From contig JACQFL010000048.1 of the NCBI GenBank assembly GCA_016200085.1, positions 15,350 through 79,349 on the forward strand: a stretch of 64,000 bases of DNA. Reading direction: 5' to 3'. A program made the translations under genes and the position numbers. Shown here piece by piece: positions 1 through 64,000 of the stretch (position 1 is its first letter; each line of letters begins with the position of its first letter). The DNA comes from Candidatus Rokuibacteriota bacterium. Lineage in GTDB: Bacteria > Methylomirabilota > Methylomirabilia > Rokubacteriales > CSP1-6. The notes under the pieces were generated by a model that had not been told where the DNA came from, ran no database searches, and saw only the letters and a list, made by a program, of their open reading frames with translations.

Positions 1-506
1 GCCATGCGGCAGCGCAGCGAGTAGTACCCCGTGACCATCACGATCTCGAAGATCTCCTCATCGCTGAAGCCGACCTGGCGCAGCGTCTCGACGTTCTCGG
101 GCGTCGCCTTCGCCGGCGCCAGCGCGAGGATCTCCACGTAGCCCAGCATCGCGCGCTCCGCCTCGGGCAAGGGCAGGGCGCGCCAGTTCTGCGCCAGGGT
201 CACGACCTGCGCGGCGTCACCACCGACGATCTGACGGAGAGCCTCTCCGTGAAAGGTCGTTCAGTAGGCGCAGCGATGCAGCGCCGAGGTGAGGACGGCG
301 ATCATCTCCTGTCGGCGTTTCCCGAGGGCGCAGTGCGGGCCCCTGAGCGCGTAGAGGAGGTCGGCGAGCGCCCGCATCACCCGCGCGTTGATGCTCGCCG
401 CGCGGGCGATGTTGGACACCGAGCCGTTTTGCTGCCAGACGTGCGCATACACGTCCGCCAGCTCTCCCGTCGCCTCAGCTTCCGAGATCGTCCTGATCCA
501 GGGCAT
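1..506 (-). CDS. AhpD-like / carboxymuconolactone decarboxylase family selenoprotein. It is partial and runs off the window start, with an in-frame TGA at 261..263 read as Sec.
   Basis: Minus ORF 261..878 carries the C-terminal AhpD-like core (MPWIRTISEAEATGELADVYAHVW...ALHRCAY) and stops at a TGA exactly where the CxxCxxxH motif needs its second Cys (HRCAY-U-TTFHGEAL). The same frame continues without a stop down to position 1 (…LRQIVGG…EEIFEIVMVTGYYSL…). There is a GGAAGGAGAGG Shine-Dalgarno sequence before the ATG at 504-506. Confidence 0.65.
234..250 (-). other. SECIS-like hairpin downstream of the Sec-UGA of the AhpD-like gene
   Basis: Minus-strand RNA reads UGA ACG ACC UUU C ACGGAGA-GGC-UCUCCGU. 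This is a perfect 7-bp stem with a GGC loop, starting about 10 nt after the UGA. Confidence 0.5.
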
Positions 507-910
507 CGTCCTCTCCTTCCTGATGGGAGTGGTCGAGGGAGACCGCCCGCCCGGCGGGAGGCGTTCGAAGCGTTCCCCCGGCGCCGCGTCAGCGGCGGGC
601 GTGTCGCCAAGGAGAGCGGCAGGGTGCTCCGCGCGACGCCGGTCATCGTACACCAGACACCGGGCGCCACTTCCGACCGGTGTGGGTGAAGTGCAGGACG
701 CCAACAGTCGTCTCGTGGCAGAACCTGTCGAGCCGCCGACCGGCGTCTTCGTCTCGCGCAGCGCGCCGAGCCATGGACGGGTATCCGCCGACGAGTCCTG
801 GCCCCGGCGCTCGCCTGGCTCCGGCGGTGAGGCGGGTCTCGGGGAATAAAGCTGGCACCTGGGCTGTTCTCCGAGCACGCACGAATCTCACCTTGCCGCG
901 GGAGGGACGC

Positions 911-1405
911 ATGAAGGGTTGGGGTCGGACCGTGGGGCTGACGGCGACGGCACTGGTCATGGGCGTCGGTGGGGCGTGGGCGCAGCAGCCTGCCAAGGGC
1001 ACCCCGGCAACGGTGACGGGGCGCGTCGTCGACAACATCTGCATGCTCGGCATGGGGCTCAAGGGCGAGGGACATCGGGAGTGTGCGATCGGCTGCGACA
1101 AGGCCGGTGTGCGCATGGCGCTCCTGGACGAGAAGGCCAACGTGCTTTACACGCTGATGGCCGACAAGCCGTTCGTCGATCCCAACGCCCAGATCCGCGA
1201 GTACTTCGAGCGCGTCGTGACGATCAAGGGCGACCTCTACAGCGCGCCGGGCGGCCAGAAGGTCCTCGCCATCAAGGAAGTGCAGGCGGCCCAGGCGGGC
1301 GCGGCGGCGAACCCCTGCGCCGCGAAGAATCCGTGTGCCACGAAGAATCCCTGTGCGGCCAGGAATCCTTGCGCCGCCAAGAAGCCGGCCAGCGCGACGA
1401 AGTAG
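911..1405 (+). CDS. Secreted protein with a cysteine-containing N-domain and a C-terminal tandem NPCA(A/T)(K/R) hexapeptide repeat
   Basis: GGGAGGG Shine-Dalgarno sequence before the ATG at 911. Signal peptide MKGWGRTVGLTATALVMGVGGAWAQQ. C-terminus is NPCAAKNPCATKNPCAARNPCAAKKP. Confidence 0.7.
   Translation: MKGWGRTVGLTATALVMGVGGAWAQQPAKGTPATVTGRVVDNICMLGMGLKGEGHRECAIGCDKAGVRMALLDEKANVLYTLMADKPFVDPNAQIREYFERVVTIKGDLYSAPGGQKVLAIKEVQAAQAGAAANPCAAKNPCATKNPCAARNPCAAKKPASATK
1309..1386 (+). repeat. 18-bp in-frame tandem repeat encoding NPCAAK units (about 4 copies)
   Basis: aacccctgcgccgcgaag / aatccgtgtgccacgaag / aatccctgtgcggccagg / aatccttgcgccgccaag. Confidence 0.7.
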
Positions 1406-1474
1406 CCAGGCGAGGCCGGGTGCCCTCGGCGGACCGAAGCGAGGCAGGCGCCGCTTCGCTTCGGCCCTCGCCTC

Positions 1475-1752
1475 TCAGCACGCCGTCATCTCGACGACGT
1501 TCATCTCCGCCCCGTCACCCCAGGGCGTGCACGGCAGGCCACTCGCTTCCGACGCCCTCTCACCCGTGCTCGCGGGCGGTGACAGGATGCAGGCGATCAG
1601 CGGGTTGTCGCGCGAGGTGAGCGCGGTGATGCTGGCAGGGGGCGGCTCGGTCGCGGCGGGGACGATGGGCGGCGGCTCCGAGACGCTCGAGAGCACCTCG
1701 AGCGCCACGAAGAGGGTGCCGGCCGCCAGCGCGCTGGCCGTGACGATACGCA
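1475..1752 (-). CDS. Small hypothetical secreted protein (about 92 aa)
   Basis: Internal Met of minus ORF 1475..1867 (MRIVTASALAAGTLFVALEVLSS...), with a signal-peptide-like N-terminus. No homology recognised. Confidence 0.3.
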
Positions 1753-1962
1753 TCGTGGTCCTCGACGAAGAAACCAGGTGACCCGTGAGGATATTCCCTG
1801 GGCGCCGCCGCGCTCGCCAGAGGATTCCGGCGACGGCGCGCATTCCCTTCCACACGAGAAGGGCCAACGTGGCGGAGAGTCAACAGTGTCCCCGCTGACC
1901 GTCACGGTTCTCCTGAGCGCTCATCTCGTTCCTGGGCATCGTGTCTCCTTGCCCGAGGGGAC

Positions 1963-2409
1963 TCAAAGCGTGCGCTGATTCTCGCGATCGGCGCGCCAGC
2001 GCCGGCCAACCATGTCCGCTTCCTGCGGGGACACCGGAACCACGAAGAGCGACAGCAGCGTCCGCCCTGTTCGTAGAGGATGTACGTGGCCTGGCGCCGC
2101 CGCGCCTCCGCCAGTCGGGCGCCCAGCAGCTGGGAGGCCTTCGCGGGAGAAGTCGGGGACGGCCACGCGTACGCCGGCACGCTGCCGGAACCACCGCTCG
2201 ATTTCGCCACCATGGCTCGAGACCAGCTCCGCCGGTGACGCCTCCCGCGGCTGCCACCGCACGACGCTGCTGAGCTGTCGCTCTCGCCGAACGAGGCCCA
2301 GGCAGTCGCCGCACGTCGCCACGTGGCAATCGGCTGCCCACATCGCGTCGGCTGGCAGCTCCTCGTCGATGTAGGGGTGCAGGATGGCCTCGAATGCCGC
2401 GCAGGTCAT
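1963..2409 (-). CDS. Zinc-finger (zf-HC2, HxxxCxxC) anti-sigma-factor-like protein, a paralog of the anti-sigma at 7151..7933 that lacks the TM segment
   Basis: MTCAAFEAILHPYIDEELPADAMWAADCHVATCGDCLG... Shares the RAGVRVAVPDFS and LLSLFVVPVS blocks with the other anti-sigma. It is the C-terminal 148 aa of the spurious 583-aa ORF. Confidence 0.6.
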   Translation of the reverse strand: MTCAAFEAILHPYIDEELPADAMWAADCHVATCGDCLGLVRRERQLSSVVRWQPREASPAELVSSHGGEIERWFRQRAGVRVAVPDFSREGLPAAGRPTGGGAAAPGHVHPLRTGRTLLSLFVVPVSPQEADMVGRRWRADRENQRTL

Positions 2410-2493
2410 ACCTGACGATCTAACCCGTCCCGGCCGTGGTTTATTCCGGACGCAGTGGAATGGCGTCACACGGTCGCGTGTTCTGTTCTGTTG

Positions 2494-3711
2494 ATGACGT
2501 TCCGCCGCGCGCTCTTGCGGGGGGCATCGCTGCTGCTGGTGCTTGGCGGCACGGCTCCGGCGGGCGGAGATGCTGGCGCCGACCGGGCCTTTCTCGATCG
2601 GCACTGGCGGAGACCGGTCCCGCCACAGGGCGAGGCGCCGGCGCGGTGGTCCGCACTCGAGAAGTCGCTCGCGCCGCAGAGCTGCGGGGCCTGCCATCAG
2701 GCCCAGCTCGCCGACTGGAAGACGAGCGTCCACGCGCGCAGCTTGGGGCCGGGCGTCGCCGGCCAGCTGGTGGAGATGCGCCGGAGCGATCCCGAATCCT
2801 TCCGGCTCTGTCTGTCCTGCCATGGGCCCCTGGCGGAGCAGCAGCCGGACATCGAGCGCCACGGCCGCTCCGTGCCGAATCCCGAGTTCGACCCCGGCCT
2901 CCAGGCCGCGGGTCTCGCGTGCGCGGTGTGCCACGTGCGCCAGCACGAACGGTTCGGCCCGCCCCGCCGGATCGGGATGGCGAAGGTCACGACGCCGCGG
3001 CCATCGCTTCCCCATGGTGGGGTGACGCGGACGCCGGCGTTCTCGCAGTCGACGTTCTGCACGAGCTGCCACCAGTTCTCCTCCGATGGCTTCGCGCTGA
3101 ACGGGAAGCTGCTGGAGAACACCTACGAGGAGTGGAAGCTCAGCGCCGCCGCGCGCGTGCGCCGGCAGTGTCAGGACTGTCACATGCCCGAGCGCCGGCA
3201 CCTCTGGCGCGGCATCCACGATCCGGACATGGTGAAGTCGGGCGTCGAGATCCTCGCGACGACGGCCCAGCGCTCGTATCGGCCGGGTGACGAGCTTGTG
3301 GCCACGATCGTGGTCAGGAGCGTCGGGGTCGGCCACGATTTCCCGACCTACGTCACGCCACGCGTCGTCGTGCGCGCGGCCCTGATCGACAACACGGGGG
3401 CTGCCGTGGGGGGCAGTGGGCAGGAGTACGCCATCGCACGCGAGGTCACTCTCGACCTGTCGCGGGAGATCTCGGACACCCGCATCCCTCCCGGTGGCAG
3501 CGCGAGCTTTACGTACCGGCGACGGCTCGAGCGCAAAGGCCTTTCGCTCAGCGTGAGCGTCATGGTGTATCCCGACCATTTCTACACGGGGTTCTTCGAG
3601 TCGCTGCTCGCCTCCGGTGCGGGCGCAGGCGCCCCCCAGATCCGCGAGGCGCTCGCGGCGAGCCGGCGATCGGCCTTCGAGATCTTCCGGAAGACCGTGC
3701 GCCTGACGTGA
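2494..3711 (+). CDS. Pentaheme c-type cytochrome (five CxxCH motifs), secreted
   Basis: CGACH, CLSCH, CAVCH, CTSCH, CQDCH. Signal peptide MTFRRALLRGASLLLVLGG. A GTG at 2455 is an alternative start. Confidence 0.8.
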   Translation: MTFRRALLRGASLLLVLGGTAPAGGDAGADRAFLDRHWRRPVPPQGEAPARWSALEKSLAPQSCGACHQAQLADWKTSVHARSLGPGVAGQLVEMRRSDPESFRLCLSCHGPLAEQQPDIERHGRSVPNPEFDPGLQAAGLACAVCHVRQHERFGPPRRIGMAKVTTPRPSLPHGGVTRTPAFSQSTFCTSCHQFSSDGFALNGKLLENTYEEWKLSAAARVRRQCQDCHMPERRHLWRGIHDPDMVKSGVEILATTAQRSYRPGDELVATIVVRSVGVGHDFPTYVTPRVVVRAALIDNTGAAVGGSGQEYAIAREVTLDLSREISDTRIPPGGSASFTYRRRLERKGLSLSVSVMVYPDHFYTGFFESLLASGAGAGAPQIREALAASRRSAFEIFRKTVRLT

Positions 3712-3728
3712 CACGAGGGGAGAGACGG

Positions 3729-4082
3729 ATGCGCGTGCTCATGACGGCAGCTCTGATCGTGCTGCTGAGCGCGTGCTCGACATCGGTCGTCGCCCAGGAG
3801 CGGCGGGTCACCGCGGTTTCGCGCGCTGCGTTCGCGAAGGTCGTCGAGGCGCTCGAGCAGGCCATCACGGACCAGCACCTGGCCCTGGGCTGCCAGGCCG
3901 ATCCCCCGAAGGGCGCGGCGGCGCGCGGCATCGCCATCAAGGACAAGGGCACGACGACCGTCTCGTACATGCCACCGCCGACCGTGTTCGCACCCTACAG
4001 ACATCCGGGCGTGCGCGCCGTCGCCGCCGGGCTCGATCCGATCTTCAACGCGACCGTCGATCAGGCACTGGGCGGGCGCTGA
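3729..4082 (+). CDS. Small lipoprotein (lipobox LSAC), hypothetical
   Basis: MRVLMTAALIVLLSACSTS... in ORF 3708..4082. Confidence 0.55.
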   Translation: MRVLMTAALIVLLSACSTSVVAQERRVTAVSRAAFAKVVEALEQAITDQHLALGCQADPPKGAAARGIAIKDKGTTTVSYMPPPTVFAPYRHPGVRAVAAGLDPIFNATVDQALGGR

Positions 4083-4083
4083 C

Positions 4084-4617
4084 ATGCGGCAACGCCTCGC
4101 GCTCGTGGTTGTCGGAGGCGTGGCCGGCAGTGGGCTGTTCTGGCTGGTCCAGGTGATGACGGGCGGCCCGACCATCACCGCGTTCATGGGCGAACAGGTC
4201 GCTGCTGCCGGCGGATATCCGGCAACCCTGGCGCCCGCCTTCGGGTGGATCATCCATGTCGCCGTCGGTCTCTCGTACGCGTCACTGTTTGGGGTCGTCG
4301 TCGCCCCGCTCCGCTTGCTGCCGCGGGCCGCGCTGGCCGGAACGTCGCTCGTCATGGCAATCGTGTTCGGCTGGCTGACGACCGCCATCGCGCCGTCGGC
4401 CATCAGCGTGACGGTCGGGCTGCTCGGGCACCGGCGGTGGCCCGCCGAGATCTTTCCTTTGAATTGGGACGTCGGCTTGCCGTTCTGGAATCATCAGCTC
4501 TTCTTTCTCGCCAACTGGATCATGCAGGTGCTCGGCGGGATGGTCGTCCGTGCACGGGCGAGGTCGCGGCGGCGGAGCCTGATCACCGGGCGCGAGGGCC
4601 AGGGCGAGCGGGAATAA
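4084..4617 (+). CDS. Hypothetical integral membrane protein (4-5 TM helices)
   Basis: Hydrophobic segments. Starts 2 nt after the preceding stop. No family recognised. Confidence 0.55.
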   Translation: MRQRLALVVVGGVAGSGLFWLVQVMTGGPTITAFMGEQVAAAGGYPATLAPAFGWIIHVAVGLSYASLFGVVVAPLRLLPRAALAGTSLVMAIVFGWLTTAIAPSAISVTVGLLGHRRWPAEIFPLNWDVGLPFWNHQLFFLANWIMQVLGGMVVRARARSRRRSLITGREGQGERE

Positions 4618-4671
4618 ACGCCGGGGCCGGCGGGTTCAGGGGGAAACGTTTGTATCAAGGAGGTGAGTCGA

Positions 4672-4944
4672 ATGATCCGTCAGGTGATCGGCGGCATCGC
4701 GGTCGCGGCCGCGCTCGCCCTCGCGGGGACAGACGCTCTGGCCCAGCAGGCCAACCCGTGCGCGGCCAAGAACCCGTGCGCCACGAAGGCGGCCAATCCG
4801 TGCGCGGCCAAGAACCCGTGTGCGGCCAAGAAGCCGGCTGCTGCGAAGAACCCCTGCGCGGCCAAGAACCCCTGCGCGGCCAAGAACCCGTGTGCGGCCA
4901 AGAATCCTTGCGCCGCCAAGAATCCCTGCGCCGCCAAGAAGTAG
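4672..4944 (+). CDS. Secreted peptide made almost entirely of about 11 tandem NPCAAK-like hexapeptide repeats (about 90 aa)
   Basis: Strong AAGGAGG Shine-Dalgarno sequence. Signal peptide MIRQVIGGIAVAAALALAGTDALAQQ, then ANPCAAKNPCATKAANPCAAKNPCAAKKPAAAKNPCAAK(x5)K. Confidence 0.7.
   Translation: MIRQVIGGIAVAAALALAGTDALAQQANPCAAKNPCATKAANPCAAKNPCAAKKPAAAKNPCAAKNPCAAKNPCAAKNPCAAKNPCAAKK
4749..4938 (+). repeat. 18-bp tandem repeat array encoding NPCAAK units
   Basis: Repeated aa(c/g)cc(c/g)tg(c/t)gc(g/c)gccaag units. Confidence 0.75.
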
Positions 4945-5033
4945 GATCTTTCCGGAGCCGGCCGTGCCCCCCGGGACGCCGGGGGGCCGCCGCCCCGATT
5001 CCCGTCCGTGAGGATGATCTCGGCTCGCCGGGA

Positions 5034-6188
5034 ATGGTTCTGCCGCTCGCGGGTTTGATGCACGTCGTGGTTCTTGCGCGTCGCCTTCTGTTGAAAGTCG
5101 CCACGGTGTTGGTCCTCCTTCCGGCGCTTGCCATCAGTCCCGCATTCGCGCACGACGGTCCCCCCGCTGGCGCCGTCGTACCCAGCGAGCGCATCGATCC
5201 GCGCCAGGTCTATCCCTTCGGCGTCGTCGCCGGCGGGGGCGGACACTTCCACGTCCTGCAGGTCATGCCAGGGGAGCGACGCGTCTTTGCCGGCACCCAT
5301 CTGGGGCTGTTCGTGAGCGAAGACCGAGGGCTCACGTGGCGTCTCGTCGCGCCTCGCTTCAGCGGCGTCGACGTCCACGGCCTCGCACGCGATGCGGCCA
5401 CGGGAGCGTTGTATGCGGCGACCCACGGACAGGGCCTTCTCGTCAGCGAGGACGGTGGCACCCGGTGGCGGGACGGCTCGGCGAGCCTGCCCGGCCGCGA
5501 CCTGCACGCCCTCGCCCTCGATGCCCATGATCGGGGCACGATCTACGTCTGGTCCGTTGGCCATGGTCTCTTCGCTCGGCGAGGTCGCGTGCGGATGTGG
5601 GAACGCCTGGCGGGGCGAGAGGCCCTCACCCAGGTGGAGAGCCTCGCCATCCATCCACAGAATTCGCGGCGGCTCTACGCGGGAACCGCGGCCGGGGTGC
5701 TTGTCAGCGAGGACGGCGGCCGCCGGTGGATGCTACCGCCCGGCGGCCTCGAGCGTCGGACCGCCGGCGTCGCGGTCGTCCCGAGCCGGCCTGACATGGT
5801 CCTCGCCGCGACGTTCGACGGGGTCTTCGCCGGTCACGCAGCCGGCGCGGACTGGAAGCCGCTCGAGGCAGCGCCCTCGTGGTGGGGCCCGATCGTGGGG
5901 TTCGCGTTCGTCGGCGATCGGCCCGACACCGTCTTTGCCGTCTCGCACGAGGGACCGGTCGTCATGCGCGCGGTGTGGGATGGCCCCTGGATACCTCTCG
6001 CGGCGCGACCGCCGGCCACGAGTCGGCGAATCAGCGCCCGCCCTTCGGGGCCGGTCCACGAGCGCGGACCAACCGCAGTGGTGAGCACCCGGCCGTCACG
6101 GCCGATCAAAACCACGGTGGGCGTCGCCCGGACGCCATACGCCCGGGCGACCCGCATGTCGGGATCGAGCACCACGGGAGCGCTGTAG
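5034..6188 (+). CDS. BNR/Asp-box repeat (sialidase-like / Ycf48-like beta-propeller) secreted protein. The 3' end is uncertain.
   Basis: Repeated SxDxGxTW motifs (SEDRGLTW, SEDGGTRW, SEDGGRRW). Signal peptide (...KVATVLVLLPALAISPAFA). A TTG about 57 nt downstream of the ATG is an alternative start. The tail beyond about 6000 overlaps the convergent TlpA-like gene and may not be coding. Confidence 0.6.
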   Translation: MVLPLAGLMHVVVLARRLLLKVATVLVLLPALAISPAFAHDGPPAGAVVPSERIDPRQVYPFGVVAGGGGHFHVLQVMPGERRVFAGTHLGLFVSEDRGLTWRLVAPRFSGVDVHGLARDAATGALYAATHGQGLLVSEDGGTRWRDGSASLPGRDLHALALDAHDRGTIYVWSVGHGLFARRGRVRMWERLAGREALTQVESLAIHPQNSRRLYAGTAAGVLVSEDGGRRWMLPPGGLERRTAGVAVVPSRPDMVLAATFDGVFAGHAAGADWKPLEAAPSWWGPIVGFAFVGDRPDTVFAVSHEGPVVMRAVWDGPWIPLAARPPATSRRISARPSGPVHERGPTAVVSTRPSRPIKTTVGVARTPYARATRMSGSSTTGAL

Positions 6189-6553
6189 CCACGCGCCTTC
6201 ACCTCGCGGGCGACAGTCGTGGCGTCTTCACCGACATCGACGAGCACCGCGGTGAAGCCGTCCGGGGCGAGCTCCTTCGCCATCGCGTCGATCGAGGGCA
6301 ACTCCCTCGCGCAGTGCGGTCACCAGGTGGCCCAGAAATAGAGCATGACGAGATGGCCGCGGAACTGATCCAGCGACACCGTGTGCCCGGTGACGTCGCG
6401 CAGGCTGAAGGCCGGCGCCGTCACGGGCTCGGCCGCGGGCGCCACCCCCAGCGCGTCCCACAGCGCCGAGTCCGTCGTGGCACCCGCCGCGGCGGAGGCG
6501 ACGAACAGGACGCCGAGGACCACACTCGCCCAGGGGGGTCGCCGCGTGATCAC
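5834..6553 (-). CDS. TlpA/thioredoxin-like (redoxin) selenoprotein, periplasmic. In-frame TGA at 6320..6322 read as Sec (U-P-H-C). The 3' end is uncertain.
   Basis: ORFs 6320..6553 and 5834..6301 are in the same frame, separated only by a TGA: ...LVMLYFWATW-U-PHCARELPSIDAMAKELAP...ATPTVVLIGRDGRV. This is the thioredoxin WCxxC motif with the first Cys coded as UGA. Signal peptide MITRRPPWASVVLGVLFVASAAAGA. Confidence 0.65.
6293..6309 (-). other. SECIS-like hairpin downstream of the Sec-UGA of the TlpA-like gene
   Basis: UGA CCG CAC UGC G CGAGGG-AGUUG-CCCUCG. A 6-bp stem with a 5-nt loop, starting 10-11 nt after the UGA. Confidence 0.5.
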
Positions 6554-7134
6554 GCTTGAACCTCCCGCATCGAGTGGGTGGGGCGCGCTCTCACGTCGAT
6601 CGCGAGACGGCTGAGGATCTCGAGCGAGCGATCGTTGAACGGATCCACGCCGGGATTGGCGAGGCGGTGCTCGGCGAGGCGTGTGATCTTTCCCTCCTGG
6701 AGCCGCTCGATCTGGGGAGTGAACGCCTGGAATACCAGATTGACGAACCGCACGAGGCGCGCGTCACCCCGGGTTTCGTCGATGCGAAACCGACGCGCAT
6801 ACCGTTTGAGAGCCGCCCCGCTCTCGTACCGGTCTCCGATCGCCCAGAGGTTCAGGGTGAACAGCGCCTGCGGCCAGCCGTCACGCGCCATGGAGATGGC
6901 GACGAGATGCACGGTGTGATCGGGGAACAGCCTTACCGTGTGGAAATGTCCGGCCTCGTGCGTCGCGCCGTCGTGACGGTGAAAATATGACTGGCAGCCC
7001 GTGTCGCGGTCGAAGACCCCGTAGTCGTCCGGATACAAGGTCCAGGGCGTCACGTCGCGACCGCCGCAGGCGAGCTCCATCACCGTCGTGCCGTCACGCT
7101 CGAGCGCGGTGAGCAGCTGGCGAAGCTCGGTCAT
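6550..7134 (-). CDS. Hypothetical cupin-like protein (HRHDG...EAGHFH His cluster)
   Basis: Internal Met MTELRQLL of ORF 6550..7221. ATGA overlap with the downstream TlpA-like gene. Confidence 0.5.
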   Translation of the reverse strand: MTELRQLLTALERDGTTVMELACGGRDVTPWTLYPDDYGVFDRDTGCQSYFHRHDGATHEAGHFHTVRLFPDHTVHLVAISMARDGWPQALFTLNLWAIGDRYESGAALKRYARRFRIDETRGDARLVRFVNLVFQAFTPQIERLQEGKITRLAEHRLANPGVDPFNDRSLEILSRLAIDVRARPTHSMREVQA

Positions 7135-7150
7135 GGCCCTGGCCACGGGA

Positions 7151-7933
7151 TCAGAGACGGTTGCGCTCGGCACGCTCGAGGCGGAGCCGGTCGGCGCACT
7201 CGAGGAGCGCGTCGTAATCAAGCGCCGACACCAGGCCGAAGACCGCGCGGCCGTCCGTCCACGCCACCGTCCGATAACCCTTCAGGTCTTTCGCGAAGTA
7301 CTCCTGCCCGCGGAAGGTCACAGGTCGGCCGGTCAGGTGCGCGTCGGGGCCGCTGACCGGCACGACGAACACCGACAGGAGCGTCCGGCCCTTCTCGTAG
7401 AAGATGTAGGCCACTTTGCGCTCGTGTGCCTCGGCGAGGCGGCCGCCGATCAACTGGATGCCCGCCGGCGAGTAGTCCGGAACGGCCACGCGAAGGCCGG
7501 CCCGCTGCTGGAACCACTGCTCGAGCTCGCCGCGGTCATTCGAGGCGAGCTCCACGGGCCGCTCGATCTGGGCGTAGGCGATGTGCTTGTCGACGAGCTC
7601 GGCCAGGAGCGGGGCGGAGGGCCGGCTCGCGGGCAAGAGGACCGCCACGAGGAGCGCCGCCACCGCGGCGGCGAGCGGCGCCACGAGCCAGGGGCGCCAC
7701 GCGACGCGGCGCTGCTCGCGGCGCACGAGCGCGGTGATCTTCGCGCGGAACTCCGGCGACGCCGCTTCCCGGGGCTGGCGGCGGAGGACCTCGCGGAACT
7801 GGCGCTCGCGCCCGAGGAGACCGGCGCAGTCCCGGCACCCCGCGAGGTGCGCGTCCGCCGCCGCCATCGCCTCCACCGGCAACTCGCCATCGAGGTAGGG
7901 ATGCACGCTCGCCGCGAATTCTCTGCAGCTCAT
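7151..7933 (-). CDS. Anti-sigma factor: zf-HC2 (HxxxCxxC) N-domain, one TM segment, periplasmic C-domain
   Basis: MSCREFAASVHPYLDGELPVEAMAAADAHLAGCRDCAG... 4-nt overlap with the upstream ECF sigma gene. Confidence 0.8.
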   Translation of the reverse strand: MSCREFAASVHPYLDGELPVEAMAAADAHLAGCRDCAGLLGRERQFREVLRRQPREAASPEFRAKITALVRREQRRVAWRPWLVAPLAAAVAALLVAVLLPASRPSAPLLAELVDKHIAYAQIERPVELASNDRGELEQWFQQRAGLRVAVPDYSPAGIQLIGGRLAEAHERKVAYIFYEKGRTLLSVFVVPVSGPDAHLTGRPVTFRGQEYFAKDLKGYRTVAWTDGRAVFGLVSALDYDALLECADRLRLERAERNRL

Positions 7934-8523
7934 TCCTCGTCCCTCACGTATCCATGCTCGCGCGCCAGCCGCGTGAGGGCCTGCCGCAGCAGGTGCCGGC
8001 CCCGCGACAGGCGGGACATCACGGTGCCCACCGGGCAGCCGACGACGTCGGCGACCTCCCGATAGCTGAGGCCCTCGAGGTCCACGAGCACCACGGCCTC
8101 GCGGAACACCAGGGGCAGGCCTTTGAGCGCCCGATCGACGTCACCATGCAGGACGGTCTGGAAGAACGCTTCCTCCGGGTTGACGAACCCCATCGACGTC
8201 GCGCTGGGCTGGCCGGTCTCCCACACGGCCGCATCGGGCTCCAGGACCTCACGCCCGTCCTTGCGCAGCCGATTCAGGAACACGTTTCTGAGAATCGTGA
8301 GGAGCCAGGCGCGACAGTTGGTCCCCGGGTTGAACCGGTGAAAGTTGCGGAACGCCCGCAGCACCGCCTCCTGGACCACATCCTCGGCCTCCCCCCGGCT
8401 GCGCGTCAGACGAAGCGCCGTCTGGTAGAGCGTCTCGAGATGGACGAGGGCCGTCCGCTCGAACTCGCTGCCCTCCGATGCCGCGGTCCGCCAGGGAATC
8501 GGAAACCCTCCTGTCGTGAGAAC
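7930..8523 (-). CDS. ECF (sigma-70 family, RpoE-like) sigma factor
   Basis: Regions 2 and 4 are recognisable (LVHLETLYQTALRLT..., LPLVFREAVVLVDLEGLSYREVADVVGCPVGTVMSRLSRGRHLLRQ). The GTG at 8523 is a guess. The ORF extends to 8682. Confidence 0.7.
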   Translation of the reverse strand, partial: VLTTGGFPIPWRTAASEGSEFERTALVHLETLYQTALRLTRSRGEAEDVVQEAVLRAFRNFHRFNPGTNCRAWLLTILRNVFLNRLRKDGREVLEPDAAVWETGQPSATSMGFVNPEEAFFQTVLHGDVDRALKGLPLVFREAVVLVDLEGLSYREVADVVGCPVGTVMSRLSRGRHLLRQALTRLAREHGYVRDEE

Positions 8524-8566
8524 ACCACGACCCGCGCGGATATTCCGGCCTCGGGGGTGGCCCCGC

Positions 8567-9655
8567 TCAGGGAGCCGTACCGAGGATCGTCGTCGGGTGA
8601 AACGCCGCCCAGGCGAACCAGAACGCATCGACGTGAGGGATCGCACGCAGCCGGCGTCCCGCCAGCGGCCCCTTGACCCCACGGCCGAGCAGGTTCCAGG
8701 TCGTGCCGGTCTCCCGGTCGCGGAAGCCCCCCTCGTTTGCCTCGAATGTCAGGCTCTTTCCGTCGAGCATTCGACTGTAGACGGCGGTGGCGCCGACCGC
8801 GCGCGACCGCTCGATCCGCGCATCGTCGAGCGCCGAGAGGGCGCCCGGCTGAAAGAAGATCACGAGCGCCTCGCGGTCGATGGCGTCGTGCAGCACCCGC
8901 CGCTCGGCCAGAATCGGCCAGGGGTACGCCTTGGCCGTCTCGCCGATCTTCACGCCGACCACGCGCTCCTTCGGTGGCCGACGCGTATCCGGCCGACCGT
9001 TGAAGAGGAACGGACGAAGCTCCGGCTGATCGTATGACCCGTAGGGATTGGCGCCGTACTGGCGCTGGTGTCCCGTCTCCCGCGACAGGACCTTGCCGTC
9101 CGGGTGGGCCGCCTTCCAGTCCGCGAACGCGATCGTGTTGGCGGGCACCAGCGCGAGCCGCGTCCCCGCACGCTGGCCGACGAGGGCCCGACCTTCCATC
9201 TGCGCCCAGAGCGAGTGGCTCTGACGGTCGTACATGACGAGGTCGCTCTTGTACACCTTGCCCGACGTCCCGAAGTCGAGCGTCACGTCTCCGACCACCC
9301 GGTCGAACGCGATGCCCGAGTTGCGCAGCGGACAGAAGGTCACGACGACAGGCTTGCCCCCGACGGTGTCGTTCACGATCTCGTGCCACATGAGAATCTG
9401 GAGCGGATACGCCCGCGCATCGCCGTTGATCTCCAGCGCGAGCACGGGCTCCTGGGGCACCAGCCACGCGGCTTGACGCGCGGCGATGAACGCCGGTCGA
9501 TCGATCGCCGGGATGCCGTCTGGAGGCGGGCCGCCGGGGATGATCTCGTCGAGCGGGACCAGCGCCTTGCTCTCGTCGGTCCTGAGCCGCTCGGCGGTCG
9601 CCGCCGAAGCGATCAGGACGGTCAGCGCCACCATGATCGGTACGCGTTTCAACAT
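8567..9655 (-). CDS. DUF3179 family secreted protein
   Basis: Internal Met MLKRVPIMVALTVLIASAATA of ORF 8567..10048. Confidence 0.6.
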   Translation of the reverse strand: MLKRVPIMVALTVLIASAATAERLRTDESKALVPLDEIIPGGPPPDGIPAIDRPAFIAARQAAWLVPQEPVLALEINGDARAYPLQILMWHEIVNDTVGGKPVVVTFCPLRNSGIAFDRVVGDVTLDFGTSGKVYKSDLVMYDRQSHSLWAQMEGRALVGQRAGTRLALVPANTIAFADWKAAHPDGKVLSRETGHQRQYGANPYGSYDQPELRPFLFNGRPDTRRPPKERVVGVKIGETAKAYPWPILAERRVLHDAIDREALVIFFQPGALSALDDARIERSRAVGATAVYSRMLDGKSLTFEANEGGFRDRETGTTWNLLGRGVKGPLAGRRLRAIPHVDAFWFAWAAFHPTTILGTAP

Positions 9656-10129
9656 CTGCCGGCTCACGTGGTCCCTCCCTCGGGCGCGTCCGGCCTTACG
9701 GCGCCTGCACGGGCTCGCTCCGGTGCGACGCATCGATGGTCCGGGAGGACGTTCCAGGCGACGCGGCGGGTGACAGCGTGTCCATCGTCGCCTCCTTGCA
9801 GCGCCCTTCTCGGCGCCGTCACTGTAGAACACGCGGCGGGCCACCTCCATTCCCGCTCGGTCGCGAATCGCCATCGTTTCAAGCTCGGCAGGGGGCGGAT
9901 CGTGCGACTCGGAGAGTCGCCGTAGCGGAAGTCGCTGACGACGATGGGGTTTGTGCCCCGAAACGCCATCGGAGGAGCGGCTGGAGAGAAGACCCGGGAC
10001 GTTCGCGCGGAGGGGTCCGGAGAGCGGAAAGATCGGGTGACGCTGCACGATGTCGAGGTTAGCGGCCGGTCATCGGCCCCGGGGCGCCCGGCGGTCGTGG
10101 ACAGATCGTTTCACGCGTCGTGGCGCTGA

Positions 10130-11020
10130 TTAGACCGTCCGCTCCCGCTCGCCGAAGAGGCCGGTGGGGCGGATGACGAGCAGGCCGATCAGGAACACGA
10201 AGCCGTAGAGATCCTTGTAGGCGGCCGAGAAGAACACCGAGCCCAGGGCCTCGATGAGGCCGAGGAGCACGCCGCCGACGACCGATCCCAGGATGGAGCC
10301 GAGGCCCCCGATCACGATGATCTCGAAGCCCTTGAACGTCGAGATCGCCCCGCCCTCCGGATAGACGAGGAAGTCCGGCGCGAGGAGGGCCCCGGCCGCC
10401 GCGGCCAGGGCCACGCCCACGCCGAACGCGAGCATGTCGAGTCGGAGCACGTCGACCCCGGCGGTCTGGATGCCGACGCGGTTCTGGGCGGCGCCACGGA
10501 ACGCCGTCCCGATCCACGTGCGCTTCACGAGCAGGTAGAAGAGCGCGAGCAGCGCCAGCGTGGCGATGAGGGCCACGAAGCGGTTGCCGGAGATGGGCAG
10601 GGTGAGCAGCGTGGTCGGGCGCGCGTAGTCCCGCGGCGCGTACTGGTTGGGCCCGCCGAGCACGACGGCGAGGTTCCGGAAGAGGACCATGAGCGCGATG
10701 GTGACGATCGTCGCGTACTCGTCACGCCGCTCGATCCCCCGCACGTACATCGGGCGCAGGAGCACGCGCTGCGTGACGAGCCCGAGCACGAAGACCGCCC
10801 CCATCGTGAGCGGCAGCGCGATCCACCAGCGCCCCGGGCCGAGCACGGTGGCCAGCAGCGCGTACTGCACGTAGCTGCCGATCATGTAGAACTCGCCCAT
10901 GGCCCAGTTGATCATCTTCATGATGCCGTAGATGAACGTGATCCCGAGCGCCATCAGGCTGTAGATGACCCCGATGACGAGCCCCGAGAGCACGTACTGG
11001 GACAGGAGGAACGCGTCCAC
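10130..11020 (-). CDS. livH: Branched-chain amino acid ABC transporter permease (LivH-type)
   Basis: 296-aa polytopic protein with a typical LivH signature. Confidence 0.8.
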   Translation of the reverse strand: MDAFLLSQYVLSGLVIGVIYSLMALGITFIYGIMKMINWAMGEFYMIGSYVQYALLATVLGPGRWWIALPLTMGAVFVLGLVTQRVLLRPMYVRGIERRDEYATIVTIALMVLFRNLAVVLGGPNQYAPRDYARPTTLLTLPISGNRFVALIATLALLALFYLLVKRTWIGTAFRGAAQNRVGIQTAGVDVLRLDMLAFGVGVALAAAAGALLAPDFLVYPEGGAISTFKGFEIIVIGGLGSILGSVVGGVLLGLIEALGSVFFSAAYKDLYGFVFLIGLLVIRPTGLFGERERTV

Positions 11021-11023
11021 GCC

Positions 11024-12244
11024 CTACTTTTTGGGGGCCATCAGCAGGTCGCCCGTCTTCAGCTCGGGCGGGAAGATGATCTTGGCCTCGGTGAAGACCT
11101 GCTCGGGCCGCGTGTACTGCATGAAGAGCATCGGCGGGGTCCACTGCTGCCAGTACGGGCCCTCGCCGCGGGTGAAGCTGATGGTGCCGTTCCAGCCCTC
11201 GAACTTGCTGGCGAGCAGGGCCTTGACGAGGCTCTCGCCCGCCTCGCTCCTGGCCGCGTTCAGCGCGTCGGCGAGCAGCGTGATCTGGGCGTAGCCGTTC
11301 AGCGCGCCGTAGACGGGATCCTCCTTGAACTGCTCGCGGTACTTCGTGCGGAACGCCTCGCCCCGCGGGGTCAGCTTCATCGTCGGGTGGTAGTAGGTGA
11401 TGAAGGTGACGTACGTGCCCTTCTCGCCGAGGTTCTTCCAGAACTCGGGACGGGCGGGCAGGTCGTAGGATACGAGCATCGGGGTGGCGGGGAAGAGCGC
11501 GACGTCGGAGGCCTGCTTGAGGATGAGGTACACGGGCGTGCCGACGCCCACGTTGATCAGGAGGTCCGGCTTCCAGCTCTTGATCTCCAGCAGCTGCGGG
11601 GTGAGGTCCACCACCGCCCGGTCGAACATGACCGTCTTGAGCTCGGCCGCGACGTCCATGGTCTTGAAGAGCTTCTTGGTGTCCTCGACCACGCCGACGC
11701 CGTAGTCGGTGTTCTCGGCCAGCACCGCTACCCGCTTGAAGCCCTGCTGCTTGATCCAGCGGTTCCAGATCGTCACGCGATCGGGGTCGATCACGTGGGT
11801 GCGGAACGTGTACGCGAGGTGCCGCTCGGTGATGCCCTTGGCGGAGGCCTGGGTGGAGAAGACGGGGATCTTGAACTGCTCGGCCAGGTCCTGCACGGCG
11901 CCCATCACCGAGCTGTGGAACTGGCCGATGACGGCCACGGCCCTGTCCTGGCTGGCCAGCTTCCGGAAGCCGGCCACGCCCTTCTCCGGCGTGCCGGAGT
12001 CGTCCTCGACGACCAGCTCGATCTTCCGCCCTCCGAGCACCCCGCCGCGGGCGTTCACGTCGTCGGCGGCCATCTTGGCGCCGCGGACGATGAACTGCCC
12101 GGCCGCGGCATCGCCGGGCGGCGAGAGCGGGGTCAGGACGCCGATCTTGACCGGATTCTGAGCGAGCGCCGGCGCGACGAGCCCCACACCGGCGATGGCC
12201 GTGAGCACCGCGACCGCACTGGCAAGCCAGCGATGACGTCTCAT
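11024..12244 (-). CDS. Branched-chain amino acid ABC transporter substrate-binding protein (LivK/LivJ family)
   Basis: Signal peptide, then a periplasmic binding protein type I fold. Confidence 0.8.
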   Translation of the reverse strand: MRRHRWLASAVAVLTAIAGVGLVAPALAQNPVKIGVLTPLSPPGDAAAGQFIVRGAKMAADDVNARGGVLGGRKIELVVEDDSGTPEKGVAGFRKLASQDRAVAVIGQFHSSVMGAVQDLAEQFKIPVFSTQASAKGITERHLAYTFRTHVIDPDRVTIWNRWIKQQGFKRVAVLAENTDYGVGVVEDTKKLFKTMDVAAELKTVMFDRAVVDLTPQLLEIKSWKPDLLINVGVGTPVYLILKQASDVALFPATPMLVSYDLPARPEFWKNLGEKGTYVTFITYYHPTMKLTPRGEAFRTKYREQFKEDPVYGALNGYAQITLLADALNAARSEAGESLVKALLASKFEGWNGTISFTRGEGPYWQQWTPPMLFMQYTRPEQVFTEAKIIFPPELKTGDLLMAPKK

Positions 12245-12359
12245 GTCGATCCTCCCCGGCGAGCCTTCGCGTGCCCGGCGCTCGAGCGCCGAGCGCCCGG
12301 CGGAAGGCCGCCATCCGCGCGGATTCTACCCGATGCGCGAGCGCCTCGTCTCCGGGCCC

Positions 12360-13142
12360 TCACGCCATGTCCGGTAACCCGGTATGGGCGGTGATCCCGC
12401 CGTCGACCACGATCGCGGCTCCCGTGATGAAGGAGGACTCGTCGGAGGCGAGGAAGCACACGGTGCTGGCGATCTCGTCCGGCTCGCCGATCCGGCCGAT
12501 GGGATGCGCGGCCGCGTTCCGACGCCGGAAGTCCTCCGCGCGATCCTTGCCGAGGAGCTCTGCGGCGCGGGTGTTGATGGCGCCCGGGCACACGCAGTTG
12601 ACCCGGATGCCGTCGCGGGCGTTCTCCCGCGCCGCGGAGCGGGTGAGGTTGATCACGCCGGCCTTGGCGGCGTTGTAGGACGACAGGCCGTAGTCGCCGG
12701 CGATCCCGGAGATCGAGGCCGTGTTGACGATGACGCCGCGCCCCTGGCGGCGCATGAGGGGCAGGCAGTACTTCATGCCGAGGAACGTGCCCGTCAAGGT
12801 GACGGCGATCACGCGGTTCCAGCTCTCGAGCGAGATCTCGTGGAGCGGCGCGGCCTCCGCCAGGCCGGCGTTGTTGACGACGATGTCCAGGCCACCGAAG
12901 GTGTCGAGCGCCAGCTGGATGGTGGCCTGGACGCGCTCGGGGACGGCCACGTCCATCTTGATCGCCACCGCGCGCCCACCGCCGGCCACGATGGCCGCCG
13001 CGACCTCATCGGCGCGTCGGCCGCTCAGGTCCGCGACGACCACCGCCGTGCCGTGACCGGCCAGGCGGCGTGCGGTCGCCGCGCCGATCCCGGAGCCGGC
13101 GGCCGTGACGATGGCGATCCGGCCCCCGAGCGAGGCGGTCAT
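12360..13142 (-). CDS. SDR family oxidoreductase (FabG-like 3-oxoacyl-ACP reductase)
   Basis: MTASLGGRIAIVTAAGSGIG...NAAK, the C-terminal 260 aa of the spurious ORF 12360..14240. Confidence 0.75.
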   Translation of the reverse strand: MTASLGGRIAIVTAAGSGIGAATARRLAGHGTAVVVADLSGRRADEVAAAIVAGGGRAVAIKMDVAVPERVQATIQLALDTFGGLDIVVNNAGLAEAAPLHEISLESWNRVIAVTLTGTFLGMKYCLPLMRRQGRGVIVNTASISGIAGDYGLSSYNAAKAGVINLTRSAARENARDGIRVNCVCPGAINTRAAELLGKDRAEDFRRRNAAAHPIGRIGEPDEIASTVCFLASDESSFITGAAIVVDGGITAHTGLPDMA

Positions 13143-13147
13143 GGCGC

Positions 13148-13921
13148 TCACACCGCCATGATGTGGTATCCGCAGTCCACGTAGATCACCTCGCCGGTGA
13201 TCCCCGAGGCGAGCGGGGAGGCCAGGAACGCCGCGGTGTCGCCGATCTCCTTCAGGGTCACGTTGCGGCGCAGCGGCGCCTTCTCGGCGGCGTGCTGGAG
13301 CATGCCGGTGAAGCCCTTGATCCCGCGCGCGGCCAGCGTGTTCACCGGGCCGGCGGAGATGGCGTTGACCCGGATGCCGCGCGGGCCGAGATCGGCGGCC
13401 AGGTAGCGCACGCTCGCCTCGAGCGAGGCCTTGGCCACGCCCATGACGTTGTAGTTGGGGGCGACCTTCTCGCTGCCGTAGTAGGTCATCGCGATCACCG
13501 AGCCCGGGCCGGACTTCTCGAGCAGGGGCGCCGCCGCGCGGGCGAGCCCGACCAGCGAGTAGGCCGAGATCTCGTGGGCGGTGAGGAAGCCGGCGCGCGA
13601 GGTGGCCGTGAAGGAGCCCTCGAGGTCGGCCCGCTCGGCGTAGCCGATGGAATGCACCAGGAGCGCCAGGGCGCCGAGCTCGCGCTCGAGGCCGGCGAAG
13701 ACCGCCGCGATCTCGGCCTCGGAGGTGACGTCGCAGGGGAACAGGAGCGAGCCGGGCAGCGTTGCGGCAAGCTCGGCGACGTTCTCGCGCAGCCGCTCGC
13801 CCTGATAGGTGAAGGCCAGACGCATGCCGGCCGCCGCGAGCGACTGGGCGATGCCCCAGGCGATCGAGCGCTTGTTGGCGACGCCGAAGACGACGCCGGT
13901 CTTGCCCGTGAGATCGATCAT
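13148..13921 (-). CDS. fabI: Enoyl-ACP reductase (NADH) FabI
   Basis: Matches E. coli FabI along its full length (AFTYQ, NYNVMGVAKASLEASVRY, NAISAGP). Confidence 0.9.
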   Translation of the reverse strand: MIDLTGKTGVVFGVANKRSIAWGIAQSLAAAGMRLAFTYQGERLRENVAELAATLPGSLLFPCDVTSEAEIAAVFAGLERELGALALLVHSIGYAERADLEGSFTATSRAGFLTAHEISAYSLVGLARAAAPLLEKSGPGSVIAMTYYGSEKVAPNYNVMGVAKASLEASVRYLAADLGPRGIRVNAISAGPVNTLAARGIKGFTGMLQHAAEKAPLRRNVTLKEIGDTAAFLASPLASGITGEVIYVDCGYHIMAV

Positions 13922-13942
13922 GAAGCCTCCGTGGGACCGGGC

Positions 13943-14338
13943 TCAGCCCGCCTGGCGCAGGCGGGCGACGAGGGCCGCATCCGCGGGCGGGAACTGGTAA
14001 CGCTGCAGCTCGCCCGGCGCGACCCAGTCCATGGCCTGGCCCTCGCGGGGCTCGATGGCGCCGGCCACGAGCCGGCAGCGGTAGAAGTGGAGCACGATCG
14101 TGCGGTCCGGGTACTCCCATTCCGTGGTGTCGACGGCCGCGCCGACCTCGAAGCGCCCGCCCAGCTCCTCGGTGAGCTCGCGGCCCAGGCAGGCCGCCAG
14201 GTCCTCGCCGGCCTGGCGCTTGCCGCCGGGGAACTCCCACAGGCCTTCGAGGTGCGTGCCGCGCCGGCGCTGGGTGATGAGATAGCGGCCCGTGGCGTCC
14301 TGGATGAGCGCGGCGGTGACGTCGACCACGAGCGGCAC
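13943..14338 (-). CDS. NUDIX hydrolase, MutT-like (8-oxo-dGTP diphosphatase-type)
   Basis: Complete Nudix box GGKRQAGEDLAACLGRELTEELG. Confidence 0.8.
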   Translation of the reverse strand: MPLVVDVTAALIQDATGRYLITQRRRGTHLEGLWEFPGGKRQAGEDLAACLGRELTEELGGRFEVGAAVDTTEWEYPDRTIVLHFYRCRLVAGAIEPREGQAMDWVAPGELQRYQFPPADAALVARLRQAG

Positions 14339-14339
14339 G

Positions 14340-14873
14340 TCAGGAGGCCGTCCAGCCGCCGTCGACGGCGAGCACGGCGCCCGTGACGTAGCGCGCGGCG
14401 TCGGAGGCCAGGCACAGGCTGGCGGCCGCGACGTCTTCCACCGTGCCGGCGCGGCGGATCGGGATGCGGTGCTCGATGACCCGCCGGTCGAAGTCGTTGA
14501 TGCCCTGGCCGAGGTCGGTGTCGATGGTCCCCGCCGCGACGACGTTGACCCGGATGCCTTCGCCGATCAACTCGACGGCCGCCGCGCGCGCCAGCATGTG
14601 CAGCCCGCCCTTGGAGGCGACGTAGGGCGCGAAATTCTGGACGGCCACGGTGCCGGCGGCCGAACCCACGTGGACGATCGAGCCTCCGCCGCTCACGGCC
14701 AGCCCCCGACCGCCCTCCTTCGTGACCGCCGCGACCGTCTCGGCCAGCGGCGCGGGCCGGCGACCGAAGACGACGACGCGCGCGCCTGCCGCGGCGAAGC
14801 GCTCCGCCGTCCCGCGGCCGCTGCCGGCACCGCCACCGGCGATCACCGCGACCTTGCCGTCGAGCGCGTTCAC
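14340..14873 (-). CDS. Truncated SDR-family protein (about 177 aa, central segment missing). Possible gene remnant.
   Basis: GKVAVIAGGGAGSG ... YVASKGG ... C-terminal SDR motifs, but too short for a complete SDR. GTG start overlaps the mutY-like stop (GTGA). Confidence 0.4.
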   Translation of the reverse strand: MNALDGKVAVIAGGGAGSGRGTAERFAAAGARVVVFGRRPAPLAETVAAVTKEGGRGLAVSGGGSIVHVGSAAGTVAVQNFAPYVASKGGLHMLARAAAVELIGEGIRVNVVAAGTIDTDLGQGINDFDRRVIEHRIPIRRAGTVEDVAAASLCLASDAARYVTGAVLAVDGGWTAS

Positions 14874-15604
14874 CGGACTTCGCGCCCCACCCGGCGGGGC
14901 CCGGCGCGCGCGGGTCGCCCGGCGCGCGCATGGCGTCGTGCCGGCGGAGCGACCGGATAGCTCACGCAGAGCCGGCGCATCGGGCACGTCGGGCAGCGGG
15001 GCGCGCGCGGCGTGCACCAGGTGGCGCCGAAGTCCATCAGCGCCTGGTTGAAGTCGTAGCCGCGCCCGCGGGGCACGAGGGCCGCGGCCAGATCCCACAA
15101 GGTCTTCTCGCCGCGCACGCGCCGCGCGCGGCGCGGCCCGAGGAACACGCGCGTGAGCACGCGGCGCACGTTGGTGTCGAGGATCGCGGCGTCGCGGCCA
15201 TAGGCGAAGGAGAGAATGGCGCCCGCCGTGTAGCGGCCGATCCCGGGCAGCCGGCGCAGGCGCTCGGCGTCGTCGGGCAACCGGCCGCCATAGGCCGCGA
15301 CGGTCTCGCGCGCGATGGCGTGCAGGCGCACGGGGCGGACGTTGTAGCCCAGCGGGTACCACAGCGCGCGCACGTCGTCGACCGGCGCGCCGGCCAGGCT
15401 CTGCATCGTGGGATAGCGGTCGAGGAACTGGCGGTACTTCGGCAGCACGCGATCGACCTGGGTCTGCTGGAGCATGATCTCGGAGACCAGCACGCGGTAG
15501 GGGTCGCGCGTTCGGCGCCACGGCAGGTCGCGCCCGTGACGGCGGTACCAGGTGAGCAACCGGCACTGGAAACGGCGGACCGTCCCGGCATCGGGACGTC
15601 GCAC
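14870..15604 (-). CDS. HhH-GPD DNA glycosylase with 4Fe-4S cluster loop, MutY/endonuclease III-like. Glycosylase domain only.
   Basis: DPYRVLVSEIMLQQTQVDRV; CTPRAPRCPTCPMRRLC. Confidence 0.8.
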   Translation of the reverse strand: MRRPDAGTVRRFQCRLLTWYRRHGRDLPWRRTRDPYRVLVSEIMLQQTQVDRVLPKYRQFLDRYPTMQSLAGAPVDDVRALWYPLGYNVRPVRLHAIARETVAAYGGRLPDDAERLRRLPGIGRYTAGAILSFAYGRDAAILDTNVRRVLTRVFLGPRRARRVRGEKTLWDLAAALVPRGRGYDFNQALMDFGATWCTPRAPRCPTCPMRRLCVSYPVAPPARRHARAGRPARAGPRRVGREVR

Positions 15605-15683
15605 GGTCAGAGGGTCGACTCCAGGGCCCGCGGCGTACGCTTCACGAGCCGGGATTCTAGCGCGGGACGTGTAGAATCAGGCC

Positions 15684-16754
15684 ATGGCAAATGCCGACCC
15701 GCTGCACGACCTGCACGCCGCCGCGGGGGCGCGCTTCGGCTCCCCGTGCGGCGTCGAGCTGCCGCTCGACTACGGCGACGCCGCAGCGGAGTACGAGGCC
15801 GTGCGGCGGGGCGTGGGGCTGCTCGACCATGGCGATTGCGGCGTGCTGGAGGTCACCGGGCGGGACCGCGCCACGTTCCTGCACGCGATGTTGAGCCAGG
15901 ACGTCAAGTCGCTGGCGCCGGGGCAGGGGGCGGCGGCCGCGTTCCTCGACATCCACGGCAAGGTCCAGGTGACCCTCCGGCTGCTCGTGCAGGACGATCG
16001 CATCCTCGTCATCACCCCGCCGGGGCTGGCCACCAAGACCTCGGAGGCGCTCGACCACTACCTGTTCTCCGAGAAGGCGGTGTTCCGCGACGCGACGGGC
16101 GAGTCGTGCATGCTCACCCTCGCGGGCCCGGAGGCTGCGGCGGTGGCCCAGAGGCTGACGGGGACGGTCGTGGCCGAGCCCGAGTGGTCCCACGTGCCCG
16201 CGCGGCTGGGTGACGTCGAGGTCAGGCTGGTGCGCGGTGACGGCGAGACCGGGGAGCCGGAGGTGTGGCTGATCGGCGCCGCCGCGGACGGGCCGGCGGT
16301 CTGGCGCGCGGCGCTCGCCGCCGGCGCGCGGCCCGTGGGCCTGCACGCGAAGGACGCGCTGCGCATAGAGGCCGGCACGCCGTACGACGGCCACGACGTC
16401 GACGAGACCGTGCTGCTGCCCGAGATCCCGCAGGAGCGGCTGGTCTCGCACACCAAGGGCTGCTACATCGGCCAGGAGGTCGTCGTCCGCATCCGCGACC
16501 GCGGCCACGTCAACCGTCACCTGCGCGGGCTCCTGGTGGAGGGCGGCCGTGTGCCCGTGGCGGGCGCGGCGGTGCTCGCGGGCGACGACGAGGTCGGCCG
16601 GGTGACGAGCGCCGCGTGGTCGTACGGGCGGCGCCAGCCTGTCGCGCTGGCCTTCGTCAAGCGCCAACACGCCGAGCCGGGCACGCCGCTCGCCGTCCGC
16701 CTCGATGGCAGCGTCGCGCGCGCGACCGTCTCGGCGCTGCCCTTCACGCGGTAA
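15684..16754 (+). CDS. ygfZ: Folate-binding Fe-S cluster repair / tRNA-modifying protein YgfZ (GcvT family)
   Basis: KGCYIGQE signature and GcvT-like fold. Confidence 0.8.
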   Translation: MANADPLHDLHAAAGARFGSPCGVELPLDYGDAAAEYEAVRRGVGLLDHGDCGVLEVTGRDRATFLHAMLSQDVKSLAPGQGAAAAFLDIHGKVQVTLRLLVQDDRILVITPPGLATKTSEALDHYLFSEKAVFRDATGESCMLTLAGPEAAAVAQRLTGTVVAEPEWSHVPARLGDVEVRLVRGDGETGEPEVWLIGAAADGPAVWRAALAAGARPVGLHAKDALRIEAGTPYDGHDVDETVLLPEIPQERLVSHTKGCYIGQEVVVRIRDRGHVNRHLRGLLVEGGRVPVAGAAVLAGDDEVGRVTSAAWSYGRRQPVALAFVKRQHAEPGTPLAVRLDGSVARATVSALPFTR

Positions 16755-16784
16755 GCCCGACCGGCCGGGAGATCGGGAGCGCGC

Positions 16785-18797
16785 ATGCCCAACCGCCTCG
16801 CCCAGGAGACCAGCCCCTACCTGCTCCAGCACCAGGACAACCCCGTCGACTGGTACGCGTGGGGGGAGGACGCCTTCGCCAGAGCCCGCGCCGAGGACAA
16901 GCCCGTCCTCCTGTCCGTCGGCTACTCGGCCTGTCACTGGTGCCACGTGATGGAGCACGAGTCGTTCGAGAACCCCGCCATTGCCGAGGTGATGAACCGC
17001 CACTTCGTCAGCGTCAAGGTTGACCGCGAGGAGCGGCCCGACGTGGACCAGATCTACATGCAGGCCGTGCAGTCGATGACGGGCCACGGCGGCTGGCCGA
17101 TGACGGTGTTCCTCACGCCCGAGGGCGTGCCGTTCTACGGCGGCACGTACTATCCCCCCGCGGACCGTCACGGGCTGCCGGGCTTCCCGCGGCTGCTCGA
17201 GGCCATCAGCGAGGCGTGGCGCACGCGGCGGGGCGAGGTCGTGCAGTCCTCGCAGCAGATCGCGGCCGGGCTCAATCGCGCCGAGGGGCTGCGGGCGGCG
17301 AGCACGCTGCTCACCCAGGACGTCCTGTTCTCCGCCTTCCAGGGGCTGGGGGCGCAGTTCGACGACGCCCAGGGCGGCCTCGGCGGCGCGCCCAAGTTCC
17401 CGCAGCCGATGATCTGGGAGTACGTGCTGCGCTTCTGGAAGCGCACGGGCAACGACGAGGCCGCGCGCATGGTCCGCACCACGCTCACGAAGATGGCGCG
17501 GGGCGGGATGTACGATCAGCTCGGCGGCGGCTTCCACCGTTACTCGGTCGACGCCCAGTGGCTCGTGCCCCACTTCGAGAAGATGCTCTACGACAACGGC
17601 CAGCTGGCCTCGCTGTACCTGCACGGGTGGCTGGCCTTCGGCGATGCCGAGTACCGGCGCATCACCGAGGAGACCCTCGACTACGTGCTCCGCGAGATGA
17701 CCGACCCGGCGGGCGGGTTCTACTCCGCGCAGGACGCCGACTCCGAGGGCCACGAGGGCAGGTTCTTCGTCTGGACCGCCGACGAGATCCGCGCGGTCCT
17801 GGGCGGCGGTGACGCGGACTTCGCTCTCCACTACTGGGGCGTGGACCGCGGCTCGAACTTCGAGGGCCGGAGCATCCTCTGGGTGCCAGGCGAGCCGGAT
17901 GTCGAGCGGATTGCGGCGGCGCGCGCCCGGCTCTTCGCCGCGCGCGAGCCGCGGGTGCATCCCGGGCGCGACGACAAGGTCCTGGCGGCGTGGAGCGGCC
18001 TGGCGTGCCGCGCGTTCGCCGAGGCCGGTCGGGCCCTCGGCCGGGCCGACTACGTGGCGGCGGCGGTCCGGAGCGCGGCGTTCCTGACCACGGCGATGCG
18101 TGATGCCGAGGGCCGCTTGCTGCGCACGTGGAAGGCCGGCCGCGGCAAGCTCAAGGGCTATCTCGAGGACTACAGCATGGTGGCGGCCGCCCTCCTCGAG
18201 GTCTACGAGGCGACGTTCGAGCGCCGCTGGCTCGACGCCGCCCGCGGCCTCGCCGACGACCTGCTGCGCCTCTTCTGGGACGACGCGCTCGACGGCTTCT
18301 ATGACACGGGCCACGACCACGAGCGGCTGATCGTGCGGCCGCGCAACCTGTACGACAACGCCGTGCCCTCGGGCACGGCGTTGGCCATCGAGACGCTCCT
18401 GCGCCTGGCCGTGCTCACGGGCGAGGCGCGCTACGAGACGAAGGCGCTGACGGCGCTGCGGCCCCTGGCGGACCTCATGGCCCGGCATCCCACCGCGTTC
18501 GGCCGCTTTCTCTGCGCGCTCGACTTCCACGTCGGCCCGAAGGTCGAGGTCGCGCTGCTCACGCCGCCCGGCGACGGCGCCGCGCCGCTGCTCGCGGAGA
18601 TCTTCGGCCGCTATCTCCCCAACCGAGTCGCGGCGGGTGCCCGCGCCGGCGACACCGCCCAGGCGGTGGGGCTGCCGCTGCTGGAAGGTCGTGAGGTCGT
18701 CGAGGGCAAGGCGACGGCTTTCGTCTGTCGCAACTACGCGTGTGAGCTGCCCGCGACGGATCCCGCGACCCTCGCGCGCCAGCTGGACGCCTCGTGA
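16785..18797 (+). CDS. Thioredoxin-domain protein YyaL (DUF255 plus six-hairpin glycosidase-like fold)
   Basis: [25 protein letters not shown]...[15 protein letters not shown]. Confidence 0.85.
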
Positions 18798-18870
18798 CCC
18801 CGCGCGTGTCACCGATCTATTGGAGGACGTGTTCGGCTCCGTTCACCGCTGAGGTCTTCCGGGAGGCCGC

Positions 18871-19266
18871 ATGCCCCACACGCTGATCCGCGCCCAGGGA
18901 CTCTCCGAGCCCATCAGCCACTACTCCGACGCCGTGCGCGCCGGGACGACCGTGTACGTCTCCGGGCAGGGCGCCTTCGACGCCCAGGGTCGGCTGGTCG
19001 GGCGAGGCGACGTCGTGGGCCAGACGCGCCAAGTCCTCGACAACATGAAGATCGCGCTGGCCGCCGCCGGCGGCAGTCTGGACGACGTGGTGAAGGTGAC
19101 CGTCTACCTCGCCGACGTCGCGGACCGGCCGCAGGTCAACAAGGTGCGCCAGGAGTACTTCGGGGCGAACAAGCCCGCCAGCACGCTGATCGGGATCAAC
19201 GAGTTCGCGCTCGACGGGATGCTGATCGAGATCGAGGCCGTGGCCGTCCTCCAGGGAGGCCGGTGA
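18871..19266 (+). CDS. ridA: RidA/YjgF family reactive-intermediate deaminase
   Basis: 131 aa with the typical RidA C-terminus. Confidence 0.8.
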   Translation: MPHTLIRAQGLSEPISHYSDAVRAGTTVYVSGQGAFDAQGRLVGRGDVVGQTRQVLDNMKIALAAAGGSLDDVVKVTVYLADVADRPQVNKVRQEYFGANKPASTLIGINEFALDGMLIEIEAVAVLQGGR

Positions 19267-20111
19267 GGGCCGCGGTCCGCGGTCGCGCGCGGCTGCTCGC
19301 CCTGCTGGGGCTGCCGGCGGCGCTGCTCGGGCTGCTGTTCGTCTACCCGCTCGCGCACATGGCAGCGCTGTCCGTGCGCACGGTGTTCCCCGGCGCGTTC
19401 CAGTACACCGGGGCTCACTACGCGAAGTTCGTCAGCGATGCGTACTTCCTGCGGGTGACGCAGACCTCCTTCGCGCTGGCGCTGACGGTGACCGTGCTCA
19501 CCGCCGCCGTGGGCTATCCCGTCGCCTACTACTTCGTCCGCTCCCGCTCACGCCACAAGCACTGGATCTTTCTCGGGGTCATCTCGCCGCTGCTCGTGAG
19601 CATCGTGGTGCGCACCATCGGCTGGACGATCGTGCTCGGCAACGAGGGCCTCGTGAACAACGCCCTGCGCATGCTCGGCATCGTGCGAGAGCCGCTCGCG
19701 CTCATGAACAGCTTCTGGTCGGTGACGGTGGGACTCGTCCACGTCCTGCTCCCGTTCATGATCCTTTCCATCGCCAGCGTGCTGGGCAAGATCGACACCG
19801 CGCTGGAGGAGTCGGCGGCCATCCTCGGCGCCGGCCCCCTGCGGACGTTCTGGCGCGTGACCCTGCCCCTGTCGATCCAGGGGGTCGCCGCGGGCTCCAT
19901 CCTCGTCTTCTGCCTCACCATCGGCGCCTACATCACCCCGTGGTGGCTGGGGCGCGGCAAGGTCCTGCTCTTCTCCACCACCATCTACGACCAGATCCTC
20001 GCGATCGTGGACTGGCCCTTCGGCTCGGCCGCCGCCATGATTCTCGTGGCCGCCACGCTGGCGATCATCCTCCTCTACTTCGCGCTGATCGGGCGGGTCG
20101 CGCGACGATGA
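19263..20111 (+). CDS. ABC transporter permease (PotB-like, spermidine/putrescine-type family)
   Basis: Polytopic, with an EAA-like loop. Confidence 0.75.
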   Translation: MRAAVRGRARLLALLGLPAALLGLLFVYPLAHMAALSVRTVFPGAFQYTGAHYAKFVSDAYFLRVTQTSFALALTVTVLTAAVGYPVAYYFVRSRSRHKHWIFLGVISPLLVSIVVRTIGWTIVLGNEGLVNNALRMLGIVREPLALMNSFWSVTVGLVHVLLPFMILSIASVLGKIDTALEESAAILGAGPLRTFWRVTLPLSIQGVAAGSILVFCLTIGAYITPWWLGRGKVLLFSTTIYDQILAIVDWPFGSAAAMILVAATLAIILLYFALIGRVARR

Positions 20112-20112
20112 A

Positions 20113-20889
20113 ATGAAGATCCTCGGCTGGTACGTGGCCGCCGTCCTTGCTTTTCTGGCGCTGCCGGTGCTCGTGGTGATTCCCTCGGCGCTCAGCGCGG
20201 GCTCCACCCTCGGCTTCCCGCCGCAGGGCCTCTCGCTCAAGTGGTTCAGGAACGTGGTGGATCATCCGGAGTTCCTGCGCGCGCTGGCGGTGAGCGTCGA
20301 GGTCGCGGCGGCCTCGACGGTGCTCGCGCTGGGCCTCGGCACCCTGGCGGCGTTCGCGTTCGTCCGGTACCGCTTCGCCGGTCGCGACGTGCTCCAGCTG
20401 GCGTTCGTGGCGCCCCTCGTGTTCCCGGCCATCGTCTACGGCGTGGCCATGCTGATGATGCTCACGCCACTCAAGCTCACGCGCACGATGCTGGGGTTGA
20501 CGCTGGCCCACGTCGTCATCACGCTGCCCTACGTCCTGCGCACGGTGGGCGCCACGCTGCACGGGGTGGACCGCCGCCTGGAGGAGTCGGCGCAGATCCT
20601 GGGCGCGGGCCCCTGGCGCACGTTCTGGCACGTGACGCTGCCCCTCATCCGGCCCGGACTCATCGCGGGGGCGACGTTTTCGCTCATCATCTCTTTCGAC
20701 GAGTTCACGGTCTCGCTGTTCCTCACGGGGCCCGGGCTGATGACCCTGCCCCTGGAGATCTACCACTACACCGAGTTCACCATCGACCCCACGATCGCGG
20801 CCATCTCGACGGTCTTGATCGTGCTGTCCGTTGCGACGATCATGGCCATCGAGCGCTTCCTGGGCTTCGAGCGCCATTTCCAGGTGTAA
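20113..20889 (+). CDS. ABC transporter permease (PotC-like)
   Basis: Polytopic, adjacent to the first permease. Confidence 0.75.
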   Translation: MKILGWYVAAVLAFLALPVLVVIPSALSAGSTLGFPPQGLSLKWFRNVVDHPEFLRALAVSVEVAAASTVLALGLGTLAAFAFVRYRFAGRDVLQLAFVAPLVFPAIVYGVAMLMMLTPLKLTRTMLGLTLAHVVITLPYVLRTVGATLHGVDRRLEESAQILGAGPWRTFWHVTLPLIRPGLIAGATFSLIISFDEFTVSLFLTGPGLMTLPLEIYHYTEFTIDPTIAAISTVLIVLSVATIMAIERFLGFERHFQV

Positions 20890-20895
20890 ACCTCG

Positions 20896-20916
20896 GAGGG
20901 GGGTTTCGCCCCCCTT
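20896..20916 (+). terminator. GC-rich hairpin after the permease gene
   Basis: gaGGGGGGtttcgCCCCCCtt. No clear U-tract. Confidence 0.4.
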
Positions 20917-21018
20917 CCGAAGCCTCTCCCCAGGAGGATTGCGCCGGCAAAGCCGGCGCTCGAACGGAGGTTTATTCCCGCGGCCTGTCGCGGTGAGGGC
21001 GGTGGGCCGCTTCGAGGG

Positions 21019-22170
21019 GTGTCGAAGAGCGAACGGCCCGTTCAGACGGGCAGAGGAGGCGAGATGAGTGACCACGAGAAGGACTACCTGTTGCAGTGCT
21101 TCGCGACGGACGTGCCGCGGCGGCGCGTGCTCAAGGGACTGGTCGCCGCCGGCGCCGGGCTGGCGACCCTCACGCGGTTCGCCGATCACCTGGCCGCTGC
21201 GCCGGCTGACGAGGCCGCCGAGCTGACGATCTTCGCGTGGCCGGGGCTCGTCCCCGACATCCTGAAGGAGCGCTCGGTGGCGCCCTTCAACCGGACGTAT
21301 CCAAAAGTCAATGTGAAGCTCGACATCAGCACCAACGCGACCATGTACCCGAAGATGCTGGCCAGCAAGGCCAACCCCGTCATCAGCGGCGGCATGTTCA
21401 ACGACGTCTTCGTGCAGCGGGGCATGGGCGACGGGCTGTGGGTGAAGCCCAACGACGAGTGGATGCCGCACCGCAAGGAGATCCCCCCGGACATCATGCC
21501 GCCGGGCGGTTACGGCACGATCTTCCAGCAGACACCGTTCGGCCTCATGTACAACCCCGACAAGGTGGAGAAGCCCAGGTCCTGGGCCGATCTCTGGGAC
21601 CCGAAGTACAAGGGGCGGGTGGAGATGTGGGACATCTACTTCGACGCCTACATCGCGGCCGCCGTCATGAGCGGCAAGGGGCCCAGCGTCGAGGAGGGCA
21701 TCAAGCTGTGGGCGCCGCACAGGCAGAACATCGGCGCGTGGACGATGTCGCCGACCAAGGTCGAGGACGACGTCTCACGCGGCGAGATGTGGCTGGCCCC
21801 GCACTGGGGCTCGTGGGCCGAGCAGGCGCGCAGCCAGGGCAAGAAGGTGGCCTTCACCATCCCCAAGGAGGGCGCCGTGCAGTGGGGCGGCCACATGGTG
21901 ACGGTGGCGGGCTTCTCACCCAAGGTGACCGAGTTGACCCAGCGGTACCTCGACACCTGGAACTCGGAGGAATGTCAGCTGGGCTGGGTGACCAAGGGCT
22001 TCTTCGGGCCTGCCAACAGGAAAGTCAAGATCCCGGCGGAGATGCTGAAGCTCGAGGCCATGATGACCGCGGAGGACGCGGCCAAGAAGCTCATCCGCTA
22101 CGACGTCAAGGCGGTGGGTGAGCGCATGACCAAGCTGAAGGCGATGATCGACCAGACCCTGAAGGTGTGA
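21019..22170 (+). CDS. ABC transporter substrate-binding protein (solute-binding family 1) with a Tat-like signal
   Basis: RRRVLKGLVAAGAGLATL. A start at MSDHEKDY (about 21064) is possible. Confidence 0.75.
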   Translation: MSKSERPVQTGRGGEMSDHEKDYLLQCFATDVPRRRVLKGLVAAGAGLATLTRFADHLAAAPADEAAELTIFAWPGLVPDILKERSVAPFNRTYPKVNVKLDISTNATMYPKMLASKANPVISGGMFNDVFVQRGMGDGLWVKPNDEWMPHRKEIPPDIMPPGGYGTIFQQTPFGLMYNPDKVEKPRSWADLWDPKYKGRVEMWDIYFDAYIAAAVMSGKGPSVEEGIKLWAPHRQNIGAWTMSPTKVEDDVSRGEMWLAPHWGSWAEQARSQGKKVAFTIPKEGAVQWGGHMVTVAGFSPKVTELTQRYLDTWNSEECQLGWVTKGFFGPANRKVKIPAEMLKLEAMMTAEDAAKKLIRYDVKAVGERMTKLKAMIDQTLKV

Positions 22171-23252
22171 GCAGCGACGTCCAGCTCGACCGCGTGACGA
22201 AGCGCTTCGGCGACGTCACCGCGGTCAGCGCCGTGTCGCTCGAGGTCCAGCCGGGCGAGGTGCTCGCCCTGCTGGGCCCGAGCGGCTGCGGCAAGACGAC
22301 GACGCTGCGCATGATCGCCGGCTTCGAGACGCCCAACGAGGGCGCCGTCCGCATCCGGGGCCACGTCGTCAACGACGTGGCGACGTATCGCCGTAACCTC
22401 GGCATGGTCTTCCAGCACTACGCGCTGTTCCCTCACATGTCCGTCTTCGACAACGTGGCCTTCGGCCTGCGCATGCGCCGCCTGCCGCGCGACCAGACGC
22501 GCGAGCGCGTGCGGGAAGCGATGGCGCTCGTGCGGCTGGCCGGGCTGGAGACACGCCGGCCGTCCGAGCTGTCGGGTGGCCAGCAGCAGCGTGTGGCGCT
22601 GGCCCGCGCCATCGTCACGCGGCCGGCCGTGCTCCTGCTCGACGAGCCGCTCGGCGCGCTGGACCGCAAGCTCCGGGAGCAGATGCAGATCGAGCTCCGC
22701 GCGCTGCAACGCACGCTCGCCATCACCACCATTTTCGTCACCCACGACCAGGAAGAGGCGCTCACCCTCGCCGACCGCATCGCGGTGATGGAAGCGGGCG
22801 AGATCGTGCAGATCGGCACCCCCACCGAGATCTACGAGCGCCCGCGCTCGCGGTTCGTCTCGGACTTCATCGGCGTGTCGAACTTCCTGCCGGGCAAGGT
22901 GGTCGAGCGCGACGGCGACGCCGTGACGGTGCAGGTGGCGGGTCTGCGCCTGCGCGCCGCGGGCGGCGATGGGGTGCAGCCCGGTGACCCCGTCGAGGTT
23001 GCCGTGCGGCCGGAGAAGGTCCGCCTCGGCACGGCGCCGTCGAGCGATGCGAACTGCGTGGCGGGGCGTGTCGAGAACGTCGTCTACCTGGGCGCGGTCA
23101 CCTACTACTACGTGCGGGTGACGGAGGACGTCAGGCTGGTGGCGATGGAGCAGAACCAGACGCCGCGCCCGGCGCACGCGGTGGGCGAGACGGTCCACGC
23201 GGCATGGGAGGCGGCGAGCGCGCTACCGCTCCGGGTCGCGGCTCAGCGGTAG
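22167..23252 (+). CDS. ABC transporter ATP-binding protein (PotA/MalK-like, with C-terminal TOBE-like domain)
   Basis: Walker A GPSGCGKTT, LSGGQQQRVALARA, Walker B LLLDEP. GTG start overlaps the preceding stop. Confidence 0.85.
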   Translation: MSSDVQLDRVTKRFGDVTAVSAVSLEVQPGEVLALLGPSGCGKTTTLRMIAGFETPNEGAVRIRGHVVNDVATYRRNLGMVFQHYALFPHMSVFDNVAFGLRMRRLPRDQTRERVREAMALVRLAGLETRRPSELSGGQQQRVALARAIVTRPAVLLLDEPLGALDRKLREQMQIELRALQRTLAITTIFVTHDQEEALTLADRIAVMEAGEIVQIGTPTEIYERPRSRFVSDFIGVSNFLPGKVVERDGDAVTVQVAGLRLRAAGGDGVQPGDPVEVAVRPEKVRLGTAPSSDANCVAGRVENVVYLGAVTYYYVRVTEDVRLVAMEQNQTPRPAHAVGETVHAAWEAASALPLRVAAQR

Positions 23253-24454
23253 GCGCAGGGCGGCACGGCCGTCTTGAATGGCGATTGCGGCAGGTGCTGG
23301 CCGTGCGGGAACAGGCGGAGCTGTCGCGCCGGCGGCGCGGGCGCGAGGCGTCTTCCGCGCAGGGCCAGGAAGTGAGCCGCCCGCGCGGTGTCGACGCCGA
23401 GCCGCCGGAGATCGCGGGCGCCTCGCAGCACCACGCGGCGCCGTTGCGCGATCACGGCGGCTGCCGCCTTCGGCCCGAGCCCGGGCACGCGCAGGAGCAG
23501 CTCGTGCGGCGCGTGCAGGACGTCGAGCGGAAAGTGCTCGGGGTGGGCGAGGGCCCACGCCGTCTTCGGATCGTCGTCGAGCGGCAGGTTGCCGTCCTCG
23601 CCGAACACGAGCTCGTCGAAGCCGAAGCCGTACTGGCGTAACAGGTGCTCCGCCTGGTAGAGCCTGAGCTTGCGCACGGCCGGGGTTCCCGGTGCACCTT
23701 CCATCGGCGTGCCGGCCACCGGTTGGAAGGCGCTGAAGTGCGCGTGGTGGAGCATGCGCTCGCGCTCCAGGCGCGCCACCAGCCCGAGCGTCTCGCGGTC
23801 CCGCTCGCCCGCCGCGCCCACCACGAACTGCGTCGTGGTTCCCGCCGTCGGCATCCCATCGCGCCGCCGCTGCTCGCGGCTGTCACGCGCCAGCCGCCCC
23901 GCCAGCATCAGCTTGGGCAGCAGGTCGCCGCCGAAATCCTTCTCGCGCGCGAGCGCCCGCACGTACCCATCTCCCGGCGCCTCGAGATTGGCCGACACCC
24001 GCGTGGCCAGCCGCGAGGCCTCCTCGACCTGCGCCGTCTCCGCCCCCGGCAACACCTTGACGTGGACGTAGCCGCGAAATCCTTCGCGCTGCCGGAGGAT
24101 CTGCAGGCTCGCCAGCATCCGATCCATCATCCGCACCGCCCGCCCCGGAACTCCCGAGGTGAGGAAGAGCCCTTGAGCGAGTCCCTTGCGATGCGCCTCC
24201 ATGAACGTGGTGGCGACCTCCTCCGGCGCCAGCCCCGTCCGCTTCACCTTTCCCCCACAAAACGTCGGACAGTACCCGCACGACAGCGAGCACGCGTTCG
24301 TCTGCATCACCCGCATGATCCGGGTCGTCCCCCGTCCCGGTACCCGCACCGGCCGGATCCCCACCGCCCCCGATTGGGGGTCGACGCGCTCAGGAGCCCC
24401 ATCCTCCCGATCATGCGATTCCGCCAAGATCTCCCACCGAGTCCGCCGATCCAT
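23243..24454 (-). CDS. Putative DNA modification/repair radical SAM protein (the family usually linked to family-4-like UDGs), with C-terminal helix-hairpin-helix
   Basis: CSLSCGYCPTF radical-SAM cluster motif and LLRVPGLGPKAAAAV HhH. Internal Met MDRRTRW of ORF 23243..25111. Confidence 0.65.
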   Translation of the reverse strand: MDRRTRWEILAESHDREDGAPERVDPQSGAVGIRPVRVPGRGTTRIMRVMQTNACSLSCGYCPTFCGGKVKRTGLAPEEVATTFMEAHRKGLAQGLFLTSGVPGRAVRMMDRMLASLQILRQREGFRGYVHVKVLPGAETAQVEEASRLATRVSANLEAPGDGYVRALAREKDFGGDLLPKLMLAGRLARDSREQRRRDGMPTAGTTTQFVVGAAGERDRETLGLVARLERERMLHHAHFSAFQPVAGTPMEGAPGTPAVRKLRLYQAEHLLRQYGFGFDELVFGEDGNLPLDDDPKTAWALAHPEHFPLDVLHAPHELLLRVPGLGPKAAAAVIAQRRRVVLRGARDLRRLGVDTARAAHFLALRGRRLAPAPPARQLRLFPHGQHLPQSPFKTAVPPCAYR

Positions 24455-24642
24455 ATACAGGTGAGGAATGATACTCAACACAAGACGAGTAGTCAAGTAA
24501 CACATCTCGATCCCGCGCCCGCGCGCAGCAACCGGGCGCGCACAGCAAAAGCCCGCTTGGCCGATGCGAGCAAAGCGAAGCGAGCGAGGCGTCAGGTCAA
24601 CGGAGGGAGCCCAGAGACCGGCGGCGGTAGACCGCCCACGAA

Positions 24643-24797
24643 GACGGCGGGGCCGAGCGGGTCGGGGGTGGCTCCCGGGCGCCGTTGGGTACGCTCGAAC
24701 ATCGGCGCGCGCCGAGCGCGTTTCGCGGACGCCCCGCTCGGTGGCCCCAGTGTCAGTCGGCGCCCGGGAGCCACCCCCGACCCGCTCGGCCCCGCCG
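24643..24797. repeat. About 155-bp intergenic element with 38-40 bp G-rich terminal inverted repeats (copy 1 of a 3-copy family)
   Basis: Left arm gacggcggggccgagcgggtcgggggtggctcccgggcgcc; right arm ggcgcccgggagccacccccgacccgctcggccccgccg. Loop begins TTGGGTACGC and ends CAGTGTCAGTC. Confidence 0.6.
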
Positions 24798-24827
24798 GAC
24801 CCCGCGAGGTGTATACTCCGGAGAGTC

Positions 24828-24915
24828 GTCGTGGGGGGAGGAATCCTGAGAACCGGGTGCGGCCCGGGACCCCTCGAACCTGCTCTGGATAATCCCAGCG
24901 AAGGGAACACGCCGA
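24828..24915 (+). promoter_or_regulatory. TPP (THI-box) riboswitch upstream of thiS
   Basis: ggggaggaatcCTGAGAaccgggtgcggcccgggACCCctcGAACCTGctCTGGATAATcCCAGCGaAGGGAA. The CGGCCGCGGAG immediately 5' of the thiS ATG can pair with an upstream GGCCGCG element, which would sequester the Shine-Dalgarno sequence. Confidence 0.85.
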
Positions 24916-24980
24916 CGGATCGCGGCCGCGCCCGAAGTCTCGGGACAGCGGCCGTTGCTGTTTCCGGCCGCGGAGCGGGC

Positions 24981-25181
24981 ATGAAGGTCAGTGTCAACGG
25001 ACGCGCGATGAACCTCGACGACGACCTCAGCGTGGAAGCGCTGCTCCAGCAGCTCGGCGTGAATCGCCGGTTCATGGCCGTGGCCGTGAACCGCGAGATC
25101 ACCCCGCGCACGCGGTACGGGCAGACGGTGCTGCGCGAGGGCGATCGGGTGGAGATCGTGCGTCCGATGGGAGGGGGCTGA
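24981..25181 (+). CDS. thiS: Thiamine biosynthesis sulfur-carrier protein ThiS
   Basis: 66 aa, ends GG, immediately upstream of thiG. Confidence 0.85.
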
Positions 25182-25182
25182 G

Positions 25183-25965
25183 ATGTACGACACGTCGCTC
25201 GTCATCGGCGGCAAGGAGTTCTCGTCGCGGCTGATCGTGGGCACGGGCAAGTACTCGTCGAACGAGGTCATGCGCCAGGCCCACGAGGCCTCGGGCGCCC
25301 AGGTGGTCACCGTCGCGGTGCGCCGGGTGAGCCTGCCGGGCACCGGCGAGTCCATCCTCGACTTCATCGACACCAACCGCTACACGCTGCTCCCGAACAC
25401 CGCCGGCTGCTACACCGCGGACGAGGCCATCCGCACCGCGTACCTGGCGCGCGAGGCCGGGCTCGGCGAGATGGTCAAGCTCGAGGTCATCGGCGACTCG
25501 CGCACGCTGTTTCCCGACGTGGCCGGGCTGCTCGAGGCGACGAAGACGCTGGCGCGCGAGGGCTTCACGGTCATGCCCTACACCAACGACGACCCCGTGA
25601 TGGCCAAGCGCCTGGAAGACGCGGGGGCGGCGGTGGTCATGCCGCTCGGCGCGCCGATCGGCTCCGGGCTCGGGATCCGCAACCCGTACAACATCAAGAT
25701 CATCCTCGAGACCGTGTCGGTGCCCGTCATCGTCGATGCCGGGGTCGGCACGGCCTCGGACGCCGCCATCGCCATGGAGCTCGGCTGCGACGGCGTGCTC
25801 ATGAACACGGCCATCGCGGGCGCGCGCGACCCGGTGGCCATGGCGACGGCGATGAAGCAGGCCGTGGAAGCCGGACGGCTCGCCTTCAAGGCCGGGCGCA
25901 TGCCCAAGCGCCTCTACGCGAGCGCGTCCTCGCCGCTCGAGGGCGTGCCCGATTGGTCGAGCTGA
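25183..25965 (+). CDS. thiG: Thiazole synthase ThiG
   Basis: [24 protein letters not shown]... a full-length ThiG match. Confidence 0.9.
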
Positions 25966-26588
25966 GGCTGCTCCTCGTCACCGACCGGGCCCAGACGCGC
26001 GGGCGCGAGCTCGTCGCCGTGGTGCGGGCCTGCCTCGACGCCGGACTGCCCGCCGTCCAGGTGCGCGAGAAGGACCTCGGCGCCGCCGACCTCGCGCGGC
26101 TCTGCCGTGCGCTCCGCGAGCCGACGCGTGAGCGCGGGGCGCTGCTGATCGTCAACGACCGCGCCGACGTGGCCCTCGCGGTCGGCGCCGACGGCGTGCA
26201 GCGCACGTCGTCCTCCTTGCCCGTGGCCGACCTCCGCGCGCTCGCCGACAAGCGCCTGCTCGTGGGCGCCTCGGTGCACTCGCGCGACGAGGCGCTCGCC
26301 GCCGAGGCCGCCGGCGCCGACTGGGTCGTGTTCGGGCCCGTCTACGACACGCCGTCCAAGCGCGCCTACGGGCCGCCGCAGGGCCTCGTCGCTCTCGAGC
26401 GGGTGACGGCCGCCGTGCGCGTGCCGGTGATCGCCATCGGCGGCATCACGCCCGAGCGGGTGGGCGCCGTGCGCGCGACCGGCGCGGCGGGCGTGGCCGC
26501 GATCTCGGCCATCCTCGACGCGGAGGCGCCGGCGGAGGCCACGCGCCGGTTCCTCGACGCCCTGGGGGCCGCCGCGGGACGCTCATGA
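25953..26588 (+). CDS. thiE: Thiamine-phosphate synthase ThiE
   Basis: LLLVTDR...VQVREKD...IAIGGI motifs. Overlaps the thiG end. Confidence 0.85.
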
Positions 26589-26666
26589 CCGGGTGATCGT
26601 GACGGGGCAGGTTTCGCCCGACGTGGAGGACGTCCTGCCCGCCCGATTCGTGAAAGGCTGAAGACC

Positions 26667-27995
26667 ATGACCAAGGACGAGTTGAAGGCGCGCGTGTACG
26701 AGGCCATCGACCGGCGGGCCCAGGAGATCGTCGGGCTCGGCGAGACCATCCGCAAGAATCCCGAGCTCGGCTTCAAGGAGGTCAAGACCGCCCGCCTGGT
26801 CGAGGAGACGTTCTCGAAACTCGGGCTGAGCCCCAAGGCCGGGCTCGCACTGACCGGCGTGCGCGCCGACGTGGCCGGGCGCGCCGGGGCCGGGCCGACG
26901 TTCGCGCTCCTCGGCGAGCTCGACGCCCTCGTCGTCGCGGGCCATCCCGTCGCCGACCCCGCCACGGGCGCCGCCCACGCCTGCGGCCACAACGCCCAGG
27001 TCGCGGGCCTCATCGGCGCCGCGATGGGCCTGCTCGACGCGAAGGCCTTCGACCTCCTTGCGGGACGCGTGGTCTTCTTCGCGGTGCCGGCGGAGGAGTA
27101 CGGGGACATCGAGTGGCGGGTGAGCCAGGCGCGCGCGGGGCGGCTCGAGTTCCTCGGCGGCAAGCCGGAGCTGCTGCGGCTCGGCCACTTCGACGACGTG
27201 GACCTCTCGATGATGATCCACCTGACCCCGCGGACCGAGGACGGCAAGGCGGGCGTGCCCCAGTCGAACAACGGCTGCATCGTGAAGACCATCCGCTACG
27301 TGGGGCGGGCCGCCCACGCCGGCGGCGCGCCCCACATGGGCATCAACGCCCTCTACGCCGCCAAGATCGGGCTCATGGCCGTCAACGCCATCCGCGAGAC
27401 CTTCAAGGACGAGGACACCATCCGCGTGCACCCGATCGTCACCCACGGCGGCTCGCAAGTGAACGTCATCCCCGGCGAGGCGCGCCTGGAGACGTACGTG
27501 CGCGGCCGCTCGGTGGAGGCCATCCTGGACGCCAACAAGAAGGTCGACCGCGCCTTCCGCGCCGGCGCGCTCGCGCTGGGCGCCAAGGTCGAGATCGAGA
27601 CCCTGCCGGGCTACATGCCGATGACGTGCGACGCCACGATGGCCGAGCACTTCAAGAAGAACGCGGCCACGCTCGTCGGCGCCGAGCACTACCGCCAGAT
27701 CGGCCACCGTACGGGCTCGACCGACATGGGCGATCTGAGCATGGTCATGCCCGTGCTGCATCCCTACATCGGCGGCGCCCGGGGCACCGGCCACGCCGCG
27801 GACTTCGAGATCGTCGACCAGCAGCTCGCCTACGTCACGCTGTCCAAGGCGCTGGCGGCGATGGCCGTCGACATGCTGGGCGACGGCGCGGCCGGCGCGA
27901 AGGACGTCATCGCCAAGGCCCGGCCGCCGATGACGCGCGAGCAGTACCTCACGTTCCAGCGCGGCATCGCCAAGCGCGAGGTTTACGAGGGGTGA
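26667..27995 (+). CDS. M20-family amidohydrolase (M20D aminoacylase/hippurate hydrolase-like)
   Basis: HACGHN metal-binding motif, 442 aa. Confidence 0.75.
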   Translation: MTKDELKARVYEAIDRRAQEIVGLGETIRKNPELGFKEVKTARLVEETFSKLGLSPKAGLALTGVRADVAGRAGAGPTFALLGELDALVVAGHPVADPATGAAHACGHNAQVAGLIGAAMGLLDAKAFDLLAGRVVFFAVPAEEYGDIEWRVSQARAGRLEFLGGKPELLRLGHFDDVDLSMMIHLTPRTEDGKAGVPQSNNGCIVKTIRYVGRAAHAGGAPHMGINALYAAKIGLMAVNAIRETFKDEDTIRVHPIVTHGGSQVNVIPGEARLETYVRGRSVEAILDANKKVDRAFRAGALALGAKVEIETLPGYMPMTCDATMAEHFKKNAATLVGAEHYRQIGHRTGSTDMGDLSMVMPVLHPYIGGARGTGHAADFEIVDQQLAYVTLSKALAAMAVDMLGDGAAGAKDVIAKARPPMTREQYLTFQRGIAKREVYEG

Positions 27996-28010
27996 TCCTC
28001 GGCGCGCGGC

Positions 28011-28172
28011 GACGGGGCCACGGGGGGTGGGGGGCAGGGGCCGACGAGACCACGTCGTACGCGCCCGCTACCCGATCGCGGCTGGGCTCCATCCCGGCGC
28101 CCGGGGTCCGTCGCCGGTCGGCGGGGTACGGGTCCTGCCGGCCCCTGTCTCCCACCCCCCGCGGCCCCGTCG
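28011..28172. repeat. About 160-bp intergenic element with imperfect 33-bp G-rich terminal inverted repeats (copy 2 of the family)
   Basis: gacggggccacggggggtggggggcaggggccgac ... cggcccctgtctcccaccccccgcggccccgtcg. Internal GTCGTACGCGCC. Confidence 0.5.
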
Positions 28173-28223
28173 GGCTCGGGCACCGGCATTCATTCGCTCC
28201 GACCTCGGACCCAGGACACGGGC

Positions 28224-29027
28224 GTGTACGGTAAGAGCGCGGCGGACTTTCCGCAGCGCGTCGTGTGCCTCACGTCCGAGACGGCGGAGATCGCGTATCT
28301 GCTCGGGGCGGGGGATCGCGTGGTCGGCGTGCCGGGCACGGCGCGGCGGCCGGAGGCCGTGCGCGAGAAGGCGAAGGTCGGCGGGTTCACCACGTTCCGG
28401 CTCGATCGCATCCTGGCGCTGGAGCCCGATCTCGTCCTCGCGTTCTCCGATCTCCAGAAGGACGTCGTGCGGGATCTCATCGGGGCGGGGGTGGCGGTGC
28501 TGTGCACCAACCAGCGCTCGTTCGACGAGGTGCTGGGCGCGATCCTGGTCATCGGCGGTGCGCTCGGCCTGCCCGACGAGGCGCGCGGGCTCGTGCAGGA
28601 CATGCGCGACGAGGTCAAGCAGATCCGCGAGTACTCGAGCGTGTGGCCGGACCGCCCACGCGTGTACTTCGAGGAGTGGCACGACCCGCTCATCGCGGGC
28701 ATTCGCTGGGTCTCGGATCTGATCGAGATGGCAGGGGGCGAGGACGTCTTCGCGGAGCTCCGCGCCCAGCCCCTCGCGGCCGGGCGTGTCGTCCAGCCCG
28801 ACGAGGTCGCCCGGCGTGACCCGCAGCTGATCCTCGCCTCGTGGTGCGGCAAGCCGGTCGACGTCGAGGCCATCAGGGGCCGGCCGGGCTGGAGCGAGGC
28901 GGCCGCGGTCAGGAGCGGCCAGATCCACGAGATCGACGGGGCCGACGTCCTCTCGCCCGGGCCGTCGCTGATGGTCGGCCTGCGCCGCATCCACGAGCTG
29001 ATCCAGGCCGTTCAGGCCGCCACCTGA
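28224..29027 (+). CDS. Periplasmic binding protein of the BtuF / iron-siderophore / cobalamin class (ABC SBP, helical-backbone type). No cognate permease or ATPase adjacent.
   Basis: RVVCLTSETAEIAYLLGAGDRVVGV... typical class III SBP. Confidence 0.7.
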   Translation: MYGKSAADFPQRVVCLTSETAEIAYLLGAGDRVVGVPGTARRPEAVREKAKVGGFTTFRLDRILALEPDLVLAFSDLQKDVVRDLIGAGVAVLCTNQRSFDEVLGAILVIGGALGLPDEARGLVQDMRDEVKQIREYSSVWPDRPRVYFEEWHDPLIAGIRWVSDLIEMAGGEDVFAELRAQPLAAGRVVQPDEVARRDPQLILASWCGKPVDVEAIRGRPGWSEAAAVRSGQIHEIDGADVLSPGPSLMVGLRRIHELIQAVQAAT

Positions 29028-29144
29028 GAGCCCCCGCCCGCTGGGCTCCCGGGCTAGAATGAAGGGGTCCTAAAAAGTTGGGTCGAGGGGGGCCTCCGGG
29101 CTAGGATCGGTCCCTCGTGACCCGTCCAAGGAGTCCGCTGATCC

Positions 29145-30590
29145 ATGGCTGATCTCGCTGTCGCCCGCCCCGAGCGCTTCTTCGCCGACCGGTTCAACGT
29201 GACGCCGTCCCTGATGGAGCGGCTGCTCGGTTCCTCGCTCCGCGGGCGCGTGGACGACGCCGACGTCTACCTCGAGTACCGTATCAACGAAGAGCTGGTA
29301 CTCGAGGAAGGAACAGTCAAAAAGGCCTCTCGGCACGTCAGCCAGGGCGCCGGGGTCCGGGCCCAGGCCGGCACCCGCACGGGCTACGCCCACACCGACG
29401 ACATCTCGATCGGGAACCTCGAGGAGGCCGCACGCCAGGCGCGTTCCATCGCCGATCAGTCGAGCGCCTCGGGGATCCTCGCCGTCCCCGGCCGGCGCCC
29501 GCACGACCTCTACGCGCTGGCCGAGCCGCCCATCGTCACGGAGCTCACCCGCAAGGTCGATCTGCTCCGGCGGGTGGACCGGGCCGCGCGCGAGGCCGAT
29601 CCGCGGGTCAAGCAGGTCATCGCCAGTATTGGCAGCGAGGACGTCGTGATGCTGATCGCCACCGCGGGCGGCTGGACGGTCGGGGACGTGCGCCCGCTGG
29701 CCCGGCTCAACGTCACGGTGATCGCCGAAGAGAACGGCAAGCGCGAGATCGGGTCGTACGGCGGCGGCGGCCGCGTGGCGTTCGACTTCTTCCTCGAGCA
29801 GGATCGCTGGAGGCGCTTCGCCACCGAGGCCGCGCGCCAGGCCACCCTCAAGCTCGGCGCGCTCGACGCGCCGGCCGGCACCATGACGGTGGTGCTCGGC
29901 CCGGGCTGGCCGGGGATCCTGCTCCACGAGGCGATCGGGCACGGCCTCGAGGGTGACTTCAACCGCAAGGGCGTGTCCGCCTTCGCCGGGCGCATGGGCC
30001 AGAAGGTCGCCTCCGAGCTGGTGACGGTGATCGACGACGGGACGATCCCGAACCGCCGCGGCTCGCTCAACGTCGACGACGAGGGCACGCCCACCGGGCG
30101 CACCGTGCTCATCGAGAAGGGCGTGCTCGTGGGCTACATGCAGGACAAGCTCAACGCCCGCCTCATGGGCGCGGCCCCGACGGGCAACGGCCGCCGCGAG
30201 TCGTACGCCTATCCGGCGATGCCGCGCATGACGAACACGTTCATGCTCGCGGGGGAGGATGACCCCGAGGACATCATCCGCTCGGTCAAGCACGGGCTCT
30301 ACGCGGTGACGTTCGGCGGCGGCCAGGTCGACATCACCAGCGGCAAGTTCGTGTTCTCGGCCACCGAGGCCTACCTGATCGACGACGGACGCATCGGCGC
30401 CCCGCTGAAAGGGGCCACGCTGATCGGCAACGGGCCCGACGCCCTGACGCGGGTGAGCCGCGTGGGGCGCGACCTCGCGCTCGACGAGGGCGTGGGCACG
30501 TGCGGCAAGGACGGGCAATCCGTGCCCGTGGGCGTGGGACTGCCGACGATCCGCATCGACGGCATGACGGTCGGCGGGAGCCAGGTGTGA
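29145..30590 (+). CDS. tldD: Metalloprotease TldD
   Basis: 481 aa, canonical TldD with HEAIGHGLE-type motif. Confidence 0.9.
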   Translation: MADLAVARPERFFADRFNVTPSLMERLLGSSLRGRVDDADVYLEYRINEELVLEEGTVKKASRHVSQGAGVRAQAGTRTGYAHTDDISIGNLEEAARQARSIADQSSASGILAVPGRRPHDLYALAEPPIVTELTRKVDLLRRVDRAAREADPRVKQVIASIGSEDVVMLIATAGGWTVGDVRPLARLNVTVIAEENGKREIGSYGGGGRVAFDFFLEQDRWRRFATEAARQATLKLGALDAPAGTMTVVLGPGWPGILLHEAIGHGLEGDFNRKGVSAFAGRMGQKVASELVTVIDDGTIPNRRGSLNVDDEGTPTGRTVLIEKGVLVGYMQDKLNARLMGAAPTGNGRRESYAYPAMPRMTNTFMLAGEDDPEDIIRSVKHGLYAVTFGGGQVDITSGKFVFSATEAYLIDDGRIGAPLKGATLIGNGPDALTRVSRVGRDLALDEGVGTCGKDGQSVPVGVGLPTIRIDGMTVGGSQV

Positions 30591-31945
30591 GCGGCGTCGA
30601 TCCCGGGCTGCTCGTCTCCGTCCTGCGGCGCGCGACGGCGCGCGGGGCCACGGCGGCCGACGGCTTCCTGGTGGAGGATCGCCACTTCAGCGCCATGGTG
30701 CGGCTGGGCGAGGTCGACACGGTGACCCACTCGCAGGACCAGCGGCTCTCGCTGCGCGTCTTCTACGGGCGCGCCACCGCGGCCGCCTCGAGCTCGGATC
30801 TGTCCCCCGCCTCGCTCGAGCGCGTGGTGGACGAGGCCACCGCGCTGGCCCGCATCACCGCCGAGGACGAGCACGCGGGCCTGCCGGACCCGGCCGAGGT
30901 GATCGAGCGCGTGCCGGACCTCGACCTCGAGGACCGCGAGGCGCCGGCGCTGTCGCCCGAGGAGAAGATCGACATCGCGCGGCGGGCCGAGGCGGCCGCG
31001 CTGGCCAGCGACCCGCGCATCAGCAACTCCGAGGGCGCGGAGTCCTTCGACCGGCGCTCGCACTACGTGTACGCCGCCGCGCACGGCTCGGGTCGCGTCT
31101 TCGCGGGCGACTACGCCACCACCTCCTTCGGCATCACCTGCTCGCCGGTGGCGGCGCAGGACGGCGAGATGCAGCGGGATTCCTGGTACTCGATGGCCCG
31201 CAAGCGCGCCGGGCTGGACGACCCGGCGTCGGTGGGGCGCACGGCGGCCGCGCGCGCGCTGCGCCGCCTGGGCGCGCGCAAGGTCAAGACCACCGAGGTG
31301 CCGGTGATCTTCGATCCCGAGAACGCGGCGAGCCTGCTCCGGTCGGTCGCGGCGGCGGCCAGCGGGCCGAGCCTGTACCGCCGCGCCTCGTTCCTCGTCG
31401 AGCGCCTCGGCCAGCGCATCGCCGCCTCCGGCGTCACCATCGTGGACGACGGCCTGCGCCCGGGGGCGCTCGGCTCACGGCCGTTCGACGGCGAGGGGCT
31501 CCCGACGCGCCGCACCGCGCTCGTCGAGGACGGCGTGCTGGTGACGTACCTGCTCGACACCTACAGCGCCCGCAAGCTCGGCCTGGCCTCGACCCACCAC
31601 GGCACCCGCGACGGCGCCGGGGTGACGGTGGGGACCACCAACCTCATGCTGCTGCCGGGCACGGCCTCGCCCGACGACCTCATCGCGTCGGTCGACAACG
31701 GCTTCTACGTCACCGAGCTGATCGGCTTCGGGGTCAACGGCGTCACCGGCGACTACTCTCGCGGCGCCGTCGGGCTGTGGATCGAGAACGGCAAGCTGGC
31801 GTACCCGGTCGAGGAGGTCACGGTGGCCGGCAACCTGCTGGAGATGCTCCTGGCCATCGACGGGGTCGCCAGCGACCTCGTGCTGCGCGACCGGACCGCG
31901 GCGCCAACGCTGAAGATCGCCAAGATGGTCGTCGCGGGAGCGTGA
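30587..31945 (+). CDS. pmbA: Metalloprotease PmbA/TldE
   Basis: GTG start overlapping the tldD stop (GTGA). Typical PmbA sequence. Confidence 0.85.
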   Translation: MSGVDPGLLVSVLRRATARGATAADGFLVEDRHFSAMVRLGEVDTVTHSQDQRLSLRVFYGRATAAASSSDLSPASLERVVDEATALARITAEDEHAGLPDPAEVIERVPDLDLEDREAPALSPEEKIDIARRAEAAALASDPRISNSEGAESFDRRSHYVYAAAHGSGRVFAGDYATTSFGITCSPVAAQDGEMQRDSWYSMARKRAGLDDPASVGRTAAARALRRLGARKVKTTEVPVIFDPENAASLLRSVAAAASGPSLYRRASFLVERLGQRIAASGVTIVDDGLRPGALGSRPFDGEGLPTRRTALVEDGVLVTYLLDTYSARKLGLASTHHGTRDGAGVTVGTTNLMLLPGTASPDDLIASVDNGFYVTELIGFGVNGVTGDYSRGAVGLWIENGKLAYPVEEVTVAGNLLEMLLAIDGVASDLVLRDRTAAPTLKIAKMVVAGA

Positions 31946-31977
31946 GCCTCGCTCCGGACAAGGAGACGTTGGGCGCG

Positions 31978-32763
31978 ATGGTGATCGACAGCCACTGTCA
32001 TTTGCACGACCCGGCCTTCGCGGACGTGCGCGAGACCGTGACGACCGCGCTGGCCCACGACGTCTGGGGCGTGGTGGCGGTCGGCTGCGATCCCGACAGC
32101 AACGAGACGACGCTGGCGCGCGCCGCCGCCCTCCCGAAGGCGATCTGGCCGTGTCTGGGGCTCCACCCGGACTGGGACAAGCTGGGCGACGCCGAGCTCG
32201 AGCGCGTCGAGGCGCAGCTGGCGCGATACCACGCGCGCATCGTCGCGCTGGGCGAGGTCGGGCTGCCGTGGTACTCGCTCGAGGGCGCCGCCGACGCCGC
32301 CGGTCGCATGGCGCGCGGCCTCGCCCGGCTCGAGCGCCTGCTCGCCCTCGCGGTTCGCTACGACCTGCCCGTGGTGCTGCACGCCCCGCACGGCGCCGCG
32401 GGAACGGCCCTCGAGGCGCTGCGGCGGCGCGGCGTCGAGCGCGCGGTCTTCCACTGGCACAAGGCCCCCGCCGCGATCACCGGCGCCATCGTGGAGGCCG
32501 GGTACCTGATCTCGGTGACGCCGGAAGTCGTGTACCGCGACCGCGATCGCGAGCTGGTCGAGGCGGTGCCGCTGGCCTCGCTCCTCGTCGAGAGCGACGC
32601 GCCGTGGCCGTACCGCGGGGAGTTCGAGGGGCGCCCGTCGGGCCCGTGGCTCGCGGCCCGGGCCGCGGAGGAGGTCGCGAAGATCAAGCGGCTGCCGGTG
32701 GACGACGTCATGCGCCAGCTCTGCGCGAACACGGTCAGCTTCTTCGACCTTCCCTGGCGGTAG
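31978..32763 (+). CDS. tatD: TatD-family metal-dependent DNase/hydrolase
   Basis: MVIDSHCHLHD... Confidence 0.8.
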   Translation: MVIDSHCHLHDPAFADVRETVTTALAHDVWGVVAVGCDPDSNETTLARAAALPKAIWPCLGLHPDWDKLGDAELERVEAQLARYHARIVALGEVGLPWYSLEGAADAAGRMARGLARLERLLALAVRYDLPVVLHAPHGAAGTALEALRRRGVERAVFHWHKAPAAITGAIVEAGYLISVTPEVVYRDRDRELVEAVPLASLLVESDAPWPYRGEFEGRPSGPWLAARAAEEVAKIKRLPVDDVMRQLCANTVSFFDLPWR

Positions 32764-32784
32764 ACCATAGAGGAACGTCGTCGC

Positions 32785-33474
32785 GTGGCGGTCCCAGGGA
32801 GCGAGCTGGCGCTCGTCCTGCACTTGCCCGAGGGAGGTGAGCGGGTGGCGTGCGTGGTGGCGTGCCACGGGCTGCGCGCATCCAAGGACAGCGAGAAGTA
32901 TCTCCTGCTCGCCAGCGAGCTGCCCGCGGCGGGCTTCGCGCTCGCGCGCTTCGACTTCCGCGGCTGCGGGGAGTCGAGCGGCCGCGAGGAGGACACCACG
33001 GTGGGCACGCGGGTCGAGGACGCGCGCGCGGTGCTGGCCGCGCTCCACGGCCATCCGCGGCTCGGCGGGCGGTTCGGGCTCCTGGGCTCGAGCATGGGCG
33101 GTTTCGTGGCCCTCTGCCTCGCCGCCGAGCGCGGGGACGGCCGGCCCGTGGTGACCTGGAACGCGCCCGCGAACTTCTCGGACCTGGCCGACCGGCCGAC
33201 GGTCGAGGGGGAGGGCCTCGGGGTGCCGTTCTTCGAGGAGCAGGCCGCCGGCCGCTACGGAGAGGCGCCGCACGGCGTCGCGGGGCACCTCGTGATCCAG
33301 GCCGAGGCCGACGACGTGGTTCCCCTGGAGCACGGCGTGCTGCTCCACGAGCGCGCCGCCGCGCCGTGCGACATCGTCATCGTGGCGGGCGCTGATCACC
33401 GGCTGAGCGACACGGTGCACCGTCGCGAGGCCGTGGCGCGCAGCCTCGAGTGGTTCAAGCGATACCTGGAGTGA
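32785..33474 (+). CDS. Alpha/beta hydrolase (dienelactone hydrolase / BAAT-like)
   Basis: GSSMGG nucleophile elbow. Confidence 0.65.
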   Translation: MAVPGSELALVLHLPEGGERVACVVACHGLRASKDSEKYLLLASELPAAGFALARFDFRGCGESSGREEDTTVGTRVEDARAVLAALHGHPRLGGRFGLLGSSMGGFVALCLAAERGDGRPVVTWNAPANFSDLADRPTVEGEGLGVPFFEEQAAGRYGEAPHGVAGHLVIQAEADDVVPLEHGVLLHERAAAPCDIVIVAGADHRLSDTVHRREAVARSLEWFKRYLE

Positions 33475-33502
33475 CGGCCGCGCCGCCGGCGAGGGACCGA
33501 GC

Positions 33503-34651
33503 ATGATCAACCGCGACCGTGTGACGGGCCAGTTCCTCGATCTCGTCCGCATCTCGAGCCCGTCGGGCCGGGAGGGCGAGGTGGCGCGCTATCTCGGGCC
33601 GGTGCTGAGGGACCTCGGCGCCAGCGTCGAGGTCGACGACGCGGGCGCGCAGGCCGGGAGCGACACGGGCAACGTGCTCGCCCGCATCCCGGCCACCGAC
33701 CCCAACGCGCCGCCCCTCTTCATCTGCGGCCACATGGACACCGTGGTGCCGTGCGAGCACGTGCGGCCGGTGGTGGAGGGCGACGTCGTCCGCACCGACG
33801 GCACCAGCGTGCTGGGCGGCGACGACAAGGCCGCCATCGTGGCGATCCTGGAGGCCGTGCGCGTGCTCGGCGAGCAGCGCATCGCCCACGGGGCGATCGA
33901 GCTCCTGTTCACGATCTGCGAGGAGAACGGCCTGCTCGGAGCCAAGGCCTTCGACGTCGGCCGCCTCACCGCGCGCACGGGCCTGGTGCTCGACTGCGAC
34001 GGCGTGGATGAGCTGATCACGCGGGCGCCGGCGACCAATCACATGCGCTTCATCGTGCATGGCCACGAGGCCCACGCCGGGATCGCGCCCGAGCAGGGGA
34101 TCAGCGCCATCAAGGTCGCCGCGGAGGCGGTCGCCGCCATGCGCCTCGGCCGCGTGGACGCCGAGACCAGCGCCAATCTCGGGCGGATCGAGGGCGGCCT
34201 GGCCACCAACATCGTGCCCAACCAGGTGACCCTTCGCGGCGAGGCCCGGAGCCTCACGGTCTCCGGCCTCGAGAAGCAGACCGAGCACATGACGGCCTGT
34301 TTCGAGGAGGCGGCGGCGCGCCATCGCGCGCGCATCGGCGCGCGCGAGTATCGGGCGCGCGTGGAGACCCAGGTGGTCCGCAGCTGCGAGCCGCTCGACG
34401 TGCCGGCCGATGCCCGCATCGTCCGCCTCCTCGCGCGGTCGGCGGCCGGGCTCGACCGCCCGTTCCGCACGCGATCCACGGGCGGCGGCTCGGACGCCAA
34501 CGTGTTCAGCCAGCGCGGGATCGAGATCGCCAACCTGGCCTGCGGGATGCGCGAGATCCACACCGTGCACGAGTGGGTCGACGTGCGCGACCTCGTCTCG
34601 ACCTCACGCCTGCTCGTGGAGGCCTGCCGGCTGAACGCGTCGGTTTCCTGA
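33503..34651 (+). CDS. M20-family peptidase (PepT/tripeptidase-like)
   Basis: HMDTV, GGDDKAAI, EENG motifs. Confidence 0.75.
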   Translation: MINRDRVTGQFLDLVRISSPSGREGEVARYLGPVLRDLGASVEVDDAGAQAGSDTGNVLARIPATDPNAPPLFICGHMDTVVPCEHVRPVVEGDVVRTDGTSVLGGDDKAAIVAILEAVRVLGEQRIAHGAIELLFTICEENGLLGAKAFDVGRLTARTGLVLDCDGVDELITRAPATNHMRFIVHGHEAHAGIAPEQGISAIKVAAEAVAAMRLGRVDAETSANLGRIEGGLATNIVPNQVTLRGEARSLTVSGLEKQTEHMTACFEEAAARHRARIGAREYRARVETQVVRSCEPLDVPADARIVRLLARSAAGLDRPFRTRSTGGGSDANVFSQRGIEIANLACGMREIHTVHEWVDVRDLVSTSRLLVEACRLNASVS

Positions 34652-34984
34652 AGCTGGGGGCTCCAGGCGTCCCCCGCTCCCCGGCGGCTCCCGCTCGCAC
34701 GACGAGCAGCGTGTGGTCGTCCTCAACCCGCCGCGGCGCTGGGCGAGACGGGCGTTCGCGCGTCGCGCTCGGAGTGGACCCGGTGGCGCTCGGAACGCGC
34801 GATTCCAGAGCGGTCGGATCCTCGAAATCGGCGCTCGGGGCGCGACTCCCATGGCCGGCCGTTCGGCATGCGGAATGTCATGGCGACGCGGAGATACACG
34901 GATATCCGGGATTTTCGATGGCCCGTCCCGGAACGCCGCGTCAGCGGGGTGACAATCGTCCGCCGGTTGTGTTACGAGTGAGCC

Positions 34985-36259
34985 GTGAGACGTCGTTTTC
35001 TGGCCAGCGCCGTTGCGGTCGTGACCGTGGTGGCGGTCGTGTGGGGCGGCATCGCCTGGTGGAAGTCCCGCTACACCGTCACGACCGACGACGCCTACGT
35101 CGACGGCACCCTGGCCCCCGTGAGCGCCAAGGTCTCGGGTCAGGTCGTCGAGCTCCTCGTCCGCGACAACCAGCAGGTCAAGGCCGGCCAGGTGCTCGTG
35201 CGCCTGGACTCGCGCGACTACCGCGCCAAGCTCGAGCAGGCGCGCGCCGCGGTCCTCATCGCCGAGCGGCGGCACCACGCCGCCATCGAGCGGGTGGGGC
35301 TCGGACGCGAACTGGCCGTCAGCCAGCGGACCCAGGCGCGCGCGGCGGCGATCCGCGCCGACGCGGCGCGCGTCTCGGCGGCGGCCCTGCTGGACTCCGC
35401 GCGCGCCACCGTGCACGCCCGCCGCGCGGCGCTCGCCTCGTTCAAGGCCGACCACGACCGCGCCATGGCGATGCGCGATCGCGCCACGCAGGACCTGGCG
35501 CGCGCGCGCGAGCTGTTCAAGAAGGAGCTGGTCGCCCGGGAGTTCGTCGACCACGCCGAGACCGACGCCCGCGCGGCGGAGGCCATGGTGACCTCGGCGG
35601 CCGAGCGCACGTCCCAGGCCCAGCGGGACCTCGAGTCGGCCGAGGCCGACGCGCGCACCCGCGAGCAGGGCTTCGATCCGCAGCAGCTCGGCACGCGCCT
35701 GGCCGAGGCGCGCATGGTCGACGCCAGCGCGGCGGACCTCAACGCGAAGGCGGTGCTCCAGGAAGTGAAGGTGCGCGAGGCCGAGCGCGATCTCGCCGAC
35801 GCGCAGTGGCGCGAGTCCCAGGCGGATCTCCAGCTCGCCACCCTGAACGTCGAGTACACCGAGCTGCGCTCGCCGATCGACGGCCTCGTCTCGAAGCGCA
35901 GCGTCGAGATCGGGCAGGTGGTGCAGCCGGGTCAGCCGCTGCTCGTGGTGGCGGCGCTGCACGATATCTGGATCACGGCCAACTTCAAGGAGACCCAGCT
36001 GCGCGGGGTGCGCGCGGGCATGCGCGCCGAGGTCTTCGTCGACACCTATCCCGATCGCCCCTGGCGCGGCGTCGTGGACTCGATCAGCGCGGGCACGGGC
36101 AGCCGGTTCTCGCTCCTGCCCGCGGAGAACGCGACGGGCAACTGGGTCAAGGTCGTGCAGCGCGTGCCGGTGAAGGTCGTCCTGGAGGAGACACCCTCCG
36201 GCAATCCGCACACCCTGCGCACCGGGATGTCCGCCGTGGTCACCATCCACTTCCGCTGA
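34985..36259 (+). CDS. HlyD/EmrA-family membrane fusion protein. Orphan: no pump partner adjacent.
   Basis: N-terminal TM segment, long coiled-coil, lipoyl and beta-barrel domains. Confidence 0.75.
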   Translation: MRRRFLASAVAVVTVVAVVWGGIAWWKSRYTVTTDDAYVDGTLAPVSAKVSGQVVELLVRDNQQVKAGQVLVRLDSRDYRAKLEQARAAVLIAERRHHAAIERVGLGRELAVSQRTQARAAAIRADAARVSAAALLDSARATVHARRAALASFKADHDRAMAMRDRATQDLARARELFKKELVAREFVDHAETDARAAEAMVTSAAERTSQAQRDLESAEADARTREQGFDPQQLGTRLAEARMVDASAADLNAKAVLQEVKVREAERDLADAQWRESQADLQLATLNVEYTELRSPIDGLVSKRSVEIGQVVQPGQPLLVVAALHDIWITANFKETQLRGVRAGMRAEVFVDTYPDRPWRGVVDSISAGTGSRFSLLPAENATGNWVKVVQRVPVKVVLEETPSGNPHTLRTGMSAVVTIHFR

Positions 36260-36292
36260 CGTCCGCCCGGCGGAAGGCGCGGCAGCGTGAGG

Positions 36293-37078
36293 TCAGCGGA
36301 GCGCGAACCAGAAGACGGCGGCGGCGACGAGCAAGCGGTAGACGACGAACGGGCGGAGCGAGCTGGATTTCAGGTACGCGATCAGGAACCAGACCGCGAA
36401 CCAGCCGGCCACGAACGCGCAGAGCACGGCGAGCGCGAGCGGGCCGCCGTCGCCCGGCCCGAGGCCCCCCCGCAGCAGGTGCAGGAGCTTCACGCCCCCC
36501 GCGCCCGCGGTGATGGGGATGCCGAGCAGGAACGCGAAGCGCGCCGCCGTCGCGCGATCCAGCCCCGTGAACAACCCCGCCGTGATGGTGATGCCGGAGC
36601 GCGACGTGCCCGGGACCAGCGCCAGGGCCTGGGCGACCCCGACGGTCAGCGCCTGGGCGGTCGAGACGCGCTCCAGCGGCTCCCGCGCCGCCGCCGGCGA
36701 TCGGGCGCCGCGGTCGGCGATCCACATCACGAGGGCCCAGAACGCCGTGGCCACGGCCACCACGAGCGCAGAGCGCAGGTGGGCCTCGATCCACTTGTCG
36801 AGCAGGAGACCCGCGAGCGCGCCGGGTATCGTGGCGAGCACGATGAGCGCCCCGACCCGGCGCGGGAGCGCGCCGGTGCCGAGCGCGAGCAGCTCCGCGC
36901 GGAAGTAGGCGAGCAGCGCGAGCAACGTGCCCAGGTGCATGGCGGCGTCGAAGGCGAGCCCTTGATCCGGCCAGCCGAAGAGGCGCGGCACCAGGATGAG
37001 GTGGCCGGACGACGACACGGGCAGGAACTCCGTGAGGCCCTGGACGATGCCCAGGACCAGCGCCTGGGTGTAGCTCAC
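36293..37078 (-). CDS. uppP: Undecaprenyl-diphosphate phosphatase UppP/BacA
   Basis: GLTEFLPVSSSGHL signature. Confidence 0.85.
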   Translation of the reverse strand: MSYTQALVLGIVQGLTEFLPVSSSGHLILVPRLFGWPDQGLAFDAAMHLGTLLALLAYFRAELLALGTGALPRRVGALIVLATIPGALAGLLLDKWIEAHLRSALVVAVATAFWALVMWIADRGARSPAAAREPLERVSTAQALTVGVAQALALVPGTSRSGITITAGLFTGLDRATAARFAFLLGIPITAGAGGVKLLHLLRGGLGPGDGGPLALAVLCAFVAGWFAVWFLIAYLKSSSLRPFVVYRLLVAAAVFWFALR

Positions 37079-37884
37079 CCGACGATGTCTTCGCCGCCGT
37101 CCACGCCGATCACGTTGCCCGTGATCCAGTAGGCTTCGGGGTGGGCGAGAACGACGATGGCGCGCGCGACGTCCTGGGGCGTGGTCATGCGGCCGCTCGG
37201 GTTGCGCTGGCGGGCCTGCTCGACGAGCGCCTCGTGGCCGGGGATCTTCGCCAGCGCCGGCGTCTCCGTGACGCCGGCGCGGATGGCGTTCACGGTGATC
37301 CCGCGCGGGGCCAACTCCACGGCGAGCTGGCGGACGTGGGATTCCAGCGCGGCCTTCGCCGCCGAGACCGGCCCGTAGTGGGGCAGCACGCGCGTGCTGC
37401 CGGCAGACGTCATGGCGAAGATACGTCCGCCTTCGCCCATCAGGCCGCGGGCGACGATCTCCTGGGTCCAGTAGACGAGCGTGTGGGCCATGACGTCGAG
37501 GGTCATGTCCAGCTGGGCGGCGGTCGCGGCGTCCGTCATCGGATCGGCGACGAGCGGCTTCAGCGTGCCGAAGGCGAGGGAGTGGAGCAGCACGCTCACG
37601 CGGCCGCCCGGGCCGAGGATGCGCTCGATCGCGGTCACGACCTCCACACGCTTGTCGGCGTCGGCGGCGTTGACGTTGAAGAAGTGCGCCTGCCGTCCCA
37701 GGCCGCGGATCTCCTCGCCCAGGCGCTCCACGTTGGGCAGCGTCACCTTGCGGTCGAGGTGCACGCCGAGGACGTCGAGGCCGGCGCGCGCCAGCGCGCG
37801 GCTCGCGGCGGCGCCGAAGCCCGAGGAGGCGCCGAGCACCAGCGCGGCGCCGCGAAGGCGAATCGCGTCGGTCACGTTGCGCAT
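37075..37884 (-). CDS. SDR family oxidoreductase (FabL/enoyl-reductase-like)
   Basis: GASSGFG Rossmann motif, 269 aa. 4-nt overlap with uppP. Confidence 0.7.
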   Translation of the reverse strand: MRNVTDAIRLRGAALVLGASSGFGAAASRALARAGLDVLGVHLDRKVTLPNVERLGEEIRGLGRQAHFFNVNAADADKRVEVVTAIERILGPGGRVSVLLHSLAFGTLKPLVADPMTDAATAAQLDMTLDVMAHTLVYWTQEIVARGLMGEGGRIFAMTSAGSTRVLPHYGPVSAAKAALESHVRQLAVELAPRGITVNAIRAGVTETPALAKIPGHEALVEQARQRNPSGRMTTPQDVARAIVVLAHPEAYWITGNVIGVDGGEDIVG

Positions 37885-37907
37885 TCTATCGTAGAATCCG
37901 GGAGGTT

Positions 37908-38645
37908 ATGCCGAAGACGGCGGGCATCATCCTCATCGGCAACGAGATCCTTTCGGGCAAGATCGCGGACGCCAACGCGGCGTATCTCTGCCGCGAGCTG
38001 CGCGAGCTGGGCGTGGAGGTCCGGCGCATCACGGTGATTCCCGACGAGGTGGACCTCATCGCGCGCGAGGTGGCGGAGTTCAGCCGCGCCTTCGACGTCG
38101 TGTTCACCTCGGGCGGGGTGGGGCCCACCCACGACGACGTCACCATGGAGGGCGTGGCGCAGGCGCTGGGCACCCGGGTCGTGCGCCATCCGCACCTGGT
38201 GGAGCTGCTGCAGCGCTACTACGGGGACCGGATCAACGACGCCAGCCTCCGCATGGCCGAGGTGCCGGACGGGGCCGAGCTGCTGAGCGGCGGGTCGCTG
38301 CGCTTTCCCACCGTGTTCGCGCGCAACGTCTACGTGCTCCCGGGCGTGCCGGAGATCTTCCGGCAGAAGTTCGACACGCTTCGCGAGCGCTTCCGGGACG
38401 AGCCCTACCACCTTCGCCAGGTCTTCGTCGTGATCGGCGAGTCGGCGATCGCCGAGCACCTGAACACTGTGCTCGCCGCGTTCCCGGAACTCCTGCTCGG
38501 CTCTTACCCCGAGTTCTCGAACCCGGAATACCGGGTGAAGGTGACACTGGAGTCGAAGGACCTCGGGTACGTCGAGGCCGCGCTGGCCGCGCTGCTCGAT
38601 CGCCTGCCGGCGGACGCGGTGGTCAAGGTGATCCAGGGGCGCTGA
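37908..38645 (+). CDS. CinA-like / molybdopterin-binding (MoCF biosynthesis) domain protein
   Basis: MPKTAGIILIGNEILSGKIADANAAYL. Confidence 0.7.
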   Translation: MPKTAGIILIGNEILSGKIADANAAYLCRELRELGVEVRRITVIPDEVDLIAREVAEFSRAFDVVFTSGGVGPTHDDVTMEGVAQALGTRVVRHPHLVELLQRYYGDRINDASLRMAEVPDGAELLSGGSLRFPTVFARNVYVLPGVPEIFRQKFDTLRERFRDEPYHLRQVFVVIGESAIAEHLNTVLAAFPELLLGSYPEFSNPEYRVKVTLESKDLGYVEAALAALLDRLPADAVVKVIQGR

Positions 38646-40381
38646 CGGCCCTGAGCGCGCTCGTCCCGCTCGCCGTCGCGGTCGTCGCGGCCGCGCTGTA
38701 CCTGATCGGCCTCGGCCGTGCGCCGTTCCTCGATCCGCCCGAGGGCTTCCACGCCGCCGTCGCGCTCGACATCGTGCGGAGCGGCGACTGGATCACGCTT
38801 CACGTCGACGGCGTCCGCTACTTCGACAAGCCCCCGCTGCCGTACTGGCTCATGGCGTCGGTCTTCCACGCCGCCGCGCCCGAGCCCTTTGCCGCGCGGC
38901 TCGTGCCGGCGCTGGCCGCGGTGGCGTGCGCGTCGCTGACCGCGTGGCTCGGGGTGCGGCTCGGGGGCGCGCGGGTCGGGCTGATCGCCGGCCTCATGAC
39001 CGCGGCGAACCTCGGCTTCTTCCTCTACGGGCGCATCGTCAAGCCCGACACGCTGTTCATCCTGTGCCTGTTCCTCGCGTGGGCCGGTTTCGTCCTCGCC
39101 TGGTTCGGCCGGGGCCGGCTGGTGCTCGCGCTCTTCTGGGCGGGCCTCGGCCTGGCCGCGATCGCCAAGGACGTGGTGGGCGCGCTGGCGCCCCTGGCCA
39201 TCGCCGCGCTCTTCTTCGGGCTCGTCGGCGAGCGGCGGTGGCGGGACTTCGTGCCCTGGTGGGGCCTTGGCGTCTTCGCCGTGCTCGCGCTGCCCTGGCA
39301 CCTGCTGGTCGAGCGGCGCAACCCCGGCTTCTTCTGGTACACGATCGTCGACAACCACCTCCTGAACTTCATGCGCCAGCGGAGGTTTCCCGACGAGGAC
39401 GTGACCCTCGGCGCGCTGGAGTTCCTGGCCGTGACCGCGGCCGCCTTCCTGCCGTGGCTGCTCGCGGTGCCGTGGGCGGTCGGGCAGGCCTTCCGCGACC
39501 GCCACGGCCTCGCCACCGAGCGGCTGTGGGCGCTCTTCGCGCTCTGGCCGCTCGTCCTCGTCGCGTTCTTCACGCTCTCGCCGTTCAAGCTGCCGCATTA
39601 CGGCCTGCCCGCGGTGCCCGCGCTCGCCCTGCTCGCGGCGCGGACGTGGGACGCGAGCATCGCGCGGGCGCCGGACGCGCCGGGCCCGCGAGCCCTGCTG
39701 GTGCCCATCGTGGTGCTGTTCGCGGCGGGCGCCGTCGCGCTCGCCGCGGCCTGGGCCGGGGCGCTGCCCCTGCCGGACGACGTCCTCGACGCGGTGGATC
39801 TGGCGTCCCGGAATCGCGCCGCCCAGGGCCTCGGCTCCGGGCCTTCCCCCTTCGTGACGTGGCGGCCGGTGATCGGCACCACGGCGCTCCTGCTCGGGGG
39901 CGGCGCCCTCGCGCTCGCGGTGGCCGCGTGGCGCCGGGCGGGCTCGGCCGGCGTCGCGCTCGCGCTCGCCGTCGTGCTGGGCTTCCTGCCGCTCGCGGGC
40001 CGGGGGATGGCCGACTTCGCGCGCCTGCGGTCGGTGGCGCCGCTCGCCGCGGGGCTCGCGACGCGCGTGCACCCCGGCGAGGTGGTGGCCCACGAGGGCC
40101 CGATCGAGAATGCCGCCTCGCTGCTGCTCACGCTGCGCGCGCCGCTGCGCATCGTGGACGGGCTGCAGTCGAACCTCGCCTTCGGCGCCACGTTCGCGGA
40201 GGCGCGCGACGTGTTCTGGGACGGCGCGCGCCTGCGCGCCGCGTGGACGGGAGCCGCGCGCTGTTACCTGGTCACCTCCCGGGGGCCGGAGGGCAGCGTC
40301 ACGGCCACGCTGCCCCCCGAGCGCCTGCACCTGCTCGCGCGCAACGGCACGCGGAGGCTCTACTCGAATCTTGCCGATTGA
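38642..40381 (+). CDS. GT39-family (ArnT/PMT-like) lipid-carrier-dependent glycosyltransferase. The start codon is uncertain.
   Basis: PMT_2 features, including a DPPEGFHAAVALDIVRSGDW motif resembling the ArnT DExRYAExAREM...SGDW motif. The conserved N-terminal TM helix lies upstream of the first ATG/GTG (38774). Only a CTG is available in frame, right after the CinA stop. Confidence 0.65.
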   Translation: MTALSALVPLAVAVVAAALYLIGLGRAPFLDPPEGFHAAVALDIVRSGDWITLHVDGVRYFDKPPLPYWLMASVFHAAAPEPFAARLVPALAAVACASLTAWLGVRLGGARVGLIAGLMTAANLGFFLYGRIVKPDTLFILCLFLAWAGFVLAWFGRGRLVLALFWAGLGLAAIAKDVVGALAPLAIAALFFGLVGERRWRDFVPWWGLGVFAVLALPWHLLVERRNPGFFWYTIVDNHLLNFMRQRRFPDEDVTLGALEFLAVTAAAFLPWLLAVPWAVGQAFRDRHGLATERLWALFALWPLVLVAFFTLSPFKLPHYGLPAVPALALLAARTWDASIARAPDAPGPRALLVPIVVLFAAGAVALAAAWAGALPLPDDVLDAVDLASRNRAAQGLGSGPSPFVTWRPVIGTTALLLGGGALALAVAAWRRAGSAGVALALAVVLGFLPLAGRGMADFARLRSVAPLAAGLATRVHPGEVVAHEGPIENAASLLLTLRAPLRIVDGLQSNLAFGATFAEARDVFWDGARLRAAWTGAARCYLVTSRGPEGSVTATLPPERLHLLARNGTRRLYSNLAD

Positions 40382-40409
40382 GGCGACGCGCCCGCATATC
40401 ATTTGACCG

Positions 40410-41198
40410 GTGAGCCCGATGGCAGGTGAGCGCTCGGCCCGGCCCAAAGTCGTGGTGGTCATGCCGGCCTACAACGCCGGCCGCACCCTGCGCCTCACGT
40501 ACGAGGAGCTGCCCAAGGACACGGTCAACCTCGTGATCCTGGTCGACGACGGCTCCTCGGACGCCACCCTCGAGGTCGCGCGCGAGCTGGGCCTGGAGGT
40601 CTTCGTCCACAACAAGAACTACGGCTACGGCGCCAACCAGAAGACGTGCTACGCGGAGGCCCTTCGCGCGGGGGCCGACGTGGTGGTGATGGTGCACCCG
40701 GACTACCAGTACGATCCGACCCTGGTGCCGCAGATCATCGAGCCCATCCTGCGCGACGAGGCCGACGTGGTGCTCGGCTCGCGGCTCAAGGCGGGCTCGG
40801 CGCTCGCGCAGGGGATGCCGTGGTGGAAATTCGTCGCCAACCGCTTCCTCACGGGGGTGGAGAACCGCGTCTTCGGGCTCGAGCTCTCCGAGTACCACAC
40901 CGGCTACCGGGCCTTCCGCCGCGAGGTGCTGGAGACCGTGAACTTCCGCGCGAACTCCGACGGGTTCGTCTTCGACCAGGAGATCATCGGGCAGGTGGTG
41001 GCGGCCGGCTTCCGGCTCGCCGAGATCCCGGTGCCCACGCGCTACTTTCCCGAGGCCTCCTCCGCCAGCTTCGTGGCCTCGACCGTCTACGGGCTGCGCA
41101 TCCTCTCGACGCTCTTCTGGTACACGCTCCACCGGCAGGGTCTGCGCCGCTCGCGCCGCTTCGACAGCCTGCGCGCCCGCTACACGCGCCTGGAGTGA
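40410..41198 (+). CDS. GT2-family glycosyltransferase (polyprenyl-phosphate sugar transferase, DPM/ArnC-like)
   Basis: VVMPAYNAG ... VDDGSSD ... GSRL motifs. Confidence 0.8.
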   Translation: MSPMAGERSARPKVVVVMPAYNAGRTLRLTYEELPKDTVNLVILVDDGSSDATLEVARELGLEVFVHNKNYGYGANQKTCYAEALRAGADVVVMVHPDYQYDPTLVPQIIEPILRDEADVVLGSRLKAGSALAQGMPWWKFVANRFLTGVENRVFGLELSEYHTGYRAFRREVLETVNFRANSDGFVFDQEIIGQVVAAGFRLAEIPVPTRYFPEASSASFVASTVYGLRILSTLFWYTLHRQGLRRSRRFDSLRARYTRLE

Positions 41199-42733
41199 CC
41201 GCCACCGTCCGCGTCCTCGACGGGCTCGCCGTCGTGATCGCCCTGGCCCTGCTCGTGATGCTCGCCACCGGCGTCATCGCGCTCGGCGCCGCCGTCCTCG
41301 ACCGGCCCGAGGATCTGCTCGTCGCCCTCGTGGTGGTGGTCGCGACGCGGGCGTGGCTACGTCCGATCCCCCTGCCGGCGGTGCGACCCGGGCGCGCCGT
41401 CGCCCTCGGGGTCGTGGTCTACGTGCTCGTGATGTCGTTCATCGCGCTCACGCGCCACGCTGCCCTCCGCAGCCACGCCCTCGATCTCGGCCAGTACCTG
41501 CAGATCGTCTGGAACATCGCGCACGGGCGCGGGCCGGTGTCGACGGTCGTGCCCACGTACATGACGGCCGAGCGCATGCACGCCTGGGGCGATCACTTCT
41601 CGCCGGTGTTCTATCTGCTCGCGCCGCTCCAGCGGGTGGCGCCGGGCGCCGCCTCGCTGCTCCTGGCCCAGACCGTCATCCTCGCCGCGGGCGCGCCGGT
41701 GGTGTACCGGTGGGCGACGCGCGTGCTCGGCGACCCGCGGGCGGCGGCCGCCTTCGCGCTGCTCTACCTCGTGAGCCCGAGCCTGCAGGGTATCAACGCG
41801 CGCGACATTCATCCGGCGGCCTTCGCGATCCCGCTCCTGCTGGCGGCGGCCTGGGCCGTCGATGCCGGACGCTGGGGCTGGGGCGTCGCGGCCCTCGTGC
41901 TGACGCTGGCGTGCCGGGAGGACGCGGCGGTCGCGGTCGTCGGCTTCGCCGTGTGGCTGGCCCTCGCGCGGCGGCGCCACGTCGCCGCCGCGGTCGTGGC
42001 GGCGGCCGCGCTGGCCGTGCTGGCGGTCGACGTCTCGCTCCTGATGCCGCGCTTCCGCGGCGGCGCCTACGTCCACCTCGGCCGCTACGCGCACCTCGGG
42101 ACGTCGCTCGGCGGGATCGTCGTCTCCCTCGCGCTCAGGCCGTGGCGGTGGATCGCGATCGGGCTGACCCCGGCCCGGCTCGTGTACCTCGGCGCCCTGC
42201 TGCTGCCGCTGGCCCTGCTGCCGCTCCGCGCCCCGCTCGTCGCGGCGGCGGCCGTGCCCGGCCTGGCCATCAACCTGCTCGCGCTGGATCCCAAGCTCGT
42301 CGATCCGCAGGCCCAGTACCAGGCCTTCGTGCTGCCCTTCCTCGTGCTGGCCGCGGTGGAGGGCTACCGCCGGCTGCGCGATGAGCGCTGGAGGCGCCTG
42401 GCCCTGCCCGCGGCGTTCGCGCTGAGCCTGGTCCTCACCGCGCGCACGGCGAACGACCTCAGCGTGAGGTTCTGGGGCTTCGGGGACGTCCAGCGCGGCG
42501 CCTACGCGCTGATGGCGCGCGTCCCGGCGGGCGCGGCGATCAGCGCCAACGAGCGGCTGGTGCCCCATCTGGCCACGCGCCCGGAGGTGCACGTGTTCCC
42601 GCGCGGGCTGGACACGAGCGAGTACGTCCTCGAGATGCGATCGGCGGCGGCCAGGGTGCCCTCCGACCGCTACGCGGTCGTCGCCAGCGCCGATCCCTGG
42701 GTGCTCTGGCAGCGCAGTGGCAGTGGGAGGTGA
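41195..42733 (+). CDS. DUF2079-family polytopic membrane protein
   Basis: GTG start overlapping the GT2 stop (GTGA). LGQYLQIVWNIAHGRGPVSTVV. Confidence 0.65.
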   Translation: MTATVRVLDGLAVVIALALLVMLATGVIALGAAVLDRPEDLLVALVVVVATRAWLRPIPLPAVRPGRAVALGVVVYVLVMSFIALTRHAALRSHALDLGQYLQIVWNIAHGRGPVSTVVPTYMTAERMHAWGDHFSPVFYLLAPLQRVAPGAASLLLAQTVILAAGAPVVYRWATRVLGDPRAAAAFALLYLVSPSLQGINARDIHPAAFAIPLLLAAAWAVDAGRWGWGVAALVLTLACREDAAVAVVGFAVWLALARRRHVAAAVVAAAALAVLAVDVSLLMPRFRGGAYVHLGRYAHLGTSLGGIVVSLALRPWRWIAIGLTPARLVYLGALLLPLALLPLRAPLVAAAAVPGLAINLLALDPKLVDPQAQYQAFVLPFLVLAAVEGYRRLRDERWRRLALPAAFALSLVLTARTANDLSVRFWGFGDVQRGAYALMARVPAGAAISANERLVPHLATRPEVHVFPRGLDTSEYVLEMRSAAARVPSDRYAVVASADPWVLWQRSGSGR

Positions 42734-42875
42734 GCCGCCGCCGCGGCGGCGAGCCGAGCGGGGTGTGAGGTGGGCGCGCGGCGCGCGCCCGCCCGAGCGG
42801 TGAAATGCCTGAATAGCGTGAGGTGAGCCACCGCCGCGGCCGCGAGATGAGCGGTGAGATTCCGAATCACGCGCC

Positions 42876-43283
42876 TCACTCGGCCGGCGCGGCGCCCAGG
42901 ACGTGGGAGGCGTGGTGGAGCGCCAGCCGCCAGCCATCCCGCGAGCGCTCGAACAGGTTGGTGGCGAGTACCGACGCCGCCGACAGGCGGCCGTCCACCT
43001 CGGAGAGGATGTTCTCGGTGCAGGTGACCCACGCCAGCTCGGCGCGGGCGACCACGGCGACGTCGGTGATCGTGAAGCGCATCTCGGCGGTGTTCTCGAA
43101 GATCGCCTCCCACGACTGGCGCACCGCCTCCCAGCCCACGAGCAACGGCCAGCCCGGGTGCACGCACTTGACGTGGGCACCATGGAGCCAGACCTTGTCC
43201 ATCTCGGCGAGGTCGAGGGCCTCGAAGGCGCGATAGAAGCGCGCGTTGGCCTCTTCGAGGGCCGCCTCGTCGCCGGGGCTCAC
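42876..43283 (-). CDS. SnoaL-like / NTF2-like (DUF4440) domain protein
   Basis: EEANARFYRAFEALDLAEMDKVW... GTG start overlapping the Rieske stop. Confidence 0.55.
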   Translation of the reverse strand: MSPGDEAALEEANARFYRAFEALDLAEMDKVWLHGAHVKCVHPGWPLLVGWEAVRQSWEAIFENTAEMRFTITDVAVVARAELAWVTCTENILSEVDGRLSAASVLATNLFERSRDGWRLALHHASHVLGAAPAE

Positions 43284-43627
43284 GGCAGGCCGGAGACCAC
43301 GAGGGCCTCGCCCTCGAGGCGCAGCGGCAGTGGAGTGAGCGCGTCGCCCGCGCAGGGGCCGGCGACGCAGGCGCCGCTGGCGGGCTCGAACACCGCGCCG
43401 TGCGTCGCGCAGATCAGCCAGCGGCCGTCGTCGCTCAGGAACTCGTTGGGCCAGAGGTCGAGCGTGGTGCCCGTGTGCGGACAGCGGTTGACGTACGCGC
43501 CGTACGTGCCCTGGTGGTTGACGACGAACGCCTGCACGGGACGGCCGCCGCACGCGACGGCGAAGGCGAGGGTGCGCCCCGGAGGCAGATCGGCCGCCTG
43601 GCAGCGCCACTCGGGCGGGGCCGTCAT
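43280..43627 (-). CDS. Rieske [2Fe-2S] domain protein
   Basis: CPHTG ... CATHGA cluster ligands. Confidence 0.7.
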   Translation of the reverse strand: MTAPPEWRCQAADLPPGRTLAFAVACGGRPVQAFVVNHQGTYGAYVNRCPHTGTTLDLWPNEFLSDDGRWLICATHGAVFEPASGACVAGPCAGDALTPLPLRLEGEALVVSGLP

Positions 43628-43650
43628 GGGCCGCATGGTACCATCGCCTC

Positions 43651-44586
43651 ATGCTCGCGATCGACGCGCGGGACGTCGTCAAGACGTTCCGCTCGGGGGT
43701 GTTTCGGCGTCGCGCGACGGCGGCCCTCTCCGGTGTCTCCCTGGCGGTCCCGCGTGGCGCGATCTTCGGCGTGCTGGGACCGAACGGCGCCGGCAAGACC
43801 ACTCTGCTCTCGATCCTGGCGACGCTGCTGATCCCGGACGGCGGGCAGGTGACGGTGCTCGGTCACGACGTGCGGCGCGAGGCGACGCTGATCCGCCGCC
43901 GGCTCAACATGGCGAGCGGCAACGCCTCGTTCCTCTGGAACCAGCGCCCCGCCGAGATCCTGGCCTTCTACGGGCGGCTCTACGGGCTCTCGGGCCGCGC
44001 GCTGCGCCGTCGCGTCGACGACCTGCTCGAGCTGTGCGAGCTGACGGCGTACCGCCGCGTCGCCTACAACGCGCTCTCAACGGGATTCAAGCAGCGCCTG
44101 GCGCTCGCGAAATCCCTGGTCAACGACCCGGAGCTCCTGTTCCTCGACGAGCCCACGCTCGGGCTCGATCCCGACGTCGCGGCCCGACTGCGCGGGCGCA
44201 TCGCCGATCTGCGGCGCGAGCGCGGGATGACCATCGTGCTCACGACCCACTACATGCGCGAGGCCGAGCAGCTCTGCGACGAGATCGCGTTCATCAAGGG
44301 CGGCCGCGTGCTCGCGCGGGGCACGGCGGGGGAGCTCAAGCGCCAGATCCGGATCGGCGAGGTCATCGCCTTCCGGCTCGATCCTCCGGCGGCGCCGTGG
44401 CTCGGCGAGGCCGCCGGGGTGCTCCGCTGCGTGACGCACGACGGGCGCATCGAGTGCACGGTGGACGAGGCCGAGAAGCGCCTGCCCGAGCTGCTCCGGC
44501 GCCTGCACGACGAGGGCGCGGTGGTGCGGGACGTCCAGGTGCGCGAGCCCGAGCTGGAGGAGGTGTTCGTTGAGCTGGCGCGCTGA
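43651..44586 (+). CDS. ABC transporter ATP-binding protein (ABC-2/DrrA-like exporter)
   Basis: GPNGAGKTT, LSTGFKQRLALA, LFLDEPT. Confidence 0.85.
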   Translation: MLAIDARDVVKTFRSGVFRRRATAALSGVSLAVPRGAIFGVLGPNGAGKTTLLSILATLLIPDGGQVTVLGHDVRREATLIRRRLNMASGNASFLWNQRPAEILAFYGRLYGLSGRALRRRVDDLLELCELTAYRRVAYNALSTGFKQRLALAKSLVNDPELLFLDEPTLGLDPDVAARLRGRIADLRRERGMTIVLTTHYMREAEQLCDEIAFIKGGRVLARGTAGELKRQIRIGEVIAFRLDPPAAPWLGEAAGVLRCVTHDGRIECTVDEAEKRLPELLRRLHDEGAVVRDVQVREPELEEVFVELAR

Positions 44587-45364
44587 GGCCGTCGCCGTCT
44601 GGGCCTTCGCGCTGCGCAACCTCCAGATGGCGTCGCGCAACGTGTTCCTGATCTTCGAGATCCTGTTCTGGCCGGTGCTCGGCGTGCTGATGATCGGGCT
44701 CATGACGTCGTTCCTCCGGCTGACCCCCGAGTCGACTGCGTTCCTGCTCATCGGGCAGATCACCATGTCGACGGTGCACGTCTGCCAGCTCGACGTGGCG
44801 TACTCCGTCCTCTACGACGTCTGGAGCAAGTCGATCAAGCACGGTTTCCTCGCCCCCATCGGCGTGCACCACCTGACGCTCGGCTCGTGGCTGGTGGGGA
44901 TGCTCCGCGGGCTGGTCGTGTTCGCGCTCGCCGCCGCGCTCGGCCGCTGGACGTTCGGCTTCCACCCGCTGCAGCCGGGCGTGCTCGCGCTGGCGACCTT
45001 TCTCGCCGGCTGCTTCCTGACGGCGTGGGTGGTGAGCGTGAGCGTCTGCGCCCTCATCATGCTGCTCGGCGCGCGCGCGGAGACGGCCGCGTGGGCGTGC
45101 GTCAACTTCATCCTCGTCCTCGCCGGGATCTACTACCCGATCGACGTGCTGCCCGGGCCGGTGGCCGCGGTGGCCATGGCCATCCCGCTCACGTACTTCC
45201 TCGACGCCTACCGCGCGCACTTCGGCTTTCCCTCGTCGTTCACGGCGCCGGTCGCGACCGGCTTCGCGCTGTCCGCGGCCTACGCGGCGCTGAGCCACTG
45301 GGCCCTCTGGGCGGCCGTCCGCCACGCGCGGCGCTCGGGCCTGCTCCTCAAGATGTCGGAATGA
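44570..45364 (+). CDS. ABC-2 family transporter permease
   Basis: 6-TM ABC-2 membrane protein. Overlaps the ATPase stop. Confidence 0.75.
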   Translation: MSWRAEAVAVWAFALRNLQMASRNVFLIFEILFWPVLGVLMIGLMTSFLRLTPESTAFLLIGQITMSTVHVCQLDVAYSVLYDVWSKSIKHGFLAPIGVHHLTLGSWLVGMLRGLVVFALAAALGRWTFGFHPLQPGVLALATFLAGCFLTAWVVSVSVCALIMLLGARAETAAWACVNFILVLAGIYYPIDVLPGPVAAVAMAIPLTYFLDAYRAHFGFPSSFTAPVATGFALSAAYAALSHWALWAAVRHARRSGLLLKMSE

Positions 45365-45425
45365 GCGCGCCGAGCGACCCGAGCGGGCGGCGCCCCGCCC
45401 GTCGCTGCCGCGCGCGCGGAATCCA

Positions 45426-45578
45426 ATGAGCGCCTCGACGCTGCCGGATCTGCCACTCGCGAGCGCCGGACCGGTGAGCGCGCTCTTCACCGCGCGGGGG
45501 CTCACCACCGTCGGCACGCTCGTGCTGGAGGAGGGGCGCGGCAAGTGCACGACCAAGCTGTCGGGCGTCGAGCTCTGA
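45426..45578 (+). CDS. Possible small protein (50 aa) not in the ORF track
   Basis: ATG...TGA with strong GC3 bias (MSASTLPDLPLASAGPVSALFTARGLTTVGTLVLEEGRGKCTTKLSGVEL). No obvious Shine-Dalgarno sequence. Confidence 0.25.
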   Translation: MSASTLPDLPLASAGPVSALFTARGLTTVGTLVLEEGRGKCTTKLSGVEL

Positions 45579-45612
45579 TATCCTGCGGCGTGCTGCCGAC
45601 TCCACCCAGGAG

Positions 45613-46242
45613 ATGACGCGCATGGACATCACCGCGTTCGCCCGCATCAGCCCGTGCACGTTCGCCGAGGTCGTCACGCGCGACCGCGTGATGGACCACG
45701 GCATGAAGCCGCTCTATCCCGACATGCCGCGGCTGGTAGGGCCGGCGTATCCCGTCGAGTGCCCCCCGGGCGACAACCTCATGCTCCACGTGGCCATCCA
45801 TCGCGCGCCCGAGGGATCGGTGATCGTGTGCAAAGCCGGGGACAGCAACTGGGCGATGGCGGGGGGCAACGTCTGCGCCTACGCCCAGCAGCGCGGCGTC
45901 GCGGGCCTCGTGGTCGACGGCGTGATCCGCGACCTTGCGGAGACGCGCAGCAACCGGTTCCCGGTCATCGCCCGCGGGGTGGTGCCCAAGCCCGGCGTGC
46001 GCAAGCAGGTCGGCACCCTGAACGGCCCCGTCGTGTGCGGCGGGGTCCGGGTCGAGCCCGGCGACCTCGTGGTCGGTGACGAGGAGGGCGTGGTCGTGGT
46101 GCCGGCGGCGCGCGCCAAGGAGATCCTCGAGGCCGCGCAGGCCCGCGCGGACAATGACGCGCAGACGCCGCTGGAGGCCTGGGTGGCCAATCACAAGAAG
46201 AACATCGACGCGGCCCTCGCGGAGCTGGGCTTCACGGGGTAG
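45613..46242 (+). CDS. RraA-family protein (RraA / 4-hydroxy-4-methyl-2-oxoglutarate aldolase-like)
   Basis: GDNLMLHVAI...GDVVVGDEEGVVVVP. Confidence 0.7.
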   Translation: MTRMDITAFARISPCTFAEVVTRDRVMDHGMKPLYPDMPRLVGPAYPVECPPGDNLMLHVAIHRAPEGSVIVCKAGDSNWAMAGGNVCAYAQQRGVAGLVVDGVIRDLAETRSNRFPVIARGVVPKPGVRKQVGTLNGPVVCGGVRVEPGDLVVGDEEGVVVVPAARAKEILEAAQARADNDAQTPLEAWVANHKKNIDAALAELGFTG

Positions 46243-46245
46243 TCC

Positions 46246-46983
46246 ATGCCGCCCGTCCTCTCGGCCCTCGTGCTGGGCTTCGTCCTCGGCTTGCAGCACG
46301 CGACGGATCCCGATCACCTCGTGGCGGTGGCCACCATCGTCACCCGCGAGCGCCGCCTCGGGGCCGGCGCGCTCGTGGGCGCCTTCTGGGGGCTGGGCCA
46401 CACCCTGACCCTGGGCGTCGTCGGCGGACTCATCATCGCGCTCGGCCTGCGCGTGCCCGACGCGCTGGGCCGCGGGCTGGAGCTGGCGGTCGCCGCGATG
46501 CTGGTCCTGCTCGGCGCGGCGCGCCTGCGGGACGCGCTGCGGGGCTGGGGCGCCGTCGACCGCGCGCACATCGTGGCCGATCACGAGCACGACGGTCACG
46601 AGGCCTTCCACAGCCATGGCCACGAGCACGGTGACCTGCGCCACGGCCATCCCCACGTGCATCCCTCGCGCGCGCTCGTCGACGCGCTGCGCGAGCGCCG
46701 GCCGGGCGCCCGGGCGTTCGTCGTGGGGATCGTGCACGGCCTGGCCGGCAGCGCGGCCGTCGCGCTCCTCGTGCTGACGACGCTGCGCTCCCCCTGGGCC
46801 GCCGCGCTCTATCTCCTCATCTTCGGCGCGGGCACCGTCGCGGGGATGACCGCGCTCACCGGCGCCATGGCGCTGCCGGTGACGCTCGCGCTCCGGCTCC
46901 GCTGGGCGCCGCGGGCGCTCGCCTTCGGCGCGGGGGTGGGTTCGGTGGCGTTCGGCGTCGTCTACGCCGTGCGCCTGCTCTAG
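46246..46983 (+). CDS. Nickel/cobalt transporter of the NiCoT/RcnA type (HX4DH signature, His-rich loop)
   Basis: GLQHATDPDHLVAV signature. Loop HEHDGHEAFHSHGHEHGDLRHGHPHVHP. Confidence 0.7.
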   Translation: MPPVLSALVLGFVLGLQHATDPDHLVAVATIVTRERRLGAGALVGAFWGLGHTLTLGVVGGLIIALGLRVPDALGRGLELAVAAMLVLLGAARLRDALRGWGAVDRAHIVADHEHDGHEAFHSHGHEHGDLRHGHPHVHPSRALVDALRERRPGARAFVVGIVHGLAGSAAVALLVLTTLRSPWAAALYLLIFGAGTVAGMTALTGAMALPVTLALRLRWAPRALAFGAGVGSVAFGVVYAVRLL

Positions 46984-47023
46984 TCGCGCGCCCCGCGCGC
47001 GCCTCCTCTCGCCCCCTCGAGGC

Positions 47024-47563
47024 TCAGCGACGGAGCGCCTGCTCGGCCTGACGCAGGTGCTGGCGCTGATGCGCCGCGATCAACCTGAAGCACGAGTAGA
47101 GGTTGTACGTCAGGCGCGCGTCGAAGGGCGAGACGACGCGCAAGGCTCGTAGATCGAGTCCCTCGGCCTTCGCCACGAGACCGACGACGGCGTCCTGAAG
47201 GACGTCGAAGTCGGAGAGGACTGCGGTGCGGGGCCGGTCGACCGACGGCACGAACGCCTCGGTCGTCTTGACCGGTAACCTGAGCGTCGAGGCCCACCAC
47301 AGCAGGCGCCCGAGGACATCCATCCGATGGCTCCCGGACCCGCCGGGCATGCCCCGACCGCGAGCGATGGCGTCCTCGATCAGCGGCAGGAAGGCGCGCG
47401 ACGTGAGGTTGAGGTGGACCAGACACTGCGCCGCCGACCATCGACCCGGCGCCGGGGGCGTCTCCCACGCGGCGTCTCCCGCGACGGCCGCGACGTCGTG
47501 GGCGCGGCGGCGGGCCTCCGCGAGCTCGCCCTGGATGGCGGCCAGCTGCTCCGTGCGGCCCAT
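47024..47563 (-). CDS. DinB/YfiT-like (DinB_2) metal-dependent hydrolase/thiol transferase family protein
   Basis: 179 aa with the conserved His triad pattern. Confidence 0.65.
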   Translation of the reverse strand: MGRTEQLAAIQGELAEARRRAHDVAAVAGDAAWETPPAPGRWSAAQCLVHLNLTSRAFLPLIEDAIARGRGMPGGSGSHRMDVLGRLLWWASTLRLPVKTTEAFVPSVDRPRTAVLSDFDVLQDAVVGLVAKAEGLDLRALRVVSPFDARLTYNLYSCFRLIAAHQRQHLRQAEQALRR

Positions 47564-47572
47564 GGCCGGCGC

Positions 47573-49135
47573 TCAGGCGTCCAGCGAGTCCATGAAGCCG
47601 GCGATCTGCTCGACGCGCACGCCCGAGACCGCGATCTCCGGCGCGTAGATCACCTCGTCGGCCGCCCACACGATCGTGCCCTTGGCCTCTCTCGTCACGC
47701 CCATGACGTTCTCGAGCACGGTGGCGATGTTGTCGTTGATACGCAGCGCGTTGGCGCGCAGGGGCGCCGCCAGGCGGCCGTCGCGGATGACCCAGGAGTC
47801 GCCGACCACGGTGCAGGTGAAGTCGCCGGCGCGCAGGCCGTTGACCGGGTACGTGTACCAGATCCGGCCGACGTAGAGGCCGTCGCGCACCGTGCGGATC
47901 AGCTCCTCGAGGCTCACGGCCTCCGCGCCCTGCACCACCACGTTGGAGGCCGCCACGCCGGGGCCGCGGTCGAACTGGCGGCCGCCGCCGGCGCCGAAGC
48001 GGAAGCCGTTGCGCGGCACGAGCGCCCGCGCGGCCTCGTCGCCCGTCGCGCCGAGCTTGGCGGCCAGCGCCGGGTCGCGCAGCAGGCGCTGGGTCTGGTA
48101 CCAGCTGGACAGGCAGCCGACGAGCACGCCGTCCCTGATCAGGTCGGTGCGTCCCGTCGGCAGGCCCTCGCACGTGATGCCCTTGGAGCCGGTGTAGCCG
48201 GGGACGTTGCCCGCGTCCCAGACGCTCAGGCGCGGCGAGGCCACCTGCCGGCCGAGGCGGCCGAGGAACGGCGTGTTCGAGGCGTAGAAGGTGCCGGCGG
48301 AGCAGGCGGGCACGATGACGTTGTTGAGCAGGTCGCTGACCGGCTGCTTGCCGAAGATGACCGTGTACTCGCCCGAGGGCACGCGCTCGCCGCCGACGGC
48401 GGCGATGGCGTTGCCCGCCGCCTCGATGCCGGCCTCGTCGGAGAACTCCTCGAGGCGCGTGCCCGTCGACCAGCCCGAGCCCTTGGCGTCGCGCGCTTCC
48501 ACCATCGCCGTCACGAACGCCGTGATCAGGGTGGACTCGTCCGTCTGCGCCTCGGGCATGCGCGTCGAGACGATGGCGATGCGCTCCTGGAGGATCGTGA
48601 CGTCGCCGCCGAGGATGAGCCCCAGCGCGCGCAGCGCCTCGTCGCTGCCCGCCAGCTCCGCCAGCCTGGACGAGGCGAGGAAGGTGCGGAGCGCGCCGTT
48701 GACGATCGTCCAGCCCGCGCCCACGAGGGCCTCGTCGTCGATGGCCAGGAGCCTCGGGTCGGCGTAGTCCGTGAGGGTGCGCCGCTCGCGCGCCGGCTCG
48801 GGCAGGGAGACGAAGTCCGGATCGCGCACCGCCGCGGCGCGCGCCTTGTCGAGCGCGCGGCGGGCGCCCGCCTCGCCGAGGTCGGTGGGCTCGCTGCCGA
48901 AGCCGACCACCGGGCCCTGGGGCCCGTCGAAGACCACGTGGAGGCCGAGGCCCGAGGACTCGTCGGACTTCGGCTCCTCGACCCCGTTCGAGGGGATGTG
49001 CGAGGTGTAGCAGAGCCGGGTGAGCAGGCTCGCGTTCGAGGCGACGAAGACCTCGACCTCGCGCACGCCGGGCGCCCGGCGCGCGCCCTCGAAGGCGATG
49101 CGCGCGGCGCGCTCGAGCTCGGTCAGGGTCCGCAC
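47573..49135 (-). CDS. TldD/PmbA-family metallopeptidase homolog (divergent, 520 aa)
   Basis: TldD/PmbA fold, lacking a signal peptide. GAGGTGA Shine-Dalgarno sequence overlapping the upstream rhodanese stop. GTG start. Confidence 0.75.
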   Translation of the reverse strand: MRTLTELERAARIAFEGARRAPGVREVEVFVASNASLLTRLCYTSHIPSNGVEEPKSDESSGLGLHVVFDGPQGPVVGFGSEPTDLGEAGARRALDKARAAAVRDPDFVSLPEPARERRTLTDYADPRLLAIDDEALVGAGWTIVNGALRTFLASSRLAELAGSDEALRALGLILGGDVTILQERIAIVSTRMPEAQTDESTLITAFVTAMVEARDAKGSGWSTGTRLEEFSDEAGIEAAGNAIAAVGGERVPSGEYTVIFGKQPVSDLLNNVIVPACSAGTFYASNTPFLGRLGRQVASPRLSVWDAGNVPGYTGSKGITCEGLPTGRTDLIRDGVLVGCLSSWYQTQRLLRDPALAAKLGATGDEAARALVPRNGFRFGAGGGRQFDRGPGVAASNVVVQGAEAVSLEELIRTVRDGLYVGRIWYTYPVNGLRAGDFTCTVVGDSWVIRDGRLAAPLRANALRINDNIATVLENVMGVTREAKGTIVWAADEVIYAPEIAVSGVRVEQIAGFMDSLDA

Positions 49136-49139
49136 GGCG

Positions 49140-49559
49140 TCACCTCGCGGGCGTGCCCGCCGCGCGGCCCTCGACGGGGTAGCCCTTCTCCTGCCAGCCC
49201 GGCAGGCCCTCGTCGAGCACCTTGTGGTTCCGCCACCCCATCGCGTACAGCATGTTGCTGGCCCCCCGGGACAGCGCGTGGGGGCAGCCTCAGTAGAAGA
49301 CGGCGAGCCCCGTCTTCGTGATCTCGCCGGCGCGCTCGGGCACCGCGCGCAGCGGCATCGAGCGCGCGCCCTTGATGTGCAGCTCCGCGTACTCGGCCCA
49401 GTGGCGCACGTCGATGATGTCCGCCTTCGTGCCCGCGGCGAGGGCGGCGTGCAGCTCGGCGACCTTGATGAAGGCCACGGGGGACTCGGGCGGCGCCGCG
49501 GGCGCGGCGCCCAGCAGCACGCCGGCCGCGGCGAGCACGGGGATCAGGGTGCGGCGCAT
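49140..49559 (-). CDS. Periplasmic single-domain rhodanese (sulfurtransferase) selenoprotein. In-frame TGA at 49290..49292 at the active-site Cys position (VFY-U-GCPHALSRG).
   Basis: Signal peptide MRRTLIPVLAAAGVLLGAAPAAP. The rhodanese core (ADIIDVRHWAEYAELHIKGARSMPL...) runs up to the TGA. The same frame continues for 49 more codons through the rest of the domain (GASNMLYAMGWRNHKVLDEGLPGWQEKGYPV) to a TGA at 49140. It sits between two TldD/PmbA-like genes with 4-nt gaps. Confidence 0.65.
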
Positions 49560-49563
49560 GGGG

Positions 49564-51126
49564 CTAGCCTCCGAGGATCCGGGCGCGGCTGCGCATGGTA
49601 GGCCCGCCGTTGCCGAGCTTCTTGACCTGCATGGGCTGGCCCTTGCCACAGTTGGGGATGGGGTAGAGCGTGAAGTCGGAGCCCACGGCGTCGACGTTGA
49701 GAAGATAGTCGCGCGTGTCAGCGGCGATGCCGCCGTCGCGGTAGACCTGCCCCAGCTCGCCGTGCACGATCTCGTACACGCGGCGCGCCGAGATGCGGAA
49801 GTTCTCGCGGCTCTCGGCGATGGACGGCGTGCGGTGACCGCACACGTACCAGCCGCGGTCGACCTCGCGGATCATCTCTGCGGCCTCGCGGTCGCCGCCC
49901 GCGAAGACCGTGTTCGACATCCGGATCAGCGGCACCAGCGAGGCCTCGGTGGCCTTGAAGTGGCCGTTGGGCGCGCCCCCGAAGATCGCCGCGGTCTGGC
50001 GGCTGTTCATGAAGCCCTGGAAGATCCCGCGATCGATGTGCACCACGCGCCGCGCGGGCGTGCCCTCGTGGTCGTAGGCGTAATGGCCATAGCCGGGGAG
50101 CGCGGGGTCGGAGAAGGCGGTGACCAGCGGCGAGGCCACGCGCTTGCCGACCTGGTGCTGGTCGAGCCCGCGCAGCAACCAGGAGCGCCCGGCATACGCG
50201 GTCTCCATCTTGAGCGCGCGATCGAGCTCGACGGGGTGGCCGATGATCTCGTGGGACACGAGCGTGTTGTAGTGCGGATCGGTGACCACGACGACCTCGC
50301 GGTCCGACGAGGGCAGTACCGGCGCCTCGGCCATCTCGCCCGCCTCGCGCGCAAGATCGAGGGCGAGATCGACGAAGGGCGGGAAGCGGATCCACGGCTC
50401 GCTGACCCCGGTGGCGAGGATCTCCCAGCCGCGCTGATGGCCGGCCGCGTCGGAGATCCCGTGGCTCGTGGAGCCCGAGACCCCGACGGCGCTCACCCAG
50501 CCCTGGGTCAGCGCGAAGGACTGGTCGATCAGGCTGCCCTCGCTGGAGGCGAAGAGCTCGCGCGAGAGCTGGGTGAGCACGCCGATGTAGTTGTAGGACA
50601 CGCGCGGATCGCGCCCCGCGACCTGGCGCGAGACGTCGACGGCGTAGCGCACCATCTCGCCGAGCGGCATCGCGCGGGGGTCGATCGCGTACTCGGCGGC
50701 CACCGTGTCCTCCCGGACCTCGACGGGATGCAGGCGCGTGTCGGCCAGCGCGGCGCCGAGGGGACCGTGCTTGCCGCGCGCCTGGGCCTTCATCTCGGCG
50801 TTGACCCACGCCCGGCGGTAGGCGCGCTCCAGCGCCGCGCGGATAAGCCGCTCGAGGTCGGGGAGATCGGCGGCGCCGAGCGCCTGACCCATCCAGCCGG
50901 CCGCCACCGCGCGGTCGCCCGCGAGCACGCGGACCCCGAGGGCCAGCGTCGCGTCCTCGCCCGCGTACCGCGCGGCACCGTTCTCCGCCCCGGCGGACTT
51001 CGCCTCGGTGACCTCAAGGCGCAGGTCCGCATAGCGCAGGTGCGGCAGCCGCCCGGCAGCGTTGCGGAGGAGGTCACGCGCGCTGGACTTCACCGAGTCG
51101 AGATGGTCAACGCGTATCGGTGCCAC
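49564..51126 (-). CDS. TldD/PmbA-family metallopeptidase homolog (divergent, 520 aa)
   Basis: GAAAGGAG Shine-Dalgarno sequence and GTG start. TldD/PmbA fold. Confidence 0.75.
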   Translation of the reverse strand: MAPIRVDHLDSVKSSARDLLRNAAGRLPHLRYADLRLEVTEAKSAGAENGAARYAGEDATLALGVRVLAGDRAVAAGWMGQALGAADLPDLERLIRAALERAYRRAWVNAEMKAQARGKHGPLGAALADTRLHPVEVREDTVAAEYAIDPRAMPLGEMVRYAVDVSRQVAGRDPRVSYNYIGVLTQLSRELFASSEGSLIDQSFALTQGWVSAVGVSGSTSHGISDAAGHQRGWEILATGVSEPWIRFPPFVDLALDLAREAGEMAEAPVLPSSDREVVVVTDPHYNTLVSHEIIGHPVELDRALKMETAYAGRSWLLRGLDQHQVGKRVASPLVTAFSDPALPGYGHYAYDHEGTPARRVVHIDRGIFQGFMNSRQTAAIFGGAPNGHFKATEASLVPLIRMSNTVFAGGDREAAEMIREVDRGWYVCGHRTPSIAESRENFRISARRVYEIVHGELGQVYRDGGIAADTRDYLLNVDAVGSDFTLYPIPNCGKGQPMQVKKLGNGGPTMRSRARILGG

Positions 51127-51213
51127 GCCGCTCCTTTCTCAGGCCACCCACGCCGGTCCCGGACTCGCGGACCCCGCTACCATGAACCCCCGCTACAATG
51201 TGTCCCGCTACAA

Positions 51214-52407
51214 TCAAAACGGCTCGACGAGCACCGCTTCGCCCTCGGCGACGTCGCCGCGCTCTTCCTCCAGGATCACCAGGCAGTTGCCGACGACCAT
51301 CGAGCTGAGGATGCCGGAGCCCTGGGGCCCGGTGGTGCGCACGGACCAGCCGCCGTCGGCGTAGCGCAGGACCCCGCGCTTGAACTCGCGGCGGCCGGCT
51401 TTCTTGCTCATGGGCTCGGCGGCGCGGGCGAGGAACGTCTCGGGGAAGAGGCGGCGGCGGCCGGCGAGCTTGTAGAGGGCCGGACGCACGAAGAGCATGA
51501 ACGTCAGCATGGAGGCGACGGGATTGCCGGGCAGGCCGAAGAAGTGCGCGGCGCCGATGCGGCCGACCGCGAGCGGGCGGCCCGGCTGCATGGCGACCTG
51601 CCAGAAGTCGACGCCGCCGATCTCGCCCAGGACCTCCTTGACCAGGTCATAGACGCCGACGGAGACCCCGCCCGAGGTCAGCACCACGTCGGCGATGCGG
51701 CCCGCGTCGAGCAGGCGCGCGCGCAGGTCCTCCTTGCGGTCGGGCACGATGCCGAGGTCCGTCACCGAGGCGCCGCACTCCTCGGCCAGCCCACGCAGGG
51801 TGAAGCGGTTGGCGTCGTAGATCTGGCCGGGCGTGCGCTGGGTGCCGGGCTCGGCCACCTCGTCGCCGGTCGAGAGGACGGCCACGCGCGGGCGCTGGCG
51901 CACCAGCACCTGGCGCGCCCCGAGGGAGGCCACGAGGCCGAGCTCCTGGGCGCGCAGCACGGTGCCGCGCTCCACCACGATGACGCCGGCGGTGACGTCC
52001 TCGCCCCGGCGGCGCACGTTCGCGCCCTTGGCGATGGCCACGATCCGCACGCGCGCCCCCGCGCGCTCGACGATCTCCTGCGGCAGCACGGTGTCGGCGC
52101 CGACGGGCATCGGGGCGCCAGTCATGATACGCACGGATTGCCCGGGCGCCAGGGTGCCCCCGAACACGGAGCCGGCGGGGAGATCGGCGACGACGTCGAG
52201 CTCGCGTGTGCCGCTCGCGGGAACGTCGGCGCTGGTGACGGCGTAGCCGTCGACGGCGGAGTTGTCGGCGGGCGGCACGTCGAAGGGCGCGTGCACGTCC
52301 TCCGCGAGCACGCGGCCGCGCGCGTCGACGAGCGCGACGAACTCGGGCGGGGCGACGGCGGTGACCCGGGCCAGGATGTGATTTTGGCCATCCCGCACCG
52401 AAATCAT
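51214..52407 (-). CDS. moeA: Molybdopterin molybdotransferase MoeA
   Basis: Full-length MoeA with the MoCF-binding domain (GGVSVG). Confidence 0.85.
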   Translation of the reverse strand: MISVRDGQNHILARVTAVAPPEFVALVDARGRVLAEDVHAPFDVPPADNSAVDGYAVTSADVPASGTRELDVVADLPAGSVFGGTLAPGQSVRIMTGAPMPVGADTVLPQEIVERAGARVRIVAIAKGANVRRRGEDVTAGVIVVERGTVLRAQELGLVASLGARQVLVRQRPRVAVLSTGDEVAEPGTQRTPGQIYDANRFTLRGLAEECGASVTDLGIVPDRKEDLRARLLDAGRIADVVLTSGGVSVGVYDLVKEVLGEIGGVDFWQVAMQPGRPLAVGRIGAAHFFGLPGNPVASMLTFMLFVRPALYKLAGRRRLFPETFLARAAEPMSKKAGRREFKRGVLRYADGGWSVRTTGPQGSGILSSMVVGNCLVILEEERGDVAEGEAVLVEPF

Positions 52408-52427
52408 GCCGGTATTATACCCGCGCC

Positions 52428-52952
52428 GTGAGCGAGGTCATGTCCGTCGCACCACGTCCCGCGGGGTTCTGGATCCGCGCCGTCGCTGCGCTCGTCGACC
52501 TCGCGCTCTTCTTCATGGTGCAGCGGTCGCTCACGCTCCTCGGCGGCCGCCTGTGGGGCGGCAGCGGGGAGGGCTTCACGGGCGTGGTGGGATCCTTCAC
52601 GCTGCTCTTCGCCGCGGTGTACGCGATCGTGCTGCACGCCGGGCCCGGACAGACGCTCGGCAAGCTCGTGGTCGGGGCGCGCGTGGTGGACGTCGACGGC
52701 GGCCCGGCCGGGGTGGGGCCCGCGCTGCTGCGGTGGTTCGGCTACTTCCTCTCGGGCGCGACGTTCGGCGCGGGGTTCGTGATCGCGGGGCTGCGGCGCG
52801 ACAAGCGTGCGCTGCACGATCTCGTCGCCGGCACGCGCGTCGAGCGCATGCCCCGGCGCCGTCCCGTGGCCGGCGTGCCGCCCACCCCTCCACCCGGCCC
52901 GCCTGCCGTGCCTGGCGAGGCGGAGCCACCGGCGCCCCCGACCGGATACTGA
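52428..52952 (+). CDS. RDD-family membrane protein with a Pro-rich C-tail
   Basis: WIRAVAALVDLALFF...GKLVVGARVV. Confidence 0.7.
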   Translation: MSEVMSVAPRPAGFWIRAVAALVDLALFFMVQRSLTLLGGRLWGGSGEGFTGVVGSFTLLFAAVYAIVLHAGPGQTLGKLVVGARVVDVDGGPAGVGPALLRWFGYFLSGATFGAGFVIAGLRRDKRALHDLVAGTRVERMPRRRPVAGVPPTPPPGPPAVPGEAEPPAPPTGY

Positions 52953-52990
52953 CCGGCAGCGACTTCGGGATCGACCGGGGAGGGTAGGCC

Positions 52991-53785
52991 ATGGACCTCG
53001 AGCTCAGGGGCAAGTCGGCGCTCGTGACCGGAGGCAGCCGCGGCATCGGCCGGGCGGTGGCGATGGGGCTGGCGAAGGAAGGCGCGCGGGTGGCGATCTG
53101 CTCGCGCTCGGCCCAGTCGCTGGCGGCGACGGCCGCCGACATCCGGGCGAAGACCGGCGTGGAGGTGCTGCAGATCCCCGCGGACCTGTCATCGCTGGCC
53201 GGGGTGACGACGGTGGCGACCCGCGCGGTGGAGCACTTCGGGGGCCTCGACGTCCTCGTCAACAACGCCGGCGCGATCCGAGGCGGCGATTTCATGAAGA
53301 TTCCCGACGAGCAGTGGATGGGTGACTGGAGCCTCAAGCTCCTCGGCTACATCCGCATGTGTCGCGCGATCTTCCCGGTGATGCAGCAGCACGGCGGCGG
53401 CCGCATCTGCAACGTCGTCGGCGCGGCGGCCCGCAACCCCTCGCCCGGCTACCTGGTCGGCGGCACCGCCAACGCGGCGCTGATCAACTTCACGAAGGGC
53501 CTCGCCGACCTCGGCGCGCCGTCCCAGATTCTCGTCACTGGCGTGTCGCCCGCGGCGACGGCGACGGAGCGCTGGGAGTCGCTCATCGAGCAGCAGGCCA
53601 AGGCCGCCGGCCAGCCGTACGAGGACTACCGGGCGGACGCGGTTCGCGCCTACCCCCTCGGCCGCATCGGCACCTCCGAGGACGTCGCCGACCTCGTCTG
53701 CTTCCTTGTCTCCGCCCGCGCCGCCTTCCTGACGGGCATCACCATCACCATCGACGGCGGCTCCACCCGCGGCGTGTATCCATAG
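52991..53785 (+). CDS. SDR family oxidoreductase
   Basis: TGGSRGIGRA ... NNAG. Paralog of the SDR at 58106. Confidence 0.8.
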   Translation: MDLELRGKSALVTGGSRGIGRAVAMGLAKEGARVAICSRSAQSLAATAADIRAKTGVEVLQIPADLSSLAGVTTVATRAVEHFGGLDVLVNNAGAIRGGDFMKIPDEQWMGDWSLKLLGYIRMCRAIFPVMQQHGGGRICNVVGAAARNPSPGYLVGGTANAALINFTKGLADLGAPSQILVTGVSPAATATERWESLIEQQAKAAGQPYEDYRADAVRAYPLGRIGTSEDVADLVCFLVSARAAFLTGITITIDGGSTRGVYP

Positions 53786-53841
53786 GAACCTGGGTGGAAC
53801 CCCTTCGGTGATCCGCGACTGGATTGGGCAGCGCCGCGCGC

Positions 53842-53987
53842 GGCAGGGGTGGGGCTGGAGAGGGGTCCCGGGAGCCCTTGGGTACGCGTGGAGAACGGCG
53901 CGCCTCGATGACCGCGACAGCGTGTCCCCGGCGGAGAGTAGGCACAGTCAGTGGGCTCCCGGACCCCTCTCCAGCCCCACCCCTGCC
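53842..53987. repeat. About 145-bp intergenic element with 35-36 bp G-rich terminal inverted repeats (copy 3 of the family)
   Basis: ggcaggggtggggctggagaggggtcccgggagccc ... gggctcccggacccctctccagccccacccctgcc. Loop begins TTGGGTACGCG and ends CACAGTCAGT. Confidence 0.6.
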
Positions 53988-54130
53988 TTCGCCGACGCCC
54001 GCGCCATCACGCGCCGCGTGGCTGTAAAGTGGCTTGACAGGCGTCGCCTCCTGTCACTACTGTAGCGCCGGGTACAGTCGGGTCCCACTTTCCATCAGCC
54101 CCTGTCATCGAGGGCAGGAGGTCGCGCGCG

Positions 54131-54469
54131 ATGCCCGCTAAGCTGTTCGTCGGCAACCTCTCGTTTCAGGCCCCGGAGGAGGATCTGCGCGAGCTGTTCG
54201 CGCAGGCAGGGACCGTTGAGACGGTCCGCATCATCACCGATCAGTTCACCGGGCGCCCGCGCGGATTCGGCTTCGTCGAGATGGCGACCAAGGAAGAGGC
54301 GACCAAGGCCGTGGAGATGCTCAACGGCCGGCTCTTCAGGGATCGCAATCTTGTCGTCGACGAGGCCCGTCCCCAGCCCCAGCGCGGCCCCGGCGGCGGA
54401 GGCGGTGACCGTGGCCCACGCGGCCCGCGCCCCGGCGGCGGGGGCGGCGGAGGCGGCTGGCGCCGCTGA
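54131..54469 (+). CDS. RRM-type RNA-binding protein with Gly/Arg-rich tail
   Basis: KLFVGNLSF (RNP2) ... RGFGFVEM (RNP1). Confidence 0.85.
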   Translation: MPAKLFVGNLSFQAPEEDLRELFAQAGTVETVRIITDQFTGRPRGFGFVEMATKEEATKAVEMLNGRLFRDRNLVVDEARPQPQRGPGGGGGDRGPRGPRPGGGGGGGGWRR

Positions 54470-54477
54470 CGTCCGTG

Positions 54478-54512
54478 CGGGGTGAGCGGCGGTCGAGCGG
54501 GATCGGCCGCCG
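54478..54512. terminator. Bidirectional GC-rich hairpin between convergent genes
   Basis: gcggcggtcgagcgggatcggccgccgc. Confidence 0.4.
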
Positions 54513-54515
54513 CGC

Positions 54516-56693
54516 TCAGAACAGGTTGAGCTGCGCCGCCGGGTCGGCCTCCGGGGCGGGTGGCCGCAGCGCCGTGTCCTCCGTGAACGCGCGGAAGCGG
54601 TCCCAGATCTCGCGAACCTTCGCCTGGTAGTACTCGACGTTCTCGTCGGGCGCGGCCGGGTCCCACTCCGTCACCAGACGGGCGCGCTCGTTCACCGCCA
54701 CCGAGGCGCCCCGTCCCGCCACGTAGTACGCGATCTGATCACCGGGCTGCCAGGGCCGTCCCGACGCGCACGCGAGCTCGTAGCCCGCCGACGGGTTGCG
54801 CGCGCCCGCCCGGATCTTCTCGCGGTAGGCCTCGAGGGACTCGCCGAGGGTCTCGGTGCGCGCGAAGAGCTTCACGGGCACGCGGCGGTGGGCGAAGTCG
54901 TCGAGCCAGCGATCGACGGCGAGCCTGACCTCGGGAGCGCGGCCGGTGAGGAGCAGACCGATGACTTCCTCGATCAGGCGGCGCTGGAAGGGCTCGAGGC
55001 CGCGCGAGCGGAAGCCCGAGCCCCTGAGCGTGACGCGCCCGCGGTCGTCGAGCAGCGCGTAGGTCTTCGCCTTGTAGGAGAACATCGCGGCGTAGCGCTC
55101 CTCGAGCTCGAGCTGGATCCCGGCCGGGAGCGCCGGCGCCACGCGCTCCAGGAGGGTCTCGTGGGCGGGCGGGGCGTGCTGCGGAGGCGGCACGAAGTAG
55201 ACGCCGTCGGTATCCGCCTCGACGACGACCGCGCCCAGCTCGCCGAGCCGGTCGATGATTGCCCGGATCACGCCCTGGCCCTGGGACGTGACCCGGTTGG
55301 CGGCGTCGAAGTCGTTCCAGTGGCCGTGGCCGAAAGCGAGGTAGCCGTAGAAGGAGTTGATGAGGATCTTGAAGGACTGCGACAGCGCGGCCCAGTGCGC
55401 CCGCTCGTCGGCGGTGGCGGCGGCTTGCATCCGTCGCTTGGCGTCGACGCGGACGTCGCGCAGGTGGGCCAGCAGCGTCGGGAAGGCGCCCAGGTGATCG
55501 CTCGCCGGCGCGATGCCGGAGGCCAGCATCAGCGACGGGTACAGCGAGGTCACGTCGGCGTGCAGCACGGGCCGGGCGACGCCTTCCCGGAAGAGCGCGA
55601 CGTAGCCGCCGCCGACCGCGGTGCCCGGGCGCGGCGCCGGCACGGCCTGGCGCTCGTGAAGGTACGCGCGCATGAGCAGGGCGTCCACCTTGGCCGCGCT
55701 GCCGCGCAGCATCGCCGACTGGTAGTCGAACGGCACGAGCTGGGCCTGGGCGAAGTACGGCGGCGACAGGATCTCGGAGATCCTCAGCGTCTCGAGGGCG
55801 TCGTCGGCGGCGTAGGCCATCAGGCGGTCCGGGGCCTCGCGCAGCTCGCGGGCGATGGCGGAGGCGTCGACGTACGTCCGGTCGGGCGCGGCCACGCCGA
55901 AGTGTCGCGCGATGTCCTTGAGCCCGAAGGAGGGCAGGTCGCGCGCGCCGACGTCGAAGAGCTGGGCGAGCATCCAGGTGTCGACGATGGCGCGCCCGGC
56001 GACGTCGTAGCGGCGGTAGTCGAGCGTGCGCTCGGCGATCTGCAGGCGGCTGTAGCGCCCGCGCAGCGCGCTGCCGTCGCGGCCCCAGGCCAGGCTCACC
56101 CCGTGACGGCGGGAGCGGGCTTCGAGGTATTCCAGGTCGAACCGGAAGATGTTGTGGCCCTCGAGGACGTCGGGATCGCGCTCGCGGATGATGCGGGTGC
56201 ACTCGGCGAGGAGCTCGGCCTCGCCCATGCGGTCGCCCCGGATCACGTGCGAGAAGCCGCCGCTGTCGGCCAGGCCGACGGCCACGATGCGGTCACCCTC
56301 GCGGGCGGCGTTGGGGAAGTCGTAGCCCTCGGTGGTGACGACCTCGATGTCGAGGGCCAGCCTTCGCAGGTCCTTGAACGTCATGCCGCCGAACGACGTC
56401 CGCCCGGTCGAGAGGAGGTACTGGTGCACGGGGTCGGGAAGGAAATGGTAGGGCGCATCGGCAGCGCCGGGTCCGCGGCCGCTGGCCTGGCGGCACCGGT
56501 CGCGCGCGGCGAGCGCCGCGGACCACGACCCGAAGCGGGCGAGCCAGCGGAAGGCTCCCGGCCCGTCGAGCTTGACGAGGTCGACGAGACCGTCGGCGCC
56601 CGCGAGCAGGACCTCCTCCGCCGCGAGCAGGAACGGCGCGAAGGCGTCGGTCTCGACGGCGATGCCCGACGGGGAGCGGCGGTAGAGCCGCAT
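54516..56693 (-). CDS. Family-B DNA polymerase (Pol II-like)
   Basis: Exonuclease motifs, SLYPS, KILINSFYG (motif B), ADTDGV (motif C variant). Confidence 0.75.
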   Translation of the reverse strand: MRLYRRSPSGIAVETDAFAPFLLAAEEVLLAGADGLVDLVKLDGPGAFRWLARFGSWSAALAARDRCRQASGRGPGAADAPYHFLPDPVHQYLLSTGRTSFGGMTFKDLRRLALDIEVVTTEGYDFPNAAREGDRIVAVGLADSGGFSHVIRGDRMGEAELLAECTRIIRERDPDVLEGHNIFRFDLEYLEARSRRHGVSLAWGRDGSALRGRYSRLQIAERTLDYRRYDVAGRAIVDTWMLAQLFDVGARDLPSFGLKDIARHFGVAAPDRTYVDASAIARELREAPDRLMAYAADDALETLRISEILSPPYFAQAQLVPFDYQSAMLRGSAAKVDALLMRAYLHERQAVPAPRPGTAVGGGYVALFREGVARPVLHADVTSLYPSLMLASGIAPASDHLGAFPTLLAHLRDVRVDAKRRMQAAATADERAHWAALSQSFKILINSFYGYLAFGHGHWNDFDAANRVTSQGQGVIRAIIDRLGELGAVVVEADTDGVYFVPPPQHAPPAHETLLERVAPALPAGIQLELEERYAAMFSYKAKTYALLDDRGRVTLRGSGFRSRGLEPFQRRLIEEVIGLLLTGRAPEVRLAVDRWLDDFAHRRVPVKLFARTETLGESLEAYREKIRAGARNPSAGYELACASGRPWQPGDQIAYYVAGRGASVAVNERARLVTEWDPAAPDENVEYYQAKVREIWDRFRAFTEDTALRPPAPEADPAAQLNLF

Positions 56694-56874
56694 GGCGCAG
56701 CCGCCATCGGCGAGGTCGAAGGCCAGCAGGCCGGGGGTGCGATCCCAGCCGAGGAGCAGGGAGTCTACCGCCGCGCCTCCGCCACCAGCGCGCGAGACGA
56801 CTCCAGGTGCCCAACGGTGGCGCGGCCCGTGGAGGGGGCGAAGACGGCGGCGATCAGCGCGACGGGTGCGTGGC

Positions 56875-57060
56875 TCATGACGGGATTCTACCGTGTCTCC
56901 ACGACTCGACGCGACCCGAGCGAAGCGTCACGGTGACGTCGGCGATCGCGGGGTCGACATCGCGGATCTCGATCTTCTCTATGTCCGCCGTCGCAATATC
57001 GCGCGCGTCGAGCTCGTGCTGGAACGCCGGCCAGTTCTCTGGACGGAACCCGTACGTCAT
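56875..57060 (-). CDS. Small hypothetical protein (61 aa)
   Basis: GGGGAAAGGCGGAG Shine-Dalgarno sequence before ATG. MTYGFRPENWPAFQHELDARDIATADIEKIEIRDV... Confidence 0.35.
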   Translation of the reverse strand: MTYGFRPENWPAFQHELDARDIATADIEKIEIRDVDPAIADVTVTLRSGRVESWRHGRIPS

Positions 57061-57176
57061 GCCGCTCCGCCTTTCCCCGTGGCGTGTGGAGTCGCCGCGC
57101 GCGTGACGTCGCCTCGCCTCGTACTCTCCCACGTGCGTGGGGTGGGCGCAATCGCCGTAGGCGCCGACGTCACGGT

Positions 57177-58053
57177 ATGCTGAAGCGCATGCCCTCCCGG
57201 AGCGGCGTCTCGCGTGCGCGCGGAGGATCGTGGACGATCGTCATCGTGCTGCTGCTCGCGGCCGGATGCGCCAGCGTCAGCTTCCCGAGCCTGTCACCCA
57301 CGCCGTCGATCCGGATCACCGGCCGGATCTTCCGGCCCAAAGGGCGCGGCCCGTTCCCGGCGGTGGTGCTGCTGCACAGCTGCCACGGGGTCTCGGCGTC
57401 GGCCCCTCGACTGGGGGCGATGGTTCGCGACGGAGGGCCATGTCGCGCTCGTGGCCGATAGCTGGGGAGCGCGCGGGATGAAGGAGAGCTGCACGCCGGC
57501 GTCGAAGGACGTCGAGACCACCGCGCGGCTCGACGACGCGCTCGGGGCGCCGCGTTTCTTACAGTCCGACCCCACGGTCGATCCGCGGCGCGTCGGCGCC
57601 ATCGGCTGGTCCAACGGCGGGGATTCGCCATCGGCGTGATCAACGGCCCGAGTCTCGAGCGGGCGCGCGCACGCGGCGTGGCCGTCCCCGAGCCGGGCTT
57701 TGCCGCTGCCGTCGGGGTGTATCCGGGCACGTGCGGGCCGTTCACGCCGGAGCTGGTGGTGCGGCCGCTGCTCGTGCTCATCGGCGAGGCGGACGACTGG
57801 ACGGTCGCCCGGCGCTGCGTCGAGATGGTCGAGGCGATGCGGGCGCGCGGCGCCGAGGCCTCGATCGTGCTCTATCCCGGTGCCTACCACTACTTCGACA
57901 TCGAGGGCCAGGCCAAGGCCTACCTCGCCGACGTGAAACCAGAACAAGCCCGACGCCTGCTGCGGCGCCACCGTCGCCTACGACCCCGCCGCGGCCGCCG
58001 ACGCCCACCGCCAGGTGCGCGACTTCTTCGGCTATCATCTCAGGGCCCGGTAG
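57177..58053 (+). pseudogene. Dienelactone hydrolase-family lipoprotein gene, disrupted by at least 3 frameshifts
   Basis: Homology runs across three ORFs in different frames (57084.., 57214.., 57636..). The C-terminal segment …ATVAYDPAAAADAHRQVRDFFGYHL is in yet another frame. Lipobox LLLAAGCAS. Confidence 0.6.
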
Positions 58054-58105
58054 GACATCGAAGGGGACCTCGCCGGCCCCCTCCGAGCCAGCGAGGAGAC
58101 GACCG

Positions 58106-58885
58106 ATGGATCTCGGACTCAAGGGGAAGACGGCGCTGGTCACGGCGTCGAGCAAGGGCATGGGGCGGGCCTGCGCGCTGGGGCTGGCCGCAGAGGGCGC
58201 GCGGGTGGTGATGTGCGCGCGGACCGAGGCCGATCTCCAGGCCACCGCCGATGACGTCCGGGCCAGGACGGGCGCCGAGGTCCTCGCGCTGCCCGCGGAC
58301 GTCACCAGGGAAACGGACGTGAAGAATCTTGTCGCGCGCGCCACCGAGCGGTTCGGCGGCGTGGACATCCTCATCGCCAACGCGGGCGGGCCGCCGCGCG
58401 GCAACTTCGACGACGTCAACGACCAGCAGTGGATCGGCGCCTTCGAGGTCTCCGTCCTCTCCGTGGTCCGGCTGATCCGCGCGGTGCTGCCGTCGATGCG
58501 GAAGAAGCGGTGGGGGCGGATCCTCACCATCCAGTCCGTGTCGGTCAAGCAGCCCGTGGAGGGGCTGCTCCTCTCCAATGCCGTGCGGCCGGGCGTCGCC
58601 GGCATGATGAAGACCATGACGCCCGAGCTCGGGAAGGACAACATCACGTTCAACGTGCTGTGCCCGGGCCGGATCATGACCGAGCGCTTGCTCGGTGGCG
58701 CCAGGCAGGCGGGCATGCCGGAGAAGGAATACCTCGAGAAGGTCGCGCTGGACATCCCGCTGCTCCGCGTGGGCACCCCCGAGGAGTTCGCCAACGTCGC
58801 GGTGTTCCTGGCCTCGGAGCGCTCCTCCTACGTCACGGGCGTCGCGCTGCAGATCGACGGAGGAGTGGTGCGCGCGCTGCTCTGA
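58106..58885 (+). CDS. SDR family oxidoreductase
   Basis: TASSKGMGRA ... NAG. 259 aa. Confidence 0.8.
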   Translation: MDLGLKGKTALVTASSKGMGRACALGLAAEGARVVMCARTEADLQATADDVRARTGAEVLALPADVTRETDVKNLVARATERFGGVDILIANAGGPPRGNFDDVNDQQWIGAFEVSVLSVVRLIRAVLPSMRKKRWGRILTIQSVSVKQPVEGLLLSNAVRPGVAGMMKTMTPELGKDNITFNVLCPGRIMTERLLGGARQAGMPEKEYLEKVALDIPLLRVGTPEEFANVAVFLASERSSYVTGVALQIDGGVVRALL

Positions 58886-58897
58886 GCCGACCGGCGC

Positions 58898-59692
58898 ATG
58901 CTGCGCGGCACGATCTCGCGGTTCTTCGCCAACGACGGCTTCTTCCTGGCCGCGGGACTCTCGTTCTTCTTCCTGATCTGCGTGATCCCGCTCGTCCTGA
59001 TCGGGGTCTCGACGGTCGGCTTCGTGCTGTCCAGCGAGCAGGCGACCCACGCCGTCATCGGCCAGCTCGTGCGGAACTTCCCCGTCTACCGGCACGAGAT
59101 CGAGCGAGCGATCCTGCGCATCGTGCAGACGCGCCGCGCCTCCGGCCTGGTGGGCACCGCGATGCTGGTGTTCTTCTCCACCCCCATCCTCGGGGCCTGC
59201 CGGCTCGTGCTGCACCGGATGCTCGGCGTGCGGGGAACGCGAGGCTATCTCCGCAATCTCCTGGTGGACGCCAGCATCGTCCTCATGCTGGGCGTGCTGC
59301 TCTTCGCGGGCACGATCGTGATCTGGACGGCGGACTGGCTCCAGGCCTTCGTGCTGGAGCCGGCCCGGGTGCCCGGGCGGTGGATCGACGCCGCCCAGAA
59401 CGGGGTCAGCCTGCTCCTGTCGATCTGGATGTTCTATCTCGCCTACCGCTTCGTGCCCCAGCGCCAGCCCCGCAAGGCCGCCGCCCTGGCGGGCGCCGTC
59501 CTGGCCGCGGTGCTGTGGGAGATCGCCAAGCAGCTTTTCCGGATGTACATCCGCAACGTCGGTATCTACGACCAGATCTACGGCACGCTGGGGGTGCTCG
59601 TGGCCTTCGTGATGTTCGTCTACTACTCGGCCATGGTGTTCGTGCTCGGCGCGTCGTTCGTGGCCTCGGTCGAGGCCCGGCGCCGCGGGTGA
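58898..59692 (+). CDS. YihY/BrkB (ribonuclease BN-like) family inner-membrane protein
   Basis: FFLAAGLSFFFLICVIPL ... 6 TM segments. Confidence 0.75.
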   Translation: MLRGTISRFFANDGFFLAAGLSFFFLICVIPLVLIGVSTVGFVLSSEQATHAVIGQLVRNFPVYRHEIERAILRIVQTRRASGLVGTAMLVFFSTPILGACRLVLHRMLGVRGTRGYLRNLLVDASIVLMLGVLLFAGTIVIWTADWLQAFVLEPARVPGRWIDAAQNGVSLLLSIWMFYLAYRFVPQRQPRKAAALAGAVLAAVLWEIAKQLFRMYIRNVGIYDQIYGTLGVLVAFVMFVYYSAMVFVLGASFVASVEARRRG

Positions 59693-59707
59693 GAGGAGGG
59701 TCCTGCC

Positions 59708-60232
59708 ATGGAGCGCACCCCCGAGGGGCTCGACCACACGGTGACGAGCCGGGACATCACCTTCGAGGCGGACGTCACGTCGGTGACCCCGTTCCTGAAG
59801 CTCGCCACGGTGAGCCGCGGCGGCGGTGATCACATGACGTTCGCGTGCGACGAGGGACCGAGCCTCGGCGGGCTGGGCTCGGCGCCCACGCCGCTGATGT
59901 ATTTCAGCGCCGCCCTCGCCTTCTGACTCATGACCCAGGTGTCCCGGTACGGGCACATGCTCAAGGTCGAGGTGACGCGCATGCGCATGCGCGTCCGGGC
60001 GCATTACCGCGTCACGGGGTCGGTCCTGAACGACACGATCGAGGGGGAGATGGTCGGCGCCGACACCATCCTGGAGCTCGAGTCGCCGGCGCCGCCCGAC
60101 CAGGTCGCCCGGGTGATCCGCAACGCGGAGCGCGGCTGCTTCGTCATGCAGGCGCTGCTGAAGCCCGTGCCCGTGGCCGCCACGACGGTGCTGAATGGCC
60201 AGGCCCTGCCGGCGCGACGCGACGCGTTGTGA
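59708..60232 (+). CDS. OsmC/Ohr-family peroxiredoxin-like selenoprotein. In-frame TGA at 59924..59926 at the first conserved Cys (SAALAF-U-LMTQV).
   Basis: ORFs 59708..59926 and 59930..60232 are in the same frame with only a TGA between them. The second conserved OsmC Cys is present (AERGCFVMQAL). Confidence 0.6.
59939..59956 (+). other. SECIS-like hairpin downstream of the OsmC Sec-UGA
   Basis: UGA CUC AUG ACC CAG GUGuCCCG-GUA-CGGGCAC. The stem has one bulge, the loop GUA contains a G, and it starts about 12 nt after the UGA. Confidence 0.4.
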
Positions 60233-60274
60233 TATCGTTCCGGCGCCCAGAACACGGCGAGCCGGAGGATCTCC

Positions 60275-61186
60275 ATGGTGCTCAAGGACAAGGTGGCGGT
60301 GGTGACGGGCGCGGCGCGAGGCATCGGCCGCGAGATCGCGCTGCTGATGGCGCGCCATGGCGCGCGGGTCGTGGTCAACGACTACGGCGGCTCCGAGTCG
60401 GGGCAGGGCGGCGCGAAGGCGCCGGCCGACGAGGTCGTCGGCGAGATCAAGTCCGGCGGCGGCGAGGCGGTCGCCAGCTACGACAGCGTCGCGACCATGG
60501 CGGGCGGCCAGAGGATCGTGCAGACCGCGCTCGACGTCTTCAAGCGGATCGACATCGTCGTCAACAACGCCGGCATCCTGCGCGACCGGATGATCTTCAA
60601 CATGACGGAGGAGGAGTGGGACGCCGTCATCGACACTCACCTCAAGGGCACCTTCGCGGTGACGCGGGCGGCGGCCCCGCTCATGCGCGAGCAGCGCTCG
60701 GGCCGCTTCATCAACATGACGTCCACCTCGGGGCTGGTGGGCAACGTCGGCCAGGCGAACTACGCCGCGGCCAAGCTCGGCATCGTGGGGCTCACGAAGG
60801 TCGTCGCGCTCGACATGGCGCGCTACAACGTGACCGCCAACTGCATCTCGCCGTTCGCGTGGACGCGGATGATCGGCACAATCCCGACCACGACCGAGGC
60901 GCAGTCGTCGCGCGTGGAGAAGATCAAGAAGATGTCGCCCGCCCACATCGCGCCCGTGGCCGCCTTTCTCGCCACCGATCAGGCCAAGGACATCACCGGG
61001 CAGGTCTTCGGCGTCCGCGGCAAGGAGATCATGCTCTTCGGCCACATGCGCCCGATCATGCGCGTGCACCACGCCGACGGCTGGACGGTCGATCGCATCG
61101 CCGAGATGTTCCCGGGCACGCTGCAGCACCACCTGGTGCCGCTGGAGACCAGCGGCCAGTATTTTGATTACGATCCGCTCGTATGA
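60275..61186 (+). CDS. SDR family oxidoreductase (MFE-2/HSD17B4 dehydrogenase-domain-like)
   Basis: VTGAARGIGR ... NNAGILRD ... YAAAK. Confidence 0.8.
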   Translation: MVLKDKVAVVTGAARGIGREIALLMARHGARVVVNDYGGSESGQGGAKAPADEVVGEIKSGGGEAVASYDSVATMAGGQRIVQTALDVFKRIDIVVNNAGILRDRMIFNMTEEEWDAVIDTHLKGTFAVTRAAAPLMREQRSGRFINMTSTSGLVGNVGQANYAAAKLGIVGLTKVVALDMARYNVTANCISPFAWTRMIGTIPTTTEAQSSRVEKIKKMSPAHIAPVAAFLATDQAKDITGQVFGVRGKEIMLFGHMRPIMRVHHADGWTVDRIAEMFPGTLQHHLVPLETSGQYFDYDPLV

Positions 61187-61200
61187 CCCGCGGGGAACGG

Positions 61201-61226
61201 CCGGGGGGTTCTCGACCTCCCCCCTT
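61201..61226 (+). terminator. GC hairpin after the SDR gene
   Basis: ccGGGGGGttctcgaccTCCCCCCtt. Confidence 0.35.
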
Positions 61227-61429
61227 GTAGACGCCACGACCGAACGACGACGACTGCAGCACCACGGGCGCAGCTGATCGCGCCTGCCCCGTTCTCGGGC
61301 GGCGTCGACGCTCGACCCGAGCGGGAACGGCGTCGCCGGTGCTGGCCACTGGAAGCTTTGACAACACGGCACGTGAAAAGCTCTTCCCTTCCTGCGTGGT
61401 CTGGTGCAAGATCGCGCGGGCGCTGGGAA

Positions 61430-62302
61430 ATGGATTTCTCGCGTACGAGCGCGTGCGTTCTGTCCCGAGGGATCGGGCTCCTCGTGCTCGTCACTCTCGT
61501 GCTCGTGGCCGGCTGCGGCAGCGGGCGCGTGGTCCTCCCGCTGACCATCGACGGCGGGGCGTCGCCTCCGGGCAGCGATCCCCGCACCTTCACCACCGAC
61601 GAGTCCGCCGTCCGCGCGATCGCCGCGCTCATGGTCCACGAGCTGGACCTGCCCATCCCCGACCGCCTCACGGTCTTCGTCTACGAGTCGCGGCGCGTGT
61701 TCGAGCAGGGGCTCGTGCACGACGGGCAGATCGCGCCGGTGCGCGCCGCCGAGCTGGGTGAGTTCGCCATCGGGGTGGGCAAGCGCCGCCAGCTGTTGCT
61801 CAACTCCGAGGGGGCCGATCGCCGGGGGCGGGAGTGGCTCCGGCTCATCGCCCACGAGCTGACCCACGTCTCCCAGATCGAGCTGGCCCAGGGCGAGGGC
61901 CGGGCCGAGCAGTGGCTCGCGGAGGGCATGGCGGAGTGGGTCGCCTTCAGCGTGCTGGAGCGCCTGCGCCTCGACACCGTCGCCCACCGGCGCGTGGTCT
62001 CGCGCTCGGGCATCCGCAACTACGCGGCCCTGGTCGCCGCCCGCCTGGACATCGAGACCCTGGGCTCGCCGCGTGGCTTCACCGTCCGCCACCGGCGCGA
62101 TGGCTCGCTGCCCACGTACCAGCTCGCGTTCCTGATGGCCGATTACCTGATCGAGCGCGAGGGGTTCACCAAGGTGATCGAGTACTTCCGGTCGTTCTCG
62201 ACCTCGCTCGACCGCCACGAGAACTTCGAGCGAGCGTTCGGCCAGACCCTGGCCGGCTTCGAGAGCGAGATCCTGACCCACCTCAAGACCGTCGTTCCCT
62301 GA
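61430..62302 (+). CDS. Lipoprotein with an HExxH zincin-like motif (putative metallopeptidase; DUF-like)
   Basis: Lipobox LVAGCGS. HELTHV...EGMAEW. Confidence 0.55.
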   Translation: MDFSRTSACVLSRGIGLLVLVTLVLVAGCGSGRVVLPLTIDGGASPPGSDPRTFTTDESAVRAIAALMVHELDLPIPDRLTVFVYESRRVFEQGLVHDGQIAPVRAAELGEFAIGVGKRRQLLLNSEGADRRGREWLRLIAHELTHVSQIELAQGEGRAEQWLAEGMAEWVAFSVLERLRLDTVAHRRVVSRSGIRNYAALVAARLDIETLGSPRGFTVRHRRDGSLPTYQLAFLMADYLIEREGFTKVIEYFRSFSTSLDRHENFERAFGQTLAGFESEILTHLKTVVP

Positions 62303-63998
62303 CGCCGGCGCTCCGGCGCCGCCACGCGACAGCCGCCGCCGTCGCCGCCCCCAGCACGCTCACGGCCATCCCGGCCGCGTCCGCGGGCCCGGGCGCGTAG
62401 ACCAGATCGATGCGCGCGCCCGGTGCCGGCGCACGCACCTCGAGATCGCCCGCCATCCCGCGCCGCAGGGCCACGGGCCGGCCGCCGCTCGTCGCCGTCC
62501 AGAGGGGGTAATAGGCGAGTCCCGCCGGCGCCCAGCCCGGGGACGCGGCGGACGCGACGAGCTGCCACCGGCCGGGGCCCAGACGCACGGCGCCGGGCGC
62601 CGGGCCGGAGCGAAGGAACAGCACGAACGGCGGGGACGTCACCCGGCGCGCGAACGTGCGATCGACGGCGAGGGCGCGCAGACGGGGCACGTCCTCGTCC
62701 AGGGCCACGATCACGCTGATCCCCAGCCGATCGACGACGGCGTCGAAGGCCGCGGCGTCGATCGTTGCGAGGGGCTCGCCGAAGACGCTGACGCCGTCGA
62801 GCTGCTCGGCGAGCTCGCGTAGCGGCGCGCGCCCGTCGCGGGGCCCGCGGTAGAAGAACGCGGCGACCGGTGAAGGGTGGGTGAACGTGCCCGAGATGAT
62901 CGCGCGCCCGGCGAAGAGCGGGGTGAGCGCGGTGACGTGGGTGTGCGGCCGGTACCACTCGCGGCCGTAGACGAGCGGCACCCCGGAGCGCAGGAAGAGC
63001 ACGCGGCCGGGTGGCGCGGCACGCAGCGCGTCCCAGAGCGCGGTGAGGCGGAGCCCGCGCGCCGTCGGCTCCCAGGCGGGCCACTCCGCGGCGCGCGCCC
63101 ACAGGGTGAGGGTGCCCGCGGGCAGCGAGAGCAGCACGGCCGCGGCGATCGCCACGCCGCTGGCGGCAGCGAGACGGCTGTTGGAGTATCGAGGAGCGGC
63201 CTGGGTTCCCCGGGGCGCTCCCGAGCGTGGGGGGCTTGGGGGCCATCTCGGGGCCCCCATGTGAGTCAATCCCAGCAGCCAGCGTCCGCCGACGGTACCC
63301 GCCGCGAGCACGGATGCCATCGCGACGCCGTCGACGGCGCGGTTCGCCGGCAGCCAGCGCAGCCCGAGCGGCTCCACCACCAGGGCGTCGAGGGCGACGA
63401 GGCCGGCGGCGACCAGCGGCAGCGCGCCCACGAGCAGCCCGGCCGGCGCGGACAGCGCGCGCGAGCGCCGGACCGCGATCAGCGCGGCGACCGCGAGGAG
63501 CGCGGGCAGGGGACGGAGCAGGAGCTCCGGCTGGAGCGCGCCCCACGCGAGCGCCCGCGCCTCCGCGAGCCGCACCAGGAGGGGCAGCGTCCAGAACGCG
63601 GTGAAGGCCGCCGCGAGCGCGAGGACGAAGGCCGCCGCCACCAGACGCTTCCGGCGCTCACCGCCCACACCGAGGGCGGCGAGGATGACGGCGGCGACGG
63701 CGGTGGGGAGGTGCGCGGGGTGGGTGAGCACGACGAGGGCGACGAGCGGCGCGCTGGCGAGGGGCGGACGGACAGCCGTCCATCCCGCGAGGACGAAGAC
63801 GAGGAGCGGCAGCAGCGCCCAGCCGAGCCGCGCCGCCACCATCCCGATGTGCAAGCCGCCTTCGACGCCGCTCGCCAGCCCGCCGGAGAGGGTCAGCGCG
63901 ACGAAGGCGCCCGGCAGCGCGGCCCAGCCGTTGCCGGTCAGCCGGGTCAGGGCCAGCCACGCCGTGAGCCCGGGCGCCACGTAGATGAGCCAGAGCAT
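62283..63998 (-). CDS. Large hypothetical polytopic membrane protein. It may extend past the window end.
   Basis: 571-aa ORF with many hydrophobic segments and a 20-nt overlap with the convergent lipoprotein gene. Function unknown. Confidence 0.5.
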   Translation of the reverse strand: MLWLIYVAPGLTAWLALTRLTGNGWAALPGAFVALTLSGGLASGVEGGLHIGMVAARLGWALLPLLVFVLAGWTAVRPPLASAPLVALVVLTHPAHLPTAVAAVILAALGVGGERRKRLVAAAFVLALAAAFTAFWTLPLLVRLAEARALAWGALQPELLLRPLPALLAVAALIAVRRSRALSAPAGLLVGALPLVAAGLVALDALVVEPLGLRWLPANRAVDGVAMASVLAAGTVGGRWLLGLTHMGAPRWPPSPPRSGAPRGTQAAPRYSNSRLAAASGVAIAAAVLLSLPAGTLTLWARAAEWPAWEPTARGLRLTALWDALRAAPPGRVLFLRSGVPLVYGREWYRPHTHVTALTPLFAGRAIISGTFTHPSPVAAFFYRGPRDGRAPLRELAEQLDGVSVFGEPLATIDAAAFDAVVDRLGISVIVALDEDVPRLRALAVDRTFARRVTSPPFVLFLRSGPAPGAVRLGPGRWQLVASAASPGWAPAGLAYYPLWTATSGGRPVALRRGMAGDLEVRAPAPGARIDLVYAPGPADAAGMAVSVLGAATAAAVAWRRRSAGVRERRS

Positions 63999-64000
63999 CG

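What the first reader, a model, noticed from the sequence alone, without database searches (positions are those of the whole stretch)
1..506. AhpD-like (CMD family) gene with UGA at the second Cys of the CxxCxxxH motif, so probably a selenocysteine
The minus-strand frame reads ...ALHRCAY-TGA-TTFHGEAL... The stop falls exactly on the second cysteine of the AhpD catalytic motif, giving C-A-Y-U-T-T-F-H, which is CxxUxxxH. The same frame then continues without a stop for 86 more codons to the window edge (...EEIFEIVMVTGYYSL...), which is typical CMD-domain sequence. A perfect 7-bp hairpin with a GGC loop starts about 10 nt after the UGA, at SECIS-like spacing. AhpD-like selenoproteins are an established, if uncommon, family. 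A gene broken by chance would not place the stop on the redox Cys and leave 260 nt of clean downstream frame.
Basis: partly seen in the sequence, partly recalled or inferred. Interest (0 to 1): 0.8.

Follow-up and report, generated by a model that had tools for sequence, protein, structure and literature searches.

The report
AhpD-like selenoprotein gene, known family

Summary
A minus-strand gene starts at ATG 506 and has an in-frame TGA at 263..261 (codon 82). The frame stays open for 86 more codons to the window edge. A perfect 7-bp hairpin with a GGC loop begins 10 nt after the TGA.

With Cys in place of the stop, the protein scores 105.7 bits on NCBIfam TIGR01926 (cutoff 81.8), and the match runs across the TGA. 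The stop falls on the second Cys of the motif E-x11-C-x-Y-C-x3-H.

Of 80 relatives from genome assemblies, 70 in more than ten phyla carry TGA at this column and 10 carry TGC or TGT. The TGA forms keep the hairpin in register, with compensatory changes. The Cys forms lack it. The hairpin meets all four published criteria for a bacterial SECIS element. The sequence downstream of the TGA is under purifying selection.

Three more TGA-interrupted redox genes lie in the window, and a fifth lies just outside it. No selA, selB, selC or selD is in the window, so the Sec machinery could not be tested here.

"AhpD-like protein, TIGR01926, CxxU" is a catalogued selenoprotein family, and Methylomirabilota (GTDB's name for the phylum) is reported as selenoprotein-rich. 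I rate this a new member of a known kind, of low interest.

The parts
1..506 (-). Partial coding sequence (codons 1-168 of 205) of an AhpD-like selenoprotein. The last 37 codons and the true stop lie beyond base 1 of the window.
   Evidence: Translation. TIGR01926 scores 105.7 bits against a cutoff of 81.8 over residues 2-167, and Pfam CMD also hits. The full length is read on the identical contig L001 at 618..1235.
511..520 (-). Shine-Dalgarno-like GGAAGGAGAG, 4 nt upstream of the ATG at 506..504
   Evidence: Read directly from the sequence
306..308 (-). GAG, Glu67. It is the proton-relay glutamate, 12 residues before the first Cys, the same spacing as Glu118 in M. tuberculosis AhpD and Glu36 in PA0269.
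   Evidence: Sequence. Relay residues are as described in PMC3141380.
270..272 (-). TGC, Cys79, the first residue of the CxxU redox motif and the presumed resolving Cys
   Evidence: It aligns with the first Cys of CxxC in the Cys homologues and in PDB 6K40 and 2OYO.
261..263 (-). In-frame UGA, codon 82, read as selenocysteine. It occupies the position of the second, attacking Cys of CxxC.
   Evidence: TGA is at the same column in 70 of 80 relatives and TGC/TGT in 10. The same TGA is in three independent assemblies.
234..250 (-). SECIS hairpin: 5' arm 250..244 (ACGGAGA), loop 243..241 (GGC), 3' arm 240..234 (UCUCCGU). It overlaps the codons for H86-G-E-A-L-R91.
   Evidence: Folds. The hairpin alone is -8.4 kcal/mol. 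In 70 sequences 82.8% of cells are paired, against 33-51% when the partner is slid, with compensatory changes at three pairs. Sec forms average 5.8 of 7 pairs and Cys forms 2.5 of 7. In a register-free fold, Sec forms have a median of -8.25 kcal/mol and Cys forms -2.95, p = 7.8e-6.
249..251 (-). CAC, His86, the conserved histidine of CxxUxxxH. Its last two bases (250, 249) are the first two of the SECIS 5' arm.

Best explanation
Bases 1..506 (minus strand) are the first 168 codons of a 205-codon gene for an AhpD-like, all-helical thiol/selenol oxidoreductase of the TIGR01926 'peroxidase-related enzyme' family. Codon 82 of this gene is UGA and is decoded as selenocysteine.

Decoding (inferred from the standard bacterial pathway). 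The hairpin at 250..234 places its GGC loop 17 nt after the UGA. It acts as the SECIS element that recruits SelB-GTP-Sec-tRNA(Sec) to the ribosome, so Sec is inserted instead of terminating.

Chemistry (inferred from homologues). The active site is E67...C79-A-Y81-U82...H86. It matches, residue for residue, the proton relay of P. aeruginosa PA0269 (E36, C48, Y50, C51, H55) and M. tuberculosis AhpD (E118, C130, H132, C133, H137). Sec sits where Cys133 sits, the residue that attacks the peroxiredoxin partner. Sec82 would therefore be the nucleophile that reduces an oxidised peroxiredoxin or a peroxide. Cys79 would resolve the intermediate into a selenenylsulfide, and an unidentified reductant would recycle the enzyme.

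Likely partner (inferred from gene neighbourhood). A Prx-like selenoprotein gene (W-U-P-Y-C) lies about 1 kb downstream on the same contig and is again within 3 kb in two other Rokubacteria species.

Shown here: the gene, the UGA at the redox Cys column, the conservation of that UGA, the conserved SECIS-like hairpin, and selection on the downstream part. Inferred: actual Sec insertion, the catalytic roles, and the partner.
For: - Family HMM across the stop: TIGR01926 scores 105.7 bits (cutoff 81.8) over residues 2-167. TIGR00778 (AhpD core) scores 31.8 bits (cutoff 27.8) over residues 61-92. Pfam CMD also hits.
- Cys homologues P0004, P0005 and P0010 (CAYC or CGYC) and PDB 6K40 and 2OYO (E = 7e-25 and 2.5e-24) align their second Cys with the UGA.
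- Conservation of the codon: 70 of 80 relatives carry TGA at this column and 10 carry TGC/TGT. The TGA forms come from Rokubacteria, Chloroflexota, Acidobacteriota, Gemmatimonadota, Planctomycetota, Marinimicrobia, Bacillaceae and others.
- The protein database holds the orthologues only as fragments that end at ...HRCAY or begin just after the stop.
- SECIS hairpin: 7 bp, GGC loop, 17 nt spacing, -8.4 kcal/mol. This meets all four criteria quoted in PMC13188914.
- Pairing across sequences: 82.8% of cells are paired, against 33-51% in the slid controls. Compensatory changes are CG<->UA (10 sequences), AU<->CG/GC (24) and GC<->CG (3). Some of these pair a synonymous site with an amino-acid-changing site.
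- Cys forms lack the hairpin.
- Downstream of the UGA, comparison with L004-L006 gives 26-31 synonymous and 36-45 non-synonymous codon differences over about 120 codons.
- TGA is otherwise a normal stop here: 31 of 42 long coding segments end in TGA, and FabI, TldD and MoeA end at TGA at full profile length.
- Other TGA-interrupted redox genes lie on the same contig. Each has a domain hit spanning its TGA: OsmC-like (NF041052, 167.7 bits), TlpA/redoxin-like, rhodanese-like and Prx-like.
- Literature: the family is listed as a selenoprotein (PMC1088965, PMC2398784, PMC13188914). A Methylomirabilota MAG is predicted to have 63 selenoproteins (PMC13188914). The relay residues are described in PMC3141380. 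Cys133 is the attacking Cys (PMC6626918).
Against: - No selA, selB or selD was found among about 50 ORFs scanned, and no tRNA is in the window. The machinery is therefore not demonstrated for this genome.
- On its own the local fold is not exceptional for this 72% G+C sequence: z = -1.2, and 21-23 of 200 shuffles fold as well.
- RNAalifold returned no consensus structure for the 70 sequences.
- The 3-nt loop is at the lower limit of the SECIS model.
- The covariation counts are confounded by shared ancestry and by coding constraints, because the hairpin encodes the conserved H-G-x-x-L.
- The 70:10 ratio is biased, because the 80 loci kept are those most similar to a Sec-form query.
- No experimental evidence for selenium in this protein exists here.
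Confidence: 0.93

Rival explanations
1. The gene is a pseudogene, or the TGA is an assembly or sequencing error. Under this reading the TGA is a nonsense mutation of a Cys codon (TGC/TGT to TGA) and the downstream frame is a decaying remnant.
For: TGA is one substitution away from TGC or TGT. Gene callers and the GenBank record treat the locus as two small hypothetical proteins. One Methylomirabilota relative (L007) keeps only the C-terminal half.
Against: The same TGA is in three assemblies from different runs and in 70 relatives across many phyla. The downstream part shows an excess of synonymous change. It also matches the family HMM to its end. A conserved hairpin accompanies the TGA but not the Cys codon.
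Confidence: 0.02
2. UGA is read through as an ordinary amino acid (Trp, Gly or Cys). This could happen by near-cognate suppression or an alternative genetic code, without selenocysteine.
For: Some uncultured bacterial lineages reassign UGA (general knowledge). The Sec machinery was not found in the window.
Against: TGA ends most genes in the window at the expected end of their family profiles, so it is a real stop in this genome. The aligned residue in homologues is always Cys, never Trp or Gly. A SECIS-type hairpin is tied specifically to the TGA forms. The four other in-frame TGAs on the contig all fall on redox Cys positions.
Confidence: 0.02
3. The locus is two separate small genes. An 81-aa N-terminal protein would end at the TGA, and an independently initiated 104-aa C-terminal protein would start at GTG 203, as in the GenBank annotation. 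Alternatively, the truncated 81-aa product could be the main product when selenium is scarce.
For: This is how the public gene calls read. Termination at UGA always competes with Sec insertion (general knowledge).
Against: A single domain model covers both halves, and full-length Cys homologues exist as one chain. The called GTG start lies inside conserved sequence, and the 20 residues between the TGA and that GTG are conserved among orthologues. These residues include the catalytic His86. An 81-aa fragment would lack half of the helical fold.
Confidence: 0.03

Closest known systems
AhpD-like selenoprotein family (TIGR01926 / COG2128, CxxU). First described from the Sargasso Sea metagenome (PMC1088965), then as 'AhpD-like 1' in the GOS survey (PMC2398784), and listed in the 2026 review (PMC13188914).
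   Same: It has the same family model, scored above cutoff. It has the same CxxU motif with Sec on the second Cys and a SECIS hairpin just downstream with G in a small apical loop. It also shares the reported tendency to lie near a Prx-like selenoprotein gene.
   Different: Nothing essential differs. This copy is from a soil or groundwater Rokubacteria (Methylomirabilota) MAG rather than marine plankton. In public gene calls it is split into two hypothetical proteins.
Deinococcus radiodurans AhpD-like protein DR1765 (PDB 6K40) and its D. geothermalis relative (PDB 2OYO)
   Same: These are the closest solved structures (E = 7e-25 and 2.5e-24 over residues 20-174). They share the ...R-C-x-Y-C-x-x-x-H-G-x-A-L-R motif region. 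According to PMC8945050, loss of DR1765 sensitises cells to H2O2 and the CxxC cysteines matter for complementation.
   Different: They have Cys, not Sec, at the second position. Their mRNA has no SECIS requirement.
Pseudomonas aeruginosa PA0269 (PDB 2O4D)
   Same: It has the same C-A-Y-C tetrad (here C-A-Y-U) and the same relay spacing, E-x11-C-x-Y-C-x3-H (PMC3141380). It was hit at E = 4.4e-7.
   Different: It is a shorter protein (165 aa) of a different subfamily. It is a Cys form with only weak peroxidase activity.
Mycobacterium tuberculosis AhpD (Rv2429)
   Same: The proton-relay residues and spacing match: E118, C130, H132, C133, H137 against E67, C79, Y81, U82, H86. Sec occupies the place of Cys133, the residue that forms the cross-link with AhpC Cys61 (PMC3141380, PMC6626918).
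   Different: Overall similarity is very low: no PDB hit at E <= 0.01 and no hit to a canonical AhpD equivalog model. The catalytic helices are at a different place in the chain. The partners known for it (AhpC, and lipoamide on SucB) are not established here.
NF041238 AhpD_rel_CFYUT, alkylhydroperoxidase-related (seleno)protein ('hypothetical protein 1' of the Sargasso Sea)
   Same: It has CxxU with nearly the same pentapeptide (C-F-Y-U-T against C-A-Y-U-T here).
   Different: It is a 357-position model with a different architecture. The score here is 38 bits against a cutoff of 175, so this gene is not a member.

Membership tests
AhpD-like selenoprotein (TIGR01926, CxxU) | Whole-protein score on TIGR01926 'peroxidase-related enzyme' at or above the curated cutoff | tested here: met
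   The score is 105.7 bits against a cutoff of 81.8, over residues 2-167 matched to profile positions 1-166 of 178, with Cys written at the UGA
AhpD-like selenoprotein (TIGR01926, CxxU) | In-frame UGA aligned with the second Cys of the CxxC motif of Cys-containing homologues | tested here: met
   Alignments with P0004, P0005 and P0010 and with PDB 6K40 and 2OYO. Of 80 relatives, 10 have TGC/TGT and 70 have TGA at this column.
AhpD-like selenoprotein (TIGR01926, CxxU) | Bacterial SECIS element immediately downstream: 3-9 nt loop, 4-16 bp stem, G in the first two loop positions, 16-37 nt from the UGA, MFE <= -7.5 kcal/mol | tested here: met
   GGC loop, 7 bp, 17 nt, -8.4 kcal/mol. Criteria are from PMC13188914. 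The hairpin is conserved with compensatory changes and is absent from Cys forms.
AhpD-like selenoprotein (TIGR01926, CxxU) | The sequence downstream of the UGA is translated, shown by conservation and purifying selection | tested here: met
   Comparison with three Rokubacteria orthologues gives 26-31 synonymous and 36-45 non-synonymous codon differences in about 120 downstream codons. The HMM match continues to the window edge.
AhpD-like selenoprotein (TIGR01926, CxxU) | The host genome encodes the Sec machinery (selA, selB, selC, selD) | not testable with these tools
   No tRNA is in the window. No sel gene is among about 50 ORFs scanned. No tRNA-Sec is in 60 related loci. Indirect support comes from four other TGA-interrupted redox genes on the contig and from the report that the phylum is selenoprotein-rich (PMC13188914).
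AhpD-like selenoprotein (TIGR01926, CxxU) | Selenium is actually incorporated at the UGA position | not testable with these tools
   This needs 75Se labelling or mass spectrometry
AhpD structural family (proton-relay active site) | Relay residues Glu, Cys, His/Tyr, Cys and His with spacing E-x11-C-x-(H/Y)-C-x3-H | tested here: met
   E67, C79, Y81, U82 and H86 are read from the sequence. The definition is from PMC3141380. The TIGR00778 core-domain model scores 31.8 bits against a cutoff of 27.8.
Canonical mycobacterial AhpD (AhpC reductase) | Sequence membership, and an operon with ahpC | tested here: not met
   No canonical AhpD equivalog model appears among the NCBIfam hits, and M. tuberculosis AhpD is not among the PDB hits at E <= 0.01. 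The nearest AhpC/TSA-family gene is a Prx-like UxxC selenoprotein about 1 kb downstream, separated by an opposite-strand HEAT-repeat gene.
gamma-Carboxymuconolactone decarboxylase (PcaC) | Decarboxylase-type motifs, and a match to a PcaC family model | tested here: not met
   Only the general Pfam CMD domain hits. There is no PcaC model among the NCBIfam hits. The CxxC-type relay present here is stated to be absent from gamma-CMD proteins (PMC3141380).
NF041238 AhpD_rel_CFYUT (seleno)protein | Score at or above the cutoff of 175 bits on the 357-position model | tested here: not met
   38.2 bits, covering only residues 3-92

The most novel reading that the evidence does not exclude
The AhpD-like selenoprotein may be the dedicated reductase of the neighbouring Prx-like (W-U-P-Y-C) selenoprotein, and perhaps also of the OsmC-like one. 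That would form a peroxide-removal relay in which both the peroxidase and its recycler use selenium. This stretch of about 66 kb holds five TGA-interrupted redox genes. One of them is a secreted rhodanese with a 'Y-U-x-C-P' active-site loop that fits none of the catalogued rhodanese selenoprotein motifs (UxxS, UxxG, CxU, UxxxxU).
Probability: 0.25. Interest if true: 0.4.

Novelty: new member of a known kind. Interest (0 to 1): 0.2.

Why it matters
The practical value is annotation. Public gene calls split this gene, and the other TGA-interrupted genes on the contig that I could check, into fragments labelled hypothetical. As a result the redox repertoire of Rokubacteria is under-read.

The comparative data also give a clean family-level picture. 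One short hairpin is held in the same register over the H-G-x-x-L codons in more than ten phyla, and it is missing whenever the codon is Cys.

Biologically, the result adds to evidence that Methylomirabilota/Rokubacteria rely heavily on selenium for peroxide and thiol redox chemistry. It does not open a new question.

Tried and rejected
- Rfam scan of the whole window found only a TPP riboswitch at 24824..24924 and nothing for the SECIS.
- Single-sequence folding statistics are not significant in this 72% G+C DNA: z = -1.2 for the AhpD-like site, and z = +0.1 and +0.45 for the OsmC-like and Prx-like sites. I relied on comparative evidence instead.
- RNAalifold gave no consensus structure on the 70-sequence alignment. 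Explicit pair counting and register-free folding were used instead.
- The search for Sec machinery found no tRNA in the window. It found no tRNA-Sec in 60 related loci and no SelA, SelB or SelD among about 50 window ORFs.
- The 113-kb NCBI contig named could not be retrieved. Only three short Logan contigs came back.
- The promoter and terminator scan of 1..1500 found nothing. The divergent intergenic region 507..913 holds only one short imperfect inverted repeat, at 657..683.
- A tblastn search for conserved neighbours across the 80 loci found Prx-like or TlpA-like genes near the gene only in the Rokubacteria and a few other loci, so there is no universal operon.
- No structure prediction was run, because solved homologues at E = 1e-24 already fix the fold.

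Full report
**What is in the sequence.** On the minus strand an ORF begins at ATG 506..504, preceded by GGAAGGAGAG at 520..511. It reads MPWIRT...EMIAVLTSALHRCAY, then TGA at 263..261 (codon 82), then TTFHGEALRQ...EEIFEIVMVTGYYSLRCRM, with no further stop for 86 codons to base 1. Ten nucleotides after the TGA lies ACGGAGA-GGC-UCUCCGU (250..234), a perfect 7-bp hairpin. The window cuts the gene. Contig L001, which is identical to window 1..1123, shows 37 more codons and a stop, for 205 residues.

**What the protein is.** With Cys written at the stop, the protein scores 105.7 bits on NCBIfam TIGR01926 'peroxidase-related enzyme' (cutoff 81.8) over residues 2-167, so the match runs across the TGA. 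It scores 31.8 bits on the AhpD core-domain model TIGR00778 (cutoff 27.8) over residues 61-92. Pfam gives CMD. The closest solved structures are the Deinococcus AhpD-like proteins 6K40 and 2OYO (E = 7e-25 and 2.5e-24), whose R-C-x-Y-C-x-x-x-H-G aligns with R-C-A-Y-U-T-T-F-H-G. The active-site string E67-x11-C79-A-Y81-U82-x3-H86 has the spacing of the proton relay described for P. aeruginosa PA0269 (E36, C48, Y50, C51, H55; also C-A-Y-C). It also matches M. tuberculosis AhpD (E118, C130, H132, C133, H137) (PMC3141380). The TGA falls where Cys133 sits, the residue that cross-links to AhpC Cys61 (PMC6626918). A nucleophilic position of this kind is where Sec usually replaces Cys.

**Is the TGA real and conserved?** The same TGA occurs in three assemblies from different sequencing runs. 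In the protein database the near relatives exist only as fragments. Some are pieces of about 100 aa that begin shortly after the stop, and others end exactly at ...HRCAY or ...HRCTY. Full-length hits (35-37% identity) carry CAYC or CGYC. A scan of one genome per species returned 200 relatives, of which the best 80 were kept. Reading the codon at the homologous column gave TGA in 70 and TGC/TGT in 10, once the eight loci missed by my first pattern were checked by eye. One locus, L007, retains only the C-terminal half. The TGA forms come from Rokubacteria, several Chloroflexota orders, Acidobacteriota, Gemmatimonadota, Planctomycetota, Marinimicrobia, Deltaproteobacteria, Actinomycetota, Halobacteroidaceae and cultured Bacillaceae. 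The 70:10 ratio is biased towards the query's clade and should not be read as a family-wide frequency.

**Is the part after the TGA translated?** Against three Rokubacteria orthologues (70-73% identity), the roughly 120 codons after the TGA show 26-31 synonymous and 36-45 non-synonymous differences. That is far more synonymous change than neutral decay would leave. TGA is otherwise an ordinary stop in this genome. Of 42 long coding segments, 31 end in TGA. FabI, TldD and MoeA stop at TGA exactly at the end of their family profiles. This rules out a reassigned code.

**The hairpin as a SECIS element.** The published bacterial model asks for four things: a 3-9 nt apical loop on a 4-16 bp stem, a G in the first two loop positions, 16-37 nt between the UGA and the loop, and MFE <= -7.5 kcal/mol (PMC13188914). 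Here the loop is GGC, the stem is 7 bp, the spacing is 17 nt, and the hairpin alone folds at -8.4 kcal/mol. Taken alone the fold is unremarkable for DNA of 72% G+C (z = -1.2), and RNAalifold found no consensus. The comparative evidence carries the argument.

- The 70 TGA forms align without gaps.
- In the named structure 82.8% of cells pair, against 33-51% when the 3' partner is slid by 1-3 columns.
- Both-sided changes occur at three pairs: CG<->UA in 10 sequences, AU<->CG/GC in 24, and GC<->CG in 3.
- Several of these pair a synonymous site with an amino-acid-changing site. For example, the third base of the His codon changes from C to U together with Arg-to-His on the other arm in the Bacillaceae.
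- Many 'unpaired' cells are an equivalent hairpin shifted by one base, as in the Acidobacteriota.
- TGA forms average 5.8 of 7 pairs and Cys forms 2.5 of 7.
- In a register-free test, nucleotides +8..+31 fold at a median of -8.25 kcal/mol in TGA forms (62 of 70 at or below -7.5). In Cys forms the median is -2.95 (one-sided Mann-Whitney p = 7.8e-6).
- 69 of 70 TGA forms have a G in the first two loop positions.

Shared ancestry, coding constraint and G+C differences inflate these numbers. Low-G+C Bacillaceae nonetheless keep the hairpin, while Cys forms encoding a similar H-x-E-A-L peptide do not.

**Does the organism use Sec?** The window contains no tRNA. No SelA, SelB or SelD appears among about 50 ORFs scanned. 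No tRNA-Sec lies near the gene in 60 related loci. The machinery is therefore untested. Indirect evidence is strong. I scanned for in-frame TGAs flanked on both sides by coding-type codon composition, and found three more such genes in the window.

- An OsmC-like gene (59708..60232, TGA 59924..59926, F-U-L-M-T) scores 167.7 bits on NF041052 'OsmC-related (seleno)protein' when read through.
- A TlpA/redoxin-like gene (6553..5834, minus strand, TGA 6322..6320, W-U-P-H-C) has Pfam AhpC-TSA and Redoxin hits spanning the TGA.
- A secreted rhodanese (49559..49140, minus strand, TGA 49292..49290, F-Y-U-G-C-P) has a Pfam Rhodanese hit spanning the TGA. Its 69%-identical metagenomic orthologue also carries TGA, and distant relatives carry Cys.
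- Just outside the window, about 1 kb downstream of the AhpD-like gene, a Prx-like gene reads W-U-P-Y-C.

The source is a Candidatus Rokubacteria MAG. That lineage is now placed in Methylomirabilota, for which a MAG with 63 predicted selenoprotein genes has been reported (PMC13188914).

**How it most likely works.** SelB carrying Sec-tRNA(Sec) binds the hairpin as the ribosome reaches UGA-82 and inserts Sec. This step is inferred from the standard bacterial mechanism. The folded all-helical protein presents Sec82 as the attacking selenolate, and Cys79 resolves the intermediate to a selenenylsulfide. These roles are inferred from the relay residues and from the roles of Cys133 and Cys130 in M. 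tuberculosis AhpD.

A plausible substrate is the neighbouring Prx-like selenoprotein. The same W-U-P-Y-C gene lies within 3 kb of the AhpD-like gene in two other Rokubacteria species, L004 and L005. A Prx-like/AhpD-like gene pair was also noted in the GOS data (PMC2398784, PMC13188914). The association is not universal across the 80 loci. The ultimate electron donor is unknown.

**Comparison with what is known, and verdict.** 'AhpD-like protein' with CxxU was reported as a new selenoprotein family from the Sargasso Sea (27 sequences; PMC1088965). It was the fourth most abundant family in the GOS survey (AhpD-like 1, COG2128, 299 sequences; PMC2398784). The 2026 review lists it with TIGR01926 as its model (PMC13188914). 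The gene here meets every family feature that can be tested from sequence.

It is not a member of three related groups:

- the CFYUT family NF041238 (38 bits against a cutoff of 175);
- canonical mycobacterial AhpD;
- the gamma-carboxymuconolactone decarboxylases.

The gene is a new member of a known kind, and the notable point is that public annotation splits it into hypothetical fragments. Interest is low, at 0.2.

Noticed in passing
window 59708..60232 (+); TGA at 59924..59926: A second selenoprotein gene, OsmC-like, reads ...YFSAALAF-U-LMT... (the UxxT motif). Read through, it scores 167.7 bits on NF041052 'OsmC-related (seleno)protein' (cutoff 95) over profile positions 2-144 of 144. A bulged hairpin, GUG-U-CCCG/GUA/CGGG-CAC, follows the UGA.
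   Followed up: yes
window 5834..6553 (-); TGA at 6320..6322: A TlpA/ResA-like secreted thiol-disulfide oxidoreductase reads ...LYFWATW-U-PHC... (UxxC). Pfam AhpC-TSA and Redoxin (88 bits each) span the TGA. It lies next to an ECF sigma factor and RsrA-like anti-sigma pair.
   Followed up: partly
window 49140..49559 (-); TGA at 49290..49292; also L084 1501..1911: A small secreted rhodanese-domain protein has TGA at the canonical active-site Cys: ...GLAVFY-U-GCPHALS.... A 69%-identical metagenomic orthologue has Y-U-T-C-P, and distant relatives have Cys. The closest NCBIfam model is the LYCAU (CxU) rhodanese selenoprotein at only 43.8 bits (cutoff 115), with Sec and Cys in the opposite order. 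This may be an uncatalogued rhodanese selenoprotein form.
   Followed up: partly
L001 2216..2710 (+), about 1 kb beyond base 1 of the window; also L004 1..213 (-) and L005 5169..5534 (-): A Prx-like (AhpC/TSA) gene has an in-frame TGA: ...YRGHW-U-PYC.... The same gene with the same TGA lies within 3 kb of the AhpD-like gene in two other Rokubacteria species. This suggests a functional pair.
   Followed up: partly
window 7154..8748 (-): An ECF sigma factor (SigH/SigE-like, best hit 158 bits) overlaps a downstream ORF that has an RsrA-type zinc anti-sigma domain (47 bits). This looks like a thiol-oxidative-stress regulator pair close to the TlpA-like selenoprotein gene.
   Followed up: no
window 914..1405 (+): A small secreted protein is transcribed divergently from the AhpD-like gene. 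Its C-terminus is made of K-N-P-C-A-A-type repeats, and it has no NCBIfam hit. Similar repeats lie near the AhpD-like gene in L006 and L007.
   Followed up: partly
window 2455..3711 (+): A multihaem c-type cytochrome shows weak similarity to the ExtKL '(seleno)protein' family NF040886 (52.9 bits, cutoff 250). No in-frame TGA was seen.
   Followed up: no
window 24824..24924 (+): A TPP riboswitch (Rfam RF00059, 56.3 bits) lies upstream of an unannotated ORF at 25090..25965.
   Followed up: no
window 1..260 (-), and protein P0001: Public records annotate the C-terminal fragment as a separate 104-aa 'hypothetical protein HY294_15155'. Gene callers also split the OsmC-like and Prx-like genes. For the OsmC-like gene this is inferred from its in-frame TGA rather than seen in a public record.
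   Followed up: yes
L007 2700..3290: A Methylomirabilota relative keeps only residues 100-193 of the AhpD-like gene, preceded by unrelated sequence and a stop. It is probably a truncated remnant.
   Followed up: no
window 29142..31945 (+) and 47573..51138 (-): There are two separate TldD/PmbA-type metalloprotease gene pairs within 20 kb. The rhodanese selenoprotein gene sits between the two genes of the second pair.
   Followed up: no

Follow-up and report, generated by a model that had tools for sequence, protein, structure and literature searches.

The window analysed here, a 64-kb stretch of DNA (64,000 nucleotides) from a Candidatus Rokubacteria MAG of the phylum Methylomirabilota, very probably encodes four genuine selenoproteins, in which a UGA at the catalytic or redox-active Cys position is predicted to be recoded through a downstream SECIS element. 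The four genes, which code for AhpD-like, TlpA-like, rhodanese and OsmC-like proteins, appear as fragments in the public annotation of the source MAG. An initial annotation of this DNA had proposed that each of them carries a single in-frame TGA on a redox Cys column and that its frame continues beyond this codon; alignment to homologues bore out the first point, the coding scores and the GC frame plot, which continue across each of the four TGAs, bore out the second, and the family assignments held in profile matches. Selenocysteine (Sec) recoding, which it had favoured, still appears to account best for each of the four, judging from the conservation of the TGA in diverged orthologues, the in-frame purifying selection and the compensatory changes in the hairpins.

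The window DNA is 72% GC. Its genetic code is standard, since 53 of the 65 called genes have TGA as their normal stop. A more sensitive rescan of the window found no fifth candidate, and the DUF3179 gene present there is of the Cys-type form. The habitat type of the source fragment is soil/groundwater.

Proposed recoding signals downstream of the UGAs

In the proposed mechanism, each UGA would be recoded as selenocysteine by a short SECIS stem-loop located 10-15 nt downstream, within the coding sequence, and this stem-loop would be recognised by SelB together with Sec-tRNA(Sec), the decoding machinery being assumed. The actual insertion of Sec, as well as the export and the enzymatic roles of the four products, we infer from sequence. 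The earlier claim of a hairpin downstream of every TGA stands, since a small hairpin begins 10-15 nt past each of the four, but the energy of these hairpins is not significant alone: their free energies were not better than those of dinucleotide shuffles (z from -0.8 to +0.8 for the four genes), and comparable stems follow 3.5-13% of the ordinary codons of the window. To count as a SECIS, a stem-loop had to stand a short distance past the UGA, carry G or GU at its apex and be supported by covariation. Covariation was found in the AhpD-like and rhodanese hairpins, and one compensatory pair among the three TlpA-type copies. At the level of sequence, the question of read-through is settled by these comparative data and not by hairpin stability.

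The AhpD-like and OsmC-like genes

The AhpD-like gene lies on the minus strand at 1..506 (ATG at 506, TGA at 263-261); the gene is cut at its 3' end by the window start, and the complete C-terminus was supplied by fragment P0229 (MBI3827330.1). Even as a C-terminally truncated query, the protein passed the cutoff of TIGR01926 (peroxidase-related, CMD fold) with 105.7 bits against 81.8. Its motif is C-A-Y-U, the TGA aligning with the second Cys of the CAYC of homologues, and C-x-x-TGA is kept in 30/35 relatives from at least six phyla. The candidate SECIS apex (234..250, minus strand) reads ACGGAGA-GGC-UCUCCGU, that is a 7-bp stem with a 3-nt loop, after a 10-nt spacer counted from the UGA, and is made up of the rare codons GGA, GCT and CGT (codon rarity p ~0.002). 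Across relatives, 93.6% of the cells of this hairpin are paired, versus at most 62.6% in slid registers, and 13 cells are compensatory (0/500 shuffles), for example a change of GGA to GCA matched by a change of CUC to CUG. At stem position 4 the Rokubacteria hairpin has G-C instead of the C-G of most relatives. The product, which may be a cytoplasmic CxxU protein, shares with the known family (TIGR01926, CxxU; PMC1088965) the CMD/AhpD fold, the C-x-x-U followed by x-x-x-H and the SECIS hairpin directly downstream; the family is found in its Sec form in many phyla. No substantive difference was seen, and we regard the window gene as a new member.

The OsmC-like gene was found on the plus strand at 59708..60232 (ATG at 59708, TGA at 59924-59926, stop at 60230-60232). 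Its motif is A-F-U-L-M-T (UxxT), with the resolving Cys in RGCFV, and 12 of the 13 full-length homologues have Cys at the TGA column (GFCLLTQ). The protein passed the cutoff of NF041052, "OsmC-related (seleno)protein", with 167.7 bits against 95, and the TGA is kept in both of the two diverged orthologues, L099 and L101, at ~45% identity. The SECIS candidate (59939..59956, plus strand, 12-nt spacer) can be drawn as GUGUCC-CGGUAC-GGGCAC or in the inner register CCCG-GUA-CGGG; the register is shared with L099 and L101, and a U.G of the window is U-A in L101, in a comparison of three sequences. The product would be a cytoplasmic hydroperoxide reductase of the UxxT type that has a resolving Cys. 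Set beside the OsmC-related (seleno)protein or UxxT family (NF041052; PMC1088965, PMC13188914), it has the U-L-M-T and the invariant resolving Cys, no difference was detected, and it too appears to be a new member.

The rhodanese gene and its TldD/PmbA neighbours

The third candidate codes for a single-domain rhodanese, predicted to be exported, on the minus strand at 49140..49559 (ATG at 49559, TGA at 49292-49290, stop at 49142-49140). PF00581 matched it with 53.4 bits versus 22.2. The active-site loop reads F-Y-U-G-C-P-H-A-L-S-R, and the TGA falls on the column of the catalytic Cys in PDB 6mxv (FYCGGGFRS) and in domain 4 of 1yt8. Of its best 120 homologues in the database, nearly all stop at the TGA, with a length of 89 aa. 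In all 52 of the 52 metagenomic orthologues, which are 61-74% identical, the TGA is followed by a conserved in-frame C-terminal half; of the codons changed downstream of the TGA, 52% are synonymous in the Sec frame versus 15% and 3% in the shifted frames, and this excess points to in-frame purifying selection on the codons past the TGA. In one homologue (P0001) the Sec column is occupied by Arg. The candidate SECIS apex (49258..49274, minus strand), CUGUCCC-GGG-GGGCCAG after a 15-nt spacer, has one U.C mismatch in the window copy; across orthologues the hairpin is 89.6% paired versus at most 64.3% in slid registers (0/500 shuffles), with compensatory changes at synonymous sites in L047 and L056.

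Two genes of the TldD/PmbA family, each of 520 aa, bracket the rhodanese gene on the same minus strand (49564-51126 and 47573-49135), and the module TldD/PmbA-rhodanese-TldD/PmbA (47573..51126) is conserved in nearly all orthologous loci. The rhodanese leader, MRRTLIPVLAAAGVLLGAAPAAPP, presents RR followed by a hydrophobic stretch when read from the sequence by eye, and so does the N-terminal leader of the TlpA-like protein; the earlier suggestion that two of the four products are exported is thus consistent with both leaders, and the rhodanese would act outside the cytoplasm with a U-x-C active-site loop.

Five forms of rhodanese-like selenoproteins are catalogued, numbered 1-5: UxxS, UxxG, CxU (NF041203), UxxG and TsoB UxxxxU (PMC13188914). 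Like them, the window protein has a single rhodanese domain with Sec in the catalytic Cys position or beside it. Among curated models NF041203 "LYCAU" comes nearest; the score of 43.8 bits is far below its cutoff of 115. In the window type, F-Y-U-(T/G)-C-P-H-A-L-(S/A)-R, Sec occupies the canonical Cys position with a Cys at +2, so that U-x-C appears as the mirror of the C-A-U of NF041203, as judged from the model name LYCAU alone; the loop Arg lies 8 residues downstream, not 5. The predicted export leader and the TldD/PmbA genes on both sides also set it apart from forms 1-5. We therefore put forward, as a tentative idea that is more probably wrong than right, that the F-Y-U-x-C-P-H rhodanese is an uncatalogued sixth form of Sec-rhodanese and the dedicated extracytoplasmic partner of the two flanking TldD/PmbA-family proteins. 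If so, a selenenylsulfide would form between the Sec at the canonical position and the Cys at +2, and the rhodanese would serve the TldD/PmbA proteins in redox reactions or in sulfur/selenium transfer. The rhodanese with its flanking TldD/PmbA genes occurs in some 50 independent lineages from soil and groundwater, and a sixth form of this kind would constitute a new three-gene selenoenzyme module.

The TlpA-like gene and its operon

The fourth candidate, coding for a TlpA/ResA-like thiol:disulfide oxidoreductase, is located on the minus strand at 5834..6553 (GTG at 6553, TGA at 6322-6320, stop at 5836-5834). Its domain matches are PF00578 (88.4 bits) and PF08534 (88 bits), and its motif is W-U-P-H-C, the TGA aligning with the first Cys of the WCxxC of homologues. 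The initial annotation had claimed that one of the four genes is under an ECF sigma factor, and the TlpA-like gene may be so controlled: it is preceded, on the same minus strand, by genes for an ECF sigma factor (7930-8379, or to 8682), a zf-HC2 anti-sigma factor (7151-7933) and a DUF6969 protein (6550-7134, or to 7221). The last of these has a stop that overlaps the TlpA-like start, and these upstream genes (6550..8682 together) are syntenic in the Methylomirabilota genome described below. The product would be an exported UxxC thiol:disulfide reductase transcribed with the ECF sigma/anti-sigma pair.

This gene was at first doubtful, and an alternative in which the other three are real selenoprotein genes and the TlpA-like one is a recent pseudogene, with TGC or TGT changed to TGA in WCxxC and the normal stop lost, was weighed against it. 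A search among 5.8 billion proteins returned no close orthologue, the nearest relatives being at most 49% identical and all having Cys; further copies came from the same population, with 0 and 7 mismatches (identical or 99.94% identical to the window); and the homologous part ends near 6020, after which a non-conserved tail of ~60 codons, with a non-coding-like composition, overlaps a convergent ORF and lies past the stops of relatives before the stop is reached. The coding signal, on the other hand, continues from the TGA up to the family C-terminus, and the hairpin (candidate SECIS apex 6293..6309, minus strand, CGAGGG-AGUUG-CCCUCG, 10-nt spacer) is built with the rare codons AGG, which makes up 3% of Arg codons, and TTG, at 2% of Leu codons, a codon rarity of p ~0.03 within the window. 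Finally, an independent Methylomirabilota genome, L067, contains a syntenic orthologue at 49% identity, in the same ECF/anti-sigma/DUF6969 context, as well as a paralogue. W-TGA-P-H-C is read in both, and their hairpins, CGAGGG-AGUUA-CCCUCG (L067a) and GGAGGG-AGUUU-CCCUCC (L067b), stand in the same register as that of the window and retain the rare AGG codon, the other rare codon used being TTG or TTA; they provide among the three copies one compensatory change of the closing pair, from C-G to G-C (L067b). This orthologue evidence comes from a single independent genome; together with the existence of an established UxxC family of thiol-disulfide isomerase-like selenoproteins (PMC1088965), it makes the pseudogene improbable, and the TlpA-like gene is, as far as comparison of the copies can tell, rescued as a predicted selenoprotein gene by the L067 orthologue and paralogue.

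The predicted protein resembles the thiol-disulfide isomerase-like selenoprotein (cd02966, UxxC; PMC1088965, PMC13188914) by its Redoxin/AhpC-TSA thioredoxin fold of the ResA/TlpA-like type, its N-terminal leader and the Sec in place of the first Cys of WCxxC, and differs from it by the ECF sigma/anti-sigma/DUF6969 operon and the additional non-conserved tail of ~60 aa. Its scores remained below the cutoffs of the Sec-specific model NF041054 WAxxUGC_long (58.5 bits versus 300) and of the Sec-redoxin model NF053656 TUGYCR (21.7 bits versus 100).

Identity of the inserted residue

Comparative evidence demonstrates read-through and an RNA signal rather than the identity of the inserted residue, which leaves room for a reading in which hairpin-assisted read-through of the UGAs inserts Cys or another standard amino acid. 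This might occur by way of a tRNA-Sec-like tRNA-Cys that has a UCA anticodon, a kind of tRNA reportedly described in some bacteria. The absence of any sign of selenium metabolism within the window agrees with this reading: the window has no tRNA gene, and its larger genes contain no SelA, SelB or SelD domain, in line with the previous observation that selA, selB, selC and selD are missing from it. We nevertheless consider insertion of a standard amino acid very unlikely, even more so than the pseudogene discussed above. The four families and motifs are catalogued as selenoproteins (PMC13188914), two of them with curated NCBIfam (seleno)protein assignments; a canonical tRNA-Sec lies ~500 nt from the AhpD-like homologue gene of the isolate Geodermatophilus sp. 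LHW52908; large selenoproteomes are reported for Methylomirabilota MAGs, as cited in PMC13188914; and it is hard to see what a cell would gain by keeping a UGA with a SECIS to insert Cys when a TGC codon would do.

It is hardly credible that the four TGAs have nothing to do with one another and stem from errors in sequencing or assembly, from nonsense mutations that arose by chance, or from a reassigned genetic code with TGA as a sense codon everywhere: every TGA is one substitution from a Cys codon and errors are possible in MAG assemblies, but the same TGAs are present in separately assembled contigs and in dozens of diverged orthologues, a conservation which effectively refutes this explanation, TGA terminates the ordinary genes in the proportion given above, and the residue aligned with the four TGAs is Cys rather than Trp or Gly.

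Known families and lineage context

All four families and motifs were listed as selenoproteins in 2005 (PMC1088965; Zhang, Fomenko & Gladyshev 2005) and again in a 2026 review (PMC13188914). For a groundwater MAG of the Methylomirabilota, 63 predicted selenoprotein genes, a new bacterial maximum, are reported (Deng et al. 2026, Cell Rep 45:116760, as cited in PMC13188914). Because the families have been known since 2005 and the phylum is reported to be exceptionally rich in selenoproteins, recoding of the four UGAs to Sec appears to be a correct finding and not a new one, and the putatively exported U-x-C-P-H rhodanese is possibly the sole undescribed element of the window.

The clustering of the four genes would reflect a wide use of Sec in the thiol-redox proteins of the lineage, as the initial annotation had proposed. 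This picture fits with the 63-gene MAG which, going by its citation in PMC13188914, shares with the window the phylum, the habitat type (groundwater MAGs) and a dense use of Sec in redox proteins, and it fits with another Rokuibacteriota locus, L065: the window has its four genes in 64 kb, and L065 has four selenoprotein candidates in 18 kb.

In-frame TGA codons at redox cysteine positions

The window has a GC content of 71.7%, and a near-clonal copy of its sequence (99.94% identity over 11 kb) is present in GCA_016178425.1. A scan for in-frame TGAs flanked by coding-like sequence on either side recovered all four genes of the initial annotation at the same positions; the remaining flagged TGAs were ordinary stops whose following gene shares their frame, and a coding-score scan of the window for a fifth Sec gene returned ordinary gene junctions only. 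On the minus strand lie an AhpD-like gene (1-506; ATG at 506, TGA at 263-261, 3' end beyond the window start), a TlpA-like gene (GTG at 6553, TGA at 6322-6320, next stop at 5836-5834) and a rhodanese gene (ATG at 49559, TGA at 49292-49290, stop at 49142-49140), and on the plus strand an OsmC-like gene (ATG at 59708, TGA at 59924-59926, stop at 60230-60232). Pfam and NCBIfam models placed the first in CMD/TIGR01926 (105.7 bits against a cutoff of 81.8), the second in Redoxin/AhpC-TSA with ResA/TlpA-like character, the third in the Rhodanese domain (Pfam) and the last in OsmC and NF041052 "OsmC-related (seleno)protein" (167.7 bits against a cutoff of 95).

In the public record of this 113-kb contig, which belongs to a Candidatus Rokubacteria MAG, these genes are fragments: MBI3827330.1 (locus tag HY294_15155), a 104-aa hypothetical protein, for the AhpD-like gene, MBI3827337.1, a 149-aa TlpA family protein, MBI3827384.1, an 89-aa rhodanese-like protein, and two separate ORFs of 72 and 100 aa for the OsmC-like gene. 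The public annotation miscalls the four predicted selenoprotein genes as truncated or hypothetical, and its correction is of practical value.

It had been proposed that each TGA replaces a redox-active Cys codon and that the frame continues behind it. Homologue alignments placed all four TGAs on the redox Cys column, and the GC frame plot together with the codon log-odds profile followed the frame past each of them. The third element of that proposal, a hairpin downstream of each TGA, stood only in part: a stem-loop does begin 10-15 nt after each TGA, but energy and background make the argument weak when taken alone. The 60-nt segments 3' of the four TGAs folded no better than their dinucleotide shuffles (z between -0.8 and +0.8), and among the codons of ordinary window genes, 3.5% to 13% are followed, at the same range of distances, by a stem of equal quality. 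Free energy against shuffles, significant for none of the four, was rejected as evidence for a SECIS element (the in-CDS stem-loop 3' of the UGA), and because energy was uninformative and such stems frequent in the window, comparative evidence was sought, and covariation and codon rarity were used instead. At Rfam gathering thresholds no SECIS family was found in the window, the sole match being a TPP riboswitch (RF00059, 56.3 bits; 24824-24924, plus strand) ahead of ORFs that begin at 24981 and 25183.

The rhodanese and its gene neighborhood

The rhodanese TGA stands opposite the catalytic Cys of solved rhodaneses (e.g., 6mxv, FYCGGGFRS), and the top 120 database homologues are, with few exceptions, 89-aa proteins whose last residue lies just before it. 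The sole full-length protein among these 120 matches (P0001, from an 836-bp ENA contig) has Arg in the TGA column (FYRTCP), explained either by a TGA to CGA variant or by an error in sequencing. A metagenome scan provided 54 orthologous loci of 61-74% identity, and TGA occupies the Sec site in all 52 that reach it. Behind it the orthologues continue in frame with (T/G)CPHAL(S/A)RGAS..LY.LGWRN..VL.EGLPGW..GYPV and stop about 50 codons on. Of the codons that differ from the window within the first 41 past the TGA, 52% are synonymous in the Sec frame, whereas the two shifted frames give 15% and 3%; for the 41 codons upstream the share is 36%. The hairpin, CUG(G/U)CCC-GKG-GGGCCAG, lies 15 nt past the UGA and has 89.6% of its cells paired; slid registers reach no more than 64.3%. 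Two of its pairs link third-codon positions of both arms, are nearly invariant and co-change in two loci (L047, L056), and the covariation score was reached by none of 500 shuffles. The rhodanese TGA almost certainly encodes Sec.

The gene is bracketed by TldD/PmbA-family genes of 520 aa each (47573-51126, minus strand), which were found upstream in 51 and downstream in 46 of the 54 loci (L009-L062), the others being cut by contig ends; a DinB_2 gene (47024-47563) follows the set in essentially every locus with enough flank. TldD/PmbA, Sec-rhodanese and TldD/PmbA constitute a conserved three-gene module. A second pair of TldD/PmbA genes, of the canonical three-domain type (29145-31945, plus strand), is separate from it. 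Few segments of the rhodanese family are as well conserved as the leader GAAPAAPP. Compared with NF041203 "LYCAU", the sole curated Sec-rhodanese model of similar size, the window protein scores 43.8 bits for a cutoff of 115, and its loop Y-U-x-C-P-H matches none of the catalogued forms 1-5 (UxxS, UxxG, CxU, UxxG and UxxxxU), so that it may represent a new form of Sec-rhodanese. A reasonable guess is that Sec and the Cys at +2 would form a selenenylsulfide serving the TldD/PmbA neighbors outside the cytoplasm, and the module, which like the annotation has practical value, is the one lead possibly worth experimental work.

The AhpD-like gene

Cys-type homologues of the AhpD-like protein carry RCAYC where the window has RCAY-TGA, and orthologue fragments either stop precisely at ...HRC(A/T)Y or start just past that point. 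Scanning genome collections with peptide patterns from the C-terminal half, a choice which leaves the scan unbiased toward TGA, we found C-x-x-TGA in 30 of 35 relatives, among them Rokuibacteriota, Chloroflexota, Acidobacteriota, Binatia, Armatimonadota and Myxococcales, as well as the isolate Geodermatophilus sp. LHW52908. All share a hairpin with a 10-nt spacer, a 7-bp stem and a 3-nt loop, whose stems are compensated (ACGGAGA/UCUCCGU, ACGCAGA/UCUGCGU, ACGUAGA/UCUACGU and AUGCAGA/UCUGCAU); where Gly (GGA) gives way to Ala (GCA), a Leu codon compensates silently (CUC to CUG). Pairing reaches 93.6% of cells, against at most 62.6% in slid registers; compensatory changes occur in 13 cells, with a score that none of 500 shuffles attained. 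The stem codons GGA, GCT and CGT of the window each account for at most 4% of the usage of their amino acid (p ~0.002). The AhpD-like TGA is almost certainly a genuine Sec codon.

Two relatives are incomplete. In the Methylomirabilota locus L067, only residues 100-193 of the AhpD-like orthologue match (~10001-10282), and this gene may be degraded since a stop lies upstream and the CxxU region is missing. In a 5.9-kb JGI contig, the called protein (P0242) joins the C-terminal part of a deiodinase-like protein (PF00837) to the N-terminal half of an AhpD-like one and ends at the Sec TGA of the latter, which suggests that deiodinase-like/Prx-like and AhpD-like Sec genes adjoin in that organism.

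The OsmC-like gene

The AF-TGA-LMTQ of the window corresponds to GFCLLTQ in 12 of 13 full-length OsmC-like homologues, and the resolving Cys (RGCF) never varies in the alignment. Most matches of an exhaustive representative search are fragments of 85-110 aa starting right past the Sec column. Both diverged orthologues for which DNA was at hand (L099 and L101; ~45% identity) have TGA in this column; a third locus, L100, is degraded upstream and was kept outside the comparison. The stem occupies the same register in L099 and L101, and a U.G pair of the window is U-A in L101. The RNA structure thus appears conserved and is a candidate SECIS, but is not proven since it relies on three sequences and two registers are possible. 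The main weight for the Sec assignment is carried by membership in NF041052, and the OsmC-like TGA is very probably a Sec codon.

The TlpA-like gene and its operon

For the TlpA-like gene, a rival explanation was serious at first, namely a pseudogene produced by a recent change of Cys to stop. Its 13 relatives have FWATWCxxC where the window has FWATW-TGA-PHC; in the protein search, orthologue identity did not exceed 49%, and Cys was present in all relatives. The frame runs about 60 codons beyond the end point of all relatives, through a tail of non-coding-like composition (5834-6020, minus strand) that overlaps a convergent BNR/Sortilin-like ORF (4245-6188, plus strand), and other copies of the region, on short contigs, match the window completely or at 99.94%. 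The lack of an orthologue, the odd tail and the near-identity of these copies made this explanation serious. It became unlikely with L067, obtained among the AhpD-centered genome loci, which contains a syntenic cluster (ECF sigma 73.5%, anti-sigma 61%, DUF3179 72%, DUF6969 67% and TlpA-like 49% identity). Its TlpA-like gene reads YFWATW-TGA-PHC, stops at the normal C-terminus of the family and forms the hairpin CGAGGG-AGUUA-CCCUCG, whose register is that of CGAGGG-AGUUG-CCCUCG in the window. A paralogue in L067 has FWGTW-TGA-PHC and GGAGGG-AGUUU-CCCUCC, its closing pair having gone from C-G to G-C as one arm acquired Arg in place of Ala and the other a silent change in a Ser codon. The rare AGG (3% of Arg codons) is found in all three copies, two of which encode the loop Leu by TTG or TTA. 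Because the orthologue and the paralogue keep the TGA, the hairpin register and the rare codon, we conclude that the Sec codon is probably real and that the tail would result from a lineage-specific stop loss. Sec remains a likely assignment here, the weakest of the four.

As initially described, the gene is under an ECF sigma: it is the last of an operon with ECF sigma, zf-HC2 anti-sigma and DUF6969 genes, and its start overlaps the upstream stop. The two products proposed to be exported, the rhodanese and the TlpA-like protein, both have an N-terminal RR and a hydrophobic stretch, from which export is predicted. Adjoining the operon is a DUF3179 gene (8567-10048, minus strand), whose true start is probably at an internal MLKRVPIM. 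DUF3179 is a listed selenoprotein family (UxxC/T); the window gene was rejected as a fifth Sec gene, since it is of the Cys type (VTFCPLRN) and is uninterrupted by TGA.

Recoding and its machinery

Conserved TGAs, downstream frames and conserved or covarying hairpins support Sec recoding, the explanation originally offered for the four TGAs, and we find it likely, on comparative sequence evidence, that all four are genuine Sec codons. Global reassignment of TGA was ruled out, since TGA terminates 53 of the 65 ordinary window genes, so that the code is standard and recoding local. The window contains no tRNA and, among its larger genes, no SelA, SelB or SelD domains, in agreement with the reported absence of selA, selB, selC and selD. 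Among 40 loci scanned for tRNAs, only that of Geodermatophilus sp. LHW52908 (L084) has a tRNA-Sec (anticodon TCA; 1169-1263, minus strand), about 500 nt from its AhpD-like TGA gene; the 10 kb downstream yielded no recognizable sel genes, and an IS110 transposase is located nearby.

A lineage rich in selenoproteins

The AhpD-like (CXXU), thiol-disulfide isomerase-like (UXXC), OsmC-like (UXXT) and rhodanese-related sulfurtransferase families were introduced as selenoproteins in the Sargasso Sea study (PMC1088965) and are tabulated in a 2026 review (PMC13188914). According to that review, a survey of >44,000 groundwater MAGs found a Methylomirabilota MAG with 63 predicted selenoproteins (Deng et al. 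2026, Cell Rep), the previous bacterial record being 57. An 18-kb Rokuibacteriota locus (L065) contains, close to its AhpD-like Sec gene, three strong further candidates on the minus strand within ~2.5 kb, with in-frame TGAs at 14995, 13814 and 12423 and the motifs GCNY-U-ATH (CMD/AhpD type), VTW-U-PLC (DUF3179 type) and GHW-U-PYC (Prx type). Since these candidates agree with that report, the view of an organism rich in thiol-redox selenoproteins proved right, and had been anticipated in print. The four genes add members to known families, in a lineage whose richness in Sec had been reported; families, motifs and mechanism had all been described before, and the biological gain is incremental. 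They provide independent, covariation-backed support for very large, thiol-redox-dominated selenoproteomes in Methylomirabilota/Rokubacteria, a noteworthy point given that this phylum is abundant in soil and groundwater and previously stood outside the classic Sec-rich lineages, and they had been correctly picked from the raw sequence.

Between the AhpD-like and TlpA-like genes, the window also encodes a multihaem c-type cytochrome (2455-3711, plus strand) with MtrC/MtrF-like and NapC/NirT-like matches, whose counterpart in L067 is 55-65% identical.

What the first reader, a model, noticed from the sequence alone, without database searches (positions are those of the whole stretch)
680..6600. 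Extracytoplasmic redox island: NPCAAK proteins, orphan anti-sigma paralog, pentaheme cytochrome, lipoprotein, BNR propeller and Sec-redoxins
Nearly every product between 900 and 6553 is exported or membrane-bound, and many are Cys or heme rich. The region is bracketed by two Sec genes and lies next to an ECF/anti-sigma pair. A second soluble anti-sigma-like HxxxCxxC protein (1963..2409), with no sigma partner, sits divergently from the pentaheme cytochrome. This looks like one functional unit, perhaps periplasmic electron transfer and detoxification, more than a random neighbourhood.
Basis: inference. Interest (0 to 1): 0.55.

Follow-up and report, generated by a model that had tools for sequence, protein, structure and literature searches.

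The report
Sigma-controlled cysteine-repeat and cytochrome island
About 9 kb of genes for exported cysteine-repeat proteins, a five-haem cytochrome and a selenium-containing redoxin share one stress-sigma promoter and recur across several bacterial phyla, which points to an undescribed periplasmic thiol-haem system that probably deals with thiol-seeking metals or sulfur/selenium compounds.

Summary
The window comes from a Candidatus Rokubacteria MAG.

**One unit.**
- An exact SigR/SigH-type ECF promoter motif (GGAAT-N17-19-GTT) occurs 8 times between 843 and 9853. It occurs 0 times in the other 54 kb.
- Each copy sits just upstream of an island gene on the correct strand.
- The same motif precedes the same gene families in 12 related loci.
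- The real unit is about 843-9853. It includes the ECF/anti-sigma pair, DUF6969 and DUF3179.

**Conserved linkage.** NPCAAK-type cysteine repeats lie within 3 kb of this cytochrome family in 20 of 62 genome loci from several phyla. In related loci they are also fused to a SoxA/TsdA-like haem domain.

**The cytochrome.** It is a distant relative of the polysulfide/selenite reductase MccSep. It has Leu and Tyr where MccSep has its catalytic Cys and Sec. Relatives are fused to thioredoxin-fold domains in three architectures.

**Corrections.**
- The "orphan anti-sigma" looks like a frameshifted relic.
- The "lipoprotein" is a DUF302 with an internal deletion.
- The left-hand AhpD-like selenoprotein has no such promoter.

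**Best reading (inferred).** A stress-induced periplasmic haem-to-(seleno)thiol relay services cysteine-repeat carriers of thiophilic metals or metalloids. No literature describing it was found.

The parts
1..506 (-). AhpD/CMD-like 'peroxidase-related' selenoprotein (CAY-U motif, TGA at 261-263). It runs off the window. It is a neighbour and is not shown to belong to the regulon.
   Evidence: The translation crosses the TGA. TIGR01926 scores 105.7 bits against a cut-off of 81.8. Sec/Cys pairing is seen in homologs. No GGAAT-N18-GTT motif lies upstream.
843..868 (+). ECF-type promoter motif GGAATAAAGCTGGCACCTGGGCTGTT upstream of NPCAAK1.
   Evidence: The motif is conserved upstream of NP1 orthologs in L023, L082, L085, L087, L115, L139, L209 and L210.
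911..1405 (+). NPCAAK1: signal peptide, an OB-fold-like domain with invariant C44/H55/C58/C62, and a disordered tail of 4 NPCA[AT][KR] units.
   Evidence: The family has 336 hits with no Pfam or NCBIfam model. The AF2 core has pLDDT 70-91 and the tail about 40; only weak OB-fold matches were found.
1475..1753 (-). Small secreted ORF of 92 aa with a signal peptide and two conserved Cys. It is probably a real gene of the regulon.
   Evidence: It was called as a gene on the Logan contig. The DNA and the N-terminal peptide are conserved in L209. A promoter motif ends 19 nt upstream.
1772..1797 (-). ECF-type promoter motif GGAATATCCTCACGGGTCACCTGGTT.
1963..2409 (-). antiS2: a TM-less, frameshifted paralog of the anti-sigma factor, with the ZAS motif HVATCGDC intact. 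It is probably a relic.
   Evidence: Non-triplet indels relative to 7151-7933 are shown. No homolog was found among 5.8e9 proteins. The L209 ortholog is a 58-aa stub with Cys changed to Ser. It was not called as a gene on the Logan contig. Its GC3 is 0.78.
2422..2447 (-). ECF-type promoter motif ending 13 nt before the antiS2 ATG. It lies back to back with the cytochrome promoter.
   Evidence: The same back-to-back geometry is seen in L151 (ECF and cytochrome), L001, L002 and L149.
2457..2482 (+). ECF-type promoter motif for the cytochrome-DUF302-membrane protein operon.
   Evidence: The motif is conserved upstream of the cytochrome in L151 and L209.
2494..3711 (+). Periplasmic pentahaem c-type cytochrome with a C-terminal Ig-like beta-sandwich. 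It is a distant MccSep/ExtKL relative (the ORF opens at 2455).
   Evidence: There are five CxxCH motifs. It is 100% identical to a Rokubacteria MAG protein of 405 aa. The PDB profile hit to 9wt8 has E 5e-12. NF040886 scores 53 bits against a cut-off of 250. The beta-sandwich at 264-372 has pLDDT 80-93.
3708..4082 (+). Lipoprotein derived from DUF302, with an in-frame deletion of about 36 aa in the domain core.
   Evidence: There is no Pfam hit. The L209 ortholog of 155 aa hits DUF302 and aligns on both sides of the gap. DUF302 follows the cytochrome in L001, L002, L087/88, L151 and L209.
4084..4617 (+). Polytopic membrane protein of 177 aa with no known family.
   Evidence: Orthologs lie next to cytochrome/DUF302 in L001, L151 and L209.
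4611..4636 (+). ECF-type promoter motif upstream of NPCAAK2.
4663..4944 (+). NPCAAK2: a signal peptide followed by 9 NPCA[AT]K units and little else.
5031..5055 (+). ECF-type promoter motif (spacer of 17) at the start of the BNR gene.
5058..6188 (+). Exported BNR/Asp-box beta-propeller, F510_1955-like. The last 60 aa or so have no homology support.
   Evidence: (NF045728 scores 111.7 bits against a cut-off of 175). Homologs lie near NPCAAK/cytochrome in L002, L029, L085, L149 and L198.
5834..6553 (-). Exported TlpA/ResA-like selenoredoxin (WATW-U-PHC, TGA at 6320-6322). It is the last gene of the ECF operon, with a GTGA start/stop overlap with DUF6969.
   Evidence: The closest orthologs keep the stop codon and distant ones have Cys. 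Gene calls are split at this point in L082-86.
6550..7221 (-). DUF6969 protein. It has no signal peptide and carries a His-rich motif HRHDGATHEAGHFH.
   Evidence: PF22308 hit with E 3e-34. It occurs in 30 of 72 NPCAAK-anchored loci.
7151..7933 (-). Membrane-spanning ZAS anti-sigma factor (HLAGCRDC) with an extracytoplasmic domain.
7930..8500 (-). ECF sigma factor of the SigH/SigR-like group. The start codon is uncertain.
   Evidence: TIGR02937 scores 87.5 bits against a cut-off of 42.9. The best specific model is TIGR02947 SigH_actino at 160 bits. The sequence is shown.
8521..8546 (-). Autoregulatory ECF-type promoter motif GGAATATCCGCGCGGGTCGTGGTGTT.
   Evidence: The motif has the same position upstream of ECF orthologs in L082, L115, L151 and L210.
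8567..9667 (-). Exported DUF3179 protein (CPLR here; CPLC in L018 and L049).
   Evidence: PF11376 hit with E 1e-105. It occurs in 17 of 72 NPCAAK-anchored loci.
9828..9853 (-). ECF-type promoter motif upstream of DUF3179. It marks the right edge of the island.
   Evidence: Housekeeping genes begin at 10130.

Best explanation
**Shown or strongly indicated.** Window 843-9853 is one regulon of a SigR/SigH-like ECF sigma factor and its zinc-thiolate (ZAS) anti-sigma. Eight GGAAT-N17-19-GTT promoters drive the following units:
- two secreted NPCAAK cysteine-repeat proteins;
- a small secreted Cys protein;
- the operon pentahaem cytochrome, DUF302 and membrane protein;
- a BNR propeller;
- the operon sigma, anti-sigma, DUF6969 and selenoredoxin;
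- DUF3179.

The core pairing of NPCAAK-type repeats with this cytochrome family is conserved across several phyla.

**Inferred mechanism.** The NPCAAK tails are flexible arrays of periplasmic thiolates. They capture thiophilic species: soft metals such as Hg(II) or Cu(I), or selenite or polysulfide as S-X-S adducts. The MccSep-like pentahaem cytochrome has lost MccSep's own haem-ligating Cys and its Sec. It passes electrons to, or takes them from, a thioredoxin-fold partner, which here is the UxxC selenoredoxin. That partner reduces the disulfides or adducts on the repeat proteins and so regenerates free thiolates. Thiol-reactive stress inactivates the ZAS anti-sigma and switches the set on. 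antiS2 is a relic of an earlier sigma/anti-sigma copy.
For: **Promoter.**
- There are 8 exact sites in 10 kb against 0 in the other 54 kb. Simulation gave a mean of 0.13.
- All 8 are correctly placed and oriented.
- In 12 related loci, 24 of 38 sites precede homologs of the same genes.

**Operon structure.** Start and stop codons overlap.

**Synteny.**

**Repeat-cytochrome linkage.**
- 20 of 62 cytochrome loci with at least 35% identity have 3 or more repeats within 3 kb.
- None of the 18 distant homologs does.
- Gaps to the cytochrome start are 7-10 nt in L018 and L087.

**Repeats are under protein-level selection.**
- Differences between units are synonymous.
- The motif is kept in loci of 42-74% GC.

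**Cytochrome is homologous to MccSep.**
- The profile hit has E 5e-12.
- The loop GHxFPTYVTP aligns to GHSIPDGU-PTP.
- K218, H294, P297, Y299 and P302 are nearly invariant.

**Fusions.** Five of the best 150 cluster representatives fuse this cytochrome to a thioredoxin-fold domain. There are three architectures: N-terminal TlpA-like, N-terminal Thioredoxin_7 and C-terminal Thioredoxin_7.

**Recurrent neighbours.**
- Among 144 repeat-bearing loci: TlpA-like redoxin in 12, periplasmic thioredoxin in 10, CcdA in 9.
- Genuine MerR/MerT/MerA genes lie next to the module in L018, L056, L122, L159 and L160. Metal-type MerR regulators occur in 14 loci.
- Zetaproteobacterial repeats are rich in His, Met and Cys.

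**Precedent.** MccSep chemistry shows haem-driven S-S and Se-S reduction (bioRxiv 10.1101/2025.11.18.688581).
Against: - Nothing is experimental. The promoters are motif predictions, and the sigma specificity is assumed from the known SigR/SigH consensus.
- The cytochrome lacks both MccSep catalytic residues, so its chemistry is unknown. The AF2 model of the haem domain is unreliable (pLDDT below 50).
- Only about a third of cytochrome loci carry repeats nearby.
- In NPCAAK-anchored loci the commonest partner is a SoxA/TsdA-like monohaem domain (40 of 72). The pentahaem cytochrome appears in 16 of 72. That domain, YeeE and the cupredoxin-like protein are absent from this window.
- No mer, cop or other metal gene lies in the window.
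- Regulators differ between phyla, and the anti-sigma sensor domains are unrelated.
- Several window copies look damaged: DUF302 has a deletion, DUF3179 has CPLR, and the BNR and redoxin ORFs have run-on tails. The island may be partly decayed here.
- A TlpA/ResA-like redoxin with CcdA is also what cytochrome c maturation needs.
Confidence: 0.5

Rival explanations
1. A protein-bound sulfur or selenium carrier pathway that works like Sox. The NPCAAK cysteines carry sulfane sulfur, thiosulfate or selenium covalently, as SoxY does. The SoxA/TsdA-like haem domain loads them oxidatively. The MccSep-like cytochrome unloads them reductively. YeeE/YedE moves the product across the membrane. On this reading the module serves chalcogen acquisition or dissimilation, not metal handling.
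For: - The repeats are fused to a SoxA/TsdA-type domain (PF21342 E 1.8e-6; TIGR04484 E 9e-8). This is seen in 40 of 72 NPCAAK-anchored loci. A conserved Cys sits in the motif MxQxCxxxPM.
- The cytochrome is related to a polysulfide/selenite reductase.
- A Sulf_transp (YeeE) protein occurs in 15 of 72 loci. Its best NCBIfam hit is the selenium-linked YedE/FdhT model.
- A SelD-like gene and several selenoproteins lie next to the module in Rokubacteria.
Against: - The window has no SoxA-like domain and no YeeE.
- No rhodanese, SQR, SoxB/YZ or Dsr gene was seen among the neighbours found in 5 or more loci.
- The SoxA match is barely above the Pfam threshold, and a single-sequence PDB search was not significant.
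- The MccSep catalytic Cys and Sec are missing.
- Selenoproteins may simply be common in these genomes.
- This reading does not explain the mer and MerR linkage.
Confidence: 0.25
2. A general envelope response to thiol oxidation. The NPCAAK proteins are sacrificial periplasmic redox buffers against oxidants. The redoxin and cytochrome simply re-reduce them. There is no specific metal or chalcogen substrate.
For: - The sigma is SigR/SigH-like and the anti-sigma is RsrA-like ZAS.
- AhpD-like, thioredoxin, glutaredoxin and TlpA-like neighbours recur.
- The cytochrome is fused to thioredoxin-fold domains.
Against: - It does not account for the recurrent metal-type MerR regulators, the mer genes, the cupredoxin-like protein or YeeE.
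- It does not account for the His/Met-rich repeat variants.
- It does not account for a conserved active-site-like loop in the cytochrome.
Confidence: 0.12
3. A respiratory or cytochrome-maturation cluster. The pentahaem protein is an ordinary electron carrier. The TlpA/ResA-like redoxin serves haem attachment. The NPCAAK proteins are unrelated passengers.
For: - The best NCBIfam hit for the redoxin is ResA.
- CcdA recurs in the neighbourhoods.
- About 35 of the best 150 cytochrome relatives carry extra c-type haem domains.
Against: - No CcsBA or Ccm genes were seen.
- The repeat genes are separated from the cytochrome by only 7-10 nt and share its promoter type.
- Control by a stress-type ECF sigma is unusual for respiratory genes.
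- The repeats are fused to a haem domain in 40 of 72 loci.
Confidence: 0.06
4. antiS2 (1963-2409) is a working soluble anti-sigma, or a decoy that gives cytoplasmic thiol sensing and negative feedback. On this reading it is not a relic.
For: - The HxxxCxxC motif is intact, and aa 1-62 are 56% identical to the cognate anti-sigma.
- A perfect ECF-type promoter ends 13 nt upstream.
- An unrelated small ZAS protein occupies a similar divergent position next to NP1-cytochrome-DUF302 in L087/L088.
Against: - It has non-triplet indels, two internal deletions and the lowest GC3 in the region.
- The database holds no homolog.
- The only ortholog is a 58-aa stub lacking one zinc-ligand Cys and lacking the promoter motif.
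- It was not called by the gene finder on the Logan contig.
Confidence: 0.25
5. A chance neighbourhood of exported proteins with no functional link.
For: - Gene order differs among relatives.
- Some members (AhpD-like, BNR, membrane protein) are linked in only a few loci.
Against: - Eight shared promoter motifs are confined to the island.
- The motif is conserved upstream of the same families in relatives.
- NPCAAK-cytochrome adjacency recurs across phyla.
- The cytochrome is fused to thioredoxin-fold domains.
Confidence: 0.02

Closest known systems
MccSep / ExtKL multihaem cytochrome c selenoprotein of Geobacter sulfurreducens (PDB 9wt8; bioRxiv 10.1101/2025.11.18.688581)
   Same: - Both are periplasmic.
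- Both have five CxxCH haems in an N-terminal helical cap and a C-terminal Ig-like beta-sandwich.
- The loop G-H-x-[FI]-P-x-x-[Y/U]-x-T-P is homologous and points at haem 2.
- The profile hit has E 5e-12.
   Different: - The haem-2 distal ligand Cys239 is Leu220 here.
- The catalytic Sec325 is an invariant Tyr299 here.
- NF040886 scores 53 bits against a cut-off of 250.
- This family has its own N-terminal motif F..RHW..P..PQG.
- It is co-encoded or fused with thioredoxin-fold proteins and with NPCAAK repeat proteins.
- It occurs in Rokubacteria, Proteobacteria, Nitrospinota and other groups, rather than in Desulfobacterota and Nitrospirota.
Low-potential pentahaem cytochrome c552 of Thermochromatium tepidum (PDB 5ze8) and PtdA
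   Same: Both have the same 'pentahaem cap plus beta-sandwich' architecture. The sequence hit has E 5.7e-7, and 5ze8 is the top Foldseek hit.
   Different: Those proteins have unknown function and no reported link to cysteine-repeat proteins. Identity is about 14%, and the match rests on a low-confidence model.
SoxAX-SoxYZ thiosulfate oxidation (carrier-cysteine chemistry) and TsdA
   Same: A c-type haem domain of the SoxA/TsdA type works next to, and in related loci is fused to, a flexible peptide that presents cysteine.
   Different: - The carrier here is a hexapeptide repeat with many cysteines, not the single C-terminal GGCGG of SoxY.
- There is no SoxB, SoxX or SoxYZ.
- The window itself lacks the SoxA-like domain.
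- The equivalence of the Cys ligand was not tested.
SigR-RsrA / SigH-RshA thiol-stress regulons of actinobacteria (ECF12-type)
   Same: - The ECF sigma's best specific NCBIfam model is SigH_actino.
- The anti-sigma has a ZAS HxxxCxxC domain.
- The promoter is GGAAT-N18-GTT (consensus from established knowledge).
- The sigma gene is autoregulated.
- The regulon is rich in thiol-redox proteins.
   Different: - The anti-sigma is membrane-spanning with an extracytoplasmic domain.
- Nearly all targets are exported.
- The host is a Rokubacteria MAG.
- The regulon content (NPCAAK proteins, pentahaem cytochrome, DUF302, DUF3179, DUF6969) has no counterpart in the actinobacterial regulons.
Mercury resistance operons (MerR-MerT-MerP-MerA) and other periplasmic soft-metal binders (MerP, CusF)
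   Same: - Both use exported cysteine-based binders.
- The module lies directly beside genuine mer genes in five or more loci. In L018 it follows merR on the same strand.
- The NPCAAK1 domain is OB-fold-like, as CusF is (weak).
   Different: - The window has no mer gene.
- There is no HMA fold or GMTCxxC motif.
- The module includes haem proteins, which the mer system does not use.
Bufferins (periplasmic Cys-derived RiPP metallophores under ECF control) and the Scs copper-tolerance thiol system
   Same: Both use signal-peptide-bearing Cys-rich small proteins. Both are induced by an ECF sigma under metal stress and work alongside periplasmic thiol reductants. This comparison rests on established knowledge and was not tested here.
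   Different: - There are no MNIO (DUF692), DUF2063 or DoxX genes.
- The repeats are a different motif.
- Haem proteins take the place of a modifying enzyme.
TlpA/ResA/DsbE periplasmic thiol:disulfide oxidoreductases
   Same: The redoxin has a thioredoxin fold, the WxxW-CxxC context and a signal anchor (Redoxin E 7e-25; ResA 93.5 bits).
   Different: - Sec replaces the first Cys (UxxC).
- All equivalog cut-offs are missed.
- The gene sits in an ECF operon.
- Relatives are fused to the pentahaem cytochrome, which suggests a haem electron donor rather than CcdA/DsbD.

Membership tests
MccSep/ExtKL multihaem selenoprotein | Five CxxCH motifs | tested here: met
   C77/C119/C156/C202/C239-xx-CH are invariant in 20 sequences.
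MccSep/ExtKL multihaem selenoprotein | C-terminal Ig-like domain that carries the active-site loop | tested here: met
   The beta-sandwich at 264-372 has pLDDT 80-93. The loop GHDFPTYVTP aligns to GHSIPDGUPTP.
MccSep/ExtKL multihaem selenoprotein | Conserved Sec or Cys at position U325 | tested here: not met
   The residue is Tyr299 and is essentially invariant in about 85 family members. No Cys or stop was seen at this position.
MccSep/ExtKL multihaem selenoprotein | Haem-2 distal ligand Cys239 | tested here: not met
   It aligns to Leu220 (L/I/M/V in the family). A shift of 1-2 residues in the alignment cannot be excluded, but no Cys is nearby.
MccSep/ExtKL multihaem selenoprotein | NCBIfam NF040886 score at or above cut-off | tested here: not met
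   It scores 53.1 bits against a cut-off of 250.
ECF sigma factor (sigma-70 group 4), SigR/SigH-like | Sigma2 and sigma4 regions | tested here: met
   TIGR02937 scores 87.5 bits against 42.9. TIGR02947 scores 160 bits, below its equivalog cut-off of 251.
ECF sigma factor (sigma-70 group 4), SigR/SigH-like | Co-transcribed anti-sigma and an autoregulatory promoter of the group's type | tested here: met
   There is a 4-nt overlap with the ZAS anti-sigma. GGAAT-N18-GTT lies at 8546-8521, and at the same place in four orthologous loci.
ZAS anti-sigma factor (for antiS2, 1963-2409) | HxxxCxxC zinc motif and zf-HC2 score | tested here: met
   The motif is HVATCGDC. PF13490 scores 23.5 bits against 22.2.
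ZAS anti-sigma factor (for antiS2, 1963-2409) | Intact reading frame relative to its family, and conserved orthologs | tested here: not met
   It has frame-breaking indels and two deletions. No database homolog was found. The L209 ortholog is truncated and mutated.
ZAS anti-sigma factor (for antiS2, 1963-2409) | Binds a partner sigma | not testable with these tools
   No adjacent sigma gene exists. Binding needs an experiment.
Bacterial selenoprotein (TlpA-like redoxin 6553-5834) | In-frame TGA at a redox Cys position with homology on both sides | tested here: met
   The motif reads WATW-TGA-PHC. The AhpC-TSA and Redoxin domains span the site.
Bacterial selenoprotein (TlpA-like redoxin 6553-5834) | Sec/Cys pairing in homologs | tested here: met
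   Seven closest orthologs have a stop at the site. Eleven more distant ones have Cys.
Bacterial selenoprotein (TlpA-like redoxin 6553-5834) | SECIS hairpin just downstream of UGA | tested here: inconclusive
   A hairpin begins about 13 nt after the UGA, but its folding energy is not better than that of shuffled sequence (z 0.45).
Bacterial selenoprotein (TlpA-like redoxin 6553-5834) | selA/selB/selD/tRNA-Sec in the genome | not testable with these tools
   There is no tRNA in the window. The rest of the genome was not available.
AhpD/CMD 'peroxidase-related enzyme' (TIGR01926) | Score above cut-off and a CxxC(U) core motif | tested here: met
   It scores 105.7 bits against 81.8. The motif is RCAY-U-TTFHG. 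The protein is truncated by the window edge.
DUF302 (PF03625) for the 'lipoprotein' 3708-4082 | Pfam domain present | tested here: not met
   There is no hit. About 36 aa of the core are missing relative to the L209 ortholog, which does hit DUF302.
F510_1955 family BNR glycosylhydrolase (NF045728) | Score at or above cut-off | tested here: not met
   It scores 111.7 bits against 175. BNR boxes are present, so it is a BNR propeller but not an equivalog.
mer operon | MerR, MerT/P and MerA present | tested here: not met
   tblastn with MerA, MerT, MerR, MerF and HMA queries found nothing in the window. These genes occur only in some related loci.
SoxAX/SoxYZ | SoxA-type haem domain with a Cys ligand; SoxY carrier with GGCGG | tested here: not met
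   The window has no SoxA-like domain. Related loci have a weak PF21342 match (28.2 bits against 27). No SoxY was found.

The most novel reading that the evidence does not exclude
The NPCAAK repeat proteins, the Tyr-type MccSep-like pentahaem cytochrome and a thioredoxin-fold (seleno)redoxin together form a new kind of periplasmic redox pathway. In it, haem-borne electrons from the respiratory chain drive thiol/disulfide or S-X-S chemistry on a dedicated multi-cysteine carrier protein. The usual route uses cytoplasmic NADPH through DsbD/CcdA. The catalytic Cys/Sec pair that MccSep holds in cis would here be supplied in trans. Such a pathway could perform MerA-independent periplasmic reduction or sequestration of Hg(II), selenite or similar species. 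It appears in several phyla, including iron oxidisers and Rokubacteria.
Probability: 0.2. Interest if true: 0.85.

Novelty: new variant of a known kind. Interest (0 to 1): 0.68.

Why it matters
- **An unannotated protein family.** The NPCAAK-type cysteine-repeat proteins match no Pfam or NCBIfam model. The motif strings gave no relevant hit in 8 million full-text papers.
- **A pointer to a large unassigned enzyme family.** The repeats are tied to a cytochrome family with 390 clusters at E <= 1e-30 in a library clustered at 50% identity. That family has no assigned function. Its only characterised relative, MccSep, was described in 2025.
- **A possible new electron route.** All known periplasmic disulfide-reducing routes go through DsbD/CcdA. 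A haem-to-thiol relay would be an alternative to them.
- **Environmental relevance.** The module would be a new player in mercury, copper or selenium handling in soils, groundwater and iron mats.
- **A worked regulon in an uncultured phylum.** The Rokubacteria version offers eight promoters, one sigma and one anti-sigma.
- **Tractable for experiment.** Cultured carriers make the hypotheses directly testable. They are Azoarcus sp. Aa7, Bradyrhizobium centrolobii, Paramagnetospirillum caucaseum and Mariprofundus.

Tried and rejected
- **Repeats as non-coding DNA or assembly artefact.** Rejected. Unit differences are synonymous, and the peptide motif persists from 42 to 74% GC.
- **Cytochrome as a true MccSep/ExtKL member.** Rejected. 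Both catalytic residues are absent and the score is below the cut-off.
- **antiS2 as a conserved orphan regulator family.** Not supported.
- **Duplication extending beyond the anti-sigma fragment.** Only a 199-bp DNA match was found.
- **Plasmid-borne homologs that would give annotated context.** None exist in PLSDB.
- **Literature searches.** NPCAAK, PCAAKNPC, NPCNPC and similar strings, DUF6969, DUF3179, and DUF302+YeeE+ECF were searched. Nothing describes the cluster.
- **AF2 model of the cytochrome.** The haem domain has pLDDT below 50, so the fold search is uninformative beyond 5ze8.
- **NP1 fold search.** It gave only weak OB-fold matches, with best E 2.5e-3.
- **Single-sequence PDB searches.** The SoxA-like domain and DUF6969 gave no significant hits.
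- **A sensor domain shared between the Rokubacteria and proteobacterial anti-sigmas.** No similarity was found.
- **GC3 to settle the BNR/redoxin overlap.** It is uninformative because the two antisense frames share wobble positions.
- **SECIS folding energies.** They are not distinguishable from shuffled GC-rich sequence.
- **Rfam.** No RNA family lies in the island.

Full report
**Source and overview.** The window is about 69% G+C. Its pentahaem cytochrome is 100% identical to a protein of a Candidatus Rokubacteria MAG. High GC produces many spurious ORFs. Genes were therefore fixed by homology, third-position GC and conservation in relatives.

- *NPCAAK1* (911-1405) has a signal peptide, a domain of about 100 aa and four NPCA[AT][KR] units.
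- *NPCAAK2* (4663-4944) is a signal peptide followed by nine units.
  - At the DNA level these are 18-bp tandem arrays with 77% matches.
  - The units differ almost only at synonymous third positions. The peptide, not the DNA, is under selection.
- *The cytochrome* (ORF from 2455, likely start 2494, to 3711) has five CxxCH motifs, invariant in 20 homologs.
- *The lipoprotein* (3708-4082) has an LSAC lipobox.
- *4084-4617* is a polytopic membrane protein with no family hit.
- *5058-6188* is a BNR/Asp-box propeller. NF045728 scores 111.7 bits, below the cut-off of 175.
- *Two genes carry in-frame TGA at a redox cysteine position*:
  - an exported TlpA/ResA-like redoxin, reading WATW-TGA-PHC (6553-5834, minus strand);
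  - an AhpD/CMD 'peroxidase-related' protein, reading CAY-TGA (506 to the window edge, minus strand).
  - For the redoxin, the seven closest orthologs keep a stop at that position and eleven more distant homologs have Cys. The AhpD-like protein shows the same pattern. This is the classical selenoprotein signature.
  - Hairpins follow both UGAs, but their folding energies are not distinguishable from shuffled GC-rich sequence.
- *1963-2409* (minus strand) encodes a TM-less protein with HxxxCxxC. It is a paralog of the anti-sigma at 7151-7933.

**A shared promoter.**

- The adjacent ECF sigma is SigH/SigR-like. Its best specific model is TIGR02947, and its anti-sigma has an RsrA-like ZAS domain.
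- The known consensus for that group is GGAAT-N18-GTT (established knowledge).
- Searching for it gave 8 exact GGAAT-N17-19-GTT sites, all between 843 and 9853. There were none in the remaining 54 kb. A first-order Markov simulation of 10 kb gave a mean of 0.13 and a maximum of 3 in 500 runs.
- Each site lies on the coding strand just upstream of a gene:

| Site | Strand | Gene served |
|---|---|---|
| 843-868 | + | NPCAAK1 |
| 1797-1772 | - | 92-aa secreted ORF (1753-1475) |
| 2447-2422 | - | antiS2 |
| 2457-2482 | + | cytochrome |
| 4611-4636 | + | NPCAAK2 |
| 5031-5055 | + | BNR gene |
| 8546-8521 | - | sigma gene |
| 9853-9828 | - | DUF3179 |

- Start/stop overlaps tie sigma, anti-sigma, DUF6969 and selenoredoxin into one operon. 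They likewise tie cytochrome, DUF302 and the membrane protein together.
- No such motif precedes the AhpD-like gene.
- From 10130 rightward the genes are housekeeping and have higher GC3.
- The unit is therefore about 843-9853. This is wider on the right than the finding, and it does not demonstrably include the left-hand Sec gene.

**Close relatives.**

- Contigs carrying orthologs of NPCAAK1 (the 'NP1' family: 336 hits, all unnamed, with 0-6 repeats at the C-terminus) or of the cytochrome show the same genes in shuffled arrangements:
  - ECF, anti-sigma, split (Sec) redoxin, 102-aa protein, NP1 in L082-84;
  - split (Sec) CMD, BNR, NP1, split (Sec) redoxin in L085;
  - a small ZAS protein divergent from NP1-cytochrome-DUF302 in L087/88;
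  - NP1 ... cytochrome-DUF302-membrane protein in L209;
  - an ECF operon divergent from cytochrome-DUF302 in L151.
- Across the window plus 12 such loci, 32 of 46 motif hits sit immediately upstream of homologs of island genes. In the 12 relatives alone the figure is 24 of 38.
It also gives phylogenetic footprints for the regulon.

**The module beyond Rokubacteria.**

- *Loci anchored on the cytochrome.* Eighty genome loci were collected.
  - Secreted NPC-repeat proteins sit directly upstream in Beta-, Gamma-, Alpha- and Zetaproteobacteria, Nitrospinota, Gemmatimonadota, 'Deltaproteobacteria' and Rokubacteria; in a Thermoanaerobaculia locus (L008) the repeat lies just downstream of the cytochrome.
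  - Variants include NPCAAK, NPCAPK and, in Zetaproteobacteria, HNPCSMK and MNPCNPCAMK.
  - 20 of 62 loci with at least 35% identity have three or more repeats within 3 kb. None of the 18 distant homologs does.
- *Loci anchored on the repeat.* 120 metagenome loci were collected by a DNA pattern for three NPCAAK units. Among the 72 of at least 3 kb, the partners are:

| Partner | Loci (of 72) |
|---|---|
| SoxA/TsdA-like monohaem domain, usually fused to the repeats | 40 |
| DUF6969 | 30 |
| DUF302 | 23 |
| ECF sigma | 22 |
| DUF3179 | 17 |
| pentahaem cytochrome | 16 |
| YeeE/Sulf_transp | 15 |
| cupredoxin-like protein | 14 |

  - The SoxA/TsdA-like domain matches PF21342 with E 1.8e-6.
- *Clustering of ORFs in all 144 repeat-bearing loci* adds ECF sigma in 62, ZAS anti-sigma in 13, TlpA-like redoxin in 12, periplasmic thioredoxin in 10, CcdA in 9, glutaredoxin in 8 and a dihaem cytochrome in 8.
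- *Mercury genes.* Genuine MerR/MerT/(MerF)/MerA sets flank the module in L018 (Azoarcus sp. Aa7), L056 (Gallionella), L122, L159 and L160. In L018 the order is merA-merT, then divergently merR-NPCAAK-cytochrome. MerR-family regulators with metal-binding cysteines occur in 14 loci.
- The regulators are not orthologous across phyla.

**What the cytochrome is.**

- A profile of the family hits the 2025 structure of MccSep (ExtKL) at E 5e-12. It hits the T. tepidum pentahaem c552 at 5.7e-7.
- MccSep is a periplasmic polysulfide/selenite reductase. Its active site is haem 2, ligated by His122 and Cys239, plus Sec325 on a loop of the Ig-like domain.
- In the alignment, haem 2 and the loop are conserved: GH-x-F-P-T-Y-V-T-P against GH-S-I-P-D-G-U-P-T-P.
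- Cys239 corresponds to Leu220 and Sec325 to Tyr299.
- Across about 85 family members, K218, a hydrophobic residue at 220, H294, P297, Y299 and P302 are nearly invariant. No Cys or Sec variants were seen.
- It therefore has the MccSep architecture but is not a member of that family. Its own chemistry is unknown.
- The AF2 model is good only for the beta-sandwich, so no structural inference about the haem pocket was possible.
- An exhaustive profile search found 390 clusters (50% identity) at E <= 1e-30.
- Among the best 150 representatives, five are fusions to thioredoxin-fold domains in three different architectures: N-terminal TlpA-like, N-terminal Thioredoxin_7 and C-terminal Thioredoxin_7.
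- About 35 representatives carry extra c-type haem domains.
- These fusions are the strongest indication that the cytochrome works with a CxxC/UxxC redoxin such as the one in the window's ECF operon.

**The 'orphan anti-sigma'.**

- antiS2 keeps the N-terminal ZAS region (56% identity to its paralog).
- It lacks the TM segment and about 40 C-terminal residues. Between residues of about 100 and 125 it is out of frame relative to the paralog, because of non-triplet indels.
- It has the lowest GC3 in the region. It was not called by the gene finder on the Logan contig. It has no homolog in the 5.8-billion-protein collection.
- In the closest relative (L209, cytochrome 85% identical) the syntenic ORF is a 58-aa stub with one zinc-ligand Cys replaced by Ser, and no promoter motif.
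- In L151 the sigma operon lies back to back with the cytochrome promoter. In L210 the anti-sigma gene converges on NP1.
- The simplest history is a former sigma/anti-sigma copy at this site whose sigma gene was deleted (inference).
- The perfect promoter 13 nt upstream leaves about a 25% chance that the product still acts as a soluble decoy.
- An unrelated small ZAS protein occupies the analogous divergent position in L087/88.

**Other signs of wear in this copy of the island.**

- The DUF302 lipoprotein lacks about 36 core residues that are present in L209.
- DUF3179 has CPLR where L018 and L049 have CPLC.
- The convergent BNR and redoxin ORFs each run about 55-60 aa past the end of homology and overlap by about 352 nt.

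**How it most likely works.**

- *Shown:* a single predicted ECF regulon; conserved linkage of repeats, cytochrome, redoxin and DUF302/DUF3179/DUF6969; and cytochrome-thioredoxin fusions.
- *Inferred:* the NPCAAK tails are predicted to be disordered. They would be periplasmic thiolate arrays that capture thiophilic species. The pentahaem cytochrome would exchange electrons with the (seleno)redoxin, which restores the thiolates. The ZAS anti-sigma would release the sigma under thiol-reactive stress.
- *For soft metals or metalloids as the physiological trigger:* the mer and MerR neighbours, the His/Met/Cys-rich repeat variants, the cupredoxin-like partner and the OB-fold Cys/His domain.
- *For a sulfur or selenium carrier pathway instead:* the SoxA-like fusion, YeeE and the MccSep ancestry.
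- The two cannot be separated computationally. I put about 0.9 on 'one co-regulated unit', about 0.5 on the haem-thiol relay acting on the repeat proteins, and about 0.3 on metals rather than chalcogens as the substrate.

**Novelty.**

- No Pfam or NCBIfam model covers the repeat proteins or the NP1 domain.
- Full-text searches for the motif strings and for DUF6969 found nothing relevant.
- All individual folds belong to known superfamilies, and ECF-controlled thiol-stress regulons are known.
- I therefore classify it as a new variant of a known kind. A minority reading is that it represents a new periplasmic electron route to thiols.

Noticed in passing
window 24824-24924 (+): TPP riboswitch (RF00059) at 56.3 bits against a gathering score of 54.3.
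   Followed up: no
window 5834-6188: The convergent BNR (+) and selenoredoxin (-) ORFs overlap by about 352 nt. Both C-terminal tails of about 55-60 aa lack homology, whereas homologs stop 5-19 aa after the conserved domain. This looks like a deletion near 6005 that removed both stop codons.
   Followed up: partly
window 1475-1753 (-): An unlisted 92-aa secreted ORF with two conserved Cys and its own ECF-type promoter. It is conserved in L209 and was called as a gene on the Logan contig.
   Followed up: partly
window 9696-9785 (-): A possible 29-codon upstream ORF with a good Shine-Dalgarno sequence. It lies between the 9853 promoter and the DUF3179 start at 9667/9655.
   Followed up: no
window about 8497 (-): No ATG, GTG or TTG lies in frame between the sigma promoter and the conserved part of the ECF sigma. 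An ATT preceded by GGAGGG is the only candidate start.
   Followed up: no
window 843-9853 versus 10130-23000: Island genes have GC3 of 0.78-0.92. Flanking housekeeping genes have 0.90-0.98. This suggests weaker codon adaptation or foreign origin.
   Followed up: no
window 16755-18797 (+): A 680-aa protein with a DUF255/DsbH thioredoxin domain lies a few kb from the island.
   Followed up: no
L209 2807-3547 (+); L087 7384-9598: Relatives carry further TGA-split genes beside the module. L209 has a GrdB/PrdB-like pair, assigned by eye from the sequence. L087/88 have an ArsP-type permease split in two next to a SelD-like AIRS gene and a LysR regulator.
   Followed up: no
L037, L039-L042 (Zetaproteobacteria), upstream of the cytochrome: The repeat variants are rich in His, Met and Cys (HNPCSMKGDMK, MNPCNPCAMKHKM). 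Two or three repeat genes and a repeat-bearing SoxA-like cytochrome precede the pentahaem gene.
   Followed up: partly
L018 7152-9871 (Azoarcus sp. Aa7): The mer operon here is merT-merA with no merP between them. NPCAAK-cytochrome follows merR on the same strand. A separate exported HMA protein and a MerF-like gene lie 3-5 kb away.
   Followed up: partly
P0241, P0273, P0261, P0243, P0247: These are natural fusions of the pentahaem cytochrome with TlpA-like or Thioredoxin_7 domains, at either end of the protein.
   Followed up: yes
L018 19443-20360; L049 1095-1838; cluster cl21 (7 loci): A conserved protein of about 250-300 aa recurs near the module in Proteobacteria. By eye it resembles a YiiX/permuted papain-like protein. 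An HD-GYP protein with C-terminal zinc ribbons also recurs.
   Followed up: no
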